Source of the DNA: Escherichia coli | GTDB lineage: Bacteria > Pseudomonadota > Gammaproteobacteria > Enterobacterales > Enterobacteriaceae | Reading direction: 5' to 3' (one strand) | DNA length: 64,000 bases | Assembly: GCF_030013205.1 (NCBI RefSeq) | Contig: NZ_CP122648.1 | Part shown: in pieces, positions 1 through 64,000 of the stretch | How the letters are laid out: each line of letters begins with the position of its first letter | How positions within the stretch are numbered: position 1 is the first letter of the stretch | Notes under the pieces: generated by a model | The model's input: only the letters and a program-made list of their open reading frames with translations | Database searches by the model: none | What the model was told of the DNA's origin: nothing | Translations under genes and position numbers: made by a program

Positions 1-532
1 GGAAGGTGACGGTAACTGCCGCCGCCGCCTGGCAACCTGGCTGCTGGACGGGAGTCAGCCGCCAACTCTATTACTGCCGGAGCAGGAAGGCATTAATGGC
101 ATTCGTTTCCCCATCTGGCTGGATGAAAACGGCAAACGTGTTGCCGCTGATTGCCCTCAGGCGCGACAAGAAATGATAAATGTCTGGCCGCTACCGCTGG
201 AACCCTGGTTGCCCGCATCAGAACGCCGCGCTGTGCGCTTACCACCGGCCTCGACAATTTGCCCGCCATACGGTCACGATGCACAACTCCCACTGCAGCT
301 GACAGGTGTTTGCGATGGCGCGATTATTAAACGTTTACCGGGCGCAGCGGAAGCGACTTTGCCGTTGCAATCAAGTGGAGGGGCAGGCGAACGCTGGTGG
401 TTTCTGAATGGCGAACCGTTAACTGAACGCGGGCGCAACGTGACCCTGCATTTGATGGATAAAGGCGATTATCAATTGCTGGTGATGGATGAGGTGGGGC
501 AAATCGCGACAGTGAAATTTGTCATGCAATAG
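1..532 (+). CDS. pbpC: penicillin-binding protein 1C, C-terminal part (5' end outside window)
   Basis: Frame is open from the window edge to TAG at 530-532. It lies directly upstream of ndk as in E. coli K-12 (yfhM-pbpC-ndk). Ends ...DYQLLVMDEVGQIATVKFVMQ. Confidence 0.8.
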   Translation, partial: EGDGNCRRRLATWLLDGSQPPTLLLPEQEGINGIRFPIWLDENGKRVAADCPQARQEMINVWPLPLEPWLPASERRAVRLPPASTICPPYGHDAQLPLQLTGVCDGAIIKRLPGAAEATLPLQSSGGAGERWWFLNGEPLTERGRNVTLHLMDKGDYQLLVMDEVGQIATVKFVMQ

Positions 533-680
533 TCTGTTTTGTCCCTGATTGTTGCTTAAACTAGGTTTATTTTAAAAAAATGTTACCTTCATCAATAGTC
601 AACGGCCCTGTTGCTCATTATAATCCGCGCCATCTCGTACGCTGGTACAGACAACAACAGAACAATTTACAGAGGTAAAA

Positions 681-1112
681 ATGGCTATTGAACGTACTTT
701 TTCCATCATCAAACCGAACGCGGTAGCAAAAAACGTCATAGGTAATATCTTTGCGCGCTTTGAAGCTGCAGGGTTCAAAATTGTCGGCACCAAAATGCTG
801 CACCTGACCGTTGAACAGGCTCGTGGCTTTTATGCTGAACACGATGGAAAACCGTTCTTTGATGGTCTGGTTGAATTCATGACTTCTGGCCCGATCGTTG
901 TTTCCGTGCTGGAAGGTGAAAATGCTGTTCAGCGTCATCGCGATCTGCTGGGCGCGACCAATCCGGCAAATGCACTGGCCGGTACTCTGCGTGCTGATTA
1001 CGCCGACAGCCTGACCGAAAATGGTACCCACGGTTCTGATTCCGTCGAATCTGCCGCTCGCGAAATCGCTTATTTCTTCGGCGAAGGCGAAGTGTGCCCG
1101 CGCACCCGTTAA
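681..1112 (+). CDS. ndk: nucleoside diphosphate kinase
   Basis: 143-aa [18 protein letters not shown]... with the NGTHGSD active-site His motif. Length and sequence match my recollection of E. coli Ndk. Confidence 0.97.
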
Positions 1113-1171
1113 TAATTTCGTAAATGCCGCGTGCAAACGTGGCATCCGTGCGCCAGAATTTGTACAATGCA

Positions 1172-1215
1172 GCGCCCCCGGACGAGCAGCCGCTCACCGG
1201 GGCGTTTCTTTTTTC
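1172..1215 (+). terminator. intrinsic terminator downstream of ndk
   Basis: GC-rich stem CGCCCCCGG...CCGGGGCG followed by TTTCTTTTTT. Confidence 0.7.
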
Positions 1216-1261
1216 AACCCTCCAGGGGCCATAACGTGTAATAACGAGGCCGGAATAGCAT

Positions 1262-2416
1262 ATGTCTGAACAATTAGTCACACCTGAAAACGTCACCACG
1301 AAAGATGGAAAAATCAACCTGCTGGATCTCAACCGTCAGCAGATGCGGGAGTTTTTTAAAGATTTAGGTGAAAAACCCTTCCGCGCCGATCAGGTGATGA
1401 AGTGGATGTATCACTATTGCTGCGACAACTTTGATGAGATGACCGACATCAACAAAGTGTTGCGCGGCAAACTGAAAGAGGTGGCGGAGATCCGCGCACC
1501 GGAAGTGGTTGAAGAACAGCGTTCATCTGACGGCACCATTAAATGGGCAATTGCCGTTGGCGATCAGCGCGTCGAAACGGTGTATATCCCGGAAGACGAC
1601 CGCGCAACGCTCTGCGTCTCTTCGCAGGTGGGGTGTGCGCTGGAGTGTAAATTCTGTTCCACTGCCCAGCAGGGCTTTAACCGCAACCTGCGGGTATCGG
1701 AAATTATCGGCCAGGTGTGGCGTGCAGCGAAAATCGTCGGCGCAGCAAAAGTCACCGGTCAGCGTCCAATCACTAACGTAGTGATGATGGGCATGGGCGA
1801 GCCGCTGCTCAACCTGAACAATGTCGTTCCGGCGATGGAAATCATGCTTGATGATTTCGGTTTTGGCCTGTCTAAACGTCGCGTGACGCTTTCCACTTCC
1901 GGTGTAGTTCCGGCGCTGGATAAACTGGGCGATATGATCGACGTTGCACTGGCAATTTCCCTGCACGCGCCGAACGACGAAATTCGTGACGAAATTGTGC
2001 CGATCAACAAAAAGTACAATATCGAAACGTTCCTTGCTGCGGTGCGCCGTTATCTGGAGAAATCCAACGCCAATCAGGGCCGAGTCACTATTGAATACGT
2101 GATGCTTGACCACGTTAACGACGGCACTGAACACGCGCACCAACTGGCGGAGCTACTGAAAGATACGCCGTGTAAGATCAACCTGATCCCGTGGAACCCG
2201 TTCCCGGGCGCGCCGTATGGACGCAGTTCGAACAGCCGTATCGACCGTTTCTCAAAAGTGCTGATGAGCTACGGTTTCACCACTATTGTGCGTAAAACTC
2301 GTGGTGATGATATCGATGCTGCCTGTGGACAGTTGGCGGGCGATGTTATCGACCGTACGAAACGTACTCTGCGTAAACGGATGCAGGGTGAAGCCATCGA
2401 CATTAAAGCGGTCTGA
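1262..2416 (+). CDS. rlmN: 23S rRNA/tRNA m2A methyltransferase, radical SAM
   Basis: 384 aa with the radical-SAM cluster motif CALECKFC (CxxxCxxC). K-12 synteny between ndk and rodZ. Confidence 0.95.
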
Positions 2417-2421
2417 TAGCC

Positions 2422-2464
2422 ATTACGCCACGGTTACTTTATGTACCGTGGCGTAATCTTTTAT
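2422..2464 (+). terminator. intrinsic terminator downstream of rlmN
   Basis: 12-bp stem ATTACGCCACGG / CCGTGGCGTAAT followed by CTTTTAT. Confidence 0.8.
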
Positions 2465-2700
2465 GAATGAAGTATTAAGTTGCAATTGTCTGGTCAATAT
2501 TAACGGTGCGTTTTTGCTGACTTTAAGGCAGTATGTAACGATGCAACAGTAAGTTAGCCTTAGTGAATGTGGGCTTTGTCACGAGCACACAGACGGTCTT
2601 ATACTGTATGATAACGGTTAACTTAACGGATGTTTCGCGGTGTGGGTGAGCATGATGGTTCACCGGCATCTCAATTCTCATTTAAACGTACCTGCAGCGA

Positions 2701-3714
2701 ATGAATACTGAAGCCACGCACGACCAAAATGAAGCACTTACTACCGGCGCTCGCCTGCGTAATGCTCGCGAACAACTAGGACTTAGTCAGCAGGCCGTTG
2801 CCGAGCGACTTTGCCTGAAGGTTTCCACGGTACGCGACATTGAAGAAGATAAGGCACCCGCCGATCTTGCTTCAACATTCCTGCGCGGATATATCCGCTC
2901 TTATGCGCGTCTGGTACATATTCCAGAAGAAGAACTGCTGCCAGGGCTGGAAAAGCAGGCTCCACTACGGGCTGCAAAAGTTGCGCCGATGCAGAGTTTT
3001 TCCCTCGGTAAACGCCGCAAAAAACGCGACGGCTGGCTGATGACCTTCACCTGGCTGGTGTTGTTTGTGGTTATCGGCCTGAGCGGTGCCTGGTGGTGGC
3101 AAGACCACAAAGCTCAGCAGGAAGAGATCACCACTATGGCCGATCAATCTTCGGCGGAACTGAGCAGTAATAGCGAGCAGGGGCAGAGTGTTCCGTTAAA
3201 TACGTCGACAACTACAGACCCGGCTACAACGTCCACGCCGCCAGCGTCTGTGGATACTACCGCAACCAACACGCAAACACCTGCCGTAACTGCGCCAGCA
3301 CCAGCTGTTGATCCGCAACAGAATGCGGTTGTTTCGCCTTCGCAGGCAAATGTTGATACCGCCGCGACCCCGGCACCAACGGCAACAACAACGCCAGATG
3401 GTGCTGCGCCGTTGCCAACCGATCAGGCTGGCGTGACCACGCCGGCGGCTGATCCGAATGCGCTGGTGATGAACTTTACTGCCGATTGCTGGCTGGAGGT
3501 CACTGATGCTACCGGTAAAAAACTGTTTAGCGGGATGCAGCGTAAAGACGGTAATTTGAATTTAACCGGCCAGGCACCGTATAAACTGAAAATTGGTGCG
3601 CCAGCCGCAGTACAGATCCAGTATCAAGGGAAACCTGTCGATCTGAGTCGTTTTATCAGAACTAACCAGGTTGCGCGTCTGACCCTCAATGCCGAACAAT
3701 CACCGGCGCAGTAA
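2701..3714 (+). CDS. rodZ: cytoskeleton protein RodZ
   Basis: 337 aa. N-terminal HTH ([12 protein letters not shown]), a single TM segment ([22 protein letters not shown]), then a Thr/Pro/Ala-rich linker. K-12 synteny. Confidence 0.95.
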
Positions 3715-3740
3715 CAGACGGGTAACGCGGGAGATTTTTC

Positions 3741-4859
3741 ATGCATAACCAGGCTCCAATTCAACGTAGAAAATCAACACGTATTTACGTTGGGAATGTG
3801 CCGATTGGCGATGGTGCTCCCATCGCCGTACAGTCCATGACCAATACGCGTACGACAGACGTCGAAGCAACGGTCAATCAAATCAAGGCGTTGGAACGTG
3901 TTGGCGCTGATATCGTCCGTGTCTCAGTACCGACGATGGACGCGGCAGAAGCGTTCAAACTCATCAAACAGCAGGTTAACGTGCCGCTGGTGGCTGACAT
4001 CCACTTCGACTATCGCATTGCGCTGAAAGTAGCGGAATACGGCGTCGATTGTCTGCGTATTAACCCTGGCAATATCGGTAATGAAGAGCGTATTCGCATG
4101 GTGGTTGACTGTGCGCGCGATAAAAACATTCCGATCCGTATTGGCGTTAACGCCGGATCGCTGGAAAAAGATCTGCAAGAAAAGTATGGCGAACCGACGC
4201 CGCAGGCGTTGCTGGAATCCGCCATGCGTCATGTTGATCATCTCGATCGCTTGAACTTCGAACAGTTCAAAGTCAGCGTGAAAGCGTCAGACGTCTTCCT
4301 CGCTGTTGAGTCTTATCGTTTGCTGGCAAAACAGATCGATCAGCCGCTGCATCTGGGGATCACCGAAGCGGGTGGTGCGCGCAGCGGGGCGGTTAAATCC
4401 GCCATTGGTTTAGGTCTGCTGCTGTCTGAAGGCATTGGCGACACGCTGCGCGTATCGCTGGCGGCCGATCCGGTTGAAGAGATCAAAGTCGGTTTCGATA
4501 TTTTGAAATCGCTGCGTATCCGTTCGCGCGGGATCAACTTCATCGCCTGTCCAACCTGTTCGCGTCAGGAGTTTGATGTTATCGGTACGGTTAACGCGCT
4601 GGAGCAACGCCTGGAAGATATCATCACTCCGATGGACGTTTCGATTATCGGCTGTGTGGTGAATGGCCCAGGTGAGGCGCTGGTTTCTACACTCGGCGTC
4701 ACCGGCGGTAACAAGAAAAGCGGCCTCTATGAAGATGGCGTGCGCAAAGACCGTCTGGACAACAACGATATGATCGACCAGCTGGAAGCGCGCATTCGTG
4801 CGAAAGCCAGTCAGCTGGACGAAGCGCGTCGAATTGACGTTCAGCAGGTTGAAAAATAA
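3741..4859 (+). CDS. ispG: 4-hydroxy-3-methylbut-2-en-1-yl diphosphate synthase
   Basis: 372 aa, [28 protein letters not shown]..., with C-terminal Fe-S cysteines (CPTCSR...GCVVNGPGE). Synteny. Confidence 0.97.
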
Positions 4860-4955
4860 TAACGTGATGGGAAGCGCCTCGCTTCCCGTGTATGATTGAA
4901 CCCGCATGGCTCCCGAAACATTGAGGGAAGCGTTGAGGGTTCATTTTTATATTCA
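4860..4955 (+). ncRNA. sroE: possible SroE small RNA (ispG 3' UTR / ispG-hisS spacer)
   Basis: From memory, K-12 has a ~90-nt sRNA in the gcpE(ispG)-hisS spacer on the gene strand. The spacer here has hairpin GGGAAGCG-CCT-CGCTTCCC and a long-range stem TGAACCC...GGGTTCA followed by TTTTTA. The ends are not determinable from sequence. Confidence 0.35.
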
Positions 4956-4969
4956 GAAAGAGAATAAAC

Positions 4970-6244
4970 GTGGCAAAAAACATTCAAGCCATTCGCGGCA
5001 TGAACGATTACCTGCCTGGCGAAACGGCCATCTGGCAGCGCATTGAAGGCACACTGAAAAACGTGCTCGGCAGCTACGGTTACAGTGAAATCCGCTTGCC
5101 GATTGTAGAGCAGACCCCGCTATTCAAACGTGCGATTGGTGAAGTCACCGACGTGGTTGAAAAAGAGATGTACACCTTTGAGGATCGCAATGGCGACAGC
5201 CTGACTCTGCGCCCTGAAGGGACGGCGGGCTGTGTACGCGCCGGCATCGAGCATGGTCTTCTGTACAATCAGGAACAGCGTCTGTGGTATATCGGGCCGA
5301 TGTTCCGTCACGAGCGTCCGCAGAAAGGGCGTTATCGTCAGTTCCATCAGTTGGGCTGCGAAGTTTTCGGTCTGCAAGGTCCGGATATCGACGCTGAATT
5401 GATTATGCTCACCGCCCGCTGGTGGCGCGCGCTGGGTATCTCCGAGCACGTAACTCTTGAGCTGAACTCTATCGGTTCGCTGGAAGCACGCGCCAATTAC
5501 CGCGATGCGCTGGTGGTATTCCTTGAGCAGCATAAAGAAAAGCTGGACGAAGACTGCAAACGCCGCATGTACACTAACCCGCTGCGCGTGCTGGATTCAA
5601 AAAATCCGGAAGTGCAGGCGCTTCTCAACGATGCTCCGGCATTAGGCGATTATCTGGACGAGGAATCTCGTGAGCATTTTGCCGGTCTGTGCAAACTGCT
5701 TGAGAGCGCGGGGATCGCTTACACCGTAAACCAGCGTCTGGTGCGTGGTCTGGATTACTATAACCGTACCGTTTTCGAGTGGGTGACTAACAGCCTCGGC
5801 TCTCAGGGCACCGTGTGTGCAGGCGGTCGTTATGACGGTCTGGTGGAACAACTGGGCGGTCGTGCAACACCGGCTGTCGGTTTTGCGATGGGCCTCGAAC
5901 GTCTTGTATTGTTAGTTCAGGCCGTTAATCCGGAATTTAAGGCCGATCCTGTTGTCGATATATACCTGGTGGCTTCAGGTGCTGATACACAATCTGCGGC
6001 TATGGCATTAGCTGAGCGTCTGCGTGATGAATTACCGGGCGTGAAATTGATGACCAACCACGGCGGCGGCAACTTTAAGAAACAGTTTGCCCGTGCTGAT
6101 AAATGGGGTGCCCGCGTTGCTGTGGTGCTGGGTGAGTCTGAAGTGGCTAACGGCACAGCAGTAGTGAAGGATTTGCGCTCTGGTGAGCAAACGGCAGTTG
6201 CGCAGGATAGCGTAGCCGCGCATTTGCGCACGTTAATGGGTTAA
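4970..6244 (+). CDS. hisS: histidine--tRNA ligase
   Basis: 424 aa with a GTG start, [18 protein letters not shown]..., class II aaRS. K-12 synteny. Confidence 0.97.
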
Positions 6245-6261
6245 GGAAGGAGAAGGACAGC

Positions 6262-6882
6262 GTGGAAATTTACGAGAACGAAAACGACCAGGTGGAAGCG
6301 GTTAAACGCTTTTTTGCTGAAAATGGCAAAGCACTGGCTGTTGGGGTGATTTTGGGCGTTGGCGCACTAATTGGCTGGCGCTACTGGAACAGCCATCAGG
6401 TTGATTCTGCACGCTCCGCTTCTCTTGCCTATCAAAATGCGGTTACCGCAGTGAGCGAAGGCAAACCGGATAGCATCCCGGCGGCGGAAAAATTTGCTGC
6501 TGAAAATAAAAATACTTATGGTGCGCTGGCTTCTTTGGAACTTGCGCAGCAATTTGTTGACAAAAATGAACTAGAGAAAGCTGCCGCCCAGTTACAACAG
6601 GGGCTGGCAGACACGAGCGATGAAAATCTCAAAGCCGTGATAAATCTGCGTCTTGCTCGCGTTCAGGTTCAGCTCAAGCAGGCTGATGCCGCGCTGAAAA
6701 CCCTTGATACCATCAAAGGTGAAGGGTGGGCTGCCATTGTTGCCGACCTGCGTGGTGAAGCATTGCTGAGCAAAGGTGATAAGCAAGGTGCGCGTAGTGC
6801 ATGGGAAGCAGGCGTGAAAAGCGATGTTACCCCGGCACTGAGCGAAATGATGCAGATGAAAATTAATAATTTGTCCATCTGA
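6262..6882 (+). CDS. yfgM: membrane-anchored TPR-like protein YfgM
   Basis: 206 aa with a GTG start, an N-terminal TM segment (ALAVGVILGVGALIGW) and a helical-repeat C-terminus. Synteny between hisS and bamB. Confidence 0.9.
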   Translation: MEIYENENDQVEAVKRFFAENGKALAVGVILGVGALIGWRYWNSHQVDSARSASLAYQNAVTAVSEGKPDSIPAAEKFAAENKNTYGALASLELAQQFVDKNELEKAAAQLQQGLADTSDENLKAVINLRLARVQVQLKQADAALKTLDTIKGEGWAAIVADLRGEALLSKGDKQGARSAWEAGVKSDVTPALSEMMQMKINNLSI

Positions 6883-6892
6883 GAGGGACCCG

Positions 6893-8071
6893 ATGCAATT
6901 GCGTAAATTACTGCTGCCAGGACTGCTTTCCGTTACCCTTTTAAGCGGCTGTTCGCTGTTTAACAGCGAAGAAGATGTGGTAAAGATGTCCCCATTGCCA
7001 ACCGTTGAAAACCAGTTTACGCCGACCACGGCGTGGAGTACTTCCGTTGGTAGCGGCATTGGCAACTTCTATTCCAATCTTCATCCGGCACTGGCGGACA
7101 ACGTTGTCTATGCAGCGGACCGCGCTGGTTTAGTAAAAGCGCTGAATGCGGATGATGGCAAAGAAATCTGGTCTGTCAGCCTGGCCGAGAAAGATGGCTG
7201 GTTCTCTAAAGAGCCTGCATTACTTTCTGGCGGTGTGACCGTGTCTGGTGGGCATGTCTACATTGGCAGCGAAAAGGCGCAGGTTTACGCGCTGAATACC
7301 AGCGATGGTACTGTGGCATGGCAAACTAAAGTCGCGGGTGAAGCACTTTCGCGTCCGGTGGTCAGCGACGGTCTGGTGTTAATCCACACCAGTAACGGTC
7401 AGTTACAAGCGCTGAACGAAGCTGACGGCGCTGTCAAATGGACAGTTAACCTCGATATGCCTTCGCTCTCTTTGCGTGGCGAGTCTGCGCCGGCAACGGC
7501 TTTTGGTGCGGCCGTCGTGGGTGGCGATAATGGTCGCGTCAGCGCAGTGCTGATGGAACAGGGCCAGATGATTTGGCAGCAGCGTATTTCCCAGGCGACC
7601 GGTTCAACCGAAATTGACCGTCTGAGCGATGTTGACACGACTCCCGTCGTTGTTAACGGCGTTGTTTTCGCGCTGGCCTATAATGGTAACCTGACGGCGC
7701 TTGATCTGCGCAGCGGTCAGATTATGTGGAAACGCGAACTGGGTTCGGTGAATGATTTCATCGTCGACGGCAACCGCATCTATCTGGTCGATCAAAATGA
7801 CCGGGTGATGGCGTTGACCATTGATGGCGGCGTTACGCTGTGGACACAAAGCGATCTGCTGCATCGCCTGCTGACTTCTCCGGTGCTGTATAATGGCAAC
7901 CTGGTGGTAGGTGACAGCGAAGGTTATCTGCACTGGATTAACGTCGAAGATGGTCGTTTCGTTGCCCAGCAAAAAGTTGATAGTTCCGGTTTCCAGACTG
8001 AACCGGTTGCCGCTGACGGCAAACTGCTGATCCAGGCAAAAGACGGAACTGTGTACTCTATTACACGTTAA
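6893..8071 (+). CDS. bamB: outer membrane protein assembly factor BamB (lipoprotein)
   Basis: 392 aa with lipobox LLSGC and repeated PQQ-like beta-propeller blades. Synteny. Confidence 0.95.
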   Translation: MQLRKLLLPGLLSVTLLSGCSLFNSEEDVVKMSPLPTVENQFTPTTAWSTSVGSGIGNFYSNLHPALADNVVYAADRAGLVKALNADDGKEIWSVSLAEKDGWFSKEPALLSGGVTVSGGHVYIGSEKAQVYALNTSDGTVAWQTKVAGEALSRPVVSDGLVLIHTSNGQLQALNEADGAVKWTVNLDMPSLSLRGESAPATAFGAAVVGGDNGRVSAVLMEQGQMIWQQRISQATGSTEIDRLSDVDTTPVVVNGVVFALAYNGNLTALDLRSGQIMWKRELGSVNDFIVDGNRIYLVDQNDRVMALTIDGGVTLWTQSDLLHRLLTSPVLYNGNLVVGDSEGYLHWINVEDGRFVAQQKVDSSGFQTEPVAADGKLLIQAKDGTVYSITR

Positions 8072-8092
8072 TCGTCTCTGTCGTTCACTTTG

Positions 8093-8129
8093 AAAACGGC
8101 TCCTGGACAGGGGCCGTTTTCCTGTTTTT
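8093..8129 (+). terminator. intrinsic terminator downstream of bamB
   Basis: Stem AAAACGGC / GCCGTTTT enclosing CCTG/CAGG, followed by CCTGTTTTT. Confidence 0.65.
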
Positions 8130-8188
8130 AACAACGACACGAATATAGCGTGCGTTGTCTGATGATTTATAAAAATGAGGCTTTAAAC

Positions 8189-9661
8189 ATGGTACCTGTG
8201 GTCGCGCTTGTCGGGCGCCCTAACGTAGGAAAATCCACGTTATTTAACCGTCTAACTCGCACCCGAGATGCGCTGGTTGCGGATTTCCCGGGTCTGACTC
8301 GTGACCGTAAGTACGGTCGTGCAGAAATTGAAGGCCGTGAGTTTATCTGCATTGATACCGGCGGGATTGATGGCACAGAAGACGGTGTAGAAACTCGCAT
8401 GGCGGAACAGTCGCTGCTGGCGATTGAAGAAGCGGACGTCGTACTGTTTATGGTGGATGCGCGCGCGGGCCTGATGCCGGCGGATGAAGCGATTGCTAAA
8501 CATCTGCGCTCCCGTGAAAAACCGACCTTCCTGGTGGCAAACAAAACTGACGGTCTGGATCCCGATCAGGCAGTGGTTGATTTCTACTCGCTTGGTTTAG
8601 GGGAAATCTACCCGATCGCCGCGTCTCACGGTCGTGGCGTATTAAGTCTGCTGGAGCACGTGCTGCTGCCGTGGATGGAAGATCTCGCACCGCAAGAAGA
8701 AGTCGACGAAGACGCTGAATACTGGGCGCAATTTGAAGCAGAAGAAAACGGCGAAGAAGAAGAGGAAGATGACTTCGACCCGCAAAGTCTGCCGATCAAA
8801 CTGGCGATTGTGGGTCGTCCGAACGTAGGTAAGTCTACACTCACTAACCGTATTCTTGGTGAAGAGCGCGTTGTTGTTTACGACATGCCTGGCACGACGC
8901 GTGACAGCATCTACATTCCAATGGAGCGCGATGGACGTGAGTATGTACTCATTGACACCGCAGGCGTACGTAAACGCGGCAAAATCACCGATGCTGTAGA
9001 GAAATTCTCGGTAATCAAAACGTTGCAGGCCATTGAAGATGCCAACGTGGTGATGTTGGTGATTGATGCGCGCGAAGGTATTTCCGATCAGGATCTCTCC
9101 CTGCTGGGCTTTATTCTCAATAGTGGGCGCTCACTTGTCATTGTGGTGAATAAGTGGGATGGCCTGAGCCAGGAAGTGAAAGAGCAGGTGAAAGAAACGC
9201 TGGACTTCCGTCTGGGCTTTATCGATTTTGCTCGTGTGCATTTTATCTCAGCCTTGCACGGCAGTGGTGTTGGTAATCTGTTTGAATCAGTACGTGAAGC
9301 GTATGACAGCTCCACCCGTCGTGTGGGGACCTCTATGCTGACGCGCATCATGACGATGGCTGTTGAAGATCACCAACCGCCGTTGGTACGCGGTCGTCGT
9401 GTGAAGCTGAAATATGCCCACGCTGGTGGTTATAACCCGCCGATTGTGGTGATTCACGGTAACCAGGTGAAAGACCTGCCTGATTCCTACAAGCGTTACT
9501 TGATGAACTACTTCCGCAAATCGCTGGACGTAATGGGATCGCCGATTCGTATTCAGTTCAAAGAAGGGGAAAACCCGTATGCGAACAAGCGTAATACCCT
9601 GACGCCAACCCAGATGCGCAAGCGTAAGCGCCTGATGAAGCATATCAAGAAAAGTAAGTAA
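8189..9661 (+). CDS. der: ribosome-associated GTPase Der (EngA)
   Basis: Start moved to ATG 8189 ([17 protein letters not shown]), which gives 490 aa and has a GAGG Shine-Dalgarno upstream. Two tandem GTPase domains, each with GRPNVGKST. Confidence 0.95.
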
Positions 9662-9723
9662 TCACTTATCTGGTTTCCCTTTCCACACGGAAAGGGAAAC
9701 CGAATAACGCGCGAGGAGTATTT

Positions 9724-9939
9724 ATGGCACTCAACTGTCCAACCTGCAAAACCCCTCTCGAACGCAATGGCGAGACTGCCCACTGTGCAACTTGCGACAA
9801 AGACTTTACCGTCCAGGCACTTTGCCCTGAGTGTCATCAGCCGTTACAAGTGTTAAAAGCTTGTGGTGCTGTGGATTATTTCTGCCAACATGGGCACGGT
9901 TTAATATCTAAAAAACGCGTTGAATTTGTTATTGCTTAA
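9724..9939 (+). CDS. yfgJ: zinc-ribbon protein YfgJ
   Basis: 71 aa with four Cys-containing pairs (CPTC, CATC, CPEC, CQHGH). Synteny downstream of der. Confidence 0.85.
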   Translation: MALNCPTCKTPLERNGETAHCATCDKDFTVQALCPECHQPLQVLKACGAVDYFCQHGHGLISKKRVEFVIA

Positions 9940-10148
9940 TATCATGTGAATATATTGTTTTATCATTTATATTTAATATGTGAATGGTAAAACAATCTGT
10001 TATTAGTGGAATAACTAATGTAATTGAGTGAAATCACTAATTTAAATAATTAAGAATATATTTATTCTTTATGACATGCCTTTCTGAATAATCAGGGATA
10101 CAATATTAAAGCTTATTTTTGACTGTATCATTGTTACAGGGAAAGTGC

Positions 10149-12326
10149 ATGCTGCGATGGAAACGCTGTATTATGCTAACATTTATCTCTGGTGCTGCTT
10201 TCGCGGCACCAGAGATAAATGTTAAGCAAAACGAATCGTTACCTGATTTAGGTAGCCAGGCAGCACAGCAGGATGAACAAACCAACAAGGGTAAATCGCT
10301 GAAAGAGCGCGGAGCCGATTACGTCATCAACTCCGCCACGCAAGGGTTTGAAAACTTGACCCCTGAGGCGCTGGAATCTCAGGCCAGAAGCTATCTGCAA
10401 AGTCAAATCACCTCAACCGCACAATCTTATATTGAAGACACACTCTCTCCCTACGGTAAGGTCCGTTCGAACCTCTCCATTGGCCAGGACGGCGATCTGG
10501 ATGGTAGTTCCATCGATTATTTTGTTCCCTGGTACGATAATCAAACCACTGTTTATTTCAGTCAATTTTCTGCGCAACGAAAAGAAGATCGTACAATCGG
10601 GAATATTGGTCTTGGGGTAAGACATAATTTTGATGAATGGTTATTGGGCGGAAATATATTTTATGATTATGATTTTACCCGAGGACATCGCCGTTTAGGT
10701 TTAGGCGGCGAAGCGTGGACTGATTATTTAAAATTCTCTGGCAACTATTATCATCCGCTTTCTGACTGGAAAGACTCTGAAGATTTCGACTTTTATGAAG
10801 AACGCCCTGCGCGCGGCTGGGATATTCGTGCCGAAGCCTGGTTACCTTCTTATCCGCAACTGGGGGGCAAAGTTGTCTTCGAGCAATATTACGGCGATGA
10901 AGTCGCCCTTTTTGGTACGGATAATTTGGAGAAAGATCCCTACGCGGTAACACTTGGACTGAATTATCAACCGGTGCCATTACTAACCGTTGGGGCGGAC
11001 TATAAAGCGGGGACCGGAGATAACAGCGATGTCAGCATTAATGCCACTCTTAATTATCAGTTCGGCGTTCCGCTAAAAGATCAATTGGATAGCGATAAAG
11101 TGAAAGCGGCTCACTCGTTGATGGGCAGTCGTCATGATTTTGTTGAGCGTAATAACTTTATTGTTCTGGAATACAAAGAAAAAGATCCGCTTGATGTCAC
11201 CCTGTGGTTAAAAGCGGATGCCACCAACGAGCACCCTGAGTGCGTCATTAAGGACACTCCCGAAGCGGCCGTCGGGCTGGAAAAATGTAAGTGGACCATT
11301 AACGCGCTTATCAACCACCACTACAAAATTGTCGCTGCGTTATGGCAGGCGAAAAACAATGCTGCCCGCACGTTGGTTATGCCGGTTATCAAAGAGAATA
11401 CCCTGACAGAGGGTAACAATAACCACTGGAACCTGGTGCTGCCCGCCTGGCAGTACAGCTCTGACAAAGCCGAACAAGAAAAACTCAATACCTGGCGAGT
11501 ACGTCTGGCACTGGAAGATGAAAAGGGCAACCGACAGAACTCTGGCGTGGTGGAAATCACCGTTCAGCAGGACCGTAAAATAGAGTTGATTGTTAATAAC
11601 ATCGCGAACGTGCCGGAAGAGAACAACCACAGCCACGAAGCCAGCGCTCAGGCAGATGGCGTTGATGGTGTGGTGATGGATCTCGATGTAACCGACAGCT
11701 TTGGCGATAACACCGACCGCAATGGCGATGCGCTGCCGGAAGATAACCTCACGCCGCAGCTTTACGACGCGCAGGACAAACGAGTGACGTTAACCAACAA
11801 GCCTTGCTCGACCGACAACCCCTGCGTTTTTATCGCTAAACAAGATAAAGAAAAGGGCACTGTCACCCTCTCCAGTACCTTACCCGGCACCTATCGCTGG
11901 AAAGCAAAAGCTGCGCCCTACGACGACAGTAACTATGTGGATGTCACTTTCCTCGGGGCAGAAATTGGTGGGCTAAATGCATTTATCTATCGTGTGGGGG
12001 CGGCTAAACCCAGCAACCTGATAGGTAAAGATAAAGAACCGCTGCCGCTCAACAACACTTATCGATTTGTTTTGTGGCGTGACAGCAATAAAGACGGTGT
12101 CTTCCAGCAGGTCGAAAAACTGACTGACGAAGAGATGGCGCAGTACGACTACAAGTGGGAATTTACCGGCAAGAGCATCAATGGTGAAGTGGGTGCACAG
12201 GCGAACACTTCCAATGAGGACATTGTGATTCCGGCCACTAACCGCGAAGCAGCGCAAACCTATGGCGCACAAGCGGGAGATGGCTTGCAGGGATACGGTT
12301 TACGCGTGCTGTATACCAAAAAATAA
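10149..12326 (+). CDS. sinH: intimin/invasin-like inverse autotransporter (SinH-like)
   Basis: Start chosen at ATG 10149 (signal peptide MLRWKRCIMLTFISGAAFA). The N-terminal beta-barrel region (YFVPWYDN..., GLGVRHNF, GLNYQPVP) is typical of intimin/invasin, followed by Ig-like passenger domains. Position yfgJ-sinH-sinI-ratA-xseA matches my recollection of the Salmonella CS54 island. An AT-rich upstream region spans 9940-10148. Confidence 0.8.
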   Translation: MLRWKRCIMLTFISGAAFAAPEINVKQNESLPDLGSQAAQQDEQTNKGKSLKERGADYVINSATQGFENLTPEALESQARSYLQSQITSTAQSYIEDTLSPYGKVRSNLSIGQDGDLDGSSIDYFVPWYDNQTTVYFSQFSAQRKEDRTIGNIGLGVRHNFDEWLLGGNIFYDYDFTRGHRRLGLGGEAWTDYLKFSGNYYHPLSDWKDSEDFDFYEERPARGWDIRAEAWLPSYPQLGGKVVFEQYYGDEVALFGTDNLEKDPYAVTLGLNYQPVPLLTVGADYKAGTGDNSDVSINATLNYQFGVPLKDQLDSDKVKAAHSLMGSRHDFVERNNFIVLEYKEKDPLDVTLWLKADATNEHPECVIKDTPEAAVGLEKCKWTINALINHHYKIVAALWQAKNNAARTLVMPVIKENTLTEGNNNHWNLVLPAWQYSSDKAEQEKLNTWRVRLALEDEKGNRQNSGVVEITVQQDRKIELIVNNIANVPEENNHSHEASAQADGVDGVVMDLDVTDSFGDNTDRNGDALPEDNLTPQLYDAQDKRVTLTNKPCSTDNPCVFIAKQDKEKGTVTLSSTLPGTYRWKAKAAPYDDSNYVDVTFLGAEIGGLNAFIYRVGAAKPSNLIGKDKEPLPLNNTYRFVLWRDSNKDGVFQQVEKLTDEEMAQYDYKWEFTGKSINGEVGAQANTSNEDIVIPATNREAAQTYGAQAGDGLQGYGLRVLYTKK

Positions 12327-12380
12327 GATTGGCGTAAGGCCAGTCGGCCAGTCGCTGAAGGTTCATTAAGGAGAGCATCA

Positions 12381-13358
12381 ATGAAGCAGGATAAAAGACG
12401 CGGTCTGACCCGGATCGCATTGGCGCTGGCACTGGCAGGTTATTGTGTGGCACCTGTGGCACTGGCGGAAGAAAGCGCCTGGGTCGACAGCGGCGAAACC
12501 AATATTTTCCAGGGAACCATTCCGTGGCTCTATTCGGAAGGGGGAAGCGCTACGACAGATGCCGACCATGTAACGTTGACTTCTGATCTAAAAGGCGCTC
12601 GCCCGACAGGTAGTGAAACGGACAAGCGTCTTTACTCGGGTGATAAATTAACCGTAAGTTGGGAAATTGGTGATACCGAAGGCGACGTGGATCTTGGGGG
12701 ATTGGGCGATAACGCAAAGACTATCGATACTATCCGCTGGATGAGCTACAAGGACGCTCAGGGTAACGATCCAAAAGAGCTGGTAACGAAGGTGACCAGT
12801 TACACCCTTACCGATGCCGACCGTGGTCGTTATATCGGTATTGAAATTACGCCAACCACGCAGACCGGTACGCCAAACGTCGGGAATGCGCTGCATCTTT
12901 ATGACATTTCCACTGCCAGCGGCGGCGGAAGCGACAGCGACAACGTTGCGCCAGGGCCGGTGGTTAACCAGAACCTGAAAGTCGCCATCTTTGTTGATGG
13001 TACCAGTATCAACCTTATCAACGGCAGCACGCCAATCGAACTTGGCAAAACCTACGTGGCCAAACTGTACTCGGATGAGAACAAAAACGGCAAGTTTGAT
13101 GCGGGTACCGATGCTGACGTTACCGCCAATTATGACTTCCGTTGGGTACTTTCTGGCAGCAGCCAGCAGCTCGGCACCTCGGGTGGTATCGTTAACTCAA
13201 GCTTCGATAATAACAATCTGGTCATCCCTGCGACCAACGAAGACGCCAGAACCAACCTTAACGGCCCTGCGCGCGATGGTAAAGAAGCTCTTACCATCCC
13301 GACCAACGGCGACGGGGTACAGGGGTACAAACTTCACATTATTTACAAACACAAATAA
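12381..13358 (+). CDS. sinI: SinI-like secreted protein
   Basis: 325 aa with signal peptide ...VAPVALA. The C-terminal ~90 aa are paralogous to the SinH C-terminus (...IPATNxxA...GDGxQGYxLxxxYxxK). Confidence 0.7.
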   Translation: MKQDKRRGLTRIALALALAGYCVAPVALAEESAWVDSGETNIFQGTIPWLYSEGGSATTDADHVTLTSDLKGARPTGSETDKRLYSGDKLTVSWEIGDTEGDVDLGGLGDNAKTIDTIRWMSYKDAQGNDPKELVTKVTSYTLTDADRGRYIGIEITPTTQTGTPNVGNALHLYDISTASGGGSDSDNVAPGPVVNQNLKVAIFVDGTSINLINGSTPIELGKTYVAKLYSDENKNGKFDAGTDADVTANYDFRWVLSGSSQQLGTSGGIVNSSFDNNNLVIPATNEDARTNLNGPARDGKEALTIPTNGDGVQGYKLHIIYKHK

Positions 13359-13369
13359 CGCGTACTCAG

Positions 13370-13398
13370 CAGCATTCCCGCAAGGGAATGCTGTTTCC
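13370..13398 (+). terminator. intrinsic terminator downstream of sinI
   Basis: Stem CAGCATTCCC-GCAA-GGGAATGCTG followed by TTTCC. Confidence 0.65.
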
Positions 13399-13399
13399 G

Positions 13400-13434
13400 C
13401 ATATTTTGCTTAATCCCGGATTAAGCAAAATATG
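13400..13434. repeat. 35-bp perfect palindrome between sinI and ratA
   Basis: CATATTTTGCTTAATCC-C-GGATTAAGCAAAATATG, with 17-nt arms that are exact reverse complements. Confidence 0.9.
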
Positions 13435-13478
13435 TTGATGCGACAAGCGTCCGTTTAACAACCGGTGGAGTTTCTGTC

Positions 13479-16400
13479 ATGTCCCTGACCCTGAATAAAA
13501 TCCTTGTGTTATGCGCATTGCTGATAAGCGCAATGCTGCCTGGGTGGTCATGGGCAGAATCTGCATGGCAAGACTCTTCAGATACGGTCGGCGAATTTAA
13601 CGGTACCGTGCCCACCGCCGACAGTGCCAGCATACCCGTCTACCAGGGCAGTGTCTTTCTGGATCCTGCAAAGACGCATGAGGTAGCGTTTACCGCTAAA
13701 CCGAGTGAATTCAGCGCGGATATTAGCGTCTCTAAATTGCTCGTCACCAATCCGCAAGACAGAGAAGGCGATATCATTTCCACCCCACGTTGGGAAAACC
13801 AAACGCCACCGACAGTATCTTTAGTTTGGGCGGATGCCGCGACGCCGGACACCTTACTGGACCCACAGCCAGTCGCAGATCGCTCGTTTTGCGCTCAGGG
13901 ACTTGCCGGGCGTTCGCTGGTCGCCTGGGCGCAGCCTGATCCCCAACAGACCATGCCGCTGTTATATTTACTCACCTCGACGGGCTATCCCTATGAAAGT
14001 GTTCTGACGCTCGCCGATCAGAAAGTGACGCTGAAGATTGCGCCCGCGCAGGGTGACCTTATTTCCGTCAGCGCCGCGGGCTATGACGAATCCTCCGGTG
14101 CGGCGAAAACGACGGTTGGCGGCAGTATCACGTTAACGGTCACCACCAAAGATTGCGTCGGTAATGTTGTGGGGAATATTCCTTTTGTTATCAAACGCAA
14201 AGATGCTGAAAACCGCCAGGGTGTGGTGAACAATACTGCGCCGGTAAAACTGGGCACGACCGAATTAACCACCACCGCGACGGAATATCGTGGTACTACC
14301 GATGCGAATGGTGTTGCCACGGTTACGGTCACCCAGGCCAACGGCCCTGGTGTAAAAACGCCGTTGGTCGCGAGCCTTGCGGGTATTGCTCAGGCCAGTG
14401 AAACGGCAGTGATCTTTACCGTCCTCACCAGCCCGGATGTCCCGCAGGCTACAATGTGGGGTCATATGCCCGATACGCTGAAGGCCCGTGATTACACTTT
14501 TAGTCGACCAAAACTGGCGGCGGAAGTCGATAATGAAGACGGTACGGTTAACGATCACAATGAAACCTGGTCCACCTTTACCTGGAGCGGCGCGGATAAA
14601 CATTGCGACATTTTGCCCGGAATGCGTCAGTTCGGTGCGCTGGCGACGGTGGTGCCAACGTCAGTGCAGGATGTGGCTGGTTGGCCGATGCAGGGTAATT
14701 TCTACTGGTCATCACTGGCGGGGATGAGTGGCCAGCACCATGCGGCGGATGTTTCGAACCGCAGCGAAGCGCAAAAACCGGACGATACGACGTTTATTGT
14801 GAGCTGTGTCGATAAAGAAGCGCCCGATGTTGAACCGAAGCTGGTACTGACGCCGGGCAGTTATGATTCGACGATAAAAGCGATGAAAGTAAAGGTGGGG
14901 GAAGAGGCTTCTTTACGCCTGACGATTACCGATAGCAAGAACAACGATCAGCCGCTGGCGTACTACTACTTTTCGCTGCATCTGGATGACGGCGTTAACC
15001 GTAAGAATCAAACTGACACCGCGTGGCAGGCGAATCCGGTACAAATAGCGGGCGGCAGTAATGTCCATCAGGTTGACGCGCATACCTATGAAGGGATCAC
15101 TGATGCTAACGGAGAGGCCTCTCTGACGCTGACCCAGCCAGGCGGTGTGGGGGTGAAAACTCACATCACCGCGAGAATGCGCAGCGATTTTACCGCCTCG
15201 GATGAGAAAGACGTTATTTTTACGGTGATCACCAGCCCTGATTCCGACAAAGCGCGGATGTGGGGACATATGTTGGGCATTATTGAAGCGAATAATATCT
15301 TTAAACGCCCACGGCTGGCGGATGAAACCGACAACGAACTGGGTGCAGTGCGGGAAAATAACGAAGACTGGGCGCTGTTTGATCAGAATAGCAGTATGCA
15401 GGCTGAGTGTGGTTTAGGTCATATTCCGAGCCAAAGCTCATTGCACAGTTTGTTTGCCGCACATCCAGCCAATGTCATCGGCACCGAATATGGCTGGCCA
15501 ACGTTGCAAAAAGCGTATCTTAGTGCGGTGGAAGAGACGTCGCACGCGTCGGTGAACCTGGCCACGGGCAACATCGACACCTATTCCGGCTTTAAGCAAA
15601 ACTACCTTTCTTGTTCGGGCAATGAGATGGTCGCCCAGATTGCTGCGACCACCGATCATGATGTTTCCACAAGCAGCAGAGCGCAGGCTAAAGTGGGTGA
15701 AACGATTACCATGACGGTACGCACCTTTAATGCCTTGAATAATGCGCCCGTGCCGTATACCGCGTTCACCATCACTAAAGATATGGGGAAAAATCGTCAG
15801 GGGCAGAGCACGGGTTTCGATGATCCAACCCGCGGCGCAATCGAGATGAATGGCACGCTCTACGGAACATCGCAACCGTCTTTAGTCTATGCAGGTACTA
15901 CGGATGCGCAGGGTTTTGCTACTGTGGAAATTAAGCAACCGCAAGGTGTGGGCTTAGCGACGCCGCTGAATATTGCGCCTGTAAACTCCTATATTCCCAA
16001 TACTGTTAATTACAATGTGATTTTCACTACGCTCACCAGTCCGGATGCGGTTGGCGCGCAGATGTGGGGGCATATGGATGAGACGATTACCGTCGATGCA
16101 TTAACCTTTGCCCGACCCCGGCTGGCTGCGGAAGTGTCCAGCCCGGACGGCACATTAACGGAAAATAACGAAGTGTGGTCGCGCGTTAGCCAGGCCAACA
16201 CTTCCAGCACCAGTAAAGGTGGCTGTGGTGCCAATATGCTCCCACGCCGTTCCCAGCTTAACGCGCTCTATGATGCTAACAGCGGTAACGCCGTTCAAAC
16301 GGTACACGGTTGGCCAACGCAGCGTCAGCCCTACTGGAGCAGTTCGCCCGCGGATCAGGTGCCGCATTACTACACCATAGCCCTCAACGATGGCGCGCGG

Positions 16401-19400
16401 ACCGTTGGCGGTAGCACGGCGGTTTATGTCAGTTGCCTGACGACGGCTAACAATCCTGCCAGCAGCATTACGCTGGAAGTGGTGGACCCGGCGCAGTGGA
16501 ACGCGGCAGCAAATGCGGCGAAGCTGAAAAAAGGCGAAACGCTACAGGTGAAGGTGACGGTAAAAGATGCTCAGGGCAATCCATTGGGTGATATGCCTTT
16601 TACGCTGAAGCGTGGCGATGGTTATACCCGATCAAACGAAAAACACATTGCCGGTAGCGGTGATGCGCTGGTTGCGCCGGTTGTGATCAATAGTGGCCTG
16701 GCGGATGAAACTTCGCTCAATGATACCGCCGCAGCATACAGCGCGATGACCGGTAGCGATGGCACTAAAATTCTCACTATTACCCGCCCGGATACCCATG
16801 GCACAAAAACGTCGCTGACCGCCGCGCTCTATTCAGACACAACGAAAAAAGCGACCCTCGATACCATTTTTACCGTTGTCACCAGCCCAGACAGCAATAA
16901 AGCGAAAATGTGGGGGCATATGCCGGAAACGGTGACGGCTGCGGATGGAACGGTCTTTAAACGCCCATTATTGTTGAAAGAGTTATCCAGTACGTCGGGT
17001 CGAACAGCGATTGCAGAAGATAATGAGGACTGGGCGCAATTTACCCAAACTCAGGCGACAAGCACATCCTCTAATGGTTGTGGTAGTGAATATGTTCCCT
17101 CTCAGGCCGGGCTGGAGTCATTGTATGAAGCCAACCGCGGCAATGCGATGAAAACGGTTCAGGGCTGGCCCGTCGCCTCAAGTTACCTTACCAGCACGAC
17201 AGGCAGCAGTAGTCTGGAACAGCGTGACTTAAAGGCCGTCAATCTCAGTTCAGGCACCAGTTCGATAATTCCATCGGCCACAAAAGAACTGCTTACCTGC
17301 CAGACGACGCCGATCGTCAAGGCTAGCCAAATCGTTCTTGAGGCTGCGGACCCCACAAAATTTGACAGTACGAATAATGTTGTCAAAGCGAAAAAAGGGG
17401 AAGAAGTCGTGGTTCGCGTGACCACTAAAGATTCGCAGGGTAACCCGGTGGGAAATACCGCGTTTACGCTTAAACGTAACCTTAGCGTCAATCGGGCAAA
17501 TGCGTCTACAACGGTGACAGCAGGCGCGCTCATCGTGACGGATGCCTGGGGTAACACGCAGAGTAATTTTTCCTCAACAACAGCACTGATTTATGGCGTT
17601 ACCGGCGCAGATGGTACGACAACACTTGCACTGAAACAGGACAATACCACGGGTTTAAAAACCGAACTGACCGCCATGCTGGATACAGATAATAACGTAA
17701 AATCAATGCTTCCGGTGGTCTTTACGGTGATAACCAGCCCCGATACCCCTAAAGCAAAATTCTGGGGGCATATGGCCGAAACGATGACCGGTGCAGGCGG
17801 GCTTATTTATAAAAGACCGTTATTGCAAGATGAGCTTTCCGTTACAACCAGTCGAAGCTCTTTTCAGGAAGATGGAGAGAGCTGGTCACTGTTCTCGCCG
17901 GACCAGTCGAACAACACATCTGTAAATGGTTGCGGTGCAGGATATGTCCCGATTGAAAGTGAGCTGGAGTCACTGTATGCCGATGAAGGTTACGTGCCAA
18001 TACATGACGTTACGGGATGGCCTGTATCACGCGCCTATATCTCCAGTACGGTTGTTGCCTATTACACTCAAACATTTAATTTTAAAGCGGTTTCGTTAAA
18101 AACGGGTGATGGAACGGAGGTCATGTCAAGCAGTCTAGGACTGCTAAGTTGTCGGGCTACCCCAGTGGCGGTGACCAGCCACATTATTGTTGAAGCGAAC
18201 GATGCGACACAATTTGTCAAAGTTGACGAAACCCTCAGCGCACTAAAACGGAAAAAAGGTGACGACGCGGTGATTCGCGTGGTGACAAAAGATGCGCAGG
18301 GAAATGTCGTACCAAATGTTCCGTTTATTCTCAAACGTGAAGGATCGACAAATCGCCAGAATGTACAGTTGTCGAACAGAACTATCACTGTAATCAACGC
18401 TGCGGGAACGTCGGCAAGAGTGGATACTCCATCAATCTCCCTTTATGCGGTGACAGGTGCAGACGGGACAGCCACGTTTACGGTAAAGCAGGATGATTCT
18501 ATAGGCCTGGTAACCAATGTGTACGCTCAGGCCTATCAGTCGAGCCTGGAATCCAACAAATTACCCGTGATGTTTACCGTGATAACCAGCCCGGATACCC
18601 CCCTGGCAAGTTACTGGGGGCATATGGCGGAAACGTTCACTACGCGTTCTGGTACTGCCTTCAAACGCCCCTTACTCTCTGCTGAAAGATCGTCGGGCCA
18701 GTCGTTTATAGAAGACAATGAAGAGTGGGCCGTGTTGAGATCGGCAACAAAGGGGGATATCGATAAAAGCGGGTGCGATGTACATTATCAACCACTGTTA
18801 AGCGAACTACAGGCATTGTACGACGAACACCCAAGTCGTGCGATAAAGACCGATCTGGGTATTCCGGTAAATAGCTACTGGTGGGCTTACGACATGGTGG
18901 CATATGCGGGTAACTGGTACGATCAATATATTTATCTGTTAAATGGATCAAGTGGAAGAGCGTCTTCAACCACCTCGGCATTAATGCTGTGCCTGGTAAA
19001 CCCTCATCCAGAGGCGGCTTCTATTGAAATGACCTCAACGGCGGAGGATGCAACGAAAACGGCCAGCAATGATGGCAGGCCCAGCGCAACAGCGAAGAAG
19101 GGAGAGGTTATCCCGATGACTGTTACGGTGCGAGATAGCGCAGGCAATCCACTGCCAGGTGCCAGCTTTAACCTTAAACGAGGAACTGCGCTGAACCGCG
19201 CTAAAGCTGCGTACGATGCCTCTGCAGATGATCTTACCATCATACCTGTGGAACCTACTGGGGTAACGTCAATCTTGTATGGGGATGGGACGCAGGCTCT
19301 TCTGAAGACAGGGAGCGATGGTAAAGCTACGTTTGAGGTCAGCCAGAATAGCAGTTATGGGCTGTCAACGCCGCTCAGCGCAGAACTCATGCGCGATACC

Positions 19401-21521
19401 TCGAAAAGCGTCACGCTGGATGTCATTTTCACGGTGATAACCAGCCCGGATTCGCCAAAAGCGAAATACTGGGGCCATATGCCGGAAACGTTTACCAGTT
19501 CGGCAGGCGTGACCTTCAAGCGCCCATTACTGGCAGCGGAAGCGACTACGGGGAGCTCGGTAAACGGTAATAATGAGACATGGTCATATATATATAGTAC
19601 TCAAAAAGCGACGGCAGATTGTTCGCTGGAATATCAACCGCGCCTCAGCGAATTGCAGGGGTTATATGACGATCACCCAAACGGGGCGTTAACGAAAGAT
19701 CTGGGGTTGCCGATAGCGTCAGGAAACTGGTGGATTTATGAATTGCTTAACTCCAATGGTAGCTCCTGGTATTATCAGGTCTTTAACCTAAGTACGGGAC
19801 GAGTATCATCCGCACTCTCTCCGGTTGCTCTAATGCTCTGCCTGGCACAGCCTCACTCTAAGCCGTCAAGCGTTACCCTGACTTCAATAGCATTTGATGA
19901 GACGAGAACCGCAAGTAACGGCGGCACACCTTCGGCATCGGCGAAAAAGGGCGAGACAATCCCGTTAGTCGTGACAGTAAAAGACCAAAATGGCAACCTG
20001 GTGAGTGGTGAGGGCGTGACGCTTCAGCGGGCGCAGGCGAAAAGTCGTTCAGGAATTAGGCCCTCATCGTTGGCAGATGATCTTATTGTAGATGTTGTCA
20101 CACCGACAGCAACCCGTATTTCTTTTGCTCAGGATACGGCAAAATGGCTTGGTTTTACCGGCAGTGATGGCACAGTGACGTTCAATGTTACGCAAAACGC
20201 CACCACCGGCCTGGCAACGCCGTTTACGGTCTCGCTTGCACAAGATCCGCAGATCACGTCAAACTTGGACCTGATATTTACCGTGGTCACCAGCCCTGAC
20301 GCCCAGGATGCCGACTACTGGGGTCATATGCCAGAAACGGTGACAGCGGCAAATGGAACCGTCTTTGAACGACCGAAATTGTGGAAGGAGCTGCCATCGA
20401 CCTCCGGGGTAAATAAAACCAATAACAATAATGAGGACTGGCCCTATTTTTCGTCAACCACTAAAGCAAATGCCAGCCTCAGCCCTTGTGAGGAAGCCCG
20501 GCAACCGTTGCTCAGCGATATGAAGTCACTGTATCAACGTTATCCCAATAACACCCTTACGACGGAAACTGGCTGGTCAGTTTATTATTACTGGTGGGCG
20601 CAGGATAAGACTACAGATGGTAAAAATCAGTCGCTCAATATGAAAGATGGCACAACGACATTGAATGGTAATGCCGCTTATCAGGCGTGTCTGGTGTCTG
20701 CGCGCGCGACGGTTTCCAGCGTCACACTGACCTCAACAGCGTTTGATGCTGACAGCCAGGCGGCGAAAGTGAAAAAAGGCGAAGCCATGCCCGTTACCGT
20801 GACGGTGAAAGACAGCGCCGGGAATACGGTACCGAATGTGGAATTTACTTTGAAACGTGGCGATGCATCGCCGCGTAACGCTGGGGCGACGTTGTATGGT
20901 GATGTGGTGGCGATGGACGATCTCATCGTTCAGCCGTTATCTGGTTCGGCTGTTACGCTGAGTGAAAGCGGTAATACCATTAGTGGCATGACAGGCGCGG
21001 ATGGGACGGCAAGTTTTACGCTCCGCCAGGATAATACCCCTGGTTATAAAACGCCACTGACGGTTACTCTGGCTAATTACGCTTCCGCGACAGACACGCT
21101 GGACGCTATTTTTACGGTACCAACCAGCCCGAATGTTTCCTCGGCGCACTTTTGGGGACATATGGCAGACACTGTAGTGGTGAATGGTAAATCGCTACAT
21201 CGACCGTTGTTAACGACAGAATTGCCGTCCGGGGCTAATCCCGTATCCTCACCGATTATTAACTACGAAAACTGGGCTTCTGCACATATCATTGATGCCA
21301 GTAAATGGGATATTGCAAGGCAGTGTGGCAGCATAGAAAATGCACCGACATACAATGAATTAGAGTTGTTGCACACTGTTTTTAATTCACTGGGATGGCC
21401 GTCTTCACCAAGTTTTCCTTATTTGTCCTCTCAACAGTGTGGGATGGACGAAGGCACTGGAGCACAGGATTGTAGTATCACGCTAATGAATAAACCGGGT
21501 CTGGTGACCTGCTTCCAGTAA
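13479..21521 (+). CDS. ratA: RatA/RatB-like giant repetitive surface protein (Ig-like + lectin-like modules)
   Basis: 2680 aa with signal peptide ...GWSWA. Nine tandem modules each contain a conserved block (I/V)FTV(I/V)TSPDxxxAxxWGHMxET...RP(L/R)L...(N/E)(E/D)W...C(G)...GWP...YW(S/A). The position after sinI matches the CS54-type island. Confidence 0.75.
14410..21150 (+). repeat. nine in-frame tandem modules (~0.80-0.85 kb period) inside ratA
   Basis: The FTVxTSPD motif recurs near 14415, 15215, 16020, 16866, 17720, 18572, 19425, 20275 and 21110. Confidence 0.85.
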
Positions 21522-21580
21522 CCAGCATGGCGCATCTGGCGTGGCCTGGGAGCCAGTGCCGGATGCGATGCTGGCGCATC

Positions 21581-22987
<1,407 letters not shown>

Positions 22988-23019
22988 TTATTCAGTCGAT
23001 AGTAACCCGCCCTCCGGGG

Positions 23020-23082
23020 ATAGCAAGCATTTTTTGCAAAAAGGGGTAGATGCAATCGGTTACGCTCTGTATAATGCCGCGG
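23020..23082 (+). promoter_or_regulatory. guaBA promoter region
   Basis: Perfect -10 TATAAT at 23070-23075, followed by the GC-rich discriminator GCCGCGG. An A/T-rich UP-like tract (GCATTTTTTGCAAAAAGG) lies upstream, about 45 nt before the guaB ATG. Confidence 0.6.
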
Positions 23083-23118
23083 CAATATTTATTAACCACT
23101 CTGGTCGAGATATTGCCC

Positions 23119-24585
23119 ATGCTACGTATCGCTAAAGAAGCTCTGACGTTTGACGACGTTCTCCTCGTTCCTGCTCATTCTACCGTTCTGCCGAATACTG
23201 CTGACCTCAGCACCCAGCTGACGAAAACTATTCGTCTGAATATCCCTATGCTTTCCGCAGCAATGGATACCGTAACGGAAGCGCGCCTGGCTATTGCTCT
23301 GGCTCAGGAAGGCGGTATCGGCTTTATCCACAAAAATATGTCCATTGAACGCCAGGCGGAAGAAGTTCGCCGTGTGAAAAAACACGAATCTGGCGTGGTG
23401 ACTGACCCGCAGACTGTTCTGCCAACCACGACGCTGCGCGAAGTGAAAGAACTGACCGAGCGTAACGGCTTTGCGGGCTACCCGGTCGTTACCGAAGAAA
23501 ACGAACTGGTGGGTATTATCACCGGTCGTGACGTACGTTTTGTTACCGACCTGAGCCAGCCGGTTAGCGTTTACATGACGCCGAAAGAACGTCTGGTCAC
23601 CGTGCGTGAAGGTGAAGCCCGTGAAGTTGTGCTGGCAAAAATGCACGAAAAACGCGTTGAAAAAGCGCTGGTGGTTGATGACGAATTCCACCTGATCGGC
23701 ATGATCACCGTGAAAGATTTCCAGAAAGCAGAACGTAAACCGAACGCCTGTAAAGACGAGCAAGGCCGTCTGCGTGTTGGTGCAGCGGTTGGCGCGGGTG
23801 CGGGTAACGAAGAGCGTGTTGACGCGCTGGTTGCCGCAGGCGTTGACGTTCTGCTGATCGACTCCTCTCACGGTCACTCTGAAGGCGTTCTGCAGCGTAT
23901 CCGTGAAACTCGTGCTAAATATCCGGATCTGCAAATCATCGGCGGCAACGTGGCAACAGCTGCGGGGGCACGCGCTCTGGCAGAAGCTGGTTGCAGCGCG
24001 GTTAAAGTCGGCATTGGCCCTGGCTCTATCTGTACGACTCGTATCGTGACTGGCGTAGGTGTTCCGCAGATCACCGCCGTTGCTGACGCCGTAGAAGCCC
24101 TGGAAGGCACCGGTATTCCGGTTATCGCTGACGGTGGTATCCGTTTCTCAGGCGATATCGCCAAAGCTATCGCCGCAGGTGCAAGCGCGGTAATGGTGGG
24201 TTCCATGCTGGCGGGTACTGAAGAATCTCCGGGTGAAATCGAACTCTACCAGGGCCGTTCTTACAAATCTTACCGTGGGATGGGCTCTCTGGGTGCGATG
24301 TCCAAAGGTTCTTCTGACCGTTACTTCCAGAGCGACAACGCTGCCGACAAACTGGTGCCGGAAGGTATCGAAGGTCGCGTGGCCTATAAAGGTCGCCTGA
24401 AAGAGATCATTCACCAGCAGATGGGCGGCCTGCGCTCCTGTATGGGCCTGACCGGCTGTGGTACTATCGACGAACTGCGTACTAAAGCGGAGTTTGTACG
24501 TATCAGCGGTGCGGGCATTCAGGAAAGCCACGTTCACGACGTGACCATTACTAAAGAGTCCCCGAACTACCGTCTGGGCTCCTGA
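23119..24585 (+). CDS. guaB: IMP dehydrogenase
   Basis: Start moved to ATG 23119 ([21 protein letters not shown]), giving 488 aa. CBS pair and catalytic loop [11 protein letters not shown]. Confidence 0.97.
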
Positions 24586-24653
24586 TTCTCTTCGCCCGAC
24601 TTCATGTCGGGCGATTTATATTATCTGTTTCACTTGCCTCGGAATAAGCGTCA

Positions 24654-26231
24654 ATGACGGAAAACATTCATAAGCATCGCATCCTCATTCTGGACTTCGG
24701 TTCTCAGTACACTCAACTGGTTGCGCGCCGCGTGCGTGAACTGGGTGTTTACTGCGAACTGTGGGCGTGGGATGTGACAGAAGCACAAATTCGTGACTTC
24801 AACCCAAGCGGCATTATTCTTTCCGGCGGCCCGGAAAGCACCACCGAAGAAAACAGCCCGCGTGCGCCGCAGTATGTCTTTGAAGCAGGCGTACCGGTAT
24901 TCGGCGTTTGCTATGGCATGCAGACCATGGCAATGCAGTTGGGCGGTCACGTTGAAGCCTCTAACGAACGTGAATTTGGCTACGCGCAGGTTGAAGTCGT
25001 AAACGACAGCGCACTGGTTCGCGGTATCGAAGATGCGCTGACTGCAGACGGTAAACCGCTGCTCGATGTCTGGATGAGCCACGGCGATAAAGTTACCGCT
25101 ATCCCGTCCGACTTCGTCACCGTAGCCAGCACCGAAAGCTGCCCGTTTGCCATTATGGCTAACGAAGAAAAACGCTTCTATGGTGTACAGTTCCATCCGG
25201 AAGTGACTCACACCCGCCAGGGTATGCGCATGCTGGAGCGTTTTGTGCGTGATATCTGCCAGTGTGAAGCCCTGTGGACGCCAGCGAAAATTATCGACGA
25301 CGCCGTAGCTCGCATCCGCGAGCAGGTAGGCGACGATAAAGTGATCCTCGGCCTCTCTGGTGGCGTGGATTCCTCCGTAACCGCAATGCTGCTGCACCGC
25401 GCTATCGGTAAAAACCTGACTTGCGTATTCGTCGACAACGGCCTGCTGCGTCTCAACGAAGCAGAGCAGGTTCTGGATATGTTTGGCGATCACTTTGGTC
25501 TCAATATTGTTCACGTTCCGGCAGAAGATCGCTTCCTGTCAGCGCTGGCTGGCGAAAACGATCCGGAAGCAAAACGTAAAATCATCGGGCGCGTTTTCGT
25601 TGAAGTATTCGATGAAGAAGCGCTGAAACTGGAAGACGTGAAGTGGCTGGCGCAGGGTACTATCTACCCTGACGTTATCGAATCTGCGGCGTCTGCAACC
25701 GGTAAAGCACACGTCATCAAATCTCACCACAACGTGGGCGGCCTGCCGAAAGAGATGAAGATGGGCCTGGTTGAACCGCTGAAAGAGCTGTTCAAAGACG
25801 AAGTGCGTAAGATTGGTCTGGAGCTGGGCCTGCCGTACGACATGCTGTACCGTCATCCGTTCCCGGGACCAGGCCTTGGCGTTCGTGTTCTGGGTGAAGT
25901 GAAGAAAGAGTACTGTGACCTGCTGCGCCGCGCTGACGCCATCTTCATTGAAGAACTGCGTAAAGCGGACCTGTACGACAAAGTCAGCCAGGCGTTCACC
26001 GTCTTCCTGCCAGTACGTTCCGTTGGCGTAATGGGCGATGGTCGTAAGTATGACTGGGTTGTCTCTCTGCGTGCTGTCGAAACCATCGACTTTATGACCG
26101 CACACTGGGCGCATCTGCCGTACGATTTCCTCGGTCGCGTTTCCAACCGCATTATCAATGAAGTGAACGGTATTTCCCGCGTGGTGTATGACATCAGCGG
26201 CAAGCCGCCAGCTACCATTGAGTGGGAATGA
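24654..26231 (+). CDS. guaA: GMP synthase (glutamine-hydrolysing)
   Basis: 525 aa with a GATase domain (GVCYGMQ) and ATP-PPase motif SGGVDSS. The last 4 codons plus the stop lie inside the prophage attL core. Confidence 0.97.
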
Positions 26232-26233
26232 TT
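26217..26233. repeat. attL core (guaA 3' end)
   Basis: ATTGAGTGGGAATGATT, identical to 55362-55378. It covers guaA codons I-E-W-E-stop. Confidence 0.85.
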
Positions 26234-26277
26234 AACAGCTAACTCATAGCAAATCATTCCTATTCAGATGCCAACTC

Positions 26278-26310
26278 AACCCTCTGTTTTTGCAGAGGGT
26301 TTTTGTTTTT
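26278..26310 (+). terminator. phage-borne terminator now serving guaA
   Basis: AACCCTCTG-TTTTTG-CAGAGGGTT followed by TTTTGTTTTT. Its stem arms are identical to the native terminator at 55403-55432. Confidence 0.8.
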
Positions 26311-26356
26311 ATGTATTCATTTCTATTCACTCTACACCATATTTTTCGGCGGTACA

Positions 26357-26367
26357 GGTGACGGTAT
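26357..26367 (+). repeat. candidate integrase arm-type site (copy 1)
   Basis: GGTGACGGTAT, repeated at 55280-55290 near the other prophage end. GGTAC submotifs lie nearby at both ends. Confidence 0.35.
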
Positions 26368-26381
26368 TACCTTAAAGGTAT
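26367..26381. promoter_or_regulatory. phage palindrome site A (TTACC-TTAAA-GGTAT), upstream of int
   Basis: One mismatch to TTACC-N5-GGTAA. The right half overlaps the -10-like TATACT, 42 nt before the int start. Confidence 0.55.
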
Positions 26382-26423
26382 ACTCTCATACCGTCATGAA
26401 AATGGTTTCTATACGGGTGAATT

Positions 26424-27674
26424 GTGCTTACCGATACAAAATTAAAAAACCTCAAGCCGCAGGACAAACTGTACAAGGTCTCCGATCGTGACGGGCTGTA
26501 TGTAGCTGTGCTTACGTCAGGCACGGTCTCATTTCGTTATGACTACCGTATCAACGGTCGCCGCGAAACACTGGTAATCGGGCAGTATGGGCGTGACGGT
26601 ATCAGCCTGGCAGAAGCGCGGGAAGAACTGATTGCTGCAAAGAAGCTGCTTAAAGCAGGCCAGTCACCGGCTGCGGCTAAACGTGACGGTATCAAAAAGA
26701 TTCGTGGTGCCGAAACGTTTGCGGTACATACCGACAGTTATATGAAACACGTCATCCTGGCTGAAAGTACCCGCGCAATGAAGCAGGCAGTGATCGACCG
26801 TGACATACTTCCGGTTCTTGGCAACAAAATGATGGCTGAAATTACCACATCGATGGTTCGTGATTTGTGTGACCGGATTGTCGAACGCGGTGGCCGGGCA
26901 ACAGCAGTGCAGGCCAGGGAGATCATCAGCAGCGTATACCGTCACGCCAATGACCGTGGTCATGGTTTGTTTAATCCTGCGGCTGACATTAAGCCTTCGT
27001 CTATCGCCATATTTAAACCACGAGAGCGAACACTGACACCAGAAGAAATTGGCCTGTTCTTCCGCACGTTGGATGCCATTGGTGCTATGGGCACTATGAA
27101 AATGGCTTTAAAACTGGTGCTTATCACTATGGTTCGTAAGGGCGAATTCACCAATGCAACGTGGGATGAAATAGATTTTAAAAAATGGACATGGACAATT
27201 CCTTCAGACCGCATGAAGGGAAGCCGGGCGCATGTTATTTACCTGCCTAAACAGGCTCAGGATATATTGGTCGGGTTGCAGATGTGCGCTGGTGGAAGTG
27301 AATATCTGGTTCCTGGTCGTTACAATTTCCGGAAGCCATTATCTAATGCCGCGCTGAACTCTCTGATCGACAGAACGGTGAAAATAATAAATGAAGATGG
27401 TGAGCATATTCAGGATTTCACCGTACACGATATGCGCCGTACAGCCAGTACGTTGTTGCATGAGGCTGGTTATCCTTCAGACTGGATTGAAAAGGCTCTG
27501 GCACATGAGCAGAAAGGTGTGCGCGCCGTATATAACAAAGCGGAATACGCCAGACAGCGCGCCTACATGTTGCAGCAGTGGGCCGATATGATTGATTCCT
27601 GGATTAACGGGGAGCATACGGATCTGATTCCGTTCTCCCCGTCGAAGTTTGAGAAGTGGATGGCGGGGGAATAA
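26424..27674 (+). CDS. int: tyrosine integrase (P4-type, DUF4102 N-terminal arm-binding domain)
   Basis: 416 aa with a GTG start. N-terminus LTDTKLKNLKPQDKLYKVSDRDGLYV. Catalytic region HDMRRTASTLL...LAHE...VYNKAEY. Adjacent to attL. Confidence 0.92.
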   Translation: MLTDTKLKNLKPQDKLYKVSDRDGLYVAVLTSGTVSFRYDYRINGRRETLVIGQYGRDGISLAEAREELIAAKKLLKAGQSPAAAKRDGIKKIRGAETFAVHTDSYMKHVILAESTRAMKQAVIDRDILPVLGNKMMAEITTSMVRDLCDRIVERGGRATAVQAREIISSVYRHANDRGHGLFNPAADIKPSSIAIFKPRERTLTPEEIGLFFRTLDAIGAMGTMKMALKLVLITMVRKGEFTNATWDEIDFKKWTWTIPSDRMKGSRAHVIYLPKQAQDILVGLQMCAGGSEYLVPGRYNFRKPLSNAALNSLIDRTVKIINEDGEHIQDFTVHDMRRTASTLLHEAGYPSDWIEKALAHEQKGVRAVYNKAEYARQRAYMLQQWADMIDSWINGEHTDLIPFSPSKFEKWMAGE

Positions 27675-27677
27675 CGT

Positions 27678-27872
27678 TTAATTATTCTGCTGATTTTCTT
27701 CCATCTCGGCTTCTGCTGCCAGTGATTCAATTTTATCTGTGAATATTGCTGACAGTGTTGCAAATTCAGCATCAGTGACAGCGGGAATTGGAACAAACCT
27801 GATCCCGCTGTGTGCAAGCATGTTTGCAGTTTCAAGGCATTTCCTTAAATCTGATGGTGATGCCCTGTTCAT
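27678..27872 (-). CDS. small phage protein, unknown function
   Basis: Start placed at ATG 27872 (MNRASPSDLRKCLETANMLAHSGIRF...), which overlaps the methylase stop as ATGA (translational coupling). 64 aa with an acidic C-terminus. Confidence 0.6.
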   Translation of the reverse strand: MNRASPSDLRKCLETANMLAHSGIRFVPIPAVTDAEFATLSAIFTDKIESLAAEAEMEENQQNN

Positions 27873-28531
27873 GCTGCACGCTCCCGCCCCTGGTTGTCTG
27901 TTGGTGACAGCGGAGCATTGCTGAATGCATTTGTTAATCTGGCAATATCCAACGCGTATCCAGGGTGTAGTTGCACTGCCGGGTCTTCGCACTGATTACC
28001 CCAAACATCGAAACCATGAGACGACTGGCGGGCGAACAGTTCAATGCGAGAAACATCGCCTAACAATTGCACAAGTTTTTCACGAACGATATCTGGTTTT
28101 CTTGAATGCTCAAGCCGCGGTGCGGTAAATGACTGAACGATCCCTGCATTAATGCGCGTAGGTAGTTTTCCCTTTACTGCAAACAGGCAATCTTCACTAT
28201 TGGCGCGAGTCATGTGACCCATACCCATAACCAGTTTATCTGGTTGTCGACTACCACATTTTATCCACGTGAATCCCTTCATGGTCATCAGACGGAATCC
28301 CCAGGCCTCAACAACTTTTAGTGCTTCGAGTGGTTGTGTTGGCACCCACCACATGGCCAACAGACAGTTTTCATCGGCCAAATCCCACACAGGAAGGCGG
28401 CAGATATCCAGCACACTCATAACCGGATATTTAAAACCGGCACCGCGATTACCATCTGCGGCTTTGTCCCGGTATACCCAGGGTGGATCTGCATAGATTA
28501 GTGTGTATTTCTTAGTCATAAACCACCCCAC
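27869..28531 (-). CDS. MT-A70 family DNA N6-adenine methyltransferase (no cognate endonuclease visible)
   Basis: 220 aa with the catalytic motif IYADPPWVY and MT-A70-like blocks (LLAMWW, EAWGF, FTWIK). Confidence 0.8.
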   Translation of the reverse strand: MGWFMTKKYTLIYADPPWVYRDKAADGNRGAGFKYPVMSVLDICRLPVWDLADENCLLAMWWVPTQPLEALKVVEAWGFRLMTMKGFTWIKCGSRQPDKLVMGMGHMTRANSEDCLFAVKGKLPTRINAGIVQSFTAPRLEHSRKPDIVREKLVQLLGDVSRIELFARQSSHGFDVWGNQCEDPAVQLHPGYALDIARLTNAFSNAPLSPTDNQGRERAA

Positions 28532-28811
28532 AACATCCTATGCCGCTATAGTCGCCACGGCGAAGGCCGTTACCTTTTGTGATACATTGGTCCCTGCGAA
28601 CCGCGATCCTTGCACGCTCAACATCACCAGAAGCAACATCCATACACTGAAGCCAAAGGTGAGCGGCAATGCGGAACTGCCCTTTTTTCTCTCTTTCAAT
28701 CGCGCGTTTTTCGATCTCTATCGCCGCAGGAGTAACGGCGACAATCTTTGACGGACTGCGCATTGAAACCTTGTTCATGTGATATTTTTCAAGTCGGCTT
28801 AACTTTCTCAC
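28512..28811 (-). CDS. PerC/Pch-like transcriptional activator family protein
   Basis: 99 aa with an uncertain GTG start. Core AIEREKKGQFRIAAHLWLQCM...ERARIAVRRDQCI resembles the PerC pattern (LExxGxxRRAAxxW...C). Confidence 0.5.
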   Translation of the reverse strand: MRKLSRLEKYHMNKVSMRSPSKIVAVTPAAIEIEKRAIEREKKGQFRIAAHLWLQCMDVASGDVERARIAVRRDQCITKGNGLRRGDYSGIGCCGVVYD

Positions 28812-28920
28812 TTAATCCAACCCTCTCTGAAAATTAATGCCAGCAGATAAAGCCATGCTGAAACAGAGGCCAGGAATAAGTACCATCCTGACCATTTGCT
28901 CCAGTGCCTTAGCAGCACAC

Positions 28921-29169
28921 TCATGCCGCGTTGCTCACGGGACGATATACACGTTGCTGAACAGGAGGTTTTTTACCCTGGAACTCTGCCGGGCTTGCTG
29001 CCTGACGTTCATCAAGCCAACGCTCAACTTCATCACGGTTCCATGCGCAGCGTTTATCGGTGATATACCAGCGTTTAGGAAATTCCCCTGCGCGCTCCAT
29101 ACGGTCGATAGTGCTCCATGACAGTGGAACCACCGCCAGGAGTTCCTTCTTACCTAATGCACCTTTCAT
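28921..29169 (-). CDS. AlpA-family HTH protein, likely excisionase/regulator
   Basis: 82 aa. LSWSTIDRMERAGEFPKRWYITDKRCAWNRDEVERWL matches the AlpA/Xis-type winged HTH. Confidence 0.75.
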   Translation of the reverse strand: MKGALGKKELLAVVPLSWSTIDRMERAGEFPKRWYITDKRCAWNRDEVERWLDERQAASPAEFQGKKPPVQQRVYRPVSNAA

Positions 29170-29218
29170 AAATACCTCTCTTGGTTGCAGTGCGGCGCGC
29201 GTGGCGCCGCGGTGGTGG

Positions 29219-30160
29219 TTACATAGATGTTTCGTTTAATTCTTCCCGACGAACGCTGTAAACGTCGGTGGCTTTTGCCAGCAGTTCGTCATCATCTGAA
29301 AGTTTTTGTGCAATGTATTTGTAAGCCTTATCCAGTTCGGAGACAGTGCTGTAATTCATCGCTGCGCTGGTAAAGGCCATCAGCATTTCTTCTGGATCAC
29401 GGCTGTCCGATTTACGCGTTTGCTCATCAGGCTTTTTCGCTGGTTTAGCGTTGATCAGACTGTTCATTCCCGCAGCAGTGGTCGTTTGCGGAGTAATGTC
29501 TCGCTCAACGCGCGGTGCCGTTTCCTGTAATTCGTCTGGGGTGTAGACGCCCATGATTACGTCAGGACAGTGCAGGCGAGACCAGCGTTTTGTCGCAAGG
29601 TATGCGAGTTGTTGTTTCGGATCACTGGCCCAAAGTGTGGAGTTTCTTACCTGTGCTTGAGACAGCATTAACTCAAGCACTCGAGGTTGATCCTCGCCCT
29701 TCATGGTTGCCCATACGCGAACACCGCAGCCTTCTTCGTCTTTTAGAGTCCAGCCTGGTGCGATATATGGATTGCCGTTTTTGGATGTTTTCTCAACAAA
29801 CTTACCGATCACGCGTTCCCACGGCCCGAACCACTCGTAGTTGATGCGATCTTTTGTTGGCGACATCGTTGAGATAACTGCGTTTACTAATTGGGCTTCA
29901 TAACCTAGCGTGCCGTTCACAACATGGGTTTTCTGAGCCACGGCAAACGGGTTCATTCCCCACTGCGCAGCCTGCATTGCCACGGCCATGCAATCAGCTG
30001 GTTTCCCGGCGAGGTGCGCCGGTACCGTTACGCGGCTTTGCGCCATTACCTCGGCGAATTTCATCAGTTGGTTCAAGCCGTCTGGGCTGAAAATAGTTGC
30101 AGCAGTTCCAGCGATTGCTGTGTCTACTGGTGCGTTGATGTTTGCGATGTCGTTGCTCAT
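29219..30160 (-). CDS. RecT-family single-strand annealing protein
   Basis: Start at ATG 30160 (MSNDIANIN), overlapping the upstream stop as ATGA. RecT-like core ...WGMNPFAVAQKTHVVNGTLGYEAQL... Confidence 0.8.
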   Translation of the reverse strand: MSNDIANINAPVDTAIAGTAATIFSPDGLNQLMKFAEVMAQSRVTVPAHLAGKPADCMAVAMQAAQWGMNPFAVAQKTHVVNGTLGYEAQLVNAVISTMSPTKDRINYEWFGPWERVIGKFVEKTSKNGNPYIAPGWTLKDEEGCGVRVWATMKGEDQPRVLELMLSQAQVRNSTLWASDPKQQLAYLATKRWSRLHCPDVIMGVYTPDELQETAPRVERDITPQTTTAAGMNSLINAKPAKKPDEQTRKSDSRDPEEMLMAFTSAAMNYSTVSELDKAYKYIAQKLSDDDELLAKATDVYSVRREELNETSM

Positions 30161-30978
30161 ATGTACATATCCTGTTTGCGTGCCCACTCAGGGCGTTTAA
30201 TGATTTCCACACCGCCCCATTCATCATTGATGCGGCATTCGTGATAGGTATTCAGATCCCGGCGGAACAGAGCGTGCCCGGCATCGACATCCTGCGCATC
30301 CAGCTCGAACACGCGTACCGGATACCGACCACAATCAATGCTTTCGCTCACGGCAAGAAAGAAAAAACCATGCGGCTGACCAGTAACCCTCATTGCGCCT
30401 TCGCGGTACATTGCGTCCTGCACGTGGTAGCGGAATTCCTCGATGTGGCGTGCAAAACGGTCCATATCTGCAACCTTTTTCACGTCGACGATCACGTTGT
30501 GCTCGTTCAGCCATTTGTCTGGACGAATTCGGCACAACTCCCCCGTCTCTTCATCGTTCCAGTACATTGATGCTTCGCAGTAACCAGGTGCTTCCAGCAT
30601 CCAGCGTGCCGCCGGGTGAGCCATTGCGCTATCACGCATCAGCTCCAGTTTCCGCCACTGCTCGGCATCAAGTACCGTAATCCCCATATCCGCCACATCA
30701 CGAAGAAATTCCTCTTCGTCAGCTTTACCTTGTTTCGTCCGACGATCGAATTTCGGTGAAACAATGAAGCGTTTGTCGAACTCTCCAGGCTCCAGAAGCA
30801 GACAGTGCAATGCGGTTCCCATATCCAGTGCAGACTTTTTCTCTTCGTCTTCTGGTGCTGCCTGAACCCATTTAAGAAGCGCCGGATTCTTGGCAACCAT
30901 GTCCAGTTGCGACTTACTCACGCCGTCACCGGCGTGGTAGTCTTCGTTGCTGATGTCGAAATAAATTCCCGGTTTCAT
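30157..30978 (-). CDS. PD-(D/E)XK exonuclease (RecE-like, DUF3799-type)
   Basis: 273 aa. N-terminus GIYFDISNEDYHAGDGVSKSQL and nuclease motif IVDVKK. Paired with RecT. Confidence 0.75.
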   Translation of the reverse strand: MKPGIYFDISNEDYHAGDGVSKSQLDMVAKNPALLKWVQAAPEDEEKKSALDMGTALHCLLLEPGEFDKRFIVSPKFDRRTKQGKADEEEFLRDVADMGITVLDAEQWRKLELMRDSAMAHPAARWMLEAPGYCEASMYWNDEETGELCRIRPDKWLNEHNVIVDVKKVADMDRFARHIEEFRYHVQDAMYREGAMRVTGQPHGFFFLAVSESIDCGRYPVRVFELDAQDVDAGHALFRRDLNTYHECRINDEWGGVEIIKRPEWARKQDMYI

Positions 30979-31274
30979 GCCGCGTCCCTCTGCCCATCAA
31001 GCTGATCAGCCAGATCCCAGCGGGCGATAATTGCCATTGCCTCGCGCCGGTAGGCATCCATTAGTTCTTCGAACTCAGGGCTGTCTTTAGCGGCCTCCAG
31101 TACTTCCTGGCGAACGCCTTTAACTGTTACAACGTCGAAAGTTGATGCCAGTTGATGAAGCCGGATACTCTCAATCAGTTCAACTTGTCGGTCATATAGC
31201 TGTTCTGACAGACGGTAGTCCTTGTCGAATGCCAGCATGATTTTTTGAAGATTTTTCTGCTGATTAACGTTCAT
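30975..31274 (-). CDS. hypothetical early protein
   Basis: ORF with its start placed at ATG 31274 (MNVNQQKNLQ...). Its stop overlaps the exonuclease start. Confidence 0.55.
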   Translation of the reverse strand: MNVNQQKNLQKIMLAFDKDYRLSEQLYDRQVELIESIRLHQLASTFDVVTVKGVRQEVLEAAKDSPEFEELMDAYRREAMAIIARWDLADQLDGQRDAA

Positions 31275-31276
31275 TA

Positions 31277-31429
31277 TCAGCCCTCCCATATCTCGTTATC
31301 GTTGGCCACATCGCGAGCTTCTTTGCTGACGAAAGCCCACTTAATGCCTTCCTGTAAGGTGCGGAACTTCCAGCTCATGAATCCGCATGCAGTAACGCAG
31401 TACCAACCGTTGATGATTTTCCACTGCAT
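31277..31429 (-). CDS. hypothetical 50-aa early protein (first gene of leftward operon)
   Basis: Hand-translated MQWKIINGWYCVTACGFMSWKFRTLQEGIKWAFVSKEARDVANDNEIWEG, below the ORF-track cutoff. A GAGGT Shine-Dalgarno lies 10-14 nt upstream, and the ORF sits just downstream of palindrome site B. Confidence 0.45.
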   Translation of the reverse strand: MQWKIINGWYCVTACGFMSWKFRTLQEGIKWAFVSKEARDVANDNEIWEG

Positions 31430-31448
31430 AACTTGTTACCTCGGTCTG

Positions 31449-31463
31449 TTACCGTTGAGGTAA
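31449..31463. promoter_or_regulatory. phage palindrome site B (TTACC-GTTGA-GGTAA), leftward early promoter
   Basis: Perfect half-sites, 19 nt upstream of the 31429 start. The -10-like AATTAT abuts it on the upstream side. Confidence 0.65.
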
Positions 31464-31510
31464 TAATTATGCGTATATGGTTTGATGTCAATAGATATGA
31501 GTTAAAAAAA

Positions 31511-31525
31511 TTACCCGTTAGGTAA
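31511..31525. promoter_or_regulatory. phage palindrome site C (TTACC-CGTTA-GGTAA)
   Basis: Perfect half-sites, located between the repressor-gene terminator and site B. Confidence 0.6.
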
Positions 31526-31535
31526 TCGAATAGGC

Positions 31536-31561
31536 AATAAAAAAGCCGCCATAAGGCGGCT
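31536..31561 (-). terminator. intrinsic terminator of the repressor gene
   Basis: Minus strand reads AGCCGCC-TTAT-GGCGGCT followed by TTTTTATT. Confidence 0.8.
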
Positions 31562-31582
31562 TACTTACTGAAAAATATGGTT

Positions 31583-32167
31583 TTATTGTTTGTTTTTTTC
31601 GTTCTGGTTGATGACAAATTCAATGTAACTTTCGATCTTTGCTTTCTCGGTTTCGGGTAACAATGCGTAGCGCGAGCGATCATAGTTGATGGTCGCAGGG
31701 TCGTGCGGGTGAATCAGTAATTCATAGCCGTGACGCCCGAATGCGGATGCAACATTCTCCAGGGTGGAAATGGAAACGCTGACCTCATTGTTTAACAGGC
31801 GGCTGATTGTCACCTGGGCTACGCCGGATGCGCGGTGAAGTTTTCCCTGTGTTGAAAGGTCGCGGCTTTCGCTCATCCAGCGTTCCAGGTTGTGAGCCGC
31901 CAGCTGGCCAATGTCGCTTGGGCCGACAGGCTGAAAACCTTCCTGAGAAAGCGAGCGATCGATATCAAGCCAGTTACGGGGTTTATTGGCGGCAGCTTCA
32001 ATTTTTCGTGCAACCTGGTCGCCGATAACCTTCTTGCCAAGAGCCCAGCGGTTTACCAGATTTGCCTGAGTTCCAAGTTTTTCAGCCATCCGCGTCTGAA
32101 CACCATTGAATTCACGGTCGATCAAGTCGTTGAGATTTTGCCTGCGGACGTCCTGGATACTTTTCAT
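31583..32167 (-). CDS. prophage repressor candidate with two XRE-type HTH domains
   Basis: 194 aa. HTH 1 is QTRMAEKLGTQANLVNRWALGKK. HTH 2 is QGKLHRASGVAQVTISRLLNNEVSVSISTLENVASAFG. Divergent from a Cro-like gene across a region with three palindrome sites. I see no S24 peptidase-like C-terminus. Confidence 0.7.
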   Translation of the reverse strand: MKSIQDVRRQNLNDLIDREFNGVQTRMAEKLGTQANLVNRWALGKKVIGDQVARKIEAAANKPRNWLDIDRSLSQEGFQPVGPSDIGQLAAHNLERWMSESRDLSTQGKLHRASGVAQVTISRLLNNEVSVSISTLENVASAFGRHGYELLIHPHDPATINYDRSRYALLPETEKAKIESYIEFVINQNEKNKQ

Positions 32168-32222
32168 TTTCTGGAAAATCGCCTCATATATGAATCAGTA
32201 GATGATTCAATTTAAAGCAATA

Positions 32223-32237
32223 TTACCCAACAGGTAA
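32223..32237. promoter_or_regulatory. phage palindrome site D (TTACC-CAACA-GGTAA)
   Basis: Perfect half-sites in the repressor/cro intergenic region. On the repressor strand GGTAATATT supplies the -10-like TAATAT. Confidence 0.65.
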
Positions 32238-32239
32238 AT

Positions 32240-32254
32240 GCACCTCATAGGTAA
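32240..32254. promoter_or_regulatory. phage palindrome site D' (GCACC-TCATA-GGTAA)
   Basis: Degenerate left half (2 mismatches), 2 nt from site D. Confidence 0.45.
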
Positions 32255-32270
32255 CTATCCTTGATTTTTG

Positions 32271-32285
32271 TTACCTTATGGGTGA
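32271..32285. promoter_or_regulatory. phage palindrome site E (TTACC-TTATG-GGTGA), overlaps rightward promoter
   Basis: One mismatch. It overlaps a candidate promoter with -35 TTGTTA (32268-32273), a 17-nt spacer and -10 TATTAT (32291-32296), ahead of the cro-like ATG at 32322. Confidence 0.6.
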
Positions 32286-32321
32286 ATATTTATTATCTGA
32301 AATAAATATCAGGCAATAGCT

Positions 32322-32552
32322 ATGAGCGATAACGGACATTTCGATTTCAAAAAGCACTGGCTTGCACTTACTCCGGATGAGCGTGAAGCCTTCGCACAGG
32401 AAGCCGGAACGACGAGTCACTATATCCAGACTCACTTAACAGGTAAGCGCAAAATGCCAGGTAAAGTATTGATGAATGGGCTTTTTAAAGCCTGTAAAAC
32501 AAGACAATGGCTGCGCTCAAAAGCAGAACTGGCATACTTCTTCTACTCATGA
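32322..32552 (+). CDS. Cro-like small DNA-binding protein
   Basis: 76 aa, divergent from the repressor gene. HTH-like segment EAFAQEAGTTSHYIQTHLTGKRKM. Confidence 0.6.
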   Translation: MSDNGHFDFKKHWLALTPDEREAFAQEAGTTSHYIQTHLTGKRKMPGKVLMNGLFKACKTRQWLRSKAELAYFFYS

Positions 32553-32573
32553 TATCCAGCTACAACCCTCTGT

Positions 32574-32597
32574 AGACCGCCACCCGGCGGTCTTTTC
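32574..32597 (+). terminator. intrinsic terminator after the cro-like gene
   Basis: AGACCGCC-ACCC-GGCGGTCT followed by TTTTC. Confidence 0.75.
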
Positions 32598-32607
32598 ATA
32601 TCTATTC

Positions 32608-32622
32608 GTACCTCAAAGGTAA
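32608..32622. promoter_or_regulatory. phage palindrome site F (GTACC-TCAAA-GGTAA)
   Basis: One mismatch, 11 nt after the terminator and upstream of the replication-module genes. Confidence 0.55.
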
Positions 32623-32702
32623 TAAATAACCAAATCTGGTTGATCTTTTTTTTGTGTCAGCACAAAATGACCGTAATCCCAATACTAATAACAGGGCTTA
32701 CC

Positions 32703-32903
32703 ATGGAAATCATTACACGTATTGATGCCGCAAAGCGCGGACTTAAACGCTACTACACCGGAAAACCATGCAAGCACGGACATGACAGTGAACGCTGGGT
32801 TTACAACGGACACTGTGTTGAGTGCACCATGGAATCAAACCGTCGTATCAGGGCAGAGATTAAGCAGATCATGATTAATTCCTCCCCACAACATTCAAGC
32901 TGA
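32703..32903 (+). CDS. small Cys/His-rich (zinc-binding?) phage protein
   Basis: Start placed at ATG 32703 (MEIITRIDAAKRGLKRYYTGKPCKHGHDSERWVYNGHCVECT...), 66 aa. The upstream part of the track ORF looks non-coding. Confidence 0.55.
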   Translation: MEIITRIDAAKRGLKRYYTGKPCKHGHDSERWVYNGHCVECTMESNRRIRAEIKQIMINSSPQHSS

Positions 32904-32918
32904 TAGCGGAGATTAATC

Positions 32919-33752
32919 ATGAGCAGACATGCAACAGATTGGGCCTGGGAGACAGATCCAGGTAGCTCGTCATTAAAGCTCATACTGCTCTCGATGGCTG
33001 ACAGAGCCGATGAATATAACCTCTGCTACCCCAGCATAGAACGCCTCGTTAAAGACACTTGCCTGAATAAAAAAACCGTGCAGGCCGGGCTTATATCGCT
33101 CATGAAAATGGGGCTTATTTCAGATACCGGAGAGAGAAAGGGAGCGACGAAAAGAGTGCGGGTTTTCTCTCTTAATATAACCAAAAACGGGAACATTAAA
33201 GGCAACCGGGAAGGGGGTAATGGACCCGAAAACGGTAATGTTACCGAAAACGGTAATGTTACCGAAAACGGGAATATACCCAAAAACGGGATGTTGAATG
33301 ATCCCAAAAACGGGATGTTGAATGATCCCAAAAACGGGATCCAGAACCAGTCATATAACCAGTCATTTAACCAAGAGAGGGAGAGCAGGACAAAAAGCGG
33401 GGATTCTGTGCCTCATGACCCCGGCGCAAACAACGCCGTGATGAATAACTTTGTTCCTCCTGGTGGGCCAGGGCAATTAGGCAAATTTGTCATGCATGAA
33501 CAATGGCAGCCATCAGATGACTTTCTTCGGAAAAGCTCATTGCAGGGGATCTACCTGGACAGTCTGCCAACGGCACAGGAACTTGCAGAGTTCAGAATTT
33601 ACTGGATGGCTGAGGGTAAGGCATACCATCAGGCACAGTGGGAGCAGAAGCTGGCAAGGCGGCTGCAGATTAGCAGACAGAAGCAATCAACATTACCTGA
33701 TAACAACGTTCCGCACTGGAACAGCCCTGAAGCATGGGAGGATTTCTTGTGA
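32919..33752 (+). CDS. replication initiator (winged-HTH N-terminus, DnaT-like C-terminus; lambda O analogue)
   Basis: 277 aa. N-terminus LKLILLSMADRADEYNLCYPSIERLVKDTCLNKKTVQAGLISL. The C-terminus WQPSDDF...EFRIYWMAEGKAYHQAQWEQKLARRLQ is DnaT-domain like. The central Asn/Gly repeats are encoded by iterons. Followed by a lambda P-like gene. Confidence 0.75.
   Translation: MSRHATDWAWETDPGSSSLKLILLSMADRADEYNLCYPSIERLVKDTCLNKKTVQAGLISLMKMGLISDTGERKGATKRVRVFSLNITKNGNIKGNREGGNGPENGNVTENGNVTENGNIPKNGMLNDPKNGMLNDPKNGIQNQSYNQSFNQERESRTKSGDSVPHDPGANNAVMNNFVPPGGPGQLGKFVMHEQWQPSDDFLRKSSLQGIYLDSLPTAQELAEFRIYWMAEGKAYHQAQWEQKLARRLQISRQKQSTLPDNNVPHWNSPEAWEDFL
33181..33345 (+). repeat. iteron array (candidate origin of replication) inside the initiator gene
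   Basis: Seven AAAACGG cores at 33184, 33229, 33247, 33265, 33283, 33307 and 33331 (spacings 45, 18, 18, 18, 24, 24). Two 24-bp units CAAAAACGGGATGTTGAATGATCC are identical. Confidence 0.75.
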
Positions 33753-34534
33753 ACAACGTTTTTACCGCGATACAAAACCGTGACGGAGAAGCCCTTTCTC
33801 GCATGTCAGGTTATGAGCATCAGTACGTCAACAATGACAATGTGGTGAACATGTCAGCAGAGAGGCTTGTTGATGCCCTTTTTAAACAGCTGAAACAACT
33901 GTTTCCGGCGGCAGTGGTAACCAACCTGAAGACGCCAGAGCAGGAAGTTGCTGCAAAACAGCAGTGGATTGCTGCGTTTGCCGAAGGGGGGATCCGAACC
34001 CGTGAACAGGTTTCTGCTGGTATGCGCCACGCCCGCGCCAGTGAGTCTCCGTTCTGGCCGTCGCCAGGGCAATTCATCAAGTGGTGTAAAGACAGCAAGA
34101 TGGTTCTTGGCGTCACCATTGACGATGTGATGGCGGAGTTTCACCGGTACAGCAAGGAAAAAAGTTTATATCCTGGTGGTCCCGAAAGATTCCCGTGGCG
34201 ACATCCGGTTATGTACTGGGTCGTATGTGATACCCGCCGTGCAATGTATCAGCGCCAGCTTAGCGAGATTGAGGTTGAGAAACACGCGCGCAGGCTGCTC
34301 GATGATTGGGCGAAAAAGGTGGCTTCCGGACAGCAGATACCCGATCCGGTGATCAGCATACAGGCAAAGCCAGAGCCCATGAGTACGCCTCCGGACACAG
34401 GGAGAGACGTTTACCATCCACCAGGGCGAAGTTTCGGGTGTATGCCTAACGCCGCCACCCTGGGGGGAATAACACCGGCGCAGTGGCTGATAGAGGAATA
34501 CAGGCGGGGAAAGGCGGCAGGATTTATCAAGTAA
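33749..34534 (+). CDS. lambda P-like replicative helicase loader
   Basis: QWIAAFAEGGIRTREQVSAGMRHARASESPFWPSPGQFIKWC closely parallels lambda P as I recall it (RQWVLAFRENGITTMEQVNAGMRVARRQNRPFLPSPGQFVAWC). GTG 33749 is preferred because GGGAGG lies 7 nt upstream and it overlaps the upstream stop. ATG 33734 is the alternative. Confidence 0.85.
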   Translation: MNNVFTAIQNRDGEALSRMSGYEHQYVNNDNVVNMSAERLVDALFKQLKQLFPAAVVTNLKTPEQEVAAKQQWIAAFAEGGIRTREQVSAGMRHARASESPFWPSPGQFIKWCKDSKMVLGVTIDDVMAEFHRYSKEKSLYPGGPERFPWRHPVMYWVVCDTRRAMYQRQLSEIEVEKHARRLLDDWAKKVASGQQIPDPVISIQAKPEPMSTPPDTGRDVYHPPGRSFGCMPNAATLGGITPAQWLIEEYRRGKAAGFIK

Positions 34535-34571
34535 TACCAGCGCGATAGCGCATTTTTTTACGTCTCAATAA

Positions 34572-34586
34572 TTACCCATCGGGTAA
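34572..34586. promoter_or_regulatory. phage palindrome site G (TTACC-CATCG-GGTAA)
   Basis: Perfect half-sites. The -10-like AATAAT abuts the left half. Confidence 0.6.
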
Positions 34587-34633
34587 CAAAACATTCTAAA
34601 CTCTATTGATTTCGTGTCTTATGTGGTTTTTAA

Positions 34634-34648
34634 TTACCTTAGAGGTAA
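34634..34648. promoter_or_regulatory. phage palindrome site H (TTACC-TTAGA-GGTAA)
   Basis: Perfect half-sites, 3 nt before ATG 34652, so the site contains the Shine-Dalgarno AGAGG. The upstream candidate promoter is TTGATT-17-TTTAAT, whose -10 overlaps the left flank. Confidence 0.65.
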
Positions 34649-34651
34649 ATC

Positions 34652-34996
34652 ATGAGAAAACAGATACAGGCTCTTGGTCGACTCAAAACAGGCCAGATGA
34701 ACAAAACAGAATCTGCGTATTGCCAGCACCTTGAGCAGCGTAAACGTGCAGGGGAAATCGCCTGGTATCGATTCGAGGGTATCAAGCTGCGGTTAGCTGA
34801 CAACACGTTCTATACGCCCGATTTTGCTGTGATGCTCGCCACCGGCGAGATGGAACTGCACGAAGTGAAAGGTTTCTGGACCGACGACGCCAGGGTGAAA
34901 ACCAAAGTCGCCGCAGATCAGTATCCGTTCCGAATCATCGGGGTAACGGTTAAGCCAAAGAAAGCAGGTGGTGGCTGGAACATCGAAGAGTTCTGA
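34652..34996 (+). CDS. DUF1064-type phage nuclease-fold protein
   Basis: 114 aa. MNKTESAYCQHLEQRKRAGEI...YTPDF...HEVKG...DARVK pattern (PD-(D/E)XK-like D...E-V-K). Confidence 0.65.
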   Translation: MRKQIQALGRLKTGQMNKTESAYCQHLEQRKRAGEIAWYRFEGIKLRLADNTFYTPDFAVMLATGEMELHEVKGFWTDDARVKTKVAADQYPFRIIGVTVKPKKAGGGWNIEEF

Positions 34997-35057
34997 ATCG
35001 ACGATCTTTTTAGTTATCAATGTAATCAATAAGTTATGTGGATAAGCGAGGGTAAAG

Positions 35058-35447
35058 ATGGAAAGTAATATCAAAGGGTTAGTTGCCGCCGGGCATGAGA
35101 TGGCTTCGGAACTGAAAGCAGAATGTGGTGCCGTTGATATGCGTAGTGTGGCAAAACTGATCAGCGATTTGGCAACGCAACTGGAAGTGCAACTGGTGCG
35201 TGCTAATGCGCTGGCAGCGGAGAATGCAAAGCTGAAGGATTACCTGGCCCCTATAGGGCTGAAGGTTGAAGGGACTCCAACCACCGACGCTGTCCTGGCT
35301 GAAATTGAACGCAAAGCAATCCGCAAGTTCATTAACAGCATTGAACACATCCTGCGTGACAAGTTATCACCGTATGACACCGAAGAGATGCTTGAGGCTA
35401 TGCGTATTTTTCTGGAAGAACAGGGAGGTGAGCAAAAATGGCAATAA
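35058..35447 (+). CDS. hypothetical coiled-coil phage protein
   Basis: 129-aa ORF in the rightward early/middle operon. No motif recognised. Confidence 0.5.
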   Translation: MESNIKGLVAAGHEMASELKAECGAVDMRSVAKLISDLATQLEVQLVRANALAAENAKLKDYLAPIGLKVEGTPTTDAVLAEIERKAIRKFINSIEHILRDKLSPYDTEEMLEAMRIFLEEQGGEQKWQ

Positions 35448-35755
35448 CAAAGCAACGTGTAGAAGAAATCATATCCCGTATTGAAATGTATGGGCATGGC
35501 GCAGGGTATACAGTCGAAGAGGTTTATGACCTTGCTGTACTGGCGCTGAATTTATCAAATATCGCAAAACTCAAGCGATACGAGCTTGATATGGATGGTT
35601 GTGACTCGTTCGGTCAGGATTGTGGCGCTGACATGACTGAAGATTCTGATGGCGATTATGTCCTGTTTGATGACGTGGTTAAGTTGTTTGAGTTTGATAC
35701 AACCACTCAGAAGTTAGAAAGCACAGCAAAGGAGGCAGCCAGTGAGCGAGATTGA
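35438..35755 (+). CDS. hypothetical acidic phage protein
   Basis: 105-aa ORF that overlaps both neighbours by a few codons (operon packing). Confidence 0.5.
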   Translation: MAITKQRVEEIISRIEMYGHGAGYTVEEVYDLAVLALNLSNIAKLKRYELDMDGCDSFGQDCGADMTEDSDGDYVLFDDVVKLFEFDTTTQKLESTAKEAASERD

Positions 35756-36317
35756 CTATCAGGCACTGCGTGACAAGGCAGAGAAAGCAACGTGTGGTGA
35801 GTGGTCGATCGAATATGGAGATGGCAGCTTTGATGGTGATGATGCACTAATTCATCGCGAGGCTGCTGGATATATTCCCATTTGCAGAATTGAAGGAGCG
35901 CATCCTGAAAGCGGTTTCGATGAAGATTTCCAAATGGAACAGCAGGCCAATGCTGAATTCATCGCTGCAGCCAATCCGGCTACCGTCTTGGCGCTGCTTG
36001 GCGAGCTGGAAGCAGCAAAAAAGCGCATAGCAGAACTGGAAGCCGAACTCGTAAGCCAAACTTACAAGTTGAACGAGCTATCGGGCAACTCTCCGGTAAC
36101 TCCGGATGGTTGGATAAGCTGTAGTGAGCGAATGCCGGATAGCAAAACAGCCGTTCTTGTTGCCAGGGAGTTTGACAGGAAAGGTGACTGGCGAATGAAA
36201 TGGGCGACTTACATCCCTGGGCATCCTGACGCTAATGATGGGTGGATAATTCCTGGTGCGTCGTGGATACCATCACACTGGATGCAACTACCAGAACCGC
36301 CGCAGGAGGCGAAATGA
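35742..36317 (+). CDS. Ead/Ea22-like protein with DUF551-like C-terminus
   Basis: 191 aa. N-terminus ALRDKAEKATCGEW, a coiled coil LLGELEAAKKRIAELEAEL, and a C-terminus W(I)SCSERMPD...SHWMQLPEPP typical of DUF551. Confidence 0.6.
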   Translation: MSEIDYQALRDKAEKATCGEWSIEYGDGSFDGDDALIHREAAGYIPICRIEGAHPESGFDEDFQMEQQANAEFIAAANPATVLALLGELEAAKKRIAELEAELVSQTYKLNELSGNSPVTPDGWISCSERMPDSKTAVLVAREFDRKGDWRMKWATYIPGHPDANDGWIIPGASWIPSHWMQLPEPPQEAK

Positions 36318-36407
36318 TGGACTATTCACAGTTAAGTGATTTTGAAATTAACAGAAGAGGCGAAATGATGGACTATTCACAGTTAAGTGATTTTGAAATT
36401 AACAGAA
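36306..36407 (+). repeat. perfect 51-bp tandem duplication (2 copies)
   Basis: GAGGCGAAATGATGGACTATTCACAGTTAAGTGATTTTGAAATTAACAGAA at 36306-36356 and 36357-36407. It duplicates the ribosome-binding site, the start codon and the first codons of the next gene, in frame. Confidence 0.95.
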
Positions 36408-36718
36408 TGGTAGGAGACATAATTTTTAAAGGCCTTTGGGCGTGTAAACCGGAAACATCAGGGAATAACACCAACAAATGGTATTACGGAAATACTGATA
36501 CAACTTTTGAGCCATTAAACCCTTTACCTGACTACTGCAATAATCCATCGGATGCATGGCCTATTATTGTTGATAATAAAATCAGTCTAACCTGCCACCA
36601 CTCTCGCGGTGAGTGGTCAGCAGTTTTTAATGCCGACAACATTTGCTTTCATGCGAATAATCCACTCCGAGCCGCCATGATTGTATTTCTCATGATGCAG
36701 GAAAATCAGAATGGCTAA
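36314..36718 (+). CDS. NinX/DUF2591-like phage protein
   Basis: MMDYSQLSDFEINR... N-terminus, present twice because of the duplication. An alternative start is 36365. ...NPSDAWPIIVDNKISL...NPLRAAMIVFLMMQE. Confidence 0.6.
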   Translation: MMDYSQLSDFEINRRGEMMDYSQLSDFEINRMVGDIIFKGLWACKPETSGNNTNKWYYGNTDTTFEPLNPLPDYCNNPSDAWPIIVDNKISLTCHHSRGEWSAVFNADNICFHANNPLRAAMIVFLMMQENQNG

Positions 36719-37115
36719 ATCAGCAGCAGAGCGCAAAGCCGCTCAGAGAGCCAGACAAGCTGCATCTGGCGTGCGTAAGCTGGAAATTGTGCTTGATGCT
36801 CAGGAAATTGAAATGCTGGAGCGTAACTGTGCCACGCGTCGCCCCGGGCGTGCGCCTTACGAATTTGGTGAGTATATAGCGTTACTGATCCGCCAGGATG
36901 ATGCACGCGTGCGCGGGCGTATAAAATCGATCAGCAGAAAACGTTGCGGTAAGTGCGGCGAGATAGTTCCTGTGAATTCATGCCCGTGTACCGTACCCAT
37001 TACAAATGGGACAACGGACTTGCTCTGCGTGACTGGCGTTATGTTGTTCGCATTGCAAACATCGATGTCAGCAATCTTTCAGAACCTTCCTCTGCCGCAA
37101 ATATTGCGAAGTTGA
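36711..37115 (+). pseudogene. early-region gene (MAKSAAERKAAQRARQA... family) running into head-gene remnant DNA
   Basis: The first ~85 codons look like a normal small phage protein ending in a Cys cluster (CGKCGE...CPC). The rest is read out of frame across DNA that encodes a capsid-like C-terminus in another frame. Confidence 0.4.
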
Positions 37116-37333
37116 TGGTTAAAGCACTGCATCGCATTCCAAATCGTGGCATGGGTCGCCCGGTGTTCTACATGAACCGCACTGTAGGCCAGGCTCTTGA
37201 TCTGCAATCTCTGGAGAAAACATCTCTGGCGATCAGCGTAAAAGAGACAGAAGGCGAGTGGTGGACTTCATTCCGTGGTGTACCAATCCGTGAAACTGAT
37301 GCGCTTCTGGAAACAGAAGCCCGCGTGGTGTAA
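36953..37333 (+). pseudogene. major capsid protein, C-terminal remnant
   Basis: The frame is closed by TAA at 36950-36952 and has only a GTG. The translation ...RYVVRIANIDVSNL...MGRPVFYMNRTVGQALDLQ...FRGVPIRETDALLETEARVV looks like the last ~115 aa of a capsid protein. No N-terminal part, portal or terminase lies upstream. Confidence 0.45.
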
Positions 37334-37384
37334 CGCCTGTTATTAACCTGTGGGTCGTAACAGACCCACTAATGGAGAAAGAAG

Positions 37385-37753
37385 ATGATCACCGACAAAC
37401 TGTTGATGTTCTCCGAAGCTCAGGCGGTTACGAATACCGCGGCTTCTACTGACGTAATCGATCTCGGTCCAATTGACGGAAAACGTCGTGATATCGGCGT
37501 GGGTTACCCGCTTGAGTTTTGGGCGCTGGTTAACACAGCCGCCGCGGCAAGCGGTGATGCAACTGTAAACATCCAGTTGCAGGCGAGTGAGAATAACAGC
37601 TCATGGACCACTATTTATGATAGTGGCGCACTGGCAAAGACCGCCCTGACAGCAGGTAAACGAGTTGTTTCTGCAAAGGTGCCTGCCGGTGTTCAGCGAT
37701 ATCTGCGTGTTAACTACTCCGTCGCAACTGGCCCACCGGGACAATTACGTTAA
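37385..37753 (+). CDS. capsid decoration/cement-like protein, possibly 3'-truncated
   Basis: 122 aa. MITDKLLMFSEAQAVTNTAASTDVIDLG...YLRVNYSVATGP resembles Bbp16/epsilon15 gp10-type cement proteins as I recall them. The C-terminus ends abruptly just before another junction. Confidence 0.4.
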   Translation: MITDKLLMFSEAQAVTNTAASTDVIDLGPIDGKRRDIGVGYPLEFWALVNTAAAASGDATVNIQLQASENNSSWTTIYDSGALAKTALTAGKRVVSAKVPAGVQRYLRVNYSVATGPPGQLR

Positions 37754-37794
37754 CGGCAAGCGCCTCTATTTTTGGCGCGGAGCAGGTAGGCAAA

Positions 37795-38391
37795 TTGTTC
37801 TATCTGGAACAGCCTGCAGTGGATTCTGTGCCGGTAACCAGCAATACCGCTGTAGTGGTTCGTGCCAACAGGAACGTCCCGCCATCCCTCAGGAATACGG
37901 CCACCACGAACTGGCAGATGGCGCGCCGGACATTTGGAGGCCTGTCTCATCTTGAAGGCCAGACCGTAAACATTCTCTCTGATGCGAGCGTGGAACCACA
38001 GAAAGTGGTTTCCGGAGGTGCCGTCACGCTGGAATCTCCGGGGGCTGTAGTGCACATCGGCCTGCCAATAACTGCTGAATTCGAAACACTGGATATCAAC
38101 ATTAACGGACAGGAAACGCTGCTGGACAAAAAACAGGTGATCCCCTCCGTTACTCTGGTTGTGAATGCCAGTCGCGGCATCTGGGCGACTACGCCTGGCG
38201 GTAAATGGTACGAATATCCACAGCGTGAATTCGAGTTCTACGATGATCCTGTTGATGATGCTACCGGAAAAGTAGAAGTGAAACTGGACAGTAACTGGGG
38301 CAAAAACGGACGTGTAAAAATCCGTCAGCTTGATCCGTTGCCGCTGTCTGTTCTTGCCGTTATTCCTCGCCTTACTGTTGGGGGATTTTGA
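37795..38391 (+). pseudogene. virion/tail protein, C-terminal remnant
   Basis: The frame opens only at 37714, with no ATG (a TTG at 37795) and no Shine-Dalgarno. The translated ...GGLSHLEGQTVNILSDASV...GLPITAEFETLDI... looks like an internal-to-C-terminal part of a larger structural protein. Confidence 0.4.
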
Positions 38392-38855
38392 TGATCGACG
38401 TTAAAATTATTCCCGCTACCGAAGAGCATCTTCAGATGATTTTGCCGGATGTTCGTCAGGCTGATATTGACGAACTGTATGCGGTATCGCTGATGACTAC
38501 CGAAGATGCGCTGCGTGTTGGTCTGCGCACTGCGACTATGGCCTGGTCAGGGTTCGCGAACGGAGAACTGGTAACCATGTTTGGTGTATCTCCGGCGTCA
38601 ATGATCGGTGGCAATGGTACGCCTTGGCTGGTAGGAACCAGCCGTATTGAAAAATATCAGAAGACATTTCTTCGCCACTGCCGACCTGTATTGCAGCAGA
38701 TGCTGGCAGTTTATCCGCGCCTGGAAAACTACGTCGACGAGCGAAACCATGTTGCCAAAGCATGGCTGCACTGGCTTGGATTCAGGCTTGAAGAAGCCGC
38801 GCCTTATGGTGCTCTTGGTCTTAATTTCCACAGATTTCACATGGAGAGAAAATAA
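38388..38855 (+). CDS. structural-module protein, unknown function
   Basis: 155-aa ORF whose start overlaps the upstream stop (ATGA). It occupies the position before the internal virion protein genes. Confidence 0.55.
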   Translation: MMIDVKIIPATEEHLQMILPDVRQADIDELYAVSLMTTEDALRVGLRTATMAWSGFANGELVTMFGVSPASMIGGNGTPWLVGTSRIEKYQKTFLRHCRPVLQQMLAVYPRLENYVDERNHVAKAWLHWLGFRLEEAAPYGALGLNFHRFHMERK

Positions 38856-39400
38856 TGTGCGATCCGGTTATTGCTGGTGGCGCAATGCTCGCCATGAGTG
38901 GCATTCAGGCATACACCCAGTACCAACAGGGAAAGTATGCCTCGAAGGTTGCAGAAGCGAACGCAGATATAGCCACAGCTCAGGCAAATGATGCAATAAA
39001 CAGAGGTAACGCTGAAGCTGAGCAACGGCGCAGAGAGACGCGACAGCGGCTTGGTACACAGGCGGCGACAATGGGGGCGACCGGCGCTGATTTATCTACC
39101 GGTAACGCGCTGGATATATTTGGTGACACTGCTCAGTTTGGCGCTCTTGATTCGCTGACGACGGTGAATAACGCGCAACGCGAGGCTTACGGTTATCAGG
39201 TTCAGGCTGCCAACTATAAAGCAGAAGCCAGTTCAGCCCGTAAACAGGGGAATGTGGGAGCAGCAACAACATTGCTCACTGCGCCTCTGAAGGCATACGG
39301 TGCGTACCAGATGTTTGGTGGGACGTGGAGTCCGTTTACTCAAAGCACCCCCGCGCCAATCAGGGCAGCAGCAGGAACCAGATTACCCGGAGGATTATAA
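38855..39400 (+). CDS. internal virion protein (Ala/Gln-rich)
   Basis: 181 aa. The stop overlaps the next start (TAATG). Composition and position resemble podovirus core proteins. Confidence 0.55.
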   Translation: MCDPVIAGGAMLAMSGIQAYTQYQQGKYASKVAEANADIATAQANDAINRGNAEAEQRRRETRQRLGTQAATMGATGADLSTGNALDIFGDTAQFGALDSLTTVNNAQREAYGYQVQAANYKAEASSARKQGNVGAATTLLTAPLKAYGAYQMFGGTWSPFTQSTPAPIRAAAGTRLPGGL

Positions 39401-42021
39401 TGCCAGTCGTACCAACAGTATCCGGACGTCAGGTTGAGAGCCGTGGAGTTCAGTCAGCAGGCTTGCAGACGTTTTCTCAGCCAGGTATTGGTGATGCTTT
39501 TGTTCGGGCAGGGACAGAGGCAATTGATGTTCTGGGTCAGGCAAAACAGCGCGCCAATATTGCCTTGATTCAGGAGGCATCCCTTAAACTCAGTCAGACA
39601 GGCAGTGATCTGCTGAATAATCCTGAAACAGGATTGCTTAACCTGAAAGGGAAAAATGCTATTGGAAAAGGTCAGGAGTATACGCAGCAGTTTGATGCCC
39701 AGGTCGAGCAACTGGCTATGTTGCTGCCGGATGAACAGGCTCGTAATGCTTTCATGCAGCAGGCGCAGCAGCAGCGCATTCAGTTCACTACGCAGGCCGG
39801 GAGGTACGAAATAGGACAGGTTCGCCAGTATGAGGCGGATATGCAGGATGCGACACTAAAAAACCTATCGATGCAGTTCCGTAACCCGACAATGGCAAAC
39901 CAGGCAGGATTGAAGGCATATCATAGCATCATCGCTTACGGCGAAGCCCACGGCCAGAGTCAGGAAGAGATCGAACAGAACTGGGTTTCGTGGCGCGAGA
40001 ATGCCGCGAACGGTGCGGCGGAGGCGTGGTATGTGCCGATGTATCAACAGATGATGGGTCCGAACGGCAAGATTGAGGTAACCGATACACCGAGTGAGGC
40101 GCAGTTATTCTCTGCAATAATCTGGCAGGAGAGTGGCGGAAATCAGTACGGAAAGGACGGAACACCTCTGGTGTCGCCAAAAGGCGCTGTTGGCGTAGCG
40201 CAGGTGACGGAAGATACTGGCCCCGAAGCTGCCCGCCTTGCTGGCGTGCCGTGGGACCGCGATAAATGGTTGAATGACCCGCGCTATAATGCCCGCTTGG
40301 GGCAAGCTTATTTCGGCGCGCAGATGAAGAAATACGACAATAACCCGGTTCTGGCAGTAGCTGCCTATAACGCTGGCCCAGGAAAGGTTGACGGCTGGAT
40401 TAAACAGATTGGCGACCCGCGCACAGGCGAAGTCAGTAACGCCCAGTTTGCCGCAGCTATCCCATACGACGAGACGCGCAATTATGTGGCAAAAGTAACT
40501 GGCAGTGCTGGAGCTATTCCTGGATCTGCGACGATGGAAAACCTCATCGCACAGCCATTCTGGAACGCCATGAGTCCGGACAAAAAGTCGCAGATGATGA
40601 GCAAGGTTGCTGGCATGTACGACATGCAGGCTTCAGCCGGTCGCGTTGCGCTACAGAGTCGAATGCAGGACGACCTATCCAAAATTGAGGCCGGTAAGCA
40701 GGTGACGCCTATTTCAGCGCACGAATGGGCCGCCGTTATGCCGCTTCAGGCAGCGCCTGCCGAGCGCCTGCAGATGGAAAAAACCTTCCAGCAATACCAG
40801 CAGGCAATGACGCTACAACCTGTTTATCAGACCATTATGCAGGGCAACGTCCAGCAGGGTACCGCCGCCGTGCAGGCAATGGCACCGCAGGAAAACGCCC
40901 CTGACTTTAAATACAAAGCAGAGCTTTATGCATCGGCAAAGGTCAAGCTTGGGCAGGTACTGAAGGCGCGGGAAGCGGATCCGGGGGCATGGCTGCAACA
41001 AAACTCTCCGGTTGTGCAGGCTGCATTCCAGCAGTACCTGAATGACCCTTCATCTGGTGAATACCTAGTTTCCCGCATACAGTCTGAAAAAGACCGCCTG
41101 GGGATAATGAGCAAAAAAGTTTTACCGGAGTCCATGGTCAATGATGTACTGCAGCGTATTGACAACACGCAGGAATCTAGCGTTAAGGCCATTCAGTCGG
41201 TGGCGCAGTCGTTCGGCAAATACTCGGATCAGGTGATGCGGCAGGTGCAAAATAAAGCATTCCCAGCTTTAAAGGTTGTAATGTCTACAGAAAACCAACG
41301 GGCAGCAGATGCGTTGTGGCAAATACGGAATGTACCTACTTCTGATTTGAGATCTGGTTTGGATAAAAACCAGGCAGACAGTGCAGACTCATCGTGGACA
41401 GATCAATTTAAAGATTTTTCTTCAACTCTTATTCCTCAGAGAAATGGTGCTGAAAACTGGACTATTTATAACGAGCAGGGAAAACGCTTGACCTACAACT
41501 ACATGCAGCGCGGAATGTCGGCGTCTGATGCAGCAAAACAGGCGTATCAGGACCTTCTCGGCGAGCAGTACCAGACCAATGGCACTTGGCGGCTACCTAA
41601 TCGTGCAGGGGTAGATATTCGTGACGTTAACGATGGTGCCAATGCGTATCTGAAAAACCTGTCAGCAGATCAGATTATGCCGCTTATTGGTGACCCAAGG
41701 CTACCTGATGAGGTCAACCGTGAGCAGAGTATCTCCCGCATTCGTGATAATGCGCAGTGGGTTACCAACAGCGACGAAACAGGACTTACCCTGATGCTCA
41801 ACGGGCTGATCGTCAACGGTGCCGACGGCAACCCGATTACGGTGACGTTCAACGATCTGGCGAAACTGGGAACAACCAACCGATCAGTATGGAACCGCAT
41901 TACCAAGTTCATTGATACTCCGGTGAAATATACTCCCGGACAGTCTAAGGAATACAGCGCAGAAAGTCAGCGCGACAACCTGATTAACATTTTCCAGAAC
42001 GGCCAGCAATCAGGACGATAA
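39400..42021 (+). CDS. internal virion/ejection protein with lytic transglycosylase (SLT) domain
   Basis: Start moved to ATG 39400 (GGAGG upstream), giving 873 aa. SLT motifs IIWQESGGNQ...GAVGVAQV...AAYNAGPGKV. Confidence 0.8.
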   Translation: MPVVPTVSGRQVESRGVQSAGLQTFSQPGIGDAFVRAGTEAIDVLGQAKQRANIALIQEASLKLSQTGSDLLNNPETGLLNLKGKNAIGKGQEYTQQFDAQVEQLAMLLPDEQARNAFMQQAQQQRIQFTTQAGRYEIGQVRQYEADMQDATLKNLSMQFRNPTMANQAGLKAYHSIIAYGEAHGQSQEEIEQNWVSWRENAANGAAEAWYVPMYQQMMGPNGKIEVTDTPSEAQLFSAIIWQESGGNQYGKDGTPLVSPKGAVGVAQVTEDTGPEAARLAGVPWDRDKWLNDPRYNARLGQAYFGAQMKKYDNNPVLAVAAYNAGPGKVDGWIKQIGDPRTGEVSNAQFAAAIPYDETRNYVAKVTGSAGAIPGSATMENLIAQPFWNAMSPDKKSQMMSKVAGMYDMQASAGRVALQSRMQDDLSKIEAGKQVTPISAHEWAAVMPLQAAPAERLQMEKTFQQYQQAMTLQPVYQTIMQGNVQQGTAAVQAMAPQENAPDFKYKAELYASAKVKLGQVLKAREADPGAWLQQNSPVVQAAFQQYLNDPSSGEYLVSRIQSEKDRLGIMSKKVLPESMVNDVLQRIDNTQESSVKAIQSVAQSFGKYSDQVMRQVQNKAFPALKVVMSTENQRAADALWQIRNVPTSDLRSGLDKNQADSADSSWTDQFKDFSSTLIPQRNGAENWTIYNEQGKRLTYNYMQRGMSASDAAKQAYQDLLGEQYQTNGTWRLPNRAGVDIRDVNDGANAYLKNLSADQIMPLIGDPRLPDEVNREQSISRIRDNAQWVTNSDETGLTLMLNGLIVNGADGNPITVTFNDLAKLGTTNRSVWNRITKFIDTPVKYTPGQSKEYSAESQRDNLINIFQNGQQSGR

Positions 42022-42022
42022 C

Positions 42023-43720
42023 ATGCCAATTTACACAGATGATCCGGGACAGGGAATTAACCAGCCAATTGGCAACGCGCCAGCAGGGCTTGGCGAATCG
42101 CTGCTTTCTTCCCTTAAGCAGGGATTTGAAGAGGGGCCGGTCATGTCCGGCTACCGTTTTGCGCAGGCCGACTCGCTGGCGAATGACCCAAACTCTACAG
42201 TTATCAGTAAGCAGGAAGCGGATGAGCTCCTGAAGCAGTACGGCGTAAAGAGCATAAACGTGCCAGATTCTGGCGTTACGCAGGCTTTTCTCGATCATGT
42301 TATTGCCGAACGCAAAGATTCTCTGGCACGCCAGCAGATCGCGATGTCGGCACCGAGCGGGTGGGTAGCCACGCCGCTTAATTTCGCAGCCAGCCTAGCT
42401 GGTTCAATGGCAGATCCTGGTAACGTGGCGCTGGCGCTGGTTCCGTTCGCTGGAGAAGCAAAGGCGGCTTCTGTGCTTGGCCGATTTGGCGAGCGATTTG
42501 TTGCTGGTGCACGCATGGGGGCAGCGCAGGCGTTGGTGACCGTGCCGCTTACCGGGCTGGCAGCGGCGGCGGAAGGTGACGACTTCACCTATAGCAACGC
42601 GTTGGAAAGTACTTTCTTTAACACGATGGCTGGCGGTCTAATGCATGCCGGCGGCGGCCTTATCGCCGATATCGTGCGACCGCGTCGCGTTCCCGATGCT
42701 GCAACGGGAGAGTCCCCGGCGTTTTCTGGCGATGCGCAGCCAACCCCGGTGATAACGCCTGACAACATTCCGGCGGGCGTGAATATCCCTGAGGTTGGCG
42801 CTAACGCAGATCTGGCGGCGGCCATTTCCAGTGAAGCGGAGAGCTACGCATACAGCCGGGCTTATGACGACGTGGTTCCTGACTATATGGCGCGCCAGCA
42901 GGAGTTACAGAGCGGGCAGATCGGTAACGTTGCCGACCTGCGTGCCGAGCTTGCGGCTAATCAACGTCATGCTGACTCGCTTGATGCGACGCTGCAGCAG
43001 CGCACCAAAAAGTATCAGGGGCAGCGGATGAAGTTTAAGGATGCGCGCTCTAGGGCACTGAAAGAGATTCAGGCCGAGAAAGACGCCATCGCTGCACGCA
43101 ATCAGGAGATCAACACATCGCTGGAGCAGAACGCGACAGCAGAGCAGGCGCGCTGGCGCCAGTCTCAGATTTCCCGCGGCGAGATCCCCGACGACCTGAA
43201 AGTCACCATTTCCGAGCGTGCGCAGCAGATCCTGGACGGCATGCAGATGTCTCCGGTCGCTGGCGCAGTTCGCACTGCCGCAAGCGCCATCAGGGATGCT
43301 GACTGGAGCGTGAACCAGCAGGCGTATCGCGCTGCGCTGGCACACATGATGGAAGGACGTATCCCAGATGTTGAGCCCTTCTATGAACTGCACAAACCGG
43401 CACTGCGTGAACGCGCCATCCATCGCATACAGAACCCGGCACGGCAGGTTGATGAAACGGCTCGCCCAGCAAGCGAAACAGCCGATCGGGTTTATCAAGA
43501 AACGCAAAAGGCAGATCATGAAATTACCGCTGCCGCTGCAGACCTTGATAACGAGCTCAACCTGAGTAACGCACTGCTTGACGATATCGCTGTCGATAAC
43601 CCTGATCTTGCGACCACGTTGCGCCAGAAACTCAATGATATTCGTGCCGACGCCAGCGACAATAGCATGAGCAACGCTTTCCGGGCATTTGCCGCCTGTA
43701 TGATTAACCGGGGGATGTGA
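42023..43720 (+). CDS. internal virion/ejection protein
   Basis: 565-aa intact ORF, tightly packed between two other large virion ORFs, with a coiled-coil-rich C-terminal half. Confidence 0.65.
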   Translation: MPIYTDDPGQGINQPIGNAPAGLGESLLSSLKQGFEEGPVMSGYRFAQADSLANDPNSTVISKQEADELLKQYGVKSINVPDSGVTQAFLDHVIAERKDSLARQQIAMSAPSGWVATPLNFAASLAGSMADPGNVALALVPFAGEAKAASVLGRFGERFVAGARMGAAQALVTVPLTGLAAAAEGDDFTYSNALESTFFNTMAGGLMHAGGGLIADIVRPRRVPDAATGESPAFSGDAQPTPVITPDNIPAGVNIPEVGANADLAAAISSEAESYAYSRAYDDVVPDYMARQQELQSGQIGNVADLRAELAANQRHADSLDATLQQRTKKYQGQRMKFKDARSRALKEIQAEKDAIAARNQEINTSLEQNATAEQARWRQSQISRGEIPDDLKVTISERAQQILDGMQMSPVAGAVRTAASAIRDADWSVNQQAYRAALAHMMEGRIPDVEPFYELHKPALRERAIHRIQNPARQVDETARPASETADRVYQETQKADHEITAAAADLDNELNLSNALLDDIAVDNPDLATTLRQKLNDIRADASDNSMSNAFRAFAACMINRGM

Positions 43721-46269
43721 TGGCAGCAAACGAATTTTTGACGCAGTGCGAGCGCAGTGTAAATGCTGCCGCTGGTCGCGAGCTTTCTTCCGATGAGATG
43801 GAGTCGCTGGTGCGTGACATGAACGACACCACTAGGCGAATTCTGGCGACCAATGAGGCGCTGTCTCTGGAAGAGGCCGCGATGCGCGCAGCGGAAGAAC
43901 TGAGCAATGCCGATATGCTGGCAAAACAGATTGAGGCTCGCAATAAGGCAATCAACACCCGTATTGCCGCACAACGACTTAGAGAGCTTCGTACTATCTG
44001 GAAAGACCGCCCGGATATCGGGCTTGAAGCAATGCTGGTTGGCCGCAACGATGCGCGTACCGGCGCCCGCCGGTCGGTATCTTCGGAGGTGGCGCAACTG
44101 CGCGGCAAGTATCATTCCGGTATCAACTACGATTTTGACCGTGCCGGGCTGGTGCAATTCATCGCCAGCGGCAGCAATGACAGGGAAATTGCCGATGCAA
44201 TGTGGCGCATAGGGCGCGGGCAGTCAACTGACGGTATGACAAAGCAATCCGTAAGCGCTGCACAAATCATCATGAAATGGCAGGAAACTGCGCGCATTGA
44301 TGAGAACCGCGCCGGGGCATGGATACGCAAAGAGCCGGGCTATATAGTGCGCCAGTCACACGACATCATGAAGATCCGCGCCGCAGGTTATGAAGCATGG
44401 CGAAATGCTATTCTCCCGCGCCTTGATGAGCGCACTTTTGACGGCGTGGCTGACCGCGAGCAGTTCATGCGTAACATTTATAACGGGCTGGCTTCCGGCG
44501 TGCATCTTACATCTGAAAAGCCAGATTGGATGAATGGCTTTAAGGGATCGGCGAACGCAGCTAAACGCGCCAGCCAAGAGCGAATTTTGCACTTCAAAGA
44601 TGGTATCTCGTGGCACGAGTACAACCAGCAATTCGGCACCGGCAGCCTGCGAGAGGCGCTGTTTGGTGGCTTAAACAGCGCTGCCCGCACAACGGGCATG
44701 ATGCGCGTACTGGGCACTAACCCACAGAACATGTTTAAGTACCTGACGGACACCATTGCTGAAGATATCAGCAAATCCGGAAGACCGGCAGCGTTGGCTG
44801 ACTACATGACGAAGGTGCGTCGCATTAACCGTACCGTAATGCCGCAGGTTGACGGCTCGCTAAATATTCCTGGCAGCGTAGGCTGGGCCAATGCGTCGGC
44901 GGCTGTACGCGGCTGGTTGCGTATGAGCCAGCTTGGTGGCGCGGTAATCTCATCGTTTAACGACGTGCCTATCGCCGCTACCGAGATGCGCTACCAAGGG
45001 CAGAATTTTATGCAGGCGTTGCTTGGTGCTATGAGAGGCCGCTTCACGCGTTACAACAGCGCGGAGCAGAAAGAGATCCTTTCCTCTATCGGAGTTTATT
45101 CCGACTCCATGACGCAGGAAATCATCCGGCGCATATCTGGTGATGACACGCTGAATGGAAAACTTGGTCGCGCGCAGCAGCTTTTCTTTAAGTACAACCT
45201 CATGAACTTCTGGACCGAGAGCGGTCGTAACAGCAACGCCATGATGATAACCAACTGGCTTGCAAAGAATGCTGACCAGTCTCATGCGCGGCTACCGGAA
45301 GACCTGCGACGCGTGCTGGATCTGCACGGTATTGGCGAACGTGAGTGGGAAATTTTTCGTAACATGGACATGGCCGATAGCGAAGGTCGTAAGTTCATGA
45401 CGACCAGCGGCATGCGCGGCGTGCCTGACGAAGTGATTGCCGGTTATGTAGAGAGTAAGGGGATCAAACCAACGCAGCGCGCTATCGCTGACGCACGCGA
45501 TCAATTGGAAGGGCAGTTGCGCGGCTACATCCTTGACCGCCTGAATATCGCCATGTCAGAGCCTGGCGATCGCACGCAGGCGTTTATGAAGATGGGCACG
45601 GTGCCAGGAACGGTGGCTGGGGAAGCAATACGATTCGCTGGTCAATACAAATCGTTCACTGCAAGCTTCATGCAGAACGTACTAGGACGCGAAGTATTCG
45701 GGCGTGGTTATATTCCTGCTGGGCTTGGTGAGTCGAAAACCGGATCGCTGACGAATGCGCTGCTACGTAACGGGAAGGGGGCTTTCCTTGGTGCTGCAAA
45801 CCTCTTTGTCTGGGCGACTATGTTTGGTTATATCTCCATGCAGTCAAAACTCATGCTGAAAGGGCAAACACCACGCCCGGCAGATGCCAAGACGTTTCTC
45901 GCAGCCGCATCTCAGGGGGGCGGTCTTGGCATCTTGGGTGACTTCATGTTTGGCGAGGTCAACCGCATGGGGGCCGGGCCGGTTACGTCGCTAATGGGGC
46001 CAGCAGCATCGAACGCTGACAGCATTATCACGCTGCTCCAGCAGACCACGAGAGGGGATGCAGATTTGGGTGACTGGTATCGCACGGCACTTGACAATAC
46101 GCCATTCCTCAACGTGTTCTGGCTTCGTACGGCGATGAATGGTTTAATATTGAACCGGATACAAGATGCCCTTGACCCAGGCTCTCTTGAGCGTTATCAG
46201 CGCCGTGTTGAGCGTGAGCAGGGTAACGACTTTTTGATCCCACCATCGCAGTTCATGCTAGGTAAATAA
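43717..46269 (+). CDS. internal virion/ejection protein (largest)
   Basis: 850-aa intact ORF whose start overlaps the upstream stop. Hydrophobic segments near the C-terminus (AFLGAANLFVWATMFGYISM). Confidence 0.65.
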   Translation: MMAANEFLTQCERSVNAAAGRELSSDEMESLVRDMNDTTRRILATNEALSLEEAAMRAAEELSNADMLAKQIEARNKAINTRIAAQRLRELRTIWKDRPDIGLEAMLVGRNDARTGARRSVSSEVAQLRGKYHSGINYDFDRAGLVQFIASGSNDREIADAMWRIGRGQSTDGMTKQSVSAAQIIMKWQETARIDENRAGAWIRKEPGYIVRQSHDIMKIRAAGYEAWRNAILPRLDERTFDGVADREQFMRNIYNGLASGVHLTSEKPDWMNGFKGSANAAKRASQERILHFKDGISWHEYNQQFGTGSLREALFGGLNSAARTTGMMRVLGTNPQNMFKYLTDTIAEDISKSGRPAALADYMTKVRRINRTVMPQVDGSLNIPGSVGWANASAAVRGWLRMSQLGGAVISSFNDVPIAATEMRYQGQNFMQALLGAMRGRFTRYNSAEQKEILSSIGVYSDSMTQEIIRRISGDDTLNGKLGRAQQLFFKYNLMNFWTESGRNSNAMMITNWLAKNADQSHARLPEDLRRVLDLHGIGEREWEIFRNMDMADSEGRKFMTTSGMRGVPDEVIAGYVESKGIKPTQRAIADARDQLEGQLRGYILDRLNIAMSEPGDRTQAFMKMGTVPGTVAGEAIRFAGQYKSFTASFMQNVLGREVFGRGYIPAGLGESKTGSLTNALLRNGKGAFLGAANLFVWATMFGYISMQSKLMLKGQTPRPADAKTFLAAASQGGGLGILGDFMFGEVNRMGAGPVTSLMGPAASNADSIITLLQQTTRGDADLGDWYRTALDNTPFLNVFWLRTAMNGLILNRIQDALDPGSLERYQRRVEREQGNDFLIPPSQFMLGK

Positions 46270-46271
46270 TA

Positions 46272-46832
46272 ATGAAGGCAATTATATTTTTTGTTTCAAT
46301 ATTGATGTCTGCATTTTCTTTTGCAGGGCAAAATGTTAAATGCGAACTTCAATACTTTGGAGATAGCGATAAATTTAAGGTAACTCAGTTTTCTTTTATG
46401 GGGATTCCATCTGATTCATACCTTTATACCTGTGCCGACTGTGGAGGCATCCAGATAAACGTGTTCCCATCTATTCAGACTGTTGCTTCCTACTCATTTG
46501 AAAACAACATTGATTTCGAAAGGAAAATCAATGCTGAATACAACAGAAAAGACATAGCTAAACTTGAGATGGAAAACGTTACTCAAGGCGGGAGAATAAA
46601 ATATTCAATCACCGATACTGGTTTGGCAGAGTTTTACCCAGAGGGCAAAAAGATAAGCTACCTCTACTTTTTAGCCAAGCAACAAAATGGTAAAGAACAA
46701 GTAGGTTATTCAGGATTTGTTACCTCTAACGGGGATAAGTCATGCTCAATTATTGCGACATATCCAGGAAAAGAAATTTCTTTTCTGGGAAGTAAATCTT
46801 TAAGCTACTTTATGAATCATATATCAATGTAG
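46272..46832 (+). CDS. secreted/periplasmic protein, unknown function (accessory gene)
   Basis: 186 aa with signal peptide MKAIIFFVSILMSAFSFA-GQ. Visibly AT-rich compared with the upstream virion genes. It starts 2 nt after the preceding stop. Confidence 0.65.
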   Translation: MKAIIFFVSILMSAFSFAGQNVKCELQYFGDSDKFKVTQFSFMGIPSDSYLYTCADCGGIQINVFPSIQTVASYSFENNIDFERKINAEYNRKDIAKLEMENVTQGGRIKYSITDTGLAEFYPEGKKISYLYFLAKQQNGKEQVGYSGFVTSNGDKSCSIIATYPGKEISFLGSKSLSYFMNHISM

Positions 46833-46845
46833 CGTGACATGTCAC

Positions 46846-46870
46846 AGGCCGCTTTCGCGGCCTTGTTTTT
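46846..46870. terminator. terminator after the 186-aa gene
   Basis: AGGCCGC-TTTC-GCGGCCT followed by TGTTTTT. Confidence 0.8.
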
Positions 46871-47030
46871 AACGAATGCCACCGCCACCCGGGCGGGAAT
46901 CCGCAGAACGCCCACCGCAGCGGGAGCCGTCAGCGGCAGTATCGCTGTCGTGCTGACAACGACCGGCAAAGGCCTGAGTTGAAGCTACCAGAGACAACAA
47001 AACGAACAGTGCAGCAAATGCTTTTTTCAT
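46869..47030 (-). CDS. small secreted Gly/Arg-rich peptide (53 aa)
   Basis: Start placed at ATG 47030. Signal peptide MKKAFAALFVLLSLVASTQAFA, then GRCQHDSDTAADGSRCGGRSADSRPGGGGIR (2 Cys). The Shine-Dalgarno is weak. Confidence 0.5.
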   Translation of the reverse strand: MKKAFAALFVLLSLVASTQAFAGRCQHDSDTAADGSRCGGRSADSRPGGGGIR

Positions 47031-47043
47031 TGTGAAGTTTCCA

Positions 47044-47071
47044 TCTATAAGCCACCTCAATGTGGCGTCAA
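47044..47071 (-). promoter_or_regulatory. candidate sigma70 promoter for the small-peptide gene
   Basis: Minus strand reads TTGACG, 16 nt, TATAGA. The predicted leader is very short. Confidence 0.4.
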
Positions 47072-47100
47072 TGAGTGTAGCACTGGCTTTTGTTTCGTCC

Positions 47101-47124
47101 ACAAAAAAAGCCCGCAGCGCGGGC
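47101..47124 (-). terminator. intrinsic terminator of the 69-aa/288-aa operon
   Basis: Minus strand reads GCCCGC-GCT-GCGGGC followed by TTTTTTTGT. The stem overlaps the stop codon. Confidence 0.8.
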
Positions 47125-47990
47125 TATTCTTTTTTGCTATTTCTTTGATATATATTTCTTCCATTTTTGGTAACACGAATAACGTGCCCCCTGGATTCTA
47201 CTTTGTTATTTGTTGCTTTATATACTTCAAAATCAAACCATGATATATAACTTATTTCGTCAATAGACACCATGATCTCAAGTCCTGGCACTTTCTTTCT
47301 GCTAATTCCTCTTATTGCTGCAGTCCGCTTGACCTGTATTTCTCCTGGATAAGCATTAGTGAATGTGACAGATAAGTTGTCTTTGTTCCTGTATCCTGAC
47401 ATTAAAGGAACAAAAGATATGTGCTGATGCGGACCCTGATTTTCCGTTGGTTCACCAGAACCATTTATTATTCCAACATACACTTTGTTTGATGATAAAG
47501 TAATCAGCATTGGTCGTTTAGGATCCGATTCAATAGCATCAAGCAATAGTAAGTCTAAAGAACCTTGCGAGTAAGTTTTTCGCAGTACTCTGGCCTTCAT
47601 TGCCTCTGTTTTTTGCTCGTAAATATCACGTTTATAAAAACAACCAAGAAGAAAATCTTTCACCCACACAACAGACACATAACACAAAGAGAAGCAAATG
47701 GATGTGGCTGAGAGAAGAAGCAGCCACATGTAAATTCTATCTGTTTCTGGTTTTGATGTTACATTAAAAGTTTCCACCATATCGTGAACTAGGTGAAAAT
47801 CAGGCCATTTATATTTTATAGCGGCTGCAATTATTACTGATGCAACAAGGCAATATGTACCTAGTGCCGCTACTTTCATATAAAGAAGCTGGCCTTCGTG
47901 TCGGTATAAACGGAAATAATGATACTGGTTAGCGGTTATCATAATATAACCGCTAACCAGGATTGGGATAATTAGAAGAGCTAGCAACAC
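47124..47990 (-). CDS. membrane protein with ~170-aa C-terminal soluble domain, unknown function
   Basis: 288 aa with a GTG start preceded by AAGGAAG. Three or four N-terminal TM segments (LLALLIIPILVSGYIMI, VAALGTYCLVASVIIAAAI, IYMWLLLLSATSICFSLCYVSVVWV), then a soluble domain (...PMLITLSSNKVYVGIINGSGEP...SFVPLMSGYRNKD...). AT-rich. Confidence 0.7.
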   Translation of the reverse strand: MLLALLIIPILVSGYIMITANQYHYFRLYRHEGQLLYMKVAALGTYCLVASVIIAAAIKYKWPDFHLVHDMVETFNVTSKPETDRIYMWLLLLSATSICFSLCYVSVVWVKDFLLGCFYKRDIYEQKTEAMKARVLRKTYSQGSLDLLLLDAIESDPKRPMLITLSSNKVYVGIINGSGEPTENQGPHQHISFVPLMSGYRNKDNLSVTFTNAYPGEIQVKRTAAIRGISRKKVPGLEIMVSIDEISYISWFDFEVYKATNNKVESRGHVIRVTKNGRNIYQRNSKKE

Positions 47991-48199
47991 TACTTCCTTA
48001 CAGTGGCAAGATCCTGTTTAACAATTGCAGCAGCGAGACGACGCATCTCCTTAACCTCAGGAAGCTCAGAAATTTGCTGTGATGAGATATATACTCCACC
48101 ACGCTTGTTAACCTGCGCTGACGCCGGAACTTCTGCATTTTTTGCCTGAGGGCTGGGTGCATTATCCCTCGTTTTTGTACGAGCGAACCAAAATCCCAT
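47990..48199 (-). CDS. 69-aa protein, unknown function (first gene of the two-gene operon)
   Basis: ATG with a GGAGGA Shine-Dalgarno. Its stop TAG overlaps the GTG of the 288-aa gene (TAGTG). Confidence 0.6.
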   Translation of the reverse strand: MGFWFARTKTRDNAPSPQAKNAEVPASAQVNKRGGVYISSQQISELPEVKEMRRLAAAIVKQDLATVRK

Positions 48200-48225
48200 A
48201 TATCCTCCTCATGTAAACACATGGT

Positions 48226-48240
48226 TTACCTTTAAGGTAA
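48226..48240. promoter_or_regulatory. phage palindrome site I (TTACC-TTTAA-GGTAA)
   Basis: Perfect half-sites, 27 nt upstream of the 48199 start. On the gene strand the -10-like TAATAT abuts the site (TAATATTACC). Confidence 0.65.
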
Positions 48241-48270
48241 TATTACGCGAATCTACATCACATCGCCAAT

Positions 48271-48298
48271 GATTATTTTAAAGGCACATCCCTGTGCC
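48271..48298 (-). terminator. terminator after the BRO-N gene
   Basis: Minus strand reads GGCACA-GGGA-TGTGCC followed by TTTAAAATAAT. Confidence 0.55.
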
Positions 48299-48306
48299 GC
48301 CGCTCG

Positions 48307-48999
48307 TCAGAAGAACCCTGCCTTGTCGTTGATGTACTCCGCGTGCGTCTGGATATCACGCAGGCATTTGCTCACACCGACGATGTAGCAGAACATGGTG
48401 GTCAACTCCGCCGCCGCGCCCGATACGTCGTGCCCGTCTTCCTGTAACTGGTTCAGCAGATTCATCAGCAGTGAGTTCTCCGTCAGGCCGAGAACACCAG
48501 ACGGAGAATGAATCAGGCTGCGGTAGCCGGGCTTCAGCGGGGCACTGTAGGTTTTGTTCTCTATCTTCATTGCCTGCATCACTGCTGATGCTGTGGCGTT
48601 GGCTACCTGGTCGGCAACCATCTTTATGCGTTCTTCCTGCGGGAGCGAGTTTTTAATGTAACTTCCGGTGCGGCGGATCTGAGGAAGAACCTCACCTGTA
48701 ACCCATTCAAGAAATCTGAATGCTCTCGTTCCCTCAGTCATTGCCTCTTTGCAACGCAGAATAAGGATGTAGAGACCTGATTCTGAAACGATGGATAGTT
48801 CTTGTATTCCACCAGGGGTCTGTATTGAATACAGCCCCTTTTTGTTCCAGCCTTTTTTATCAAGTTTTCTCGCTTGTGTAACATCAATATTCAAAGCATT
48901 GCACACATCTTTGGTGACAAACCAAGGTTCTCCGTCAATCATGAACATACGGATCTGGCAGGATGACTCAAAGGAAAAGATGGAAGGTTTGGTATTCAT
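48307..48999 (-). CDS. BRO-N domain protein (antirepressor-like) with uncharacterised C-terminal domain
   Basis: Start placed at ATG 48999 (MNTKPSIFSFESSCQIRMFMIDGEPWFVTKDVCNALNI...), 230 aa. The N-terminus is a typical Bro-N/KilA-N-type DNA-binding domain. The C-terminal 72 aa are paralogous to the 85-aa ORF at 50145-50402. Confidence 0.75.
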   Translation of the reverse strand: MNTKPSIFSFESSCQIRMFMIDGEPWFVTKDVCNALNIDVTQARKLDKKGWNKKGLYSIQTPGGIQELSIVSESGLYILILRCKEAMTEGTRAFRFLEWVTGEVLPQIRRTGSYIKNSLPQEERIKMVADQVANATASAVMQAMKIENKTYSAPLKPGYRSLIHSPSGVLGLTENSLLMNLLNQLQEDGHDVSGAAAELTTMFCYIVGVSKCLRDIQTHAEYINDKAGFF

Positions 49000-49149
49000 G
49001 GCGATCACCTTTGTAGTTAGGTTAATCACCACCGCTGAGACCAATCAGATGGTGGTGAACTGTGCAGAGTTGGTCTTACCGGCTACAAAGGAACCCGGCG
49101 CACCTTTCGGTGCCCCCACACAGCCCACCATAGAATAGGTGCGCTTTAC

Positions 49150-49262
49150 ACATAAAAAAACCGCTTATGCGGCATATGTGCCTCTGTAGTAATCCGGGAG
49201 ACCAATCCCGGCACTGGATTTTGCCAGTGCCCGATTACTATGGCACAAGAGGAGTGCGATGT
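49150..49262 (-). promoter_or_regulatory. structured leader upstream of the BRO-N gene (three-way junction plus weak terminator)
   Basis: Outer stem 49187-49194 (TAGTAATC) pairs with 49233-49240 (GATTACTA) and encloses two abutting hairpins, CCGGGA-GACCAA-TCCCGG and CACTGG-ATTTTG-CCAGTG. On the minus strand this is followed by CCGC-ATAA-GCGG plus seven U (49154-49172). Confidence 0.4.
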
Positions 49263-49266
49263 AAAT

Positions 49267-49281
49267 TTACCGCAAAGGTAA
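49267..49281. promoter_or_regulatory. phage palindrome site J (TTACC-GCAAA-GGTAA)
   Basis: Perfect half-sites. On the minus strand the candidate promoter is TTGATT, 17-18 nt, TATCAT, with the -10 abutting the site (TATCATTACC). Confidence 0.6.
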
Positions 49282-49359
49282 TGATAAACGCGAAGAAATA
49301 TTAAAATCAACCGTATTTGGTTGATTGCGTTTAACGCTTGATCACCTGAAAGCAAGATA

Positions 49360-49374
49360 TTACCTTTAAGGTAA
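49360..49374. promoter_or_regulatory. phage palindrome site K (TTACC-TTTAA-GGTAA)
   Basis: Perfect half-sites, 20 nt upstream of ATG 49395. Confidence 0.6.
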
Positions 49375-49394
49375 TGTTATTGTGAGGAAAGGCA

Positions 49395-50123
49395 ATGGAA
49401 GTTTTCTGGGTAGTTGTTGGTGTGGTTGCGGTGATTATTTACGTTATCAACCAGAACAAGACTAAGATCTCTGATCGTACGGTCGTTAATCATAACAAAA
49501 CGATAAAGACTGAAGATGGGGAGATAACGATTAATCGTACACAGGTGATAGAACACACCTCCACTCAGTTTCAAAAAACGGGAGATAATGCGCCTAATAT
49601 TTCCGTACCTCCTGCTTATGATAGCGCGGTAATCCAGACATATTATAAACAGCAGGAGTTAGCAAAAGAGAGGCAACTGATTCAGCCAAAGCCGTTTACA
49701 GCTGAGCTTCCACCCGGAGTGTCAACGCGTCCGGCATATCATGGAAGATTCCCTGGTGATGACATATCGTCTCAGTCATCTAAAAAAGCACCTCAGGCAG
49801 TATCAGAGCCAGCAAGAATACCTTCTGTATCGCCGCCAAAAGAAGAATCAGCTAACAGAGTTTCAAGTGGTAGCAAGCAGTGCTTGCGATGCAGAATAAA
49901 CCTTCCATATGAAAAATTCAGGAAATCGTCAAAAAATCCAGATGGATTGACTAAGTGGTGTGCAAGGTGTCTCGATGGCCCAAAGAATACACGCCATATG
50001 AAGTGGTGCCCAATTTGTAATGTCCGCAGAAAACGAACTAGCTTTTACCCTAATAATCAAAATGCGGACGGCTTAATGGCATGGTGCAAAACGTGCTGGG
50101 ACGAGCACAAAGCGAAACGATAG
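49395..50123 (+). CDS. membrane-anchored protein with two C-terminal zinc-ribbon-like repeats
   Basis: 242 aa. N-terminal TM segment MEVFWVVVGVVAVIIYVI, a low-complexity linker, then two units CxxC-x(n)-DGLxxWCxxC (CLRC...DGLTKWCARC and CPIC...DGLMAWCKTC). Confidence 0.65.
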   Translation: MEVFWVVVGVVAVIIYVINQNKTKISDRTVVNHNKTIKTEDGEITINRTQVIEHTSTQFQKTGDNAPNISVPPAYDSAVIQTYYKQQELAKERQLIQPKPFTAELPPGVSTRPAYHGRFPGDDISSQSSKKAPQAVSEPARIPSVSPPKEESANRVSSGSKQCLRCRINLPYEKFRKSSKNPDGLTKWCARCLDGPKNTRHMKWCPICNVRRKRTSFYPNNQNADGLMAWCKTCWDEHKAKR

Positions 50124-50146
50124 GCCGCTAGAGCGGCCTTTTCTTT
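50122..50146. terminator. bidirectional terminator between convergent genes
   Basis: AGGCCGC-TAGA-GCGGCCT followed by TTTTCTTTAT. Confidence 0.75.
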
Positions 50147-50402
50147 ATGTGGTTTGTTTTCGTAATTGTTCGGCACAATAGTCGAGATGTGTTTGCAGAT
50201 CCTGCATAGACATCTGTGAGCTGGTGACGTAGTTAATCAGTGCAGTCAGTTCGGCAAGTGGGCCATCGACATTAAATCCATCCTTATCGAGATCCCGGAG
50301 TAATTTCATCAAGTGCGATCCCTCCACCAGTGATCTGACGCCTCCCGGCGTGTGAATCCTTTCGGTAAATCCGTCTTCCAGTGGATAGTGATACTGCTGC
50401 AT
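50145..50402 (-). CDS. 85-aa protein paralogous to the BRO-N protein C-terminal domain; candidate SOS-controlled antirepressor
   Basis: Start placed at ATG 50402 with a GGAGAA Shine-Dalgarno. 31 of 72 residues are identical to the BRO protein C-terminus in an ungapped hand alignment. A LexA box lies about 20 nt upstream. Confidence 0.65.
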   Translation of the reverse strand: MQQYHYPLEDGFTERIHTPGGVRSLVEGSHLMKLLRDLDKDGFNVDGPLAELTALINYVTSSQMSMQDLQTHLDYCAEQLRKQTT

Positions 50403-50421
50403 CTTATCTTCTCCATGCAAT

Positions 50422-50441
50422 AACTGTATATTTATACAGTA
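50422..50441. promoter_or_regulatory. LexA (SOS) box
   Basis: AACTGTATATTTATACAGTA compared with the consensus TACTG(TA)5CAGTA. CTGT-N8-ACAG is intact, and ACTGTATA-TT-TATACAGT is a perfect dyad. Confidence 0.75.
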
Positions 50442-50478
50442 TCAAATAATTTGTTTGCTATCCAGCACGTTTTGCAAA

Positions 50479-50493
50479 TTACCCGAAAGGTAA
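50479..50493. promoter_or_regulatory. phage palindrome site L (TTACC-CGAAA-GGTAA)
   Basis: Perfect half-sites in the divergent region between the 85-aa gene and the tailspike gene. GGTAATATC provides the -10-like TAATAT toward the tailspike. Confidence 0.6.
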
Positions 50494-50597
50494 TATCTAT
50501 TCGTATTCACAGTCTTTCTATCCATATGTGGTTTTTCAGGTAATAGAATAACCAGATATGCGGCGCAACGGGTGCTGCGACTATCTGGAGATTTAAC

Positions 50598-52967
50598 ATG
50601 ACGGTCTCAACCGAAGTTGACCACAACGAATACACAGGTAACGGCGTTACGACATCATTTCCGTATACCTTCCGTATTTTCAAAAAATCCGACTTGGTTG
50701 TTCAGGTGGTTGACCTTGATGAAAATATTGCTGTGCTGGCTCTTGATACTGATTACACAGTAACTGGTGCGGGAGGGTACAACGGCGGTAATGTAATTCT
50801 GTCGAAGGCGTTGGCTAACGGTTATCAGATTTCTATATCACGAGACCTCCCGGTTACGCAGGAAACTGATTTGCGTAATCAGGGTAAGTTCTTTGCAGAA
50901 GTGCATGAGGATGCGCTTGATAAGCTAACGATGCTGATTCAGCAGGTTCGAAGCTGGTTCCGGCTGGCGTTGTGTAAGCCATCCAGTATAGCGAATTGGT
51001 ATGACGCACTTAATAACTATATTCGTAATCTGAAAGACCCACGCGACCCTCATGATGCAGCTACAAAAAACTATGTAGATACCATTGTATTCTCTAACCT
51101 TAGCCGAACTCTCCGAGTTCCTGAGCCAATAAATCAGTTACCTCCAGCAGCAGTTCGGCGGAATATGATGCCAGCATTTGATAATGATGGTAATGCGATT
51201 GTTGTTATTCCTCCATCTGGGTCAGCATCTGATGTGCTTATTCAGTTAGCAAGTTCTTCCGATGGAAAGGGGGATGCTTTAGTTGCAGTTAAACAACCTT
51301 ATGCTAATTCTGTAACTATTACTCAACATCAGCACAACACCTATCTTCTTACCCCTTACCACTTCGGAGCAAAGGGAGATGGTATTGCAGATGACACTCT
51401 TGCCCTAAACCGCTGGTCCAATTGCGGAGCTAAGGTACTCTATTGGCCAGCAGGAAAATATCTGGTGAGCCCTACAAATGGTGTTTCTCTGGATATGGAT
51501 AACTACCATACAGGGGATTCCGCACTGACGGCGTGCGTAACCGTTCCCTATGGCGTGAAAATTTATACGGCTGGGACAGAAACCCAGTTATGCGTGAAGG
51601 ATGCTGACTCAGCATCGACCGTAGGTCTGGCCGTTAGCTACCCGGAGTCAAGTTATTCCCAGGGAGAAACCGACATCGGAAAATTCATGATTCGCCTGGA
51701 AAACGGAAATGGTCGGTACGGTATTCTTACTCCACTCAGGGAGGAAATGTTCACTGCGCACCGGGCGAAGTTCAAATTAGGAGCGCATTTCGGTCCTCAA
51801 CAGGGGCGTGATGACCTGACGGTGCTACAGTATTCGTGGGTAAATGGCATGCTGATTGGCGACGCTTTTAGCGGCTCAGTGCATGTCACTGGATACGGCA
51901 GCTATAACGTGCAGCAGGTTGAAGGTACGCAATTCCAGTGCGTGGCCGTTAAGATGAAGTCCGTTCGAGGTAACGTAGGTGTAGACATCAGATTCAACAC
52001 AAACAACTGGTGGAAGTTTGTCGAACTGAGTGACGGCGTTGAAGGGTTTGTTGTCAAGGACAGCGAAGGGCTTGGGGCATTTGTTGGAATCGACCTAACC
52101 AACCCAGCCAGCGAGCCAGGTGGATTTATCGATAACGTACACGTCAACGTTAAGCAAAACGGAGTACGAGCCAGAAACAGGCCATCCCTGCAAATCGGAA
52201 ACATTGAAGTCTATAAAAGTGATGGATTTGCCACTGACCTTGTTTACGATGCGGTGCTTCTGGTTGACTGCCAGGAAGTGACTATCAACTCTATTCACGC
52301 AATCGTCGGCAACTCAATCACAAATGCTCAGTCAGTAGTTAACTCGACAAACAGCACATTCCGCCTGAACTCATACTTTGCGCAAAACATCAGGTTCGTC
52401 GATTTTGTGGTTAATAGCCCTGACTGCTATGTCGGAGAGGGGACAATTAACCAGGTCGAGGCAGTTCACTCACTTTCTGGATCACAAAGCAACGACTTCC
52501 ACGGTAGTGATGTTCTGGTTAGATCCTACAGAAACAACGTTCGCCCACTTTACGCAGTGATGGATTCCGCTTTCAACAGGGCAAGGGCGAGGTTTCCACA
52601 AAATACAAGCCTCCAGGTGAGAACCTTTCTCGACTACACTGTGGCAGCAGCTGGGACTTTAACAATAGAACCAAGGCTTGACCCCTCCAGGTACTACATC
52701 ATCATGAGTGCTGGTACAGGTGCCTTCACCTATTCAATTGAGCTGGATAAAGTGTCTGCCGTAGTTGGTGATATTGTTTACATAAAGATAGCCGGGTCAT
52801 CATCTGCTAACCCAACAGTTTTGGTTAAAAATGGTATTGGTGGGACAACGCTCAGCACATTCAATAATATCGGTCCGATTCGTTTGAATTGTGCTTACAG
52901 ATTTAATGAGTCAGGTAACTGGGTGGCCTACTACATTACCCAAAGCGTTGAAACCACTTATGGCTAA
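50598..52967 (+). CDS. tailspike (epsilon15-type N-terminal adaptor domain, beta-helix depolymerase body)
   Basis: 789 aa. N-terminus MTVSTEVDHNEYTGNGVTTSFPYTFRIFKKSDLVVQVVD matches my recollection of the epsilon15 gp20-type head-binding domain. The FGAKGDGIADDTLALNRW motif is typical of pectate-lyase-fold tailspikes. Confidence 0.8.
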   Translation: MTVSTEVDHNEYTGNGVTTSFPYTFRIFKKSDLVVQVVDLDENIAVLALDTDYTVTGAGGYNGGNVILSKALANGYQISISRDLPVTQETDLRNQGKFFAEVHEDALDKLTMLIQQVRSWFRLALCKPSSIANWYDALNNYIRNLKDPRDPHDAATKNYVDTIVFSNLSRTLRVPEPINQLPPAAVRRNMMPAFDNDGNAIVVIPPSGSASDVLIQLASSSDGKGDALVAVKQPYANSVTITQHQHNTYLLTPYHFGAKGDGIADDTLALNRWSNCGAKVLYWPAGKYLVSPTNGVSLDMDNYHTGDSALTACVTVPYGVKIYTAGTETQLCVKDADSASTVGLAVSYPESSYSQGETDIGKFMIRLENGNGRYGILTPLREEMFTAHRAKFKLGAHFGPQQGRDDLTVLQYSWVNGMLIGDAFSGSVHVTGYGSYNVQQVEGTQFQCVAVKMKSVRGNVGVDIRFNTNNWWKFVELSDGVEGFVVKDSEGLGAFVGIDLTNPASEPGGFIDNVHVNVKQNGVRARNRPSLQIGNIEVYKSDGFATDLVYDAVLLVDCQEVTINSIHAIVGNSITNAQSVVNSTNSTFRLNSYFAQNIRFVDFVVNSPDCYVGEGTINQVEAVHSLSGSQSNDFHGSDVLVRSYRNNVRPLYAVMDSAFNRARARFPQNTSLQVRTFLDYTVAAAGTLTIEPRLDPSRYYIIMSAGTGAFTYSIELDKVSAVVGDIVYIKIAGSSSANPTVLVKNGIGGTTLSTFNNIGPIRLNCAYRFNESGNWVAYYITQSVETTYG

Positions 52968-53297
52968 TAGTCATTATTAATATCCTGCAGATGTGACCTA
53001 ACGACAAGCGTCGCCACGATGACAACTACGGAAAGGATGCCGATAACCCACCACATAACTTACCCGCGCAAAATGAATGGATAAAAATCATCCGCTGATT
53101 GATCCTAATCTTTGCATATTTTTCGAAGATGTTACGTTTAGTGGGGCGAAAAAAGCAATTACAGCAATGCCACCTATCGACGTAAGTCCGAAAAAGCCAG
53201 GCTCAGGTCTGCCGCTAATTGGGTATTGATGGCTTACAAGGACTACAAGTGATGCGATAAGCCTGATCACGTCAAAGCAATTATGTCTGTTATTCAT
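52964..53297 (-). pseudogene. O-antigen acyltransferase (acyltransferase-3 family) remnant with internal deletion
   Basis: The N-terminal ~50 aa MNNRHNCFDVIRLIASLVVLVSHQYPISG...GGIAVIAFF fit the FDxxRxxAxxxVxxxH...AVxxFF start of Oac-type acetylases, then the sequence becomes unrelated and stops. A separate 30-aa ORF (53056..52964, MWWVIGILSVVVIVATLVVRSHLQDINNDY) looks like the last TM helix. Confidence 0.5.
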
Positions 53298-53334
53298 ACA
53301 TCCATACTGTAGGAAATAGCGATACGAAACAATA

Positions 53335-53349
53335 TCACCTCACGGGTAA
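53335..53349. promoter_or_regulatory. phage palindrome site M (TCACC-TCACG-GGTAA)
   Basis: One mismatch. Located between the acyltransferase remnant and the lysis genes. Confidence 0.5.
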
Positions 53350-53453
53350 TTTAGAGATAGGTGGACTCATAAAATTTAATTCATATATGGTTTGTGTGTA
53401 TTATAAACCCAATAACCAATGGGGTGGATTATACACAGTAATCGGCGGTCTTT

Positions 53454-53858
53454 ATGTCAGTTCAACTAACTAGTGAGTCTTTAAATCAGTGGCTTAGTAT
53501 GAGTTCTCTTGCAGCAGTAATAGCTGGAGTACCTCCAGAAGTGGCGTTGGGTTCTTTGGCTGGTGCGGTAATTTTTGTTACCTCTGCTGTAGAATATCCA
53601 ATCCGCCGCCGGGTGCTCCTGTCGATGCTCAGCTTTCTTTGCGGTCTTCTCTTTTACAAACCAGCAGCATCAATTCTTATCGGCATAGCCACCCTGATCC
53701 CTACCATCACACAGGACTCTTTTGAGAAAGGGATTGTTTTCTCTGCTGGCGCATTCGTGTCAGCAATTGTCGCGGTGCGTGTTGGTATATGGCTCTACCA
53801 CCGTTCCGATAATCCACGCGAGTTAATTCCGGGGAGAAAAGACGATGGTAACGCATGA
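53454..53858 (+). CDS. holin-like membrane protein
   Basis: 134 aa with 3-4 TM segments and a charged C-terminus ([19 protein letters not shown]). First gene of the lysis cassette. Confidence 0.6.
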   Translation: MSVQLTSESLNQWLSMSSLAAVIAGVPPEVALGSLAGAVIFVTSAVEYPIRRRVLLSMLSFLCGLLFYKPAASILIGIATLIPTITQDSFEKGIVFSAGAFVSAIVAVRVGIWLYHRSDNPRELIPGRKDDGNA

Positions 53859-54153
53859 GTTTTTTTTGCTTATCACCAATGCAGTTATTTGTACTGGTAT
53901 AGCAATTCGTGTTGTCACATTCCGGCGTAACGGTTCACAACACCGAAGATGGGGAGGGTGGCTTGCTTATTTCCTTATTGTTGCTGCGGCCAGTATTCCT
54001 GTTCGTGTCGTCTATGCAATCTGGTTATGCACGCCAATGGCTGTGGATTTATCTGAGGTCATTATCAACGCTGTCATGCTTGCTGCGGTTCTTAAAACTC
54101 GCGGTAACGTCGTTCAGATTTTCAAAATAACGAGGTCTAAACATGGAGATTAA
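53845..54153 (+). CDS. second holin/antiholin-like membrane protein
   Basis: 102 aa with three TM segments and a basic C-terminus. It overlaps both neighbours. Confidence 0.6.
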
Positions 54154-54772
54154 ACAATTCCAGCGAGCTGCTGGTATTAGCGAGGCGCTGGCCGCACGCT
54201 GGTTCTCGCATATAACTTCTGCTATGAAAGAGTTTGGTATCAGCAAACCAGAAGATCAGGCAATGTTTATTGCTCAGGTCGGGCATGAGTCTGGGGGCTT
54301 CACCAGATTGGAGGAGAATTTCAACTACAGTGTCAGCGGTCTGGCTAACTTCGTTCGGGCTGAGCGTCTCACTCAGGGGCAGGCTAATGCACTGGGTCGC
54401 CGTGCTGGTGAACCACCATTGCCACTCGAGCGCCAGCGAGCGATCGCCAATCTGGTGTACAGCAAACGCATGGGGAACAATTCCCCTGGTGACGGCTGGA
54501 ATTACCGAGGCCGTGGACTTATCCAGATTACCGGTTTGAATAACTATCGTGACTGCGGAAACGGCCTGAAAGTGGACCTGCTGGAGAATCCTGAACTGTT
54601 AGCGCGGGACGAATATGCGGCTCGTAGCGCGGCGTGGTTCTTCTCCAGCAAAGGTTGCATGAAGTATACCGGAGATATTGCACGTGTAACTCTGATTATC
54701 AATGGTGGCAGGAATGGCATCGACGACCGGCGCGCGCGCTATGTCACTGCCAGTAAGGTGCTGGCTGTATGA
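54143..54772 (+). CDS. endolysin, glycoside hydrolase family 19 (chitinase-like)
   Basis: 209 aa. [22 protein letters not shown] and [15 protein letters not shown] are hallmark GH19 phage endolysin motifs. Confidence 0.85.
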
Positions 54773-55251
54773 TCTGGGCATTCGTAAAATCATACTGGAA
54801 ACAGTTACTTATCATGGCGGTGCTTGCTGTTCTGGCCATATCCGGAGTTGTTGCCTGGAGTGTACACGGCAGTCGTCAGTACGACGCCGGGTATGCACAG
54901 GCGAAAGAAGACCGCAAAACCGAAGATGAGAGAGTTCGTCAGCACTACGAACAGGAGAAAGCGATCAATGAACGTGAAGCGCAGCAGAGGATCGACCAGG
55001 CGCGCAATGATGCTCTTGATGCTGCCGCTCGCACTGGCCGGTTGCAGCAACAGCTCGTTGCCATCCGTGAGCAGCTCAGGCACTATAACGCCATTGTCGG
55101 CGCTGGGTCGTCAGCCGCAGACACCGGAGTTTTGCTTGCCGACGTGCTCAGCAAATCTCTCGAGAGAAACAGACAACTGGCAGAGTATGCTGACCGGGCA
55201 GCCGAAGCCGGAAGAGTCTGCGAAACACAGTACGACACCCTGACCAGATAG
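54769..55251 (+). CDS. i-spanin (Rz-like)
   Basis: 160 aa with an N-terminal TM segment ([18 protein letters not shown]) and a coiled-coil periplasmic part. The start overlaps the endolysin stop. Confidence 0.8.
54968..55243 (+). CDS. o-spanin lipoprotein (Rz1-like), embedded in the +1 frame of Rz
   Basis: [26 protein letters not shown] with lipobox LAGC, followed by a Pro/Ser-rich mature part. An alternative start is ATG 55007. Confidence 0.75.
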   Translation: MNVKRSRGSTRRAMMLLMLPLALAGCSNSSLPSVSSSGTITPLSALGRQPQTPEFCLPTCSANLSRETDNWQSMLTGQPKPEESAKHSTTP

Positions 55252-55279
55252 CATGGCATTTTTTATGGTACTGATTTCC

Positions 55280-55290
55280 GGTGACGGTAT
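55280..55290 (+). repeat. candidate integrase arm-type site (copy 2)
   Basis: GGTGACGGTAT, identical to 26357-26367. Confidence 0.35.
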
Positions 55291-55361
55291 ATAAAACGGT
55301 ACGGGAAAAATTCATCTTTGGAAAAATGTTATCACTCAATTGGTTATGGTATCCGTAAATA

Positions 55362-55378
55362 ATTGAGTGGGAATGATT
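55362..55378. repeat. attR core
   Basis: ATTGAGTGGGAATGATT, identical to the guaA 3' end at 26217-26233. Confidence 0.85.
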
Positions 55379-55402
55379 TTGATCCCTGCACTATGAATGA
55401 AC

Positions 55403-55432
55403 AAAACCCTCTGTTACTACAGAGGGTTTTTT
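55403..55432 (+). terminator. native guaA terminator, now displaced ~29 kb from guaA
   Basis: AAAACCCTCTG-TTACTA-CAGAGGGTTTT followed by TTAT. Confidence 0.8.
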
Positions 55433-55470
55433 ATCTTCAAGAATTATAGGCTTGAAGTTACTTACATCGA

Positions 55471-56010
55471 TTAATTAAACCAGCTGTCCGATTTGTTCTC
55501 TTCTGCTTTGCCCACGCTTTTCATCAGATCTCGACCGCCCTCAGTCATATTCCTGTTTGCGTCAGCTTCAGATTGCACCACATCGGTTTGCGCAGCTTTG
55601 TGCTTCAGTTCCTGATCGATAAATTCGTTTTCTCGCTTAACGCGGGCTTCTTCTTTCGCCAGCGCCAGTTTTTGTTTCTGAATCTCTAAGCTGCGTAGCT
55701 CATCTTGATAACTTTGATCGCGTTTTTTGTCCGCAGAGGCTTCGGCGTCCAGTTTATCCTGACGAGCTTTCTTATTTGCCGCTGCCGTTGTCGCTCTTTT
55801 GTTAGCGGCGGCCTGGGCGTTTGCGCGACGTTGCTTCTCTTGCTGGATTTCCCTGTTGCGCTCCGCGACCCATTCGTCATGCTGCCTTTGCTCTTCATTT
55901 TTACCTTGCTGTTCCGCTTCTGCGACAGCAGAGAGTTGATCCTGCAATGATGAGGCGATAGCCGGATAGCTTAAGGAAGCTAAGATGGCGCAAAGAAAAA
56001 CTTTCTTCAT
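55471..56010 (-). CDS. yfgI: YfgI (periplasmic/coiled-coil protein)
   Basis: 179 aa with signal peptide MKKVFLCAILASLSYPAIA and a Gln/Ala/Lys-rich coiled coil. K-12 synteny next to guaA. Confidence 0.85.
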   Translation of the reverse strand: MKKVFLCAILASLSYPAIASSLQDQLSAVAEAEQQGKNEEQRQHDEWVAERNREIQQEKQRRANAQAAANKRATTAAANKKARQDKLDAEASADKKRDQSYQDELRSLEIQKQKLALAKEEARVKRENEFIDQELKHKAAQTDVVQSEADANRNMTEGGRDLMKSVGKAEENKSDSWFN

Positions 56011-56421
56011 GACTCCTCCTGATTATTAGCTCTTTTCAGGACATTTGGTATTTGGCTGAATACGCGTTTCGTTATACGTCGTGGTAATAACAACGGCTAA
56101 ACCTGTCGTAAACTGGCACTCTTTACCCACCTGGGTGGAGGTATACACTTTGGTGCCTTCCTTATACGTTAGAGAAACACCTTCCACTAAGGTTTTATCA
56201 TTCACCATAGAACCCGCTGCCGCGCCAACAGCTCCGCCGCCAACTGCACCTGCCGTCGTTCCGGAATTGCTGCCAGACCCGACGTTGTGGCCAATAACAC
56301 CGCCAGCGACTGCACCAATAAGCGCGCCGAAGGCTTGTGCGTTTCGTTTATTTTGGGAGTTGTCTAGGTGATGCTGCCAACTTACTGATTTAGTGTATGA
56401 TGGTGTTTTTGAGGTGCTCCA

Positions 56422-56697
56422 GTGGCTTCTGTTTCTATCAGCTGTCCCTCCTGTTCAGCTACTGACGGGGTGGTGCGTAACGGCAAAAGCACCGCCGGAC
56501 ATCAGCGCTATCTCTGCTCTCACTGCCGTAAAACATGGCAACTACAGTTCACTTACGCCGCCTCTCAGCCCGGTACGCACCAGAAAATCATTGATATGGC
56601 CATGAATGGCGTCGGATGTCGCGCCAGTGCACGCATTATTGGCGTTGGCCTCAACACGATTTTCCGCCACTTAAAAAACTCAGGCCGCAGTCGGTAA
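56422..56697 (+). CDS. insA: IS1 InsA
   Basis: 91 aa, [40 protein letters not shown]... Confidence 0.95.
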
Positions 56698-57119
56698 CCT
56701 CGCGCATACAACCGGGCAGTGATGTGATTGTCTGCGCTGAAATGGACGAACAGTGGGGCTACGTCGGTGCTAAATCACGTCAGCGCTGGCTGTTTTACGC
56801 GTATGACAGGATGCGGAGGACGGTTGTGGCGCACGTCTTCGGTGAACGCACTCTGGCCACACTGGAGCGTCTTCTGAGCCTGCTGTCGGCCTTTGAGGTC
56901 GTGGTATGGATGACGGATGGCTGGCCGCTGTATGAATCACGCCTGAAGGGAAAGCTGCACGTTATCAGCAAGCGTTATACTCAGCGCATTGAGCGGCATA
57001 ACCTGAATCTGAGACAACATCTGGCAAGGCTGGGACGGAAGTCACTGTCGTTCTCAAAATCGGTGGAGCTGCATGACAAGGTCATCGGGCATTATCTGAA
57101 CATAAAACACTATCAGTAA
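56616..57119 (+). CDS. insB: IS1 InsB' frame (expressed as the InsAB' transposase by -1 frameshift)
   Basis: ORF overlapping the insA 3' end. The slippery TTAAAAAAC run is at 56671-56679. ...[21 protein letters not shown]... Confidence 0.9.
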
Positions 57120-57630
57120 GTTGGAGTCATTACCGTTGTCTACGGCAACTTTTGCGGGAAGAATGGAAATAATATTAACGGTTTTAGTTTCTTGTTTGGT
57201 ATTCAGTTGATCGGTTTGATAAACATCGGCGGCATGATCATCAGCATTTGACTGGCATCCTGCCAGAGTGAATGACGCTAACATTACCACAGGCAGAAGA
57301 CATTTTTTAAATTTCATCACTATTCCTTGTTATACACATTACGAAAAATAAGACATTTAAGATCATCAAAAGAGGAAAGTAAATGTATTGCGTATTAAGG
57401 AATAGATTAAATTTATTAAAATTCATGTGGAAAATAATTTATAAAAATACATCATTAAAACATATGTATTAATTTTATATTTATTTCGCAGCCAAACAGG
57501 ATAAACATCAGTCAGGACAAAGACGTAAAATTTAAGATGAAAGAATATCTGCCGCTTTGATAATCCCAAAGAGCAAAAGCATCCGACAGCGAGGTGCCGT
57601 TATGTTCTGTGAAAGTGGAGAAGGTAACCG

Positions 57631-57822
57631 CTAACGTTGTACCGGTGATTCGACGGAGAGTGTGGATTGCTGAGCTTCTTTTTTGCTCTGATGGTGCTGC
57701 CATGCACCGACGGACGAGTAGATAAAACGGCCAAAGAAGAAGATAAAGCTGATGAGCAGTACGATACGGGTCATGCGACTGTTAAATCGGTGTCGTTTTC
57801 GCATACTGGTTGCCTGACTCAC
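57631..57822 (-). CDS. yfgG: small membrane protein YfgG
   Basis: 63 aa, MSQATSMRKRHRFNSRMTRIVLLISFIFFFGRFIYSSVGAW... K-12 synteny between yfgH and yfgF. Confidence 0.8.
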   Translation of the reverse strand: MSQATSMRKRHRFNSRMTRIVLLISFIFFFGRFIYSSVGAWQHHQSKKEAQQSTLSVESPVQR

Positions 57823-58173
57823 AAAAGGTTCCTTGAAGTATGTCCCACGCTGTGGACGGTACTTACATTAAGGCACAACAGGACAAAATGGTCAATTCTT
57901 CGTTATGTAAAAAAGCGTCAGTGGATACATATTTTAATGTTATGGAAGTTAATTTAATTATTTACAATGATGATGTAATAATGATGAATTAACATGATAA
58001 ACGTAATAATTCATTAATCAGGGTTATTTTGTTTGATATATATCAATTGGAACTTTCATATGACACTTAGAATCAATGCTCTCTATAGTGATGAATAATC
58101 ATCATTCGAAGTCAGGTGGGATGCCTGTCTGAATACACCTCCTTCAGGATGTGGGGGATTCTGCTGAGCATCT

Positions 58174-60416
58174 ATGAAACTGAATGCAACTTATATAAAA
58201 ATACGTGATAAATGGTGGGGCTTCCGCTGTTCCTGCCTTCTTTAATCTTGCCCATTTTCGCCCACATTAATACTTTCGCGCATATTTCTTCCGGTGAGGT
58301 TTTTCTCTTTTATCTGCCTCTGGCTCTGATGATCAGCATGATGATGTTTTTCAGCTGGGCGGCATTGCCAGGGATCGCCTTAGGGATTTTTGTCCGCAAA
58401 TATGCAGAGCTGGGTTTTTACGAAACGCTCTCATTAACGGCTAATTTTATTATCATTATCATTCTCTGTTGGGGCGGTTACAGGGTCTTTACTCCCCGGC
58501 GTAACAACGTTTCACATGGTGATACCCGTTTAATTTCCCAGCGTATATTCTGGCAGATTGTGTTTCCTGCAACGCTGTTTCTGATACTTTTCCAGTTTGC
58601 TGCGTTTGTAGGATTACTGGCGAGCAGAGAAAATCTGGTCGGCGTCATGCCTTTTAACCTCGGGACCTTAATCAATTATCAGGCCTTACTGGTGGGCAAT
58701 CTGATTGGTGTCCCGCTGTGCTACTTCATCATTCGTGCAGTGCGAAATCCGTTTTATTTACGTAGTTATTATTCGCAATTAAAACAGCAGGTTGATGTAA
58801 AAGTCACCAAAAAAGAGTTCGCACTCTGGCTACTGGCATTAGGTGCTTTACTGCTGCTGTTATGCATGCCGTTAAATGAAAAAAGCACAATTTTTAGCAC
58901 CAACTATACCTTGTCATTATTGCTGCCCCTGATGATGTGGGGAGCGATGCGCTATGGTTATAAGCTAATTTCGCTGCTCTGGGCGGTCGTGTTGATGATC
59001 AGCATCCACAGCTATCAAAATTACATTCCCATTTATCCTGGCTATACCACGCAGCTGACCATAACCTCCTCCAGTTATCTGGTATTCTCTTTTATTGTCA
59101 ATTATATGGCTGTACTGGCAACCCGTCAGAGAGCGGTAGCCAGACGCATTCAGCGGCTTGCGTATGTGGACCCGGTGGTTCATCTGCCAAATGTTCGCGC
59201 CCTGAATCGCGCGTTGCGTGATGCCCCCTGGTCTGCGCTTTGTTATTTACGCATCCCTGGCATGGAAATGCTGGTTAAGAACTATGGCATCATGCTGCGG
59301 ATTTAATACAAGCAAAAACTTTCTCACTGGCTGTCACCCTTGCTGGAACCGGGTGAGGATGTTTATCAGCTTTCGGGTAACGATCTCGCGCTGCGACTGA
59401 ATACAGAATCGCACCAGGAGCGCATTACCGCACTGGATAGCCATCTCAAGCAATTTCGTTTCTTTTGGGATGGAATGCCGATGCAACCGCAGATTGGCGT
59501 CAGTTACTGCTATGTGCGCTCGCCAGTGAATCATATCTACCTGCTGCTGGGAGAGCTAAATACGGTCGCCGAGCTTTCCATCGTGACCAACGCCCCTGAA
59601 AATATGCAGCGTCGCGGGGCAATGTATTTGCAACGCGAATTGAAAGATAAAGTCGCGATGATGAATCGGCTACAGCAGGCGCTGGAACACAACCATTTTT
59701 TCCTGATGGCCCAGCCGATTACCGGTATGCGTGGCGATGTCTACCATGAAATTCTTCTGCGTATGAAAGGTGAGAATGATGAACTGATCAGCCCCGACAG
59801 CTTCTTGCCGGTCGCGCACGAATTTGGTTTATCGTCGAGTATCGACATGTGGGTCATTGAACATACGCTGCAATTTATGGCTGAAAACAGAGCGAAGATG
59901 CCCGCTCACCGTTTTGCCATTAATCTGTCGCCAACCTCGGTATGTCAGGCTCGTTTTCCCGTTGAAGTCAGTCAGCTGCTGGCTAAATATCAGATTGAAG
60001 CGTGGCAACTTATTTTTGAAGTCACCGAAAGTAATGCTCTGACCAATGTTAAGCAGGCGCAAATCACCTTGCAGCATCTTCAGGAATTAGGCTGCCAGAT
60101 TGCGATTGATGATTTCGGCACCGGCTACGCCAGCTATGCGCGGCTTAAAAATGTGAATGCCGATCTGCTTAAAATTGACGGCAGTTTTATCCGCAATATT
60201 GTGTCAAATAGTCTGGATTATCAGATAGTGGCGTCGATTTGCCACCTGGCGCGAATGAAGAAAATGCGGGTAGTGGCAGAGTACGTTGAAAACGAAGAGA
60301 TCCGCGAGGCGGTGCTCTCTTTGGGGATCGATTATATGCAGGGTTATCTTATTGGTAAGCCGCAACCGTTAATTGATACGCTGAATGAAATCGAACCCAT
60401 TCGCGAAAGTGCCTGA
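58174..60416 (+). pseudogene. pdeF: c-di-GMP phosphodiesterase PdeF (YfgF; MASE1, degenerate GGDEF, EAL) with an in-frame TAA and a probable N-terminal frameshift
   Basis: ORFs 58212..59306 and 59340..60416 share one frame, separated by TAA at 59304-59306 (...GIMLRI*YKQKLSHW...). MASE1 TM helices are followed by the EAL motifs (FEVTE, DDFGTGYAS). ATG 58174 is out of frame by one nt with the long ORF across a G4 run (58217-58220). Confidence 0.8.
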
Positions 60417-60420
60417 ATAA

Positions 60421-60447
60421 TGCGGGCCGACATTTCTTGTCGGCCCG
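60421..60447. terminator. hairpin between convergent pdeF and ppx
   Basis: GCGGGCCGACA-TTTCT-TGTCGGCCCGC. There are no strong U-tracts. Confidence 0.5.
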
Positions 60448-60454
60448 CAAAGCA

Positions 60455-64000
<3,546 letters not shown>

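Follow-up and report, generated by a model that had tools for sequence, protein, structure and literature searches.

The stretch of DNA analysed here (the window; 64,000 nt of Escherichia coli contig NZ_CP122648.1, assembly GCF_030013205.1) carries an intact guaA gene for GMP synthase (24654-26231, + strand; from the ORF list) whose product is identical to K-12 GuaA at 524 of 525 residues and ends in ...PPATIEWE. Directly behind it lies a 29.1-kb insert (26234-55361), which begins with a 44-nt spacer (26234-26277, + strand), a hairpin followed by a T-tract (26278-26311, + strand), and a tyrosine integrase gene, int, in the same orientation as guaA (26424-27674, + strand). A 17-bp sequence, ATTGAGTGGGAATGATT, bounds the insert on both sides, as the attL core copy at 26217-26233 and the attR core copy at 55362-55378 (both + strand). 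Beyond attR come the native guaA terminator (55403-55432, + strand) and the convergent host gene yfgI (DUF5384; 55471-56010, − strand; ORF and K-12 annotation).

A pattern search of the whole window found exact copies of the 17-mer at these two places and no third copy there, even with up to two mismatches (0.01 chance matches expected). The left flank was matched in 5425 of 5426 complete E. coli genomes. In insert-free genomes the left-flank alignment ends at query position 334 (window 26233) and the right-flank alignment begins at query position 463 (window 55362), and the K-12 empty site has a single 17-mer, then the native hairpin; the direct repeat at the two junctions is thus one copy in empty sites, as is characteristic of tyrosine integrases. 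The same 17-bp attP/attB core at the guaA 3' end has been published for ZX5, phiV10, and epsilon15, and integration and excision have been shown experimentally for the relative vB_EcoP_ZX5 (PMC9782041). Given the guaA ORF, the core reads ATT GAG TGG GAA TGA plus TT, that is, I-E-W-E-stop, and the target ORF is unaltered by integration, with its distal part supplied by the element. A preliminary description of this DNA had proposed this core at these positions and a coding sequence restored by it, and had suggested comparison with an uninterrupted guaA-yfgI junction; in K-12, attB is the 17-bp core, the GuaA identity agrees with restoration, and every position and sequence given was correct to the base. 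Among the 5426 complete genomes, int adjoins guaA in 567 (~10%).

The segment in which recombination takes place is probably shorter than 17 bp, and here the earlier account needs narrowing: the empty site does equal the core, but the functional crossover would lie within ATTGAGTGGGA. The first 11 bp of the attL core (26217-26227) are common to all host attB variants and, judged from these alignments, must contain the crossover. We place strand exchange inside ATTGAGTGGGA because of the junctions in Klebsiella and Salmonella-type lysogens, in which the stop region is phage-type at attL and host-type at attR, so that phage GAA TGA replaces host GAG TAA or GAA TAA at attL. With the crossover there, the guaA stop codon comes from the phage, and the phage-supplied bases after ATTGAGTGGGA would be the third base of the final Glu codon, the stop codon, and TT. 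The E. coli guaA end equals the phage version for 6 nt past the crossover segment, unlike those of Klebsiella and the Salmonella type, and native stop regions differ from that of the phage in four of five host types. A similarity between the P arm and the guaA coding end, suggested by a MAFFT alignment, did not rise above shuffles (p ~0.06) and was rejected.

The insert is a defective prophage of the phiV10/epsilon15 (Uetakevirus) type, as established by blastn against phiV10 and megablast against phages. Window positions 26217-35238 are 97.8% identical to phiV10 26720-35736, a nucleotide identity that also holds for the int region, and further blocks are collinear, with gene order shared with phiV10 and epsilon15. 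The attP core lies ~190 bp upstream of int and attB at the guaA 3' end, as in Uetakeviruses; nucleotide matches and the published core agree with the statement, in the preliminary description, that such phages use guaA. Equivalents of phiV10 1-6904 and 7652-10977 are missing, with junctions near 36989 and 37736-37834. The ~10 kb lost, which sets this copy apart from epsilon15, phiV10, and ZX5, comprises terminase, portal, protease, most of the capsid gene, and tail genes; a complete packaging or virion module is absent from the insert, which has no room for the missing phiV10 segments. Retained are int, attL, attR, and an AlpA-family small regulator homologous to phiV10p36 (28921-29169, − strand; ORF with coordinates mapped onto the phiV10 annotation), a candidate excisionase. 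The integrase has an Arm-DNA-binding N-terminal domain, a core-binding domain, and a catalytic domain, all above the Pfam cut-off (PF13356, PF22022, PF00589). The last late genes form a lysis cassette of membrane protein, holin, endolysin, and Rz/Rz1-like DUF2514 (53454-55251, + strand; ORFs and phiV10 annotation), which reads toward attR and, once integrated, runs up against the native guaA terminator.

A repeat search revealed GTGACGGTAT in five copies against 0.1 expected: one in the P' arm (26358-26367, + strand), one in the P arm (55281-55290, + strand), and three inside int (26593-26602 and 26683-26692, + strand; 26936-26945, − strand). Their relative positions match the "integrase binding" sites annotated in the epsilon15 record, and the repeat is invariant in 15 of 15 attP sites. 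These putative arm-type repeats would flank the core on both sides, as in lambda- and P4-type systems. In the alignment of the 15 attP sites the 44-nt phage spacer of the P' arm is conserved; it carries CTATTCA and AATCATTCC (26252-26260), an inverted copy of GGAATGATT (26225-26233), and shuffle tests detected no homology between it and host spacers.

The phage-borne hairpin consists of AACCCTCTG (26278-26286), the loop TTTTTG (26287-26292), and CAGAGGGTT (26293-26301), followed by the U-tract TTTGTTTTT, which runs to 26310. Terminator prediction and folding rate it terminator-like on the + strand (10 pairs, −16.5 kcal/mol, z about −4.6), with the G+C-containing stem-loop and U-tract of an intrinsic terminator, and the GenBank records of phiV10 and epsilon15 annotate the same hairpin as a rho-independent terminator. 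The native terminator, AAAACCCTCTG-TTACTA-CAGAGGGTTTTTT, is identical in K-12 and has the same two arms, AACCCTCTG at 55405-55413 and CAGAGGGTT at 55420-55428, around the loop TTACTA (55414-55419), with a T-run to 55432; it too is terminator-like on the + strand (−17.8 kcal/mol, z about −4.6). It begins 26 nt past the core here and 24 nt past it in K-12, and because it has a U-tract on both strands it also faces yfgI. Integration has left it 29 kb from guaA, positioned after the phage lysis operon. The identical stem arms and a phage hairpin some 45 nt past the core had been described before, and both points hold (the hairpin begins at 44 nt); the comparison proposed then with the epsilon15 and phiV10 attP regions yields the same core and the same hairpin, E. 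coli phage attP sites being 95-99% identical. No Rfam family matches either hairpin, a literature search for a guaA 3'UTR sRNA in enteric bacteria found none, and promoter prediction found no sigma-70-like promoter between the phage hairpin and int, a hint that guaA and int may be co-transcribed. We predict that the phage hairpin, between the guaA stop codon and int, acts as an intrinsic terminator or attenuator.

Variation among attP sites is informative about what kind of element this is. The 15 sites come from phages of E. coli, Salmonella, Enterobacter, and Klebsiella; an IMG/VR scan for attP covered E. coli host flanks only, and a second scan with a Salmonella-phage-type P arm added others. 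In all 15 the hairpin is conserved: its left arm is invariant, its right arm varies by transitions only, giving G.U pairs, and its loop is TTTTTG, TTTTTA, TAATTA, TAAAAA, or TTTATC. Nothing in attP varies more than the 8-10 nt on the 5' side of the stem; the T-tract is retained. Together the invariant left arm, the G.U-making changes, the variable loop, and the kept T-tract are the signature of an RNA hairpin. Stem positions are paired in 97.8% of alignment cells against 26-67% in slid controls, a count taken from alignment A2, in which all three unpaired cells belong to one shifted row (L171). Where the loop was shorter (L171 in A2; Types B and C in A3), MAFFT set gaps in the wrong place. Covariation is modest, with compensatory changes at two stem pairs, both from native copies, and G.U changes only at three. 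Every family member examined has the hairpin together with the int/attP module, and three phages that have a related Rz gene and no guaA-type int lack it; it travels with int/attP, not with the lysis genes. On the phage map it lies ~170 nt after Rz/Rz1 and is the first terminator-like site past the lysis genes, with no other such site between the Rz stop and the core; in the excised phage it would therefore be the first terminator after the lysis operon, and so serve two transcription units.

The same 9-bp stem occurs in the native guaA terminators of E. coli, K. pneumoniae, and a host inferred to be Salmonella ("Type A", whose prophage is 100% identical to S. Typhimurium phages), and two further hosts show compensatory stem changes (A-U to G-C; G-C to A-U). 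Native hairpins follow spacers of 9-46 nt; from host to host, neither these spacers nor the genes beyond are related. When the phage P' arm was aligned locally with native flanks, z was 8-21 against shuffles. The best match is the Salmonella-type terminator, which has an identical loop at the same 50-nt offset from GGGA; in that flank, presumably of Salmonella, guaA ends in GAATAA and AACCCTCTGTTTTTGCAGAGGGTT stands at +46 nt. The stem turned up at 118 distinct sites in ~2 Mb of retrieved DNA, none of them more than 90 nt from a guaA end. On these comparisons the phage hairpin and the native guaA terminator of enterobacteria are homologues, and their resemblance is not due to chance. The homology is limited to ~30-35 nt (hairpin and T-tract), and capture is therefore indistinguishable from transfer the opposite way; in the spacer, P arm, and far 3' flank, similarity was not significant against shuffles (p about 0.05-0.1). 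Contiguous capture found no support either, the phage and Salmonella native spacers at the same offset sharing 18 of 50 positions (p about 0.1). The idea that the element mimics both the gene end and the terminator of its target is thus upheld as homology but not as tuning to E. coli, because the whole phage family has the hairpin in its P' arm, the hairpin is closest to the Salmonella-type terminator, and some hosts differ. A different guaA terminator is present in some phage hosts, namely an Enterobacter MAG (L040) and the host of L154, so a terminator match is not needed for lysogeny.

We consider it probable (roughly 80%) that this locus is a Uetakevirus prophage integrated at the guaA attB and carrying a captured homologue of the guaA terminator that takes over termination or attenuation there. 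The tyrosine integrase would insert the prophage at the last codons of guaA by exchange within ATTGAGTGGGA, so that the DNA to the right of the exchange at attL, from the last base of the Glu codon through the stop codon and 44-nt spacer to the hairpin and T-tract, would be phage-derived. The most probable source of the hairpin is a Salmonella-like guaA 3' flank, from which it would have been captured, with later selection for RNA pairing. After integration it would take over guaBA termination or attenuation just upstream of the co-oriented int, and the displaced native terminator would end the lysis operon at attR and still serve yfgI; in the excised phage the roles would be swapped, and the phage hairpin would be the first to stop lysis-operon transcripts. 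That the hairpin terminates or attenuates, which way the capture went, and any effect on int expression are suggested by comparison and prediction. The hairpin may insulate int, as earlier proposed, or, by analogy with ICEKp1, attenuate read-through instead of blocking it.

Elements that supply a substitute 3' end of their target are familiar from phage 21 and e14 at icd and from the tRNA-integrating P4, P22, and HP1. In those cases what is duplicated is coding or tRNA sequence directly joined to the core, whereas here the coding duplication amounts to a few bases and a separate, non-contiguous terminator block is homologous. A closer parallel in geometry is ICEKp1 at tRNA-Asn, where int lies ~160-200 bp past the target gene in the same orientation. 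Once that element is in place, the terminator native to the site stands at its far end, and stem-loops carried by the element ahead of int lower read-through from the host promoter (PMC13023037, 2026). The same arrangement of co-oriented int, displaced terminator, and intervening stem-loop is found here. ICEKp1 differs in that its target is a tRNA gene, its stem-loops are not reported as homologous to the displaced terminator, and their function was shown experimentally and not, as here, inferred (PMC13023037). The nearest relatives, epsilon15, phiV10, and vB_EcoP_ZX5, share the 17-bp core, its position upstream of int, and the hairpin; the ZX5 paper (PMC9782041) makes no mention of the terminator, the phage GenBank records draw no connection from it to the guaA terminator, and an earlier mention for epsilon15 is possible.

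The guaA attachment system is thus already known, the terminator homology is an incremental detail, and current understanding is not greatly changed. What is new is that a homologue of the native guaA terminator is conserved across 15 attP sites and linked to int/attP, that junctions in other hosts narrow the crossover to 11 bp, and that GIsul2-like islands have hairpins with other stems at the same offset. The narrowed crossover helps to annotate attL and attR where attB differs from attP. The locus exemplifies how an essential, highly expressed operon, guaBA, is kept whole, with the reading frame restored, a predicted replacement for the transcript end supplied, and the integrase gene placed behind this end signal; comparative data show that the terminator is part of a portable int/attP module. 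If the hairpin attenuates, guaBA promoter activity, and with it purine status and growth rate, could be coupled to int expression.

The GIsul2-like islands are not phages, yet they use the same target with a core containing GAGTGGGA, follow the order guaA-core-hairpin-int, and encode an integrase with 53% amino-acid identity over its full length to that of the prophage. Among the listed matches of the 17-mer in genome contigs, which came mostly from distant taxa and included no E. coli or Salmonella, their hairpins lie 48-51 nt after GGGA. They differ in their arm repeats, which are of TCTGGCA type and not GTGACGGTAT, and in their stems, AAGCCCGC and others, a generic terminator stem. Tandem arrays of guaA islands with epsilon15-like prophages occur. 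In Rahnella, Pantoea, and Enterobacter, native guaA terminators match the AAGCCCGC/GCGGGCTT stem; we did not count this as a second case of homology because the stem is also found at unrelated sites (window ~47109; L056).

A broader reading, which we consider unlikely, is that the guaA integration modules of phages and islands, which share one integrase family, build in a replacement terminator ~50 nt past the crossover and that terminators have been exchanged in both directions between host and element. Uetakeviruses would then carry a captured Salmonella-type guaA terminator, and relic arms left after island loss would elsewhere become the resident guaA terminator. Were this true, stem identity across three host genera would come from this exchange, or from a role of the guaA 3' end that depends on its sequence, and not from ordinary vertical conservation.

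A reversed direction, with native Enterobacteriaceae guaA terminators being P' arm relics of ancient guaA-integrating elements, we judge improbable. Among the matches listed, island arms with a hairpin follow guaA in Raoultella, Tatumella, Rosenbergiella, Pseudomonas, and others with no integrase nearby (judged over 2.4-7.5 kb downstream of guaA), so an arm can persist after its element has gone; the Salmonella-type native hairpin stands at the canonical element offset of 50 nt, and the 6-nt agreement past the crossover in E. coli, not shared by Klebsiella or the Salmonella type, points the same way. However, native spacers resemble one another by eye (Salmonella-type and Type B; E. coli and Klebsiella) and none matches the phage spacer, stop regions differ from that of the phage in most host types, compensatory changes are confined to native copies, suggesting a long vertical history, and there are no int remnants downstream of native terminators.

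Capture of an RNA terminator, as we prefer, also has to be weighed against the highly doubtful proposal that the hairpin is an architectural DNA element of attP, a cruciform or a site bound or bent by IHF, Int, or Xis. Its place in attP, with the core on one side and the P' arm-type site on the other, the annotated IHF site that overlaps it in epsilon15, the conserved CTATTCA repeats on both sides, and the unrelated stems at the same 48-51-nt offset in guaA islands would all suit such a role. The fixed offset, though, is explained by a general intolerance of attP to indels; all phage stem changes make G.U pairs, tolerated in RNA but mismatched in DNA; the T-tract is conserved on one strand only; and, among the matches listed, an alphaproteobacterial branch of the same integrase family has no such hairpin, which is therefore not required for recombination by this family.

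That the hairpin is simply the phage's own late-operon (lysis) terminator, resembling the guaA terminator by coincidence or convergence, fits its position as the first terminator-like site ~170 nt after Rz/Rz1 and the need of any phage for a terminator after its lysis genes, but is very improbable given the identical 9-bp stem and matching T-tract, the shared Salmonella-type loop and offset (z up to 21), the exclusive association of the stem with guaA (118/118), its absence from the three phages of another genome type with related Rz, and its constant company with int/attP. A role in late termination is itself compatible with capture of the guaA terminator; only coincidence is rejected.

The 17-bp sequence ATTGAGTGGGAATGATT occurs in exactly two copies in the window, at 26217-26233 (attL) and 55362-55378 (attR), against 0.01 expected by chance, and there is no third copy in the window even when up to two mismatches are allowed. 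This bears out the core proposed in the preliminary description, as does its reading as I-E-W-E-stop: in the frame of guaA (ORF 24654-26231) the left copy reads ATT GAG TGG GAA TGA, followed by TT, and the restored GuaA protein is 524/525 identical to that of K-12, with the C-terminal end PPATIEWE. The left flank of the prophage is matched in 5425 of 5426 complete E. coli genomes. In insert-free genomes the left alignment ends at window position 26233 and the right-flank alignment begins at 55362, and K-12 carries one copy of the 17-mer, followed 24 nt on by the same native hairpin (the host guaA terminator) and then by yfgI. Thus, as had been predicted, the empty site attB equals the 17-bp core. 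We found guaA joined to this int in 567 genomes, or ~10% of the complete E. coli set.

The insert (29.1 kb) matches phages of the genus Uetakevirus (phiV10, epsilon15, ZX5, TL-2011b, and relatives), with 97.8% identity between window 26217-35238 and phiV10 26720-35736. The proposed use of guaA by epsilon15/phiV10-type phages is upheld by these matches and by published work, in which PCR and sequencing identified attgagtgggaatgatt as the core shared by attP and attB of ZX5, located at the guaA 3' end, and which gives the same core for phiV10 and epsilon15 and mentions no terminator (PMC9782041). The prophage is defective. The end of the phiV10 map is fused directly to phiV10 6905 (window 36989), and a second deletion joins phiV10 7652 to 10977 (window 37736-37834), so that terS and terL (terminase), portal, protease, and most of the major head (capsid) gene (phiV10 1-6904), as well as ~3.3 kb of tail genes (phiV10 7652-10977), are missing. 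Retained are attL, attR, int (26424-27674; domains Arm-DNA-bind_3, Phage_int_M, and Phage_integrase), and an AlpA-like gene (28921-29169). The arm-type repeat GTGACGGTAT has five copies in the window versus 0.1 expected; three fall in the 5' portion of the int reading frame (26593-26602 and 26683-26692 on the + strand, 26936-26945 on the - strand), and copies within int are also annotated in epsilon15. Elsewhere in the prophage, adjacent Rfam matches to C4 antisense RNA (49048-49135, 78.6 bits) and the Hfq-binding RNA isrK (49154-49230, 74.7 bits), both on the - strand in the region matching the phiV10 Bro-N antirepressor, resemble a P1/P7-type antisense immunity module. In the host DNA of the window there is an Rfam match to the sRNA sroE (4859-4950, + strand, 116.6 bits).

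The phage hairpin, described earlier as lying about 45 nt past the core with the stem arms of the native terminator, starts at 44 nt and does have those arms. On the + strand it comprises left arm AACCCTCTG (26278-26286), loop TTTTTG, right arm CAGAGGGTT (26293-26301), and then TTTGTTTTT; the native hairpin, also on the + strand, has the same arms at 55405-55413 and 55420-55428, loop TTACTA, and a T-run. Both scored as terminator-like on the + strand, with folding energies of -16.5 (phage) and -17.8 kcal/mol (native) that no shuffled sequence equaled. When both strands were checked for terminator type, a minus-strand U-tract, facing yfgI, was present on the native hairpin and absent from the phage one. 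In GenBank, both the epsilon15 and the phiV10 record mark the hairpin as a rho-independent terminator, and the epsilon15 record has Int arm, IHF, and RNase III sites annotated around it. Separately, a perfect 9-bp inverted repeat, GGAATGATT / AATCATTCC, has one arm in the core (26225-26233) and the other in the phage spacer (26252-26260); it is kept in part across attP sites and may be a core-type binding pair.

We aligned 15 attP regions: that of the window, rebuilt from attR and attL, and those of epsilon15, phiV10, SPN1S, PAT1, VB_ST_E15, BUCT554, Tyrion, BUCT711, a Klebsiella prophage, and five IMG/VR contigs. The left arm is unchanged in 15/15, and the right arm differs only by A-to-G transitions, which convert U-A pairs to U.G. 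The loop sequence varies while the T-tract is retained, and the most variable part of attP is the 8-10 nt immediately 5' of the stem. Taken as a whole, this pattern fits selection on an RNA hairpin. In two attP loci (L215 and L240; L-numbers denote fetched sequence loci) the loop is TAAAAA for TTTTTA, an exact inversion with the stem unchanged. The hairpin sits between the core and the P' arm-type (int-side) repeat GTGACGGTAT, and no such hairpin follows Rz in three phages that have a related DUF2514 Rz gene and lack the guaA-type integrase; it therefore belongs to the int/attP module rather than to the lysis cassette.

Native terminators of other hosts came from a K. pneumoniae prophage record with both junctions and, for three further host types, from IMG/VR attR junctions. 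In K. pneumoniae, guaA ends ATTGAGTGGGAGTAA and is followed after 27 nt by AACCCTCTG-TGTTTA-CAGAGGGTT. Type A, or Salmonella-type, has the guaA end GAATAA, a 46-nt spacer, and AACCCTCTG-TTTTTG-CAGAGGGTT, identical to the phage hairpin of the window, loop included; its host is very probably Salmonella enterica, because its prophage is 100% identical over 6076 nt, including the tailspike, to the S. Typhimurium phages SPN9TCW, SPC32H, and SPN1S. Types B and C have AGCCCTCTG-TTTA-CAGAGGGCT and AACCCTCTA-TTTA-TAGAGGGTT. No integrase lies downstream in these native flanks, which are unrelated to each other outside the hairpin. Across a 15-sequence alignment the stem is paired in 97.8% of cells versus 26-67% in slid controls, with compensatory changes in two pairs, both among native copies, and only G.U changes in three. 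When phage P' arms were aligned locally with native flanks, z ranged from ~5 to 21 and was highest for the Salmonella-type, whose hairpin starts 50 nt after GGGA (the last bases of the crossover segment), the same offset as in the phage. In ~2 Mb of fetched DNA, 118 of 118 distinct stem occurrences are no more than 90 nt from a guaA end. Homology is limited to an island of ~30-35 nt; beyond hairpin and T-tract, similarity of the spacer, P arm (lysis-gene side), and far 3' flank is not significant (p ~0.05-0.1). On these comparisons, the phage hairpin is a homologue of an old enterobacterial guaA terminator.

The guaA integration system as a whole is already known. Integration at the 3' end of guaA has also been published for GIsul2 (core GAGTGGGA), ICERspD18B, Tn5801, and streptococcal elements. 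Incremental here are the homology of phage and native terminators, a crossover narrowed to 11 bp, and the conservation of hairpin position within the guaA-specific integrase family. A Citrobacter island integrase is 53% identical, gap-free, to the prophage integrase, and 9 of 10 loci with integrases ~53-54% identical (one partial match, 69%) have a terminator-like hairpin 48-51 nt beyond GGGA, built on at least four distinct stem sequences; such a hairpin is absent from ~20 alphaproteobacterial loci (integrase 44-51% identical). In several genera an island-type arm and hairpin occur with no integrase within 2.4-7.5 kb (L004, L011, L023, L069, L037, L028, L052, L116, and L024); they are probably what is left of islands since lost, with the island hairpin now ending guaA. 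Further, nine loci (L145, L164, L211, L227, L238, L129, L230, L168, and L237) carry epsilon15-like prophages in tandem with GIsul2-like islands, the attR core directly abutting the island arm (CGTCTGGCA...AAGCCCGCGTAACTGCGGGC), so two element families share one guaA site.

Such relic arms, together with the shared offset of the Salmonella-type and element hairpins, make it possible that the terminator moved from element to host; this is less parsimonious, because spacers and stop codons are host-specific and compensatory changes occur among the native copies. A purely DNA-architectural hairpin is less likely, in view of the G.U changes in the stem, the T-tract on one side only, and the alphaproteobacterial integrase branch that does without it, although an additional DNA role beside the RNA role is possible. 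Coincidental likeness is rejected on the strength of the alignment statistics and distribution.

The 17-bp length of the core stands as an identity in E. coli but exceeds the functional core. In Klebsiella and Salmonella-type lysogens, the phage version (GAATGATT...) is found at attL and the host version (GAGTAA..., GAATAA...) at attR, so exchange takes place within ATTGAGTGGGA, which agrees with the GIsul2 core. The crossover thus lies within 11 bp, and at attL the phage supplies the stop codon as well as the final base of the Glu codon.

Along the lysogen, guaA is followed by the phage hairpin and int at one end, and the lysis operon by the native hairpin and yfgI at the other; in the excised phage the lysis operon is followed by the core, the phage hairpin, and int. 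The interval from the Rz stop to the core has no other terminator-like site, and no sigma-70-like promoter was found between phage hairpin and int. The phage hairpin would end or attenuate guaBA transcripts and limit read-through into int, and the two homologous terminators would trade transcription units upon integration. The closest functional precedent for this layout is ICEKp1, where experiments showed that displacement of a tRNA terminator, transcription of int from a host promoter, and attenuation by 5'UTR stem-loops operate in this manner (PMC13023037), and this precedent suggests attenuation rather than complete insulation of int.

Several observations concern what follows guaA. Among the matches listed, the exact 17-mer is the guaA end in more than 120 species of many phyla, from Enterobacterales to Clostridia and archaea (L004-L123). 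In many of these the next sequence belongs to one of a few recurrent element-type families (a gamma/beta-proteobacterial one with TCTGGCA repeats, an alphaproteobacterial one with '...CTATCGGTGGGCA', and a Clostridia one with 'GTGGCAACGATTTGGCAACA'), which suggests that TGATT after GGGAA is often element-borne. Directly behind the native terminator, GTGCACAGAAAACCCCCAGCTAGGCTGGGGGTTCCGGAAAGC replaces the usual flank in E. coli (L148, L174, L191, L172, and L200) and Type B (L260), and, present in two host types, may be the end of another mobile element. The gene yfgI (DUF5384; 55471-56010) is ~69% identical at the nucleotide level to upf50.0 of phages P7 and P1, and the genes past the terminator in Klebsiella and Salmonella-type hosts are unrelated to it; thus the region is highly variable between genera. 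One Salmonella-type flank after attR (L255) has an IS3-family transposase fragment ~140 nt beyond the terminator, and in two archaeal MAGs ARAGORN places a tRNA-Asn gene within ~60-100 nt past the 17-mer guaA end (L013, 270-344; L099, 6017-6092).

Follow-up and report, generated by a model that had tools for sequence, protein, structure and literature searches.

We found that the palindrome TTACC-N5-GGTAA is, judging from its sequence context, very probably where the repressor encoded by the prophage binds, with one copy at every transcription unit of the prophage. We read the extended form, A-TTACC-N5-GGTAA-T, as the immunity operator of a phiV10/epsilon15-type prophage that would be silenced unit by unit via the repressor Rep and induced via the antirepressor Ant, and assign this reading a probability of roughly 80%. 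Within it, we infer Rep as the binder, the bridging of site pairs by a tetramer and the manner in which late units stay off. The operator reading is supported but is not novel, as in epsilon15 these sites already carry a repressor-binding annotation. The new details are site pairs at a fixed distance of 62 bp, and distant lambdoid relatives that have the half-site only at OL and OR. The predicted features are collected in Table 1.

Table 1. Predicted features of the prophage, with positions in the window. A, palindromic site; B, second conserved element. The quality of the match to TTACC-N5-GGTAA is given for each palindrome.
Feature	Position	Strand	Match	Remarks
Defective (deleted) phiV10/epsilon15-like Uetakevirus prophage	26217..55378			in 3′ end of guaA
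att core ATTGAGTGGGAATGATT	26217 and 55362			sequence taken from PMC9782041
A site at int (TTACCTTAAAGGTAT)	26367..26381		1 mismatch	43 bp before int start codon
PL operator at start site	31449..31463		exact	minus-strand -10 AATTAT ends at 31463
PL upstream operator	31511..31525		exact	62 bp from 31449
Repressor Rep, 194 aa	31583..32167	-		N-terminal HTH (helix NLVNRW), middle HTH_3-like domain, C-terminal domain
O1, rep/cro switch	32223..32237		exact
O2 (GCACCTCATAGGTAA), rep/cro switch	32240..32254		2 mismatches	17 bp from O1
O3 (TTACCTTATGGGTGA), rep/cro switch	32271..32285		1 mismatch	overlaps rightward promoter
Cro-like protein, 76 aa	32322..32552	+		helix TTSHYIQTHLTG, genus-wide invariant
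A site past cro terminator (GTACC..GGTAA)	32608..32622		1 mismatch	upstream of replication operon
B element AACCAAATCTGGTT, post-cro	32628..32641			19.5 bp centre-to-centre from 32608 site; overlaps -35
DUF1064 promoter upstream operator	34572..34586		exact	62 bp from 34634
DUF1064 promoter start-site operator	34634..34648		exact	-35 TTGATT 34606-34611, -10 TTTAAT 34629-34634
Operator, leftward unit starting with 69-aa gene 47990-48199	48226..48240		exact	minus-strand TAATAT -10 abuts
Operator, leftward BRO-N gene promoter	49267..49281		exact	TTGATT-18-TATCAT, 49310 to 49281
Operator ahead of rightward 242-aa gene 49395-50123	49360..49374		exact
Antirepressor Ant homolog, 85 aa	50145..50402	-		88% identical to SPC32H Ant
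LexA box CTGTATATTTATACAG	50424..50439			immediately upstream of ant
A site, ant/tailspike divergent region	50479..50493		exact	centre ~58 bp upstream of tailspike TAGAAT
B element ATCCATATGTGGTT, tailspike core promoter	50520..50533			40.5 bp from A-site centre
A site (TCACC..GGTAA), head of lysis module	53335..53349		1 mismatch	about 57 bp upstream of TATTAT
B element ATTCATATATGGTT, lysis promoter	53379..53392			43.5 bp from A-site centre

The exact palindrome occurs nine times in the window (the whole 64-kb stretch of DNA that was analysed), versus 0.03 occurrences expected, and none of 100 shuffles reached this count. The first-pass annotation had listed 14 copies, and all are present: nine exact, four with one mismatch and one, O2, with two. 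It had also described them as confined to intergenic DNA of the prophage and as far too numerous for chance, and both statements hold. All 14 are intergenic according to RefSeq gene calls, even though intergenic DNA makes up just 9.3% of the prophage. If just the nine exact copies are considered, the probability of such placement by chance is about 5e-10. An unbiased count of all 5-N(0-12)-5 palindromes ranks TTACC-N5 first in the prophage, with its nine copies, and in the 34.8 kb of host DNA the same count gives no palindrome with more than two copies. The expected contrast with coding and host DNA is complete for exact copies, none of which occurs in the 34.8 kb of flanking host DNA, but not for inexact ones. 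With up to one mismatch there are 17 matches versus 1.1 expected in the same window, and four of them lie beyond the set of 14 (15706 and 20794 in host coding sequence, 46634 in prophage coding sequence and 60344 in host DNA), which is slightly more than the chance expectation of 1.1. The proposed extension of the symmetry into the flanks is also apparent: of 112 half-site views, 77 have A at position -1. In 110 of the views, A or T occupies the centre of the palindrome.

We compared 12 other phage genomes and prophage loci (phiV10, epsilon15, SPC32H, Tyrion, BUCT711, Kp4865-1 and six prophage loci). Each has the exact motif, in 5-11 copies (10 in SPC32H) at orthologous places. Comparing the sites pairwise at 12 orthologous positions gives a mismatch of 0.03 for the half-sites, 0.43 for the spacer and 0.37 for the outer flanks. 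Given that half-sites are invariant and spacers are free across diverged genomes, the palindrome behaves as a protein-binding operator. The position of O2 holds an exact site in epsilon15, SPC32H and Klebsiella phages, including Kp4865-1. The GGTAT mismatch at int is identical in six of six genomes and creates a -10-like hexamer, TATACT. Successive exact sites in the 13 genomes and loci are most often 62 bp apart (n=20), with further spacings of 61 or 63 bp (n=5) and 17 bp (n=7). In two distant relatives, pOW20-A and PseuP_224, TACC-N5-GGTA or TACC-N4-GGTA occurs exactly at OL and OR, and the DNA-binding domain of their CI resembles that of Rep when the translations are compared by eye.

The sites fall into two geometries. 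At PL (TTGACA-17-AATTAT), DUF1064 (TTGATT-17-TTTAAT), the 48226 unit (TAATAT) and BRO-N (TTGATT-18-TATCAT), a -10-like hexamer abuts the left half-site, as previously noticed. Its final T is the first T of TTACC, so transcription would start inside the operator. The upstream PL operator is 19 nt upstream of the -35 TTGACA (31491-31486, minus strand). The rightward promoter at O3 can be read as TTGTTA-17-TATTAT (32268-32296) or as TTGATT-17-GAATAT. The classical operator geometry that had been claimed for the sites thus applies to early and accessory promoters, but not to the post-cro, tailspike and lysis units. There, the centre of the site is about 55-70 bp upstream of the -10, without overlap of the core promoter, and in every genome the distance is 55-67 bp; the post-cro site is about 24 bp upstream of a TTGATC -35. 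At these units, and at the portal unit of relatives, a distance of 55-80 bp between the site and the downstream start makes simple occlusion of RNA polymerase impossible. In addition, a second conserved motif, CAWATNNGGTT (B), lies in the core of the post-cro promoter and of late promoters, with fixed spacings to the palindrome. The idea of a single shared operator type is therefore correct in that the palindrome is found at all units, but incomplete in that some promoters have this second element.

One regional assignment did not survive. The 53335 site had been placed between an acyltransferase gene and the lysis genes, but the stretch from the end of the tailspike gene (52967) to the start of the lysis genes (53454) contains no acyltransferase gene, and the prophage as a whole has none. 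A 69-aa ORF in this interval is unrelated to phiV10 Oac and epsilon15 gp22. The interval has no phage homolog up to the 53335 site itself, which is the point where homology to other Uetakeviruses begins.

Rep has no S24 peptidase (self-cleavage) domain and matches SPC32H Rep over residues 1-190 (PDB 5d50, E 4e-42). Papers citing the SPC32H work describe that protein as tetrameric and as a binder of palindromic sites, in which the N-terminal domain binds DNA, the middle one dimerises and the C-terminal one tetramerises. The repressor in the window (WP_000836290.1) is identical to that of ZX5, whose overexpression resulted in no free phage and cut transcripts of holin and endolysin by 99.97-99.99% (PMC9782041). 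Despite an identity of only 42% between the proteins, the candidate recognition helix NLVNRW does not vary. The Cro-like protein may bind the same sites as Rep. Every member of the phage collection that has one of the two proteins has the other, and neither recognition helix varies, so covariation does not assign the binding to Rep, the Cro-like protein or both.

We propose that the paired N-terminal helix-turn-helix domains of Rep would recognise the operator, and that the Cro-like protein probably also does so at the rep/cro switch. Its homology to SPC32H Rep suggests that Rep is a tetramer, which would have two DNA-binding pairs and could contact two operators simultaneously. In the lysogen, the repressor would occupy the start sites of int, PL, PR, DUF1064, BRO-N and two accessory promoters, and directly block initiation. 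PL and the DUF1064 promoter are each bracketed by a second operator, positioned exactly 62 bp upstream of the first, and one tetramer could clamp both operators. A loop of 62 bp is tight, and the bridging tetramer is our inference. Units are separated by a terminator and each has its own promoter and operator, which suggests silencing unit by unit rather than an antitermination cascade. Upon induction, LexA-controlled Ant would dismantle Rep tetramers, and thus free all units together. A gene need not be silent just because a site adjoins it: in epsilon15 and phiV10, the lysis-region site is just upstream of the leftward conversion genes, which work in lysogens.

It is possible, at somewhat less than even odds, that the late and delayed sites (32608, 50479, 53335 and that of portal in relatives) act at a distance and not as occluding operators. 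An A site could tether a Rep tetramer, with the second pair of DNA-binding domains reaching the weaker B (ACC-N6-GGT) in the core promoter, or could stop read-through transcription, or could be an upstream activator site for promoters that lack a -35. The geometry at these promoters fits such action, as they have no -35 consensus and B is at roughly -30 to -20. The A-B centre distances of 19.5 (n=8), 40.5-43.5 (n=15) and 52.5 bp (n=8) are close to two, four and five helical turns, but may owe something simply to the absence of indels from short conserved modules. Moreover, no protein is known to bind B, the spacing of B differs from that of A by one base pair, and at most late promoters B has no more than half symmetry. 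Two adjacent sites in epsilon15 and Tyrion are in a roadblock-like position: they follow the terminator of the early operon and precede the start codon of terminase, where a promoter would not fit.

We consider it very unlikely that the main binder of the palindrome is the Cro-like protein, or some other regulator of the lytic phase, and that the motif organises the lytic programme rather than lysogenic silencing. The Cro-like recognition helix is invariant throughout the genus, and the helix of the corresponding protein in Psychrobacter phage pOW20-A (YINTHL), where the TACC-N5-GGTA core is retained, is nearer to that in the window than the CI helix is. Nevertheless, the sites are on the PL and PR start sites and beside the repressor gene, as a maintenance repressor predicts, the epsilon15 record attributes them to the repressor, SPC32H Rep is described as palindrome-binding in citing papers, and overexpression of the repressor alone turns off lysis transcripts (PMC9782041). 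Hardly any weight goes to the motif as a binding site for a host factor, as a target of methylation or restriction, or as a hairpin or terminator in RNA. The motif is a short palindrome and the prophage encodes an adenine methyltransferase (MT-A70), but exact copies are missing from the flanking host DNA, and the sites are strictly intergenic with positions fixed relative to promoters. The RNA hairpins would be weak (-3.3 to -4.6 kcal/mol), with no T run at the four sites checked (32223, 34634, 48226 and 50479), and because the arms are invariant, they do not exhibit the compensatory changes expected from RNA structure.

The repressor-operator reading has its closest parallel in epsilon15, which has the identical motif (ATTACC-N5-GGTAAT), belongs to the same genus and has a repressor of the same family, although only 42% identical to that in the window. 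Its GenBank record (AY150271.2 / NC_004775.2) marks seven sites as protein_bind 'repressor / lysogeny', an annotation that may be prediction only. These are at positions as here: three in the PL region, and others at the post-replication unit, the ant/tailspike region and the terminase and portal leaders. The record gives seven of 15 sites, leaving out the three rep/cro sites and those at int and lysis, and the accessory-island sites 48226, 49267 and 49360 belong to genes that epsilon15 lacks. The layout is more distributed than that of lambda, as first proposed, with sites at every unit, but it is not new, given the dispersed terminase, portal and tailspike sites in this record.

SPC32H Rep-Ant (PDB 5D50, 5D4Z; Kim and Ryu 2013; Kim et al. 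2016) is similar in the full-length homology of Rep, the 88% identity of Ant and the LexA box, and the structural work on it concerns the dismantling of Rep tetramers by Ant. According to a 2023 paper, the mechanism of repression itself 'has not been extensively characterized'. A resemblance has been noted between the C-terminal domain of SPC32H Rep and TetDloop, the tetramerisation fold behind DNA looping in pLS20 Rco. Paired operators at fixed spacing would suit such looping tetramers, of which LacI is another, but the two operators of a pair here are separated by only 62 bp and flank a single promoter, and looping by Rep is conjectural.

P1 C1, gp71 of mycobacteriophages L5 and L1, and CB of N15 and PY54 likewise are single maintenance repressors with many dispersed operators at many units. 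The P1 and L5 sites are asymmetric, and the L5 'stoperators' are orientation-dependent and inside transcribed regions, whereas the sites here are symmetric and at or upstream of promoters. Dispersed sites are described in PMC1934351 for L1 gp71, and in PMC4488713 for CB of the telomere phages N15 and PY54.

Lambda shares the divergent repressor and cro genes with three operators between them, further operators at PL, and palindromic operators. Like lambda CI, Rep would bind as a multimer, probably with cooperativity. By contrast, operators occur at at least 12 units here versus two in lambda, Rep lacks the S24 self-cleavage domain and induction would be by an antirepressor, and a non-systematic look found no Q-type antiterminator in the prophage. 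The relatives pOW20-A and PseuP_224 do have Q, and keep the same half-site only at OL and OR.

All nine exact copies of the palindrome TTACC-N5-GGTAA reported by the first-pass annotation were recovered in the 64-kb window, where 0.03 are expected. Allowing one mismatch gives 17 matches (1.1 expected), of which 13 belong to the 14 sites proposed there, hereafter A sites. The 14th (32240) has two mismatches, so the set consists of nine exact and five near copies, four of the latter with at most one mismatch. Site 32240 lies 17 bp from O1, an operator of the rep/cro switch, and an exact copy occupies that spot in epsilon15, SPC32H and Klebsiella phages. The remaining four near-matches (15706, 20794, 46634 and 60344) are in coding or host DNA and slightly exceed the chance expectation of 1.1. 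In an unbiased count of all 5-N(0-12)-5 palindromes, TTACC-N5-GGTAA ranked top in the prophage, and the host part of the window had nothing comparable. The 14 sites are spread over 27 kb and, as had been claimed, all are in intergenic DNA of the prophage, though such DNA makes up only 9.3% of it when genes are taken from the RefSeq annotation of ETEC4079, whose chromosome is identical. The palindrome is real and functional.

The prophage is a phiV10/epsilon15-like Uetakevirus integrated into guaA at its 3′ end, with the 17-bp att core known from phage ZX5 (PMC9782041) located at 26217 and 55362. In the host flanks, the RefSeq annotation of the matching chromosome has an IS1 at 56422-57119, beside truncated host genes downstream of attR, and a 2680-aa ORF upstream of guaA (13479-21521). 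The prophage is defective: it lacks the terminase, portal, protease and tail genes, and the capsid gene is mostly gone. A deletion scar at 36711-38391 holds fragments of a truncated hypothetical gene, the capsid gene, a Bbp16-like gene and tail pieces, and operators of the late operon were lost with the same deletion. The sibling strain ETEC4071 retains about 7.5 kb more of the prophage, yet is also truncated.

The expectation that the palindrome marks almost every transcription unit was borne out, as each unit in the window has an A site (12 units were counted; see table). Terminator-like hairpins separate several of the units. The acyltransferase gene that had been placed at the divergent lysis region is, however, absent from this prophage; a remnant beside site 53335 was looked for and not found. 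Nothing in the phage collection is homologous to the roughly 370 bp that separate the tailspike gene from the lysis operator (52968-53334), and homology of the lysis region to other Uetakeviruses begins exactly at the A site. In relatives, this is the position of O-antigen conversion genes. The interval has a 69-aa ORF (53088-53297, minus strand) that is possibly hydrophobic and is unrelated to Oac or epsilon15 gp22.

Positions of A sites (TTACC-N5-GGTAA), B elements (CAWATNNGGTT) and paired operators
Feature	Position	Unit or context	Sequence
A site	26367	int	window
A sites	31449, 31511	leftward early operon	window
A sites	32223 (O1), 32240 (O2), 32271 (O3)	rep and cro-like gene; between rep start 32167 and cro-like start 32322	window
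A site	32608	replication operon, after cro terminator	window
A sites	34572, 34634	DUF1064 operon	window
A site	48226	leftward accessory unit	window
A site	49267	BRO-N gene	window
A site	49360	242-aa gene	window
A site	50479	ant/tailspike divergent region	window
A site	53335	lysis genes	window
B element	32628-32641		window
B element	49309-49322		window
B element	50520-50533		window
B element	50550-50563		window
B element	53379-53392		window
B element, weaker copy	31469-31482		window
B element, weaker copy	34615-34628		window
Adjacent operator pair	12-44	terminase leader	epsilon15 (L007)
Adjacent operator pair	67-99	terminase leader	Tyrion (L008)
Adjacent operator pair	11872-11904	terminase leader	ETEC4071 (L025)

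The palindrome is conserved across Uetakeviruses. Exact copies occur 5-11 times in each of phiV10, epsilon15, SPC32H, Tyrion, BUCT711, Kp4865-1 and six prophage loci (from Superficieibacter, Erwinia, Klebsiella, Citrobacter and Scandinavium), and intact genomes have 15-18 sites each at up to one mismatch. We found 12 orthologous site groups, each covering 4-6 genomes, with invariant half-sites. At the 12 orthologous positions, the half-sites (ten positions) have a mean pairwise mismatch of 0.03, against 0.43 for the spacer and 0.37 for the outer flanks. ACC and GGT are unchanged throughout, and 110 of 112 views have A or T as the central base of the spacer. Weak sites stay weak: the int site always has GGTAT, and four of five genomes have TCACC at the lysis site. 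Related genomes also keep the spacings of 62, 17 and 30/31 bp.

The invariance of the arms points to sequence-specific recognition by a protein rather than to a nucleic-acid structure. A role as an RNA hairpin or terminator might be expected of a palindrome, and the sites can be folded into hairpins of -3.3 to -4.6 kcal/mol. These are weak, however, no T run follows at the four sites checked (32223, 34634, 48226 and 50479), and the arms exhibit no compensatory changes, and this reading was rejected. Duplicated promoter cassettes could also yield such a repeat, but they were rejected because, within a genome, the sites do not share related flanks. The site of a host factor was rejected too, as flanking host DNA has no exact copy. 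We consider the reading of the palindrome as a phage operator to be well supported.

The most evident candidate for the bound protein is Rep, the 194-aa repressor (WP_000836290.1). The GenBank record of epsilon15 annotates seven sites as protein_bind features ("repressor / lysogeny"), among them those preceding the terminase, portal and tailspike genes, and all seven coincide with exact TTACC-N5-GGTAA matches. Searching the literature with the motif text retrieved only unrelated papers, and our account of prior work rests on GenBank features and citing papers. Residues 1-190 of Rep are homologous to the SPC32H repressor (PDB 5d50, E 4e-42). Pfam finds HTH_3 at residues 106-147, a weak Cro-like HTH at 21-61 and neither Peptidase_S24 nor another peptidase domain, and Rep is accordingly of the SPC32H type. 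According to articles citing the SPC32H studies, the repressor of that phage is a tetramer that binds palindromic sites via DNA-binding domains from different dimers; the N-terminal domain binds DNA, the middle one dimerises, and the C-terminal one tetramerises and binds the antirepressor Ant. The same articles describe the mechanism of repression as little characterised. Rep proteins of the genus are 42-78% identical, with an invariant candidate recognition helix (NLVNRW). The Rep in the window is identical to the repressor of ZX5, whose overexpression eliminated free phage and lowered holin and endolysin transcripts by 99.97-99.99% (PMC9782041).

An Ant homolog (50145-50402, minus strand), 88% identical to SPC32H Ant, lies behind a near-consensus LexA box (CTGTATATTTATACAG, 50424-50439). 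Together with a Rep that lacks S24, this arrangement fits induction by an antirepressor. The two Ant proteins are thus very similar, yet the repressors are only about 42% identical overall, their Ant-binding C-terminal part included. Between the rep start codon and O1 is an inverted repeat, TGAATCA-N5-TGATTCA (32191-32209); the corresponding position in the epsilon15 record is annotated as an IHF site.

Lambda Cro binds the same sites as lambda repressor, and the 76-aa Cro-like protein in the window (WP_001282459.1), whose helix is invariant and which always co-occurs with Rep, could likewise bind the A sites. Covariation did not discriminate between the two proteins: both occur in the same 35 Uetakevirus-like records with both helices invariant, and the scan pattern for the genome collection contained NLVNRW, such that it could return only the same helix or unrelated single genes. 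The outliers of this co-occurrence in the phage collection, PseuP_224 (for Rep) and pOW20-A (for Cro), each have a visibly related partner.

The classical operator geometry proposed by the first-pass annotation applies to only some of the promoters. At the leftward early promoter PL (TTGACA-17-AATTAT, minus strand), the last base of the -10 element, 31463, is also the last base of the operator. The DUF1064 promoter (TTGATT-17-TTTAAT) has the same one-base overlap. In both cases, a second operator is located 19 nt upstream of the -35 element, and the operator starts are 62 bp apart. The -10 element also overlaps the operator at the BRO-N promoter (TTGATT-18-TATCAT) and in the 48226 unit (TAATAT), O3 overlaps the rightward promoter, and the conserved "mismatch" of the int site yields a TATACT hexamer. 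By contrast, the site centre is 55-67 bp upstream of the -10 element at the post-cro, tailspike and lysis units and, in relatives, at the portal unit, and simple occlusion is therefore not applicable to these. We found no uniform helical phase of the A sites relative to the late -10 elements, the distances being 55, 58 and 67 bp. Among successive exact sites in 13 genomes and loci, a distance of 62 bp occurs 20 times, 61 or 63 bp five times, 17 bp seven times, 76 bp four times, and 80 and 93 bp once each. From the constant 62 bp, or about six helical turns, we infer that one tetramer may occupy both sites of a pair.

A second conserved element, B (CAWATNNGGTT; AACCATATATGGTT when fully symmetric), is found roughly between -30 and -20 in the post-cro, tailspike, lysis and portal promoters, which lack a -35 consensus. 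In the last three of these it fills the promoter core. There are 2-7 B copies per Uetakevirus genome, as compared to about 0.3 in shuffles, and nearly all copies examined are in promoter regions adjoining A sites. The centre-to-centre distances between A and B form three classes: 19.5, 40.5-43.5 and 52.5 bp. B could be a weaker Rep site (ACC-N6-GGT instead of ACC-N5-GGT), or it could be bound by the Cro-like protein or by a 112-aa regulator (phrog_536; p55 in phiV10, gp49 in epsilon15), whose gene terminates the early operon and has been deleted from this prophage. A GGTAAT beside the late -10 element was considered as the right half of a second A site, but by eye the left half is absent. In the terminase leader of epsilon15, Tyrion and ETEC4071, two operator copies 18 bp apart occupy the interval from the early-operon terminator to the small-terminase start codon, leaving no room for a promoter, which suggests that the pair may act as a roadblock to read-through transcription.

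These arrangements could reflect a "flat" control scheme in Uetakevirus, in which one tetrameric repressor would hold every promoter by two-point contacts and a single antirepressor would release it. We regard this scheme as tentative, with a probability of roughly 0.3. The spacings of the contacts would be near whole helical turns, with a 62-bp pair of A sites at early promoters and, at late promoters, a single upstream A site combined with a weaker core B (ACC-N6-GGT) about 2, 4 or 5 turns away. One antirepressor would then free the whole genome together, without an antitermination cascade. An iteron-like array at 33171-33343, inside the DnaT-like replication gene (32919-33752), is built from direct repeats of 18 and 24 bp (GGTAATGTTACCGAAAAC and similar units) and is probably the replication origin. 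Within it, at 33216-33287, the half-sites TTACC and GGTAA recur at other spacings, e.g., GGTAA-TG-TTACC, and TTACC-N6-GGTAA at 33241-33256. Given this recurrence, the repressor might also contact the origin.

The palindrome already figures among the annotated features of epsilon15 and belongs to the Rep-Ant system, which has been studied before. As far as we checked, three details go beyond this: operator pairs at a fixed 62 bp, distinct classes of A-B spacing, and the difference from relatives that carry Q. The operator layout bears on how a prophage family common in E. coli, Salmonella, Klebsiella and Enterobacter is silenced, namely with one operator per insulated unit and not by a lambda-style cascade, and it helps to predict the accessory genes that are expressed in a lysogen (antirepressors, conversion genes and tailspike-linked genes). 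The compact set of operator and repressor, with defined spacing rules, could be tested or reused. For the window, the practical value is in annotation. Because the repressor, the operators and the LexA-controlled antirepressor look intact, the prophage, although defective, may still make its host immune and react to SOS signals.

The closest known system is the Rep operator regulon of epsilon15, phiV10 and SPC32H: the operator ATTACC-N5-GGTAAT of the epsilon15 "repressor" annotation, the orthologous site positions, the SPC32H-type repressor and the LexA-linked Ant are all found in the window. As in lambda-type immunity, rep and the cro-like gene are divergent, with multiple palindromic operators between them. 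However, the sites are not confined to the operator regions OL and OR but extend to 12 units, and in relatives also to the terminase and portal leaders, such that the layout is indeed more distributed than that of lambda, as had been proposed. Moreover, Rep lacks the S24 domain for RecA-stimulated self-cleavage.

P1 C1 and L5 gp71 also have many repressor sites across the genome. Their dispersed operators or stoperators are asymmetric, and those of L5 depend on orientation and lie inside transcribed regions, whereas the site in the window is a perfect palindrome. All sites in the window are intergenic; the terminase-leader pair of epsilon15 and Tyrion, between terminator and start codon, would fit a roadblock.

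In the CI proteins of Psychrobacter phage pOW20-A and Pseudomonas phage PseuP_224, the N-terminal domain resembles that of Rep and the long C-terminal extension (233 and 245 aa) resembles an S24 self-cleavage domain, both by eye from translations. Both have Cro-like partners and annotated Q antiterminators. TACC-N5-GGTA occurs four times in pOW20-A and TACC-N4-GGTA four times in PseuP_224, only at OL and OR. This distribution indicates that the half-site is old and shared, and that its spreading to every unit is a trait of Uetakevirus.

Follow-up and report, generated by a model that had tools for sequence, protein, structure and literature searches.

An array of seven short repeats in the linker-coding part of a replication initiator gene is probably where the initiator binds within the replication origin of a temperate phage of the phiV10 type (Uetakevirus) that resides in the E. 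coli chromosome. The array lies near the middle of the window, by which we mean the whole stretch of DNA that was analyzed (64,000 nucleotides). The initial annotation had read the repeats as iterons of a candidate origin, and this reading is supported by comparative evidence, namely, the retention of the repeat motif in three reading frames, the covariation of its dyad arms, its linkage to the N-terminal domain of the initiator, and its polarity. The origin is most likely of an ordinary kind, with an annotation that is new for this phage group. Over 2 kb, the replication module is 96.5-97.9% identical to those of phiV10 and its temperate podophage relatives of E. coli (genus Uetakevirus). The inspected records of phiV10-like phages and E. 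coli genomes carry no origin annotation at the array. Literature searches by phage name, iteron sequence, and module type returned no open-access paper on this origin and no experiment on this or a homologous module, and the search by iteron sequence retrieved only a coincidental HPV E2 site.

Initiator and helicase loader genes

The initiator gene (32919..33752, + strand) encodes a protein of 277 aa that is ~97% identical to PhiV10p43. The top PHROG match of the protein was family 1032, "replication initiation protein" (E 1e-109), and in a Pfam search, aa 18-67 matched HTH_36 (E 1.9e-10) and aa 190-258 matched the DnaT DNA-binding domain (PF17948; E 1.2e-15). The N-terminal helix-turn-helix (HTH) DNA-binding domain spans aa 1-87 (32919..33179, + strand) and is the predicted reader of the iterons. 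The C-terminal DnaT-like single-stranded DNA (ssDNA)-binding domain spans aa 187-271 (33477..33731, + strand), and these 85 residues also matched the PDB DnaT chains 9zbt, 6aep, and 4ou6 with E values of about 1e-20.

An assignment of the protein as DnaT (primosomal protein I) was rejected. It scored 85 bits against the NCBIfam DnaT equivalog NF002770, for which the cutoff is 201 bits, and the alignment covered only aa 187-270 of the initiator, corresponding to model positions 86-169. The score falls below the cutoff because only the C-terminal half matches. In comparison with E. coli DnaT, which acts in replication restart, homology is limited to these C-terminal 85 residues and the ssDNA-binding domain of DnaT, whereas the N-terminal half of the initiator consists of the HTH domain, predicted to be sequence specific, and the iteron-encoding linker. 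The protein is predicted to be a phage origin initiator and not a restart factor, and the DnaT database name is misleading. Relatives are annotated wrongly or vaguely, as "primosomal protein" or as "DnaT-like ssDNA-binding domain-containing protein," the latter being the only name used in E. coli genome records; such names derive from the homology of the C-terminal 85 residues to DnaT.

The gene for a lambda P-like helicase loader (33749..34534, + strand) follows immediately, as the initial annotation had noted, and overlaps the initiator gene. Its product matched Pfam Phage_lambda_P (PF06992; E 1.5e-56) and PHROG 109, "P-like helicase loader" (E 6e-91). With the start codon chosen according to the PhiV10p44 annotation, the loader gene begins at a GTG at 33749 that overlaps the initiator stop codon (GTGA) and is preceded by a GGAGGA Shine-Dalgarno sequence. 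The overlap of this GTG with the stop codon suggests translational coupling of the two genes. The region upstream of the initiator gene contains a double-HTH repressor gene (minus strand) and a small gene that resembles a regulator, together with a terminator at 32574-32593 and a small open reading frame that is conserved. GC skew was set aside as evidence, since it is confounded by divergent transcription at the immunity region.

Iteron array

Mapped one by one on the + strand, the AAAACGG cores start at 33184, 33229, 33247, 33265, 33283, 33307, and 33331, in exact agreement with the seven cores that the initial annotation had placed at 33181-33345. The spacings between successive cores are 45, 18, 18, 18, 24, and 24 bp, matching the three 18-bp and two 24-bp periods that had been described. 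In the output of Tandem Repeats Finder, the 18-bp repeat extends over 33216-33289 with 4.1 copies and 85% matches, and the 24-bp repeat covers 33279-33340 with 2.6 copies and 100% matches. Both full 24-bp units are therefore identical, as had also been stated. On both strands of the 64-kb window, AAAACGG was observed 29 times against an expectation of 12.1 +/- 3.3, and the packing of seven of these copies into 154 bp on a single strand is not random. The repeats encode aa 88-140, between both Pfam domains, and thus the NG-rich linker between the winged-HTH and DnaT-like domains recognized at the outset; the translation of the frame includes ...ENGNVTENGNVTENGNIPKNGMLNDPKNGMLNDPKNG..., the same linker peptide that was quoted then.

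The iteron unit measures 16 bp and follows the pattern NNNCC-RAAAAC-GGNNN, in which inverted-repeat arms flank a central A-tract. The arms are perfect in three of the seven units, match at 4/5 positions in one, and are weaker in the remaining three. Two perfect dyad versions occur, ATCCC-AAAAAC-GGGAT and TTACC-GAAAAC-GGTAA, whose arms differ from each other while each is self-complementary. Iteron 1 (33178..33193, + strand; TAACCAAAAACGGGAA) is isolated, 45 bp before iteron 2, and has weak arms (3/5). Iteron 2 (33223..33238, + strand; GACCCGAAAACGGTAA) has arms of 2/5. Iteron 3 (33241..33256, + strand; TTACCGAAAACGGTAA) is the central 18-bp unit and has the perfect 5-bp arms of the TTACC version; this unit is the additional copy by which the array exceeds that of phiV10 and of most relatives. 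Iteron 4 (33259..33274, + strand; TTACCGAAAACGGGAA) has arms of 4/5, and iteron 5 (33277..33292, + strand; TACCCAAAAACGGGAT) has arms of 3/5. Iterons 6 (33301..33316, + strand) and 7 (33325..33340, + strand) share the sequence ATCCCAAAAACGGGAT and lie in two identical 24-bp units. Both are the ATCCC version with perfect 5-bp arms, extended to 6 bp with the flanking bases in iteron 7. The weak arms (2-3 of 5) of iterons 1, 2, and 5 count against the reading of the array as an origin.

A degenerate iteron-like site, ACAAAAAGCGGGGAT, lies beyond the array (33390..33404, + strand), and its significance is uncertain. In many relatives the same site is AAAAAACGGGG, which counts as one more AAAACGG core, 63 bp past the array. 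A search of 32300-34800 against Rfam gave no known RNA family at E <= 1. Terminator-like matches on the minus strand within the array were rejected as by-products of the iteron dyads with the T-run of the A-tract behind them.

Related arrays in other phages

Initiators of Vibrio, Edwardsiella, Acinetobacter, and PPompW phages have an N-domain that is 44-55% identical to that of the window initiator over the first ~90 residues, and in all those compared, a tandem motif array comes straight after this domain. The array of Vibrio phage H20 consists of 5 x CCGAAAACGG and that of Edwardsiella phage GF-2 of 3 x CCCAAAATTGG; arrays are also present in the Acinetobacter phages AP22 and Ab105-2phi and in PPompW prophages. 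A wider scan of IMG/VR with the Edwardsiella GF-2 initiator as the lead sequence yielded 80 diverse loci, which together with the individually compared phages represent 21 N-domain lineages. The motif CCNAAAWYKG was present in 2-7 copies at nucleotides 240-540 of the gene in 18 of the 21 lineages. Its density in this interval was 12.2 per kb, compared to 0.085 per kb in the rest of the loci, counted on both strands, an enrichment of ~145-fold for a motif whose definition came from part of these same sequences.

Second repeat and the search for an unwinding element

Directly past the iteron arrays, Tandem Repeats Finder detected a 12-bp repeat, AACCAGTCATWT (AACCAGTCATAT), at 33345-33373 that the initial annotation had not mentioned. 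This repeat is part of the same element as the iteron array. The whole conserved zone (33344..33380, + strand) reads GAACCAGTCATAT / AACCAGTCATTT / AACCAAGAGAGG, with a 12-bp period and 41% GC, and the pair at 33345/33357 is the sole such pair in the 64 kb, where 0.015 is expected. Across lineages, the element appears as 2-3 copies of GAACCAGTCAT (GAATCTMCCA in Acinetobacter-type lineages) with a period of 12 or 13 nt. Of 23 lineage representatives, 20 have the element, and in 18 of them it begins 17-18 nt past the point where the last iteron core starts. The density of the 12/13-mer was 25.5 per kb in the zone past the last iteron and 0.36 per kb elsewhere. In several lineages, successive copies change frame, with the first encoding N-Q-S-L and the next E-P-V-I, indicating that the element is conserved as DNA. 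Behind the unrelated iterons of Min27, there is one AACCAGTCA copy with partial copies at a different spacing, so that the paired 12/13-nt arrangement is absent there.

An AT-rich unwinding element beside the array, for which the initial annotation had suggested a search, was not seen in the form known from lambda. In a nearest-neighbor stability scan with lambda as the control, the AT-rich tract directly 3' of the lambda iterons stood out as the 40-mer of lowest stability in its locus (z = 3.4, 23% GC). The 40-mer 3' of the array in the window reached only z = 1.3 with 40% GC. Edwardsiella phage GF-2 is a natural chimera, in which the same type of N-domain and array is joined to the right ori arm of lambda (GAGAATTCTGRCGAATCCTCWGAC) and to a lambda-type O C terminus. 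Here, the array and 12-mers replace the lambda iterons and AT-rich tract directly to the left of the conserved right ori arm, with the 12-mer zone located exactly where lambda has its AT-rich tract and constituting the least stable segment of the GF-2 gene. By this positional equivalence, the 12-mer zone at 33344-33380 is a candidate opening or helicase-loading zone.

An explanation that we consider unlikely is that the iterons are true initiator-binding sites with a mainly regulatory role (autoregulation, titration/handcuffing, or incompatibility), while opening and loading take place at other sites, such as the AT-rich intergenic DNA flanking the O-P module. The same repeats act in both initiation and copy control in iteron plasmids, and the least stable DNA near the module is indeed intergenic (32590-32629, z = 2.4; 34583-34666, z = 2.2-2.5) and not beside the array. 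However, the flanking intergenic DNA is not conserved with the N-domain across lineages, and the neighbors of the module differ. The 12/13-mer, in contrast, is found at a near-fixed offset from the last iteron in the 20 of 23 lineages that have it, and in the GF-2 chimera it takes the place of the lambda unwinding tract.

It is possible, though doubtful, that the GAACCAGTCAT repeats represent a distinct opening or loading element that is not AT rich, is read as DNA (possibly ssDNA) by a common factor, and is shared across many phage origins of Vibrio, Acinetobacter, Edwardsiella, and Escherichia whatever their iteron specificity or C-terminal partner. If so, the 12/13-mers would be the conserved "second half" of these origins, replacing the AT-rich DNA unwinding element (DUE) and being translated in two frames. 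This element is the only part of the locus that may be more than another example of a known origin type.

DNA element or peptide repeat

The reading frame of the motif bears on whether the array is kept as DNA or as peptide. Among 122 distinct instances, 80 were in frame 1 (P/T-K/E-N-G), 26 in frame 2 (T/S/Y-Q-K-R), and 16 in frame 0 (P-K-T-E). Retention of the motif in three reading frames indicates that selection acts on the DNA. This comparison of frames was preferred over synonymous-site conservation, which is circular when applied to iterons selected by a regular expression. In the same 122 instances, complementarity at arm positions -1/+1 and -3/+3 was above that in every one of 2,000 shuffles, a significance that is overstated in that the shuffles ignore relatedness among the instances.

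These data bear most directly on the proposal that the repeats are a slippage-prone, low-complexity, NG-rich protein linker and have no function as DNA. The units are in frame, and near-identical prophages differ freely in their number of whole units, as would be expected of such a linker. An AlphaFold2 model built on an alignment of near-identical homologues also had a linker without regular structure, at a low confidence overall (mean pLDDT of 32.8). However, the same 10-nt motif occurs in three frames that give unrelated peptides (PKNG, TQKR, and PKTE) in phages of different hosts, dyads with compensating changes in their arms have no rationale at the protein level, and the enrichment of the motif concerns a single position and a single strand. 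A linker without DNA function is largely refuted by the frame analysis and by the covariation of the dyad arms, and we regard it as very improbable.

Association of the iterons with the N-terminal domain

The motif accompanies the N-domain with any C-terminal partner. In the window, this domain is combined with a DnaT-like domain and a P gene; in GF-2, it is combined with a lambda-O C terminus and P; and in AP22 and Ab105-2phi, it is combined with a DnaB helicase. The motif is absent from the initiators of SPN1S, Tyrion, and TL-2011b, which have other N-domains and share only the DnaT-like C-domain. The Min27-type "O," whose N-domain is ~30% identical, has different dyad iterons (3 x GGGGCAGGAGCTGCCCC). 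In these comparisons, the iteron sequence appears specific to the N-terminal domain and co-inherited with it. Because the motif tracks the N-domain and not the C-domain, the repeats behave as candidate binding sites in co-evolution with this N-terminal domain, as lambdoid iterons do. In the hybrid-phage genetics of Furth and Dove, the N terminus of lambda O reportedly sets ori specificity and the C terminus contacts P.

We also regard it as very improbable that the repeats are recognized not by the initiator but by some other protein, either of the host or a regulator of the phage: the retention of the 12-mer where the iterons differ, as in Min27, would fit a 12-mer reader common to different hosts or modules, but the iteron sequence follows the type of N-domain in Vibrio, Acinetobacter, and Escherichia and changes when this domain diverges, and by eye the iterons are unlike the established consensus sequences for the DnaA box (TTATCCACA) or IHF.

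Comparison with lambda and iteron plasmids

The arrangement mirrors that of ori-lambda inside gene O, as had been proposed in the initial annotation, with the elements in the same order: N-domain, iterons, candidate unwinding zone, C-domain, and P gene. As in lambda and the Stx phages 933W and P27, the origin (here a candidate) falls midway through the initiator gene, within the linker-coding segment that separates the N-terminal DNA-binding domain from the C-terminal domain, and a P-type helicase loader gene is immediately downstream. The iterons annotated in ori-lambda (NC_001416) are ATCCCTCAAAACGAGGGA, ATCCCCTAAAACGAGGGA, ATCCCTCAAATTGGGGGA, and ATCCCTCAAAACAGGGGG. In both systems, the iterons are dyads with a central A-tract (lambda TCCCTCAAAACGAGGGA and window TCCCAAAAACGGGA), and TCCC/GGGA arms around an A-tract that ends in AAAAC are common to both. 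The number of iterons is 4 in lambda and 6 in Stx phages, where it goes along with 13 extra residues in O (PMC7466680). Variation in iteron number that adds residues to the protein is likewise seen among relatives of the window initiator (4-9 copies).

There are also clear differences from lambda. The window iterons are 16 bp and lie 18 or 24 bp apart, whereas those of lambda are about 18-19 bp. The strongly AT-rich tract is missing, with the conserved 12/13-mer repeat in its place, and the C-domain is DnaT-like instead of being of the lambda O C-terminal type. The description of the protein as "O-like" is thus appropriate as a functional label but does not extend to its family. Phage_rep_O (PF04492) was absent at E <= 0.01 in a Pfam search of the initiator, and TIGR01610 (phage_O_Nterm) matched lambda O (5e-39) and not the window initiator. 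An hhalign comparison of the N-domain profile with lambda O aa 1-162 gave a nonsignificant probability of 3%. Despite the resemblance of the iterons, membership in the lambda O family by sequence was rejected, as the N-domain is not detectably of the lambda O type and the C-domain is of another type.

In iteron plasmids such as those with RK2 oriV/TrfA, pPS10, R6K, and F, a winged-helix initiator binds direct repeats beside an opening zone of 13-mers, and the plasmid Rep initiators also contact ssDNA at these 13-mers. The 12/13-mers described here are reminiscent of the 13-mers of oriC and of iteron-plasmid DUEs. Plasmid iteron origins are usually intergenic and AT rich, whereas the candidate origin in the window is wholly coding and its 12-mer zone has a GC content of only 41%. 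The Pfam search revealed no homology of the initiator to plasmid Rep families.

Proposed mechanism

Under the reading of the array as the initiator-binding part of a phage origin, replication would proceed much as in lambda. Upon induction, the initiator would be expressed from the early rightward operon, and dimers of its N-terminal HTH domain would bind the 16-bp dyad iterons (NNNCC-RAAAAC-GGNNN). The bound dimers may then build an O-some-like nucleoprotein complex on the A-tract-containing DNA, and the adjoining GAACCAGTCAT 12-mer zone would open. The DnaT-like ssDNA-binding C-domain, together with the P-like protein, would bring the host DnaB helicase to the opened DNA. Binding of the iterons by the N-domain, opening of the 12-mer zone, loading of the helicase, and the function of the locus as an origin are all predicted from sequence comparison and from analogy with lambda. 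The general picture of lambdoid replication is unchanged by this proposal. The locus appears to be a clean case of dual constraint, in which coding DNA carries a predicted protein-binding motif that is kept in three frames.

Distribution and copy number variation

Of 5,426 complete E. coli genomes, 423 (~8%) carry the initiator gene, in nearly all cases in chromosomal DNA and hence as part of a prophage. It is identical across several swine enterotoxigenic E. coli (ETEC) strains. The array provides a concrete origin candidate for phiV10-like prophages in this share of complete E. coli genomes, and the comparison brings together a wide family of phage initiators now mislabeled as "DnaT/primosomal protein."

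In a locus scan that yielded only near-identical E. coli loci, the number of cores ranged from 4 to 9 among 79 prophages, and every change was a whole-unit step. The modal array has 6 cores with spacings of 45, 18, 18, 24, and 24, and that of the window has one 18-bp unit more. Homologous E. coli proteins are 271-311 aa long, but their identity outside the array is 98-99%. This unit-step polymorphism in copy number is a possible typing marker.

Repeated palindrome around the replication module

The palindrome TACCTNNNAGGTA occurs 12 times in the window when at most one mismatch is allowed, compared to 0.67 occurrences expected. Two copies (32609-32621 and 34635-34647) bracket the O-P replication module, which comprises the initiator gene and the lambda P-like helicase loader gene. 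The other copies are located at 12015-12027, 26368-26380, 31450-31462, 31512-31524, 32224-32236, 32241-32253, 48227-48239, 49268-49280, 49361-49373, and 50480-50492. Two of the 12 fall between the divergent repressor and cro-like genes, in their intergenic region, and two more are found just past the repressor gene. The palindrome resembles a phage operator sequence; if it is one, the regulator that binds it would control the replication genes directly.

Initiator genes of other phages

The initiator of Edwardsiella phage GF-2 (record L011, 1501-2343), when compared with lambda (record L008, 520-760), is a natural chimera. Its first part carries an N-domain, iterons, and 12-mers of the same family as those of the window initiator, and the remainder consists of the right ori arm of lambda and a lambda-type O C terminus, with the junction at the position of the AT-rich tract of lambda. 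In the Min27-type "O" gene of phage Min27 (record L177, 1459-2127), three GGGGCAGGAGCTGCCCC dyad repeats spaced by 21/24 bp encode the peptide GGAGAA and are followed by a copy of AACCAGTCA, which is related to the element 3' of the window's iterons.

The initiators of SPN1S (L013), TL-2011b (L015), PPompW (L009), and Tyrion (L014) have DnaT-like C-domains joined to other N-domains, and they have a conserved mid-gene DNA stretch in common. This stretch, AAAACCCCACACATA (peptide KTPHI), immediately precedes the C-domain and takes the related form AAAACCCCTCTCTCT in Tyrion; it is absent from the window. The stretch may represent a further element of an origin or of a module junction.

The temperate-phage immunity and replication module is also present, at 96 to 98% identity, in the records of phages BP9 (L002, 138 kb, Vequintavirus) and PH444 (L003, 115 kb, UNVERIFIED_ORG). 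In both, it is located close to an end of the record, which suggests that these large phages do not truly carry the module and that the records are assembly chimeras or contaminated with prophage DNA.

Additional sequence features

On the minus strand at 33251-33330, three weak matches to intrinsic terminator-like hairpins were found, each consisting of iteron dyads followed by a T-run. These are probably a by-product of the iteron structure, and they could hinder antisense transcription across the putative origin. The 18-bp-unit core ACCGAAAACGGT of iteron 3 (33241-33256) is identical to the human papillomavirus (HPV) E2 binding site (ACCGN4CGGT), a likeness noticed solely through HPV papers returned by a sequence-based literature search; the identity is a coincidence, or both sites have converged on a dyad whose spacer is an A-tract. 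Outside the module, a perfect 51-bp tandem duplication (36306-36407) within the open reading frame at 36242-36718 doubles the peptide GEMMDYSQLSDFEINR.

Follow-up and report, generated by a model that had tools for sequence, protein, structure and literature searches.

The window analyzed here is a stretch of 64,000 nucleotides from Escherichia coli ETEC4079, a pig isolate from Belgium. Positions 36711–38391 raise the question of why a prophage with long, uninterrupted genes for internal virion proteins, tailspike, and lysis carries only fragments of head and tail genes immediately upstream of them. An earlier note on this DNA had proposed that the head and packaging module is deleted. The segment consists of four gene stumps and three junctions (J1, J2, and J3). 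With a probability of about 0.88, it is a non-functional scar in a defective phiV10/epsilon15-like prophage, left by recent, stepwise deletion decay.

The prophage is 29,162 bp long and is inserted at the 3' end of guaA between exact copies of a 17-bp att core. Two exact matches to this core, ATTGAGTGGGAATGATT, occur in the 64-kb window, compared with 0.01 expected by chance. The same core sequence is given for phiV10, epsilon15, and ZX5 (PMC9782041). The guaA gene ends at 26231, phiV10 homology begins at attL by blastn, and a gene for a P4-type tyrosine integrase occupies 26424–27674. Integration at this site, the 17-bp core, and the adjoining integrase are those of the genus Uetakevirus (Salmonella phage epsilon15 is the type phage), as is the synteny. 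Colinear blastn segments with 79–100% identity to phiV10 cover the lysogeny and replication regions, the stumps, gp16–17, the N-terminal portion of the tailspike gene, and the lysis genes; the internal-protein block is mosaic. The full virion gene set is not present. The genes for terS, terL, portal, protease, and gp12–14 are absent, and those for capsid, cement, and tail nozzle are truncated. The element is thus a defective derivative of Uetakevirus and not a functional member. Being phage-derived, bounded by att sites, and devoid of genes essential for virion production, it is a defective (cryptic) prophage. The coordinates of its features are collected in Table 1.

Table 1. Positions of the att sites, gene stumps, deletion junctions, and intact late genes in the 64,000-nucleotide window
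Feature	Position	Strand	Description
attL, 17-bp att core ATTGAGTGGGAATGATT	26217–26233	+	Exact match, guaA 3' end
Stump 1, gp55-like regulator gene (PHROG 536), first 280 of 339 nt	36711–36990	+	Corresponds to phiV10 38766–39045, 97.9%
Junction J1	36989–36990		2-bp microhomology TA; regulator nt 280 joined to major-capsid codon 215
Stump 2, 3' end of major capsid gene, residues 215–328 of 328 and stop	36991–37333	+	tblastn, 100% amino acid identity to phiV10 gp10
Stump 3, Bbp16-family capsid cement gene, codons 1–117 of 145	37385–37736	+	tblastn, phiV10 gp11 residues 1–117
Junction J2	37734–37736		3-bp microhomology CAC; cement codon 117 joined to tail-nozzle codon 176
Nozzle island between J2 and J3, codons 176–209	37737–37833	+	tblastn, gp15 residues 176–209
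Junction J3	37834–37836		3-bp microhomology GTA; in-frame loss of 1,290 bp inside nozzle gene
Stump 4, tail-nozzle C-terminus, codons 640–823 and stop	37837–38391	+	tblastn, phiV10 gp15
Internal-virion (ejection) protein genes, 154, 181, 873 (SLT transglycosylase), 565, 849, and 186 aa	38391–46832	+	Full PHROG coverage
Tailspike gene, 789 aa, uninterrupted	50598–52967	+	N-terminal ~320 aa phiV10-like; C-terminal part differs
Lysis cassette: putative holin, holin, GH19 endolysin, Rz-like spanin	53454–55251	+	RefSeq; intact
attR, second 17-bp core	55362–55378	+	Exact match

Two relatives were used as references for the intact arrangement. Phage phiV10 (NC_007804) uses the same guaA site and 17-bp core, as do PAS61, phiv142-3, ZX5, and TL-2011b. 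The lysogeny, recombination, and replication region of the ETEC4079 prophage shares 97.8% DNA identity with phiV10 over ~9 kb, the stumps and gp16/gp17 are 97–100% identical, and the gene order is equal. Relative to phiV10, the prophage lacks ~10 kb of the morphogenesis operon, through three deletions, and the oac O-acetyltransferase gene. Its large internal virion proteins (39.8–46.8 kb) and the C-terminal part of its tailspike are mosaic replacements, for which there was no DNA-level match in the phage collection searched. The second reference is the guaA prophage of VTB96815v (NZ_CP178648), which is apparently intact, as judged from its gene content. It shares 99.1% identity with the ETEC4079 prophage across a 9.3-kb stretch that begins with the nozzle C-terminus and takes in the internal proteins, and the gene lengths match (2622, 1698, 2550, and 561 nt). 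It differs in having a complete terS-to-nozzle module and another tailspike with an endosialidase domain.

The deletion endpoints called for in the earlier note were mapped against phiV10, the VTB96815v prophage, and the sibling strain ETEC1748, and the breakpoints agree to the base. Each junction carries 2–3 bp of microhomology, and ~10 kb is missing in total. The earlier note had expected at least two junctions; the count is three. All four stumps are already marked as pseudogenes in RefSeq ("incomplete; partial in the middle of a contig").

Stump 1 is 100% identical to the corresponding DNA of sibling strains with the full 339-nt gene, and the PHROG match was made with the intact sibling protein. 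The open reading frame at 36711–37115 (134 aa) contains 93 gp55-like codons ("transcriptional regulator") and then runs out of frame into capsid DNA, much as the earlier note had read it; RefSeq lists a pseudogene without a C-terminus. In intact phages, the gp55-like gene sits just upstream of terS. Neither this regulator nor the nozzle has a Pfam family, and their names come from PHROG and PDB only. The capsid frame at 36989–37333 covers positions 199–313 of 313 in Pfam GP7, in agreement with the proposed last ~115 residues of a major capsid protein, and the TAA at 36950 and the GTG at 36953 are both present. In RefSeq, it is a pseudogene without an N-terminus. The full-length major capsid protein matches PDB entries 3j4u_A and 3j40_A. 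The DNA missing at J1 amounts to 6,802 bp when measured against ETEC4067, 5,094 bp against ETEC1748, and 6,965 bp against phiV10. According to the sibling annotation, the lost DNA encodes the regulator C-terminus, a 70-aa open reading frame, terS, terL, tRNA-Arg, a gp06-like protein, the portal, a Bbp19-like protein, the protease, and capsid codons 1–214.

The cement gene does end abruptly at 37753, as had been observed. In the open reading frame at 37385–37753, homology stops at codon 117 (nt 37736) and is followed by five foreign codons and a stop. The stump covers positions 1–105 of 115 in Pfam Bbp16, and its translation was also compared with an intact relative. The full-length cement protein matches PDB 3j4u_H, a cementing protein. 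At J2, 1,937 bp is missing in comparison with phiV10 and 1,620 bp in comparison with the VTB96815v prophage. The cement C-terminus, gp12, gp13 (where present), gp14, and nozzle codons 1–175 are lost. The nozzle island that follows (~100 bp) is 100% identical to phiV10 9587–9689 and to the siblings.

Junction J3 removes 430 nozzle codons (210–639). Window position 37836 corresponds to position 18590 of the sibling locus, and 37834 corresponds to 19878; a stretch of 1,512 bp in the window is 2,802 bp long in the siblings. The next open reading frame (37795–38391) has a TTG start and no ATG nearby. It had been taken for the C-terminal part of a larger structural protein, and this protein is the 823-aa tail nozzle. 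Stump 4 matches PHROG 15566/376 ("tail protein") at C-terminal profile positions only and is a pseudogene without an N-terminus in RefSeq. A full-length nozzle homologue matches PDB 8ck1_A ("Tail Nozzle") with E = 5.7e-217. What is left of the nozzle in ETEC4079 is residues 176–209 and 640–823, or 218 of 823. The possibility that the stumps are full-length members of small protein families is contradicted by the partial profile coverage and by the intact homologues. A promoter and terminator scan of 36200–39500 gave counts no different from those of shuffled sequence.

The missing genes were not found elsewhere in the element. The phiV10 proteins terS, terL, gp06, portal, gp08, protease, gp12, gp13, and gp14 gave no tblastn match at E ≤ 1e-3 in the 64-kb window. 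A PHROG scan of ten late-region open reading frames downstream of the stumps (38391–52964) returned no terminase and no portal, and neither is listed in the RefSeq annotation of the window. The statement that no terminase or portal gene lies between attL and attR is thereby upheld. Translocation in place of deletion was also considered. A 6.6-kb query from inside the J1 gap matched four siblings (100%, full length) and not ETEC4079, a result that applies to identical full-length copies and not to partial or diverged ones. A gene transfer agent was rejected, with terminase, portal, and capsid missing or truncated. A tailocin or domesticated tail-like particle was rejected as well; the nozzle is reduced, gp12–14 are deleted, and no complete tail-assembly module is present.

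An element without terminase, portal, and capsid genes that keeps its integrase, an AlpA-like regulator, replication genes, and exact att sites has some resemblance to a phage satellite. In such a case, the head and packaging genes would have been shed and the element would be packaged by a helper Uetakevirus. Satellites of the PICI or P4-like type are compact and lack virion and lysis genes, whereas this element is 29 kb in length and keeps ejection proteins, tailspike, and lysis genes. It encodes no functions for capsid-size redirection or helper interference, and its stumps are pseudogene debris and not a streamlined architecture. In headful phages, pac usually lies in the terS region, which is deleted here. 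There is no second copy of capsid, cement, or nozzle DNA in the ETEC4079 genome, and the configuration is unique to one strain. A satellite is therefore extremely improbable.

The timing of the deletions is provided by sister strains. ETEC4079 is one of six near-identical Belgian pig ETEC strains, together with ETEC1748, ETEC4067, ETEC4069, ETEC4070, and ETEC4071 (sibling accessions include NZ_CP122685 and NZ_CP122719). The names ETEC4079, ETEC1748, and ETEC4067 were not found in the literature searched. Junction J2 is common to all six strains; J1 and J3 occur in ETEC4079 only. The siblings carry the full gp55-like gene, terS, terL, tRNA-Arg, the whole capsid gene, and nozzle codons 176–823. 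In four of them (ETEC4067, ETEC4069, ETEC4070, and ETEC4071), the DNA from terS through capsid is kept at 100% identity, portal and protease included; the configuration of the last three is known for J2 and the terS–capsid segment only. ETEC1748 has its own 1,708-bp deletion, which produces a portal::protease fusion. ETEC4067 has its own 1,234-bp loss in the early region, and the corresponding DNA is retained in ETEC4079.

Outside the junctions, ETEC4079 and ETEC1748 are 100% identical over 12,650 and 848 bp, and a further 19,625 bp contains one SNP and one 1-nt homopolymer indel. Relative to ETEC4067, the prophage has 3 SNPs, 5 indels of at least 24 bp, and 1-nt homopolymer differences at 47103 and 55368. 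Across ~30 kb of chromosomal flank, compared with ETEC4067 up to window position 59404, there are 3 SNPs and not a single indel. The strains have diverged by ~1e-4 per site. A very recent deletion, one of two alternatives in the earlier note, is directly supported, since siblings with almost no point differences still hold the DNA removed by J1 and J3.

The evidence for J1 and J3 comes from one assembly (ETEC4079), and these two junctions could in principle be a misassembly or represent a minority subpopulation, with the true ETEC4079 prophage being sibling-like. The junctions are clean, with no Ns and no duplicated sequence. The scar region is single-copy; a 1,901-bp query spanning the stumps (window 36600–38500) matches one place only in the ETEC4079 record. 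Collapse of unique sequence at 2–3 bp of microhomology is atypical for assemblers, and J2 and the sibling-specific deletions show that the clone does undergo genuine deletions of this kind. An artifact is very improbable.

The genes downstream of the scar are intact. The ejection genes have lengths equal to those of the VTB96815v prophage and match 60 E. coli genomes as a single colinear block. The accession of the tailspike protein is identical in the siblings. The lysis cassette has 88% DNA identity to phiV10 24684–26736. In RefSeq, the lysogeny, replication, and lysis modules are complete, with integrase, AlpA-like regulator, and repressor present, and genes for a RecT-family recombinase and a PD-(D/E)XK nuclease are also there. 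The reported lack of interruption in the large internal proteins, the tailspike, and the lysis cassette was borne out, apart from one length, which is 849 aa in place of 850.

Retention for another use had been offered as the alternative to a very recent deletion. A headless prophage could be kept for a host benefit of its remaining late genes, such as lysis-mediated release of toxin or DNA, a free tailspike depolymerase, superinfection exclusion, or a tailocin-like particle. The ~19.6 kb downstream of the scars is indeed intact, with 1–3 SNPs relative to sister strains, and the lysogeny, replication, and lysis modules are complete. At a divergence of ~1e-4 per site, however, intactness carries no information on selection. 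The retained virion genes contain two SNPs, one of which is non-synonymous (A500D in the 873-aa protein); two are too few for a selection analysis. With the nozzle truncated and gp12–14 gone, the tailspike has no point of attachment, which makes a tail-like particle impossible. The portal and capsid are missing as well, so that neither head nor tail could be assembled and every particle-based use is excluded. Of 5,426 complete E. coli genomes, 1 has the three-junction configuration. Positive evidence for retention was not found, and domestication is highly doubtful.

The deletions themselves are not evenly distributed. Of the five deletions of at least 1 kb in the clone, four lie within the ~11.5 kb from terS to the nozzle gene, in a phage of ~39 kb (roughly P ~ 0.03 under uniform placement, for a region defined post hoc). 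Such clustering might point to a local hotspot or to selection. After J2, the same module lost further pieces at least three times in two of the six near-identical strains. A raised deletion rate specific to the prophage might result from repeated abortive induction and in situ replication, with RecT and the nuclease promoting template switching. J1 and J3 could then have arisen together in one complex MMBIR/FoSTeS-type event; they are 848 bp apart, each has 2–3 bp of microhomology, and neither occurs outside ETEC4079. The excess of five indels over three SNPs relative to ETEC4067, the flank without indels, the 2–4 bp of microhomology at all junctions in the clone, and the two encoded enzymes are consistent with such a process. 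Relaxed selection by itself, however, is expected to leave a dead prophage enriched in surviving indels. Of the five indels, two are simple changes in the copy number of a tandem repeat, and a flank of 30 kb is a small control. Annealing of the RecT type normally requires homology far longer than 2–3 bp, and no templated insertions appear at the junctions. A raised rate is unlikely. A low probability is likewise given to a prophage-specific process in which J1 and J3 arose by one template-switching event after abortive induction, or in which J1 was selected as disarming lysis. In the selective version, removal of the gp55-like C-terminus and the late promoter region by J1 would disarm lysis.

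The favored explanation is recent stepwise decay without such a special process. Three illegitimate-recombination deletions at 2–3 bp of microhomology removed ~10 kb of the morphogenesis operon. J2 came first, in the common ancestor of the six strains, and by itself destroyed tail assembly. J1 and J3 were added later in the ETEC4079 line, and the sister lines acquired the portal::protease fusion (ETEC1748) and the 1,234-bp early loss (ETEC4067). Once particle production was lost, further deletions in the module would be cost-free and would accumulate through deletional bias on unselected DNA; the later deletions were probably neutral. On this explanation, the integrase, AlpA-like regulator, repressor, replication, ejection, tailspike, and lysis genes are still intact because too little time has elapsed.

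The predicted phenotype is that induction may still lead to excision, replication, and cell lysis, whereas no virions can be made or packaged. Because J1 removes the gp55-like C-terminus and the DNA upstream of terS, transcription of the late genes, perhaps those for lysis among them, may be impaired.

Defective prophages formed by internal deletion are commonplace. In the cryptic prophages of E. coli K-12 and O157 Sakai, as in ETEC4079, internal deletions remove morphogenesis genes and other modules survive. Defective prophages of E. coli are reportedly also the subject of work by Asadulghani et al. in 2009 and by Bobay, Touchon, and Rocha in 2014 ("Pervasive domestication of defective prophages by bacteria"). 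Relative to typical cryptic prophages, the one in ETEC4079 is caught very early: it has undergone essentially no decay by point mutation, and sister isolates preserve the intermediates. The case is ordinary and unusual only in that sister strains keep earlier stages of decay. The six genomes capture successive states: J2 with the 1,234-bp loss (ETEC4067), J2 with the portal::protease fusion (ETEC1748), and J1, J2, and J3 together (ETEC4079). With breakpoints mapped to the base and deletions outnumbering point substitutions, they provide a natural example of how fast a prophage is dismantled once inactivated, and the set is usable to calibrate deletion against substitution rates. For ETEC4079 itself, the prophage is unable to spread as a virus, and it is predicted that it may still kill the cell on induction.

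The sequence matches chromosome NZ_CP122643.1 of strain ETEC4079, from pig faeces in Belgium, with 100% identity. Homology to phiV10 (NC_007804, genus Uetakevirus, epsilon15-like) spans 26217 to 55378, and each end coincides with an exact copy of ATTGAGTGGGAATGATT (26217-26233 and 55362-55378; 0.01 matches expected by chance). PMC9782041 describes this sequence as the core of the att site that phiV10, epsilon15, and ZX5 use at the 3' end of guaA. The prophage is 29,162 bp long versus 39,104 bp for phiV10. The element is defective and derives from a known phage genus; both its attachment site and the process that produced it are known. A literature search for ETEC4079 and its sister strains found no paper.

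Gene stumps and deletion junctions (J1-J3) of the prophage
Feature	Position	Description	Microhomology
Stump, phiV10 gp55-like gene	ORF 36711-37115	PHROG 536 'transcriptional regulator'; intact form 112 aa	
Stump, major capsid	frame 36989-37333	residues 215-328 of 328; Pfam GP7 positions 199-313 of 313	
Stump, Bbp16-family cement gene	37385-37753	homologous through codon 117 of 145, then five foreign codons and stop	
Stump, C-terminus of 823-aa tail nozzle	37795-38391	TTG start; tblastn, PHROG, and structure match	
J1	36989/36990	regulator nt 280 to capsid codon 215	TA
J2	37734-37736	cement codon 117 to nozzle codon 176	CAC
J3	37834-37836	nozzle codon 209 to codon 640	GTA

The earlier note had read this region as a gene running out of frame into capsid DNA, a truncated capsid frame, an abruptly ending cement-like gene, and the C-terminal part of a larger structural protein, and all four readings hold. 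The gp55-like homology is lost past nucleotide 280, followed by out-of-frame capsid DNA. The capsid stump is 100% identical in amino acid sequence to phiV10 gp10 (tblastn), and TAA (36950) and GTG (36953) lie upstream of its frame. A full-length homologue of the last product matches the 'Tail Nozzle' chain 8ck1_A (E = 5.7e-217). The profile searches proposed in that note gave partial matches for capsid, cement, and nozzle. In RefSeq/PGAP, exactly these four stumps have pseudogene status ('incomplete; partial in the middle of a contig'). Automated annotation had already flagged the defect, and what stands out is solely that the intermediate states survive as a series. Between the capsid stop and the cement start, a perfectly paired 7-bp stem encloses a 6-nt loop (GTGGGTC GTAACA GACCCAC; 37351-37370). 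It has no T-run and is therefore uncalled by a simple terminator scan; this post-capsid stem-loop may be conserved.

Breakpoints were mapped by blastn against phiV10, ETEC1748, ETEC4067, and VTB96815v, an E. coli strain with an apparently intact guaA prophage. All four references gave identical breakpoints. At least two junctions had been predicted; the third, J3, leaves a nozzle island of ~100 bp (37737-37833) between J2 and J3. J1 removes 6,802 bp relative to ETEC4067, 5,094 bp relative to ETEC1748, and 6,965 bp relative to phiV10, comprising the regulator C-terminus, a 70-aa ORF, terS, terL, tRNA-Arg, a gp06-like gene, portal, a Bbp19-like gene, protease, and capsid codons 1-214. J2 removes 1,937 bp relative to phiV10 and 1,620 bp relative to VTB96815v: the cement C-terminus, gp12, gp13 (where present), gp14, and nozzle codons 1-175. 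J3 removes 1,290 bp, or 430 codons, and keeps the reading frame. The three junction sequences contain neither filler nor templated insertions.

The claimed absence of terminase and portal was confirmed. No match to phiV10 terS, terL, gp06, portal, gp08, protease, or gp12-14 is detected by tblastn in the 64-kb window. PHROG scans of ten late ORFs returned internal virion proteins, an SLT-domain protein, an anti-repressor, the tailspike, and proteins of unknown function, and neither terminase nor portal. A 6.6-kb query wholly inside the J1 gap matches four sister strains over its full length at 100% identity; ETEC4079 is not among the matches, and the deleted DNA was therefore not relocated as an identical full-length copy. 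Every packaging and head function has been lost.

The same prophage occupies the same site in five other Belgian pig ETEC genomes. Away from the junctions, no difference from ETEC1748 occurs across 12,650 and 848 bp, and a further 19,625 bp contain one SNP (40898), which corresponds to A500D in the 873-aa protein, and a single homopolymer difference (47103). J2 is common to all six strains, and only ETEC4079 has J1 and J3; terS through capsid is complete and mutually 100% identical in ETEC4067, ETEC4069, ETEC4070, and ETEC4071. A 1,708-bp deletion specific to ETEC1748 (crossover TTA within an 11/13 patch) joins portal residues ~1-216 in frame to the C-terminal ~106 residues of the protease (320 aa; 16124-17086 of the ETEC1748 locus). 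RefSeq names this fusion, WP_282843225.1, an ordinary 'portal protein' with no pseudogene flag. ETEC4067 has a 1,234-bp early-region deletion with 4-bp microhomology (TAGC), removing genes from the DUF1064 gene to the ead/Ea22-like gene (~12442-12873 of its locus); the window keeps this DNA (34798-36031). The resulting fused gene is annotated 'DUF551 domain-containing protein'. ETEC4067 also has one copy fewer of two repeats: a perfect 51-bp tandem duplication (17 codons; 36306-36407) within a NinX-family gene, with two copies in the window and ETEC1748 and one in ETEC4067, and a 24-nt repeat (33279-33340; 2.6 copies) in a DnaT-like replication gene, which differs by one unit between strains.

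Shared SNP states place ETEC4079 nearer ETEC1748 than ETEC4067. Relative to ETEC4067, the ~30-kb chromosomal flank (1-26216 and 55379-59404) contains 3 SNPs and 0 indels, and the prophage contains 3 SNPs, five indels of at least 24 bp, and two 1-nt homopolymer differences. Both left-flank SNPs (15344 and 20573) are synonymous and fall in the giant adhesin gene. Because J2 is present in all six strains and the other deletions are strain-specific, J2 came first, and the deletions that followed it are recent and confined to individual lineages. The deletions carry 2-4 bp of microhomology and arose stepwise, J2 before J1 and J3. J1 and J3 are unlikely to be assembly artefacts, since the junctions are clean, the stump region is single-copy in the ETEC4079 chromosome (1,901-bp query, 36600-38500), and sister assemblies contain like deletions. 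Four of the five large deletions cluster in the terS-to-nozzle segment, with weak significance (~0.03, region defined post hoc); a prophage-specific hotspot, or J1 and J3 as a single complex event, is considered improbable.

Downstream virion, tailspike, and lysis genes are uninterrupted, as the earlier note stated. The 154-, 181-, 873-, 565-, 849- (not 850-), and 186-aa proteins have end-to-end PHROG coverage or VTB96815v gene lengths, a 7.5-kb block aligns unbroken and in the same order with 60 complete E. coli genomes, and the tailspike (789 aa) and four lysis genes have protein accessions identical to those of the sister strains. The 565-aa virion protein (42023-43720) is named 'exodeoxyribonuclease VII large subunit' in RefSeq, which looks like an annotation error; it matches PHROG 3003 (unknown function) over its full length and an internal virion protein family weakly. 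The large internal virion proteins (39800-46830) and tailspike C-terminus (51430-52967) are mosaic replacements with no DNA-level match among 50,697 phage-collection records, although the internal-protein block is present in 60 complete E. coli genomes. The counterpart of phiV10 gp20 is merely 23% identical, and no homologue of gp19 was detected. The earlier note had offered a very recent deletion or retention for another use. The former is supported by the sister strains that retain the DNA and by the lineage-specific junctions. The latter is very improbable: intactness at ~1e-4 divergence is uninformative on selection, with the nozzle destroyed and gp12-14 missing, no tail-like particle can form, and 1 of 5,426 complete genomes carries all three junctions. 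The element also does not show the features that define a satellite, a tailocin, or a GTA.

In the chromosomal surroundings, IS1 (56367-57133) interrupts yfgH, a glycine-zipper 2TM gene just beyond attR (stubs 56025-56366 and 57125-57319). A 9-bp alignment overlap with VTB96815v (37128-37136 of its locus) indicates a 9-bp target duplication, and the insertion is common to the sister strains. The cyclic-di-GMP phosphodiesterase gene pdeF (~58173-60416) is split into two ORFs (58212-59306 and 59340-60416); its RefSeq label is 'frameshifted; internal stop' for both ETEC4079 and the siblings, and it is intact in VTB96815v. Upstream of xseA-guaBA, 10119-21521 encodes sinH (intimin-like inverse autotransporter), sinI, and a 2,680-aa adhesion-domain protein. 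The ETEC4079 genome is ~84 kb larger than those of its near-identical sister strains (5,181,067 versus ~5,096,800 bp) despite a prophage loss of ~8 kb, so ~90 kb must have been gained elsewhere.

The deletions would be products of ordinary illegitimate recombination or replication slippage. J2 by itself had already ended tail assembly, and later deletions probably persist because the module was useless from then on and deletional bias acts on unselected DNA. J1 also takes the Cys-rich C-terminus of the regulator and everything upstream of terS, and late transcription may therefore be affected. The element would be unable to form virions. From its gene content, it can probably still excise, since it retains the integrase, an AlpA-like gene, and both att cores in intact form; it can probably still replicate and may possibly still lyse the cell.
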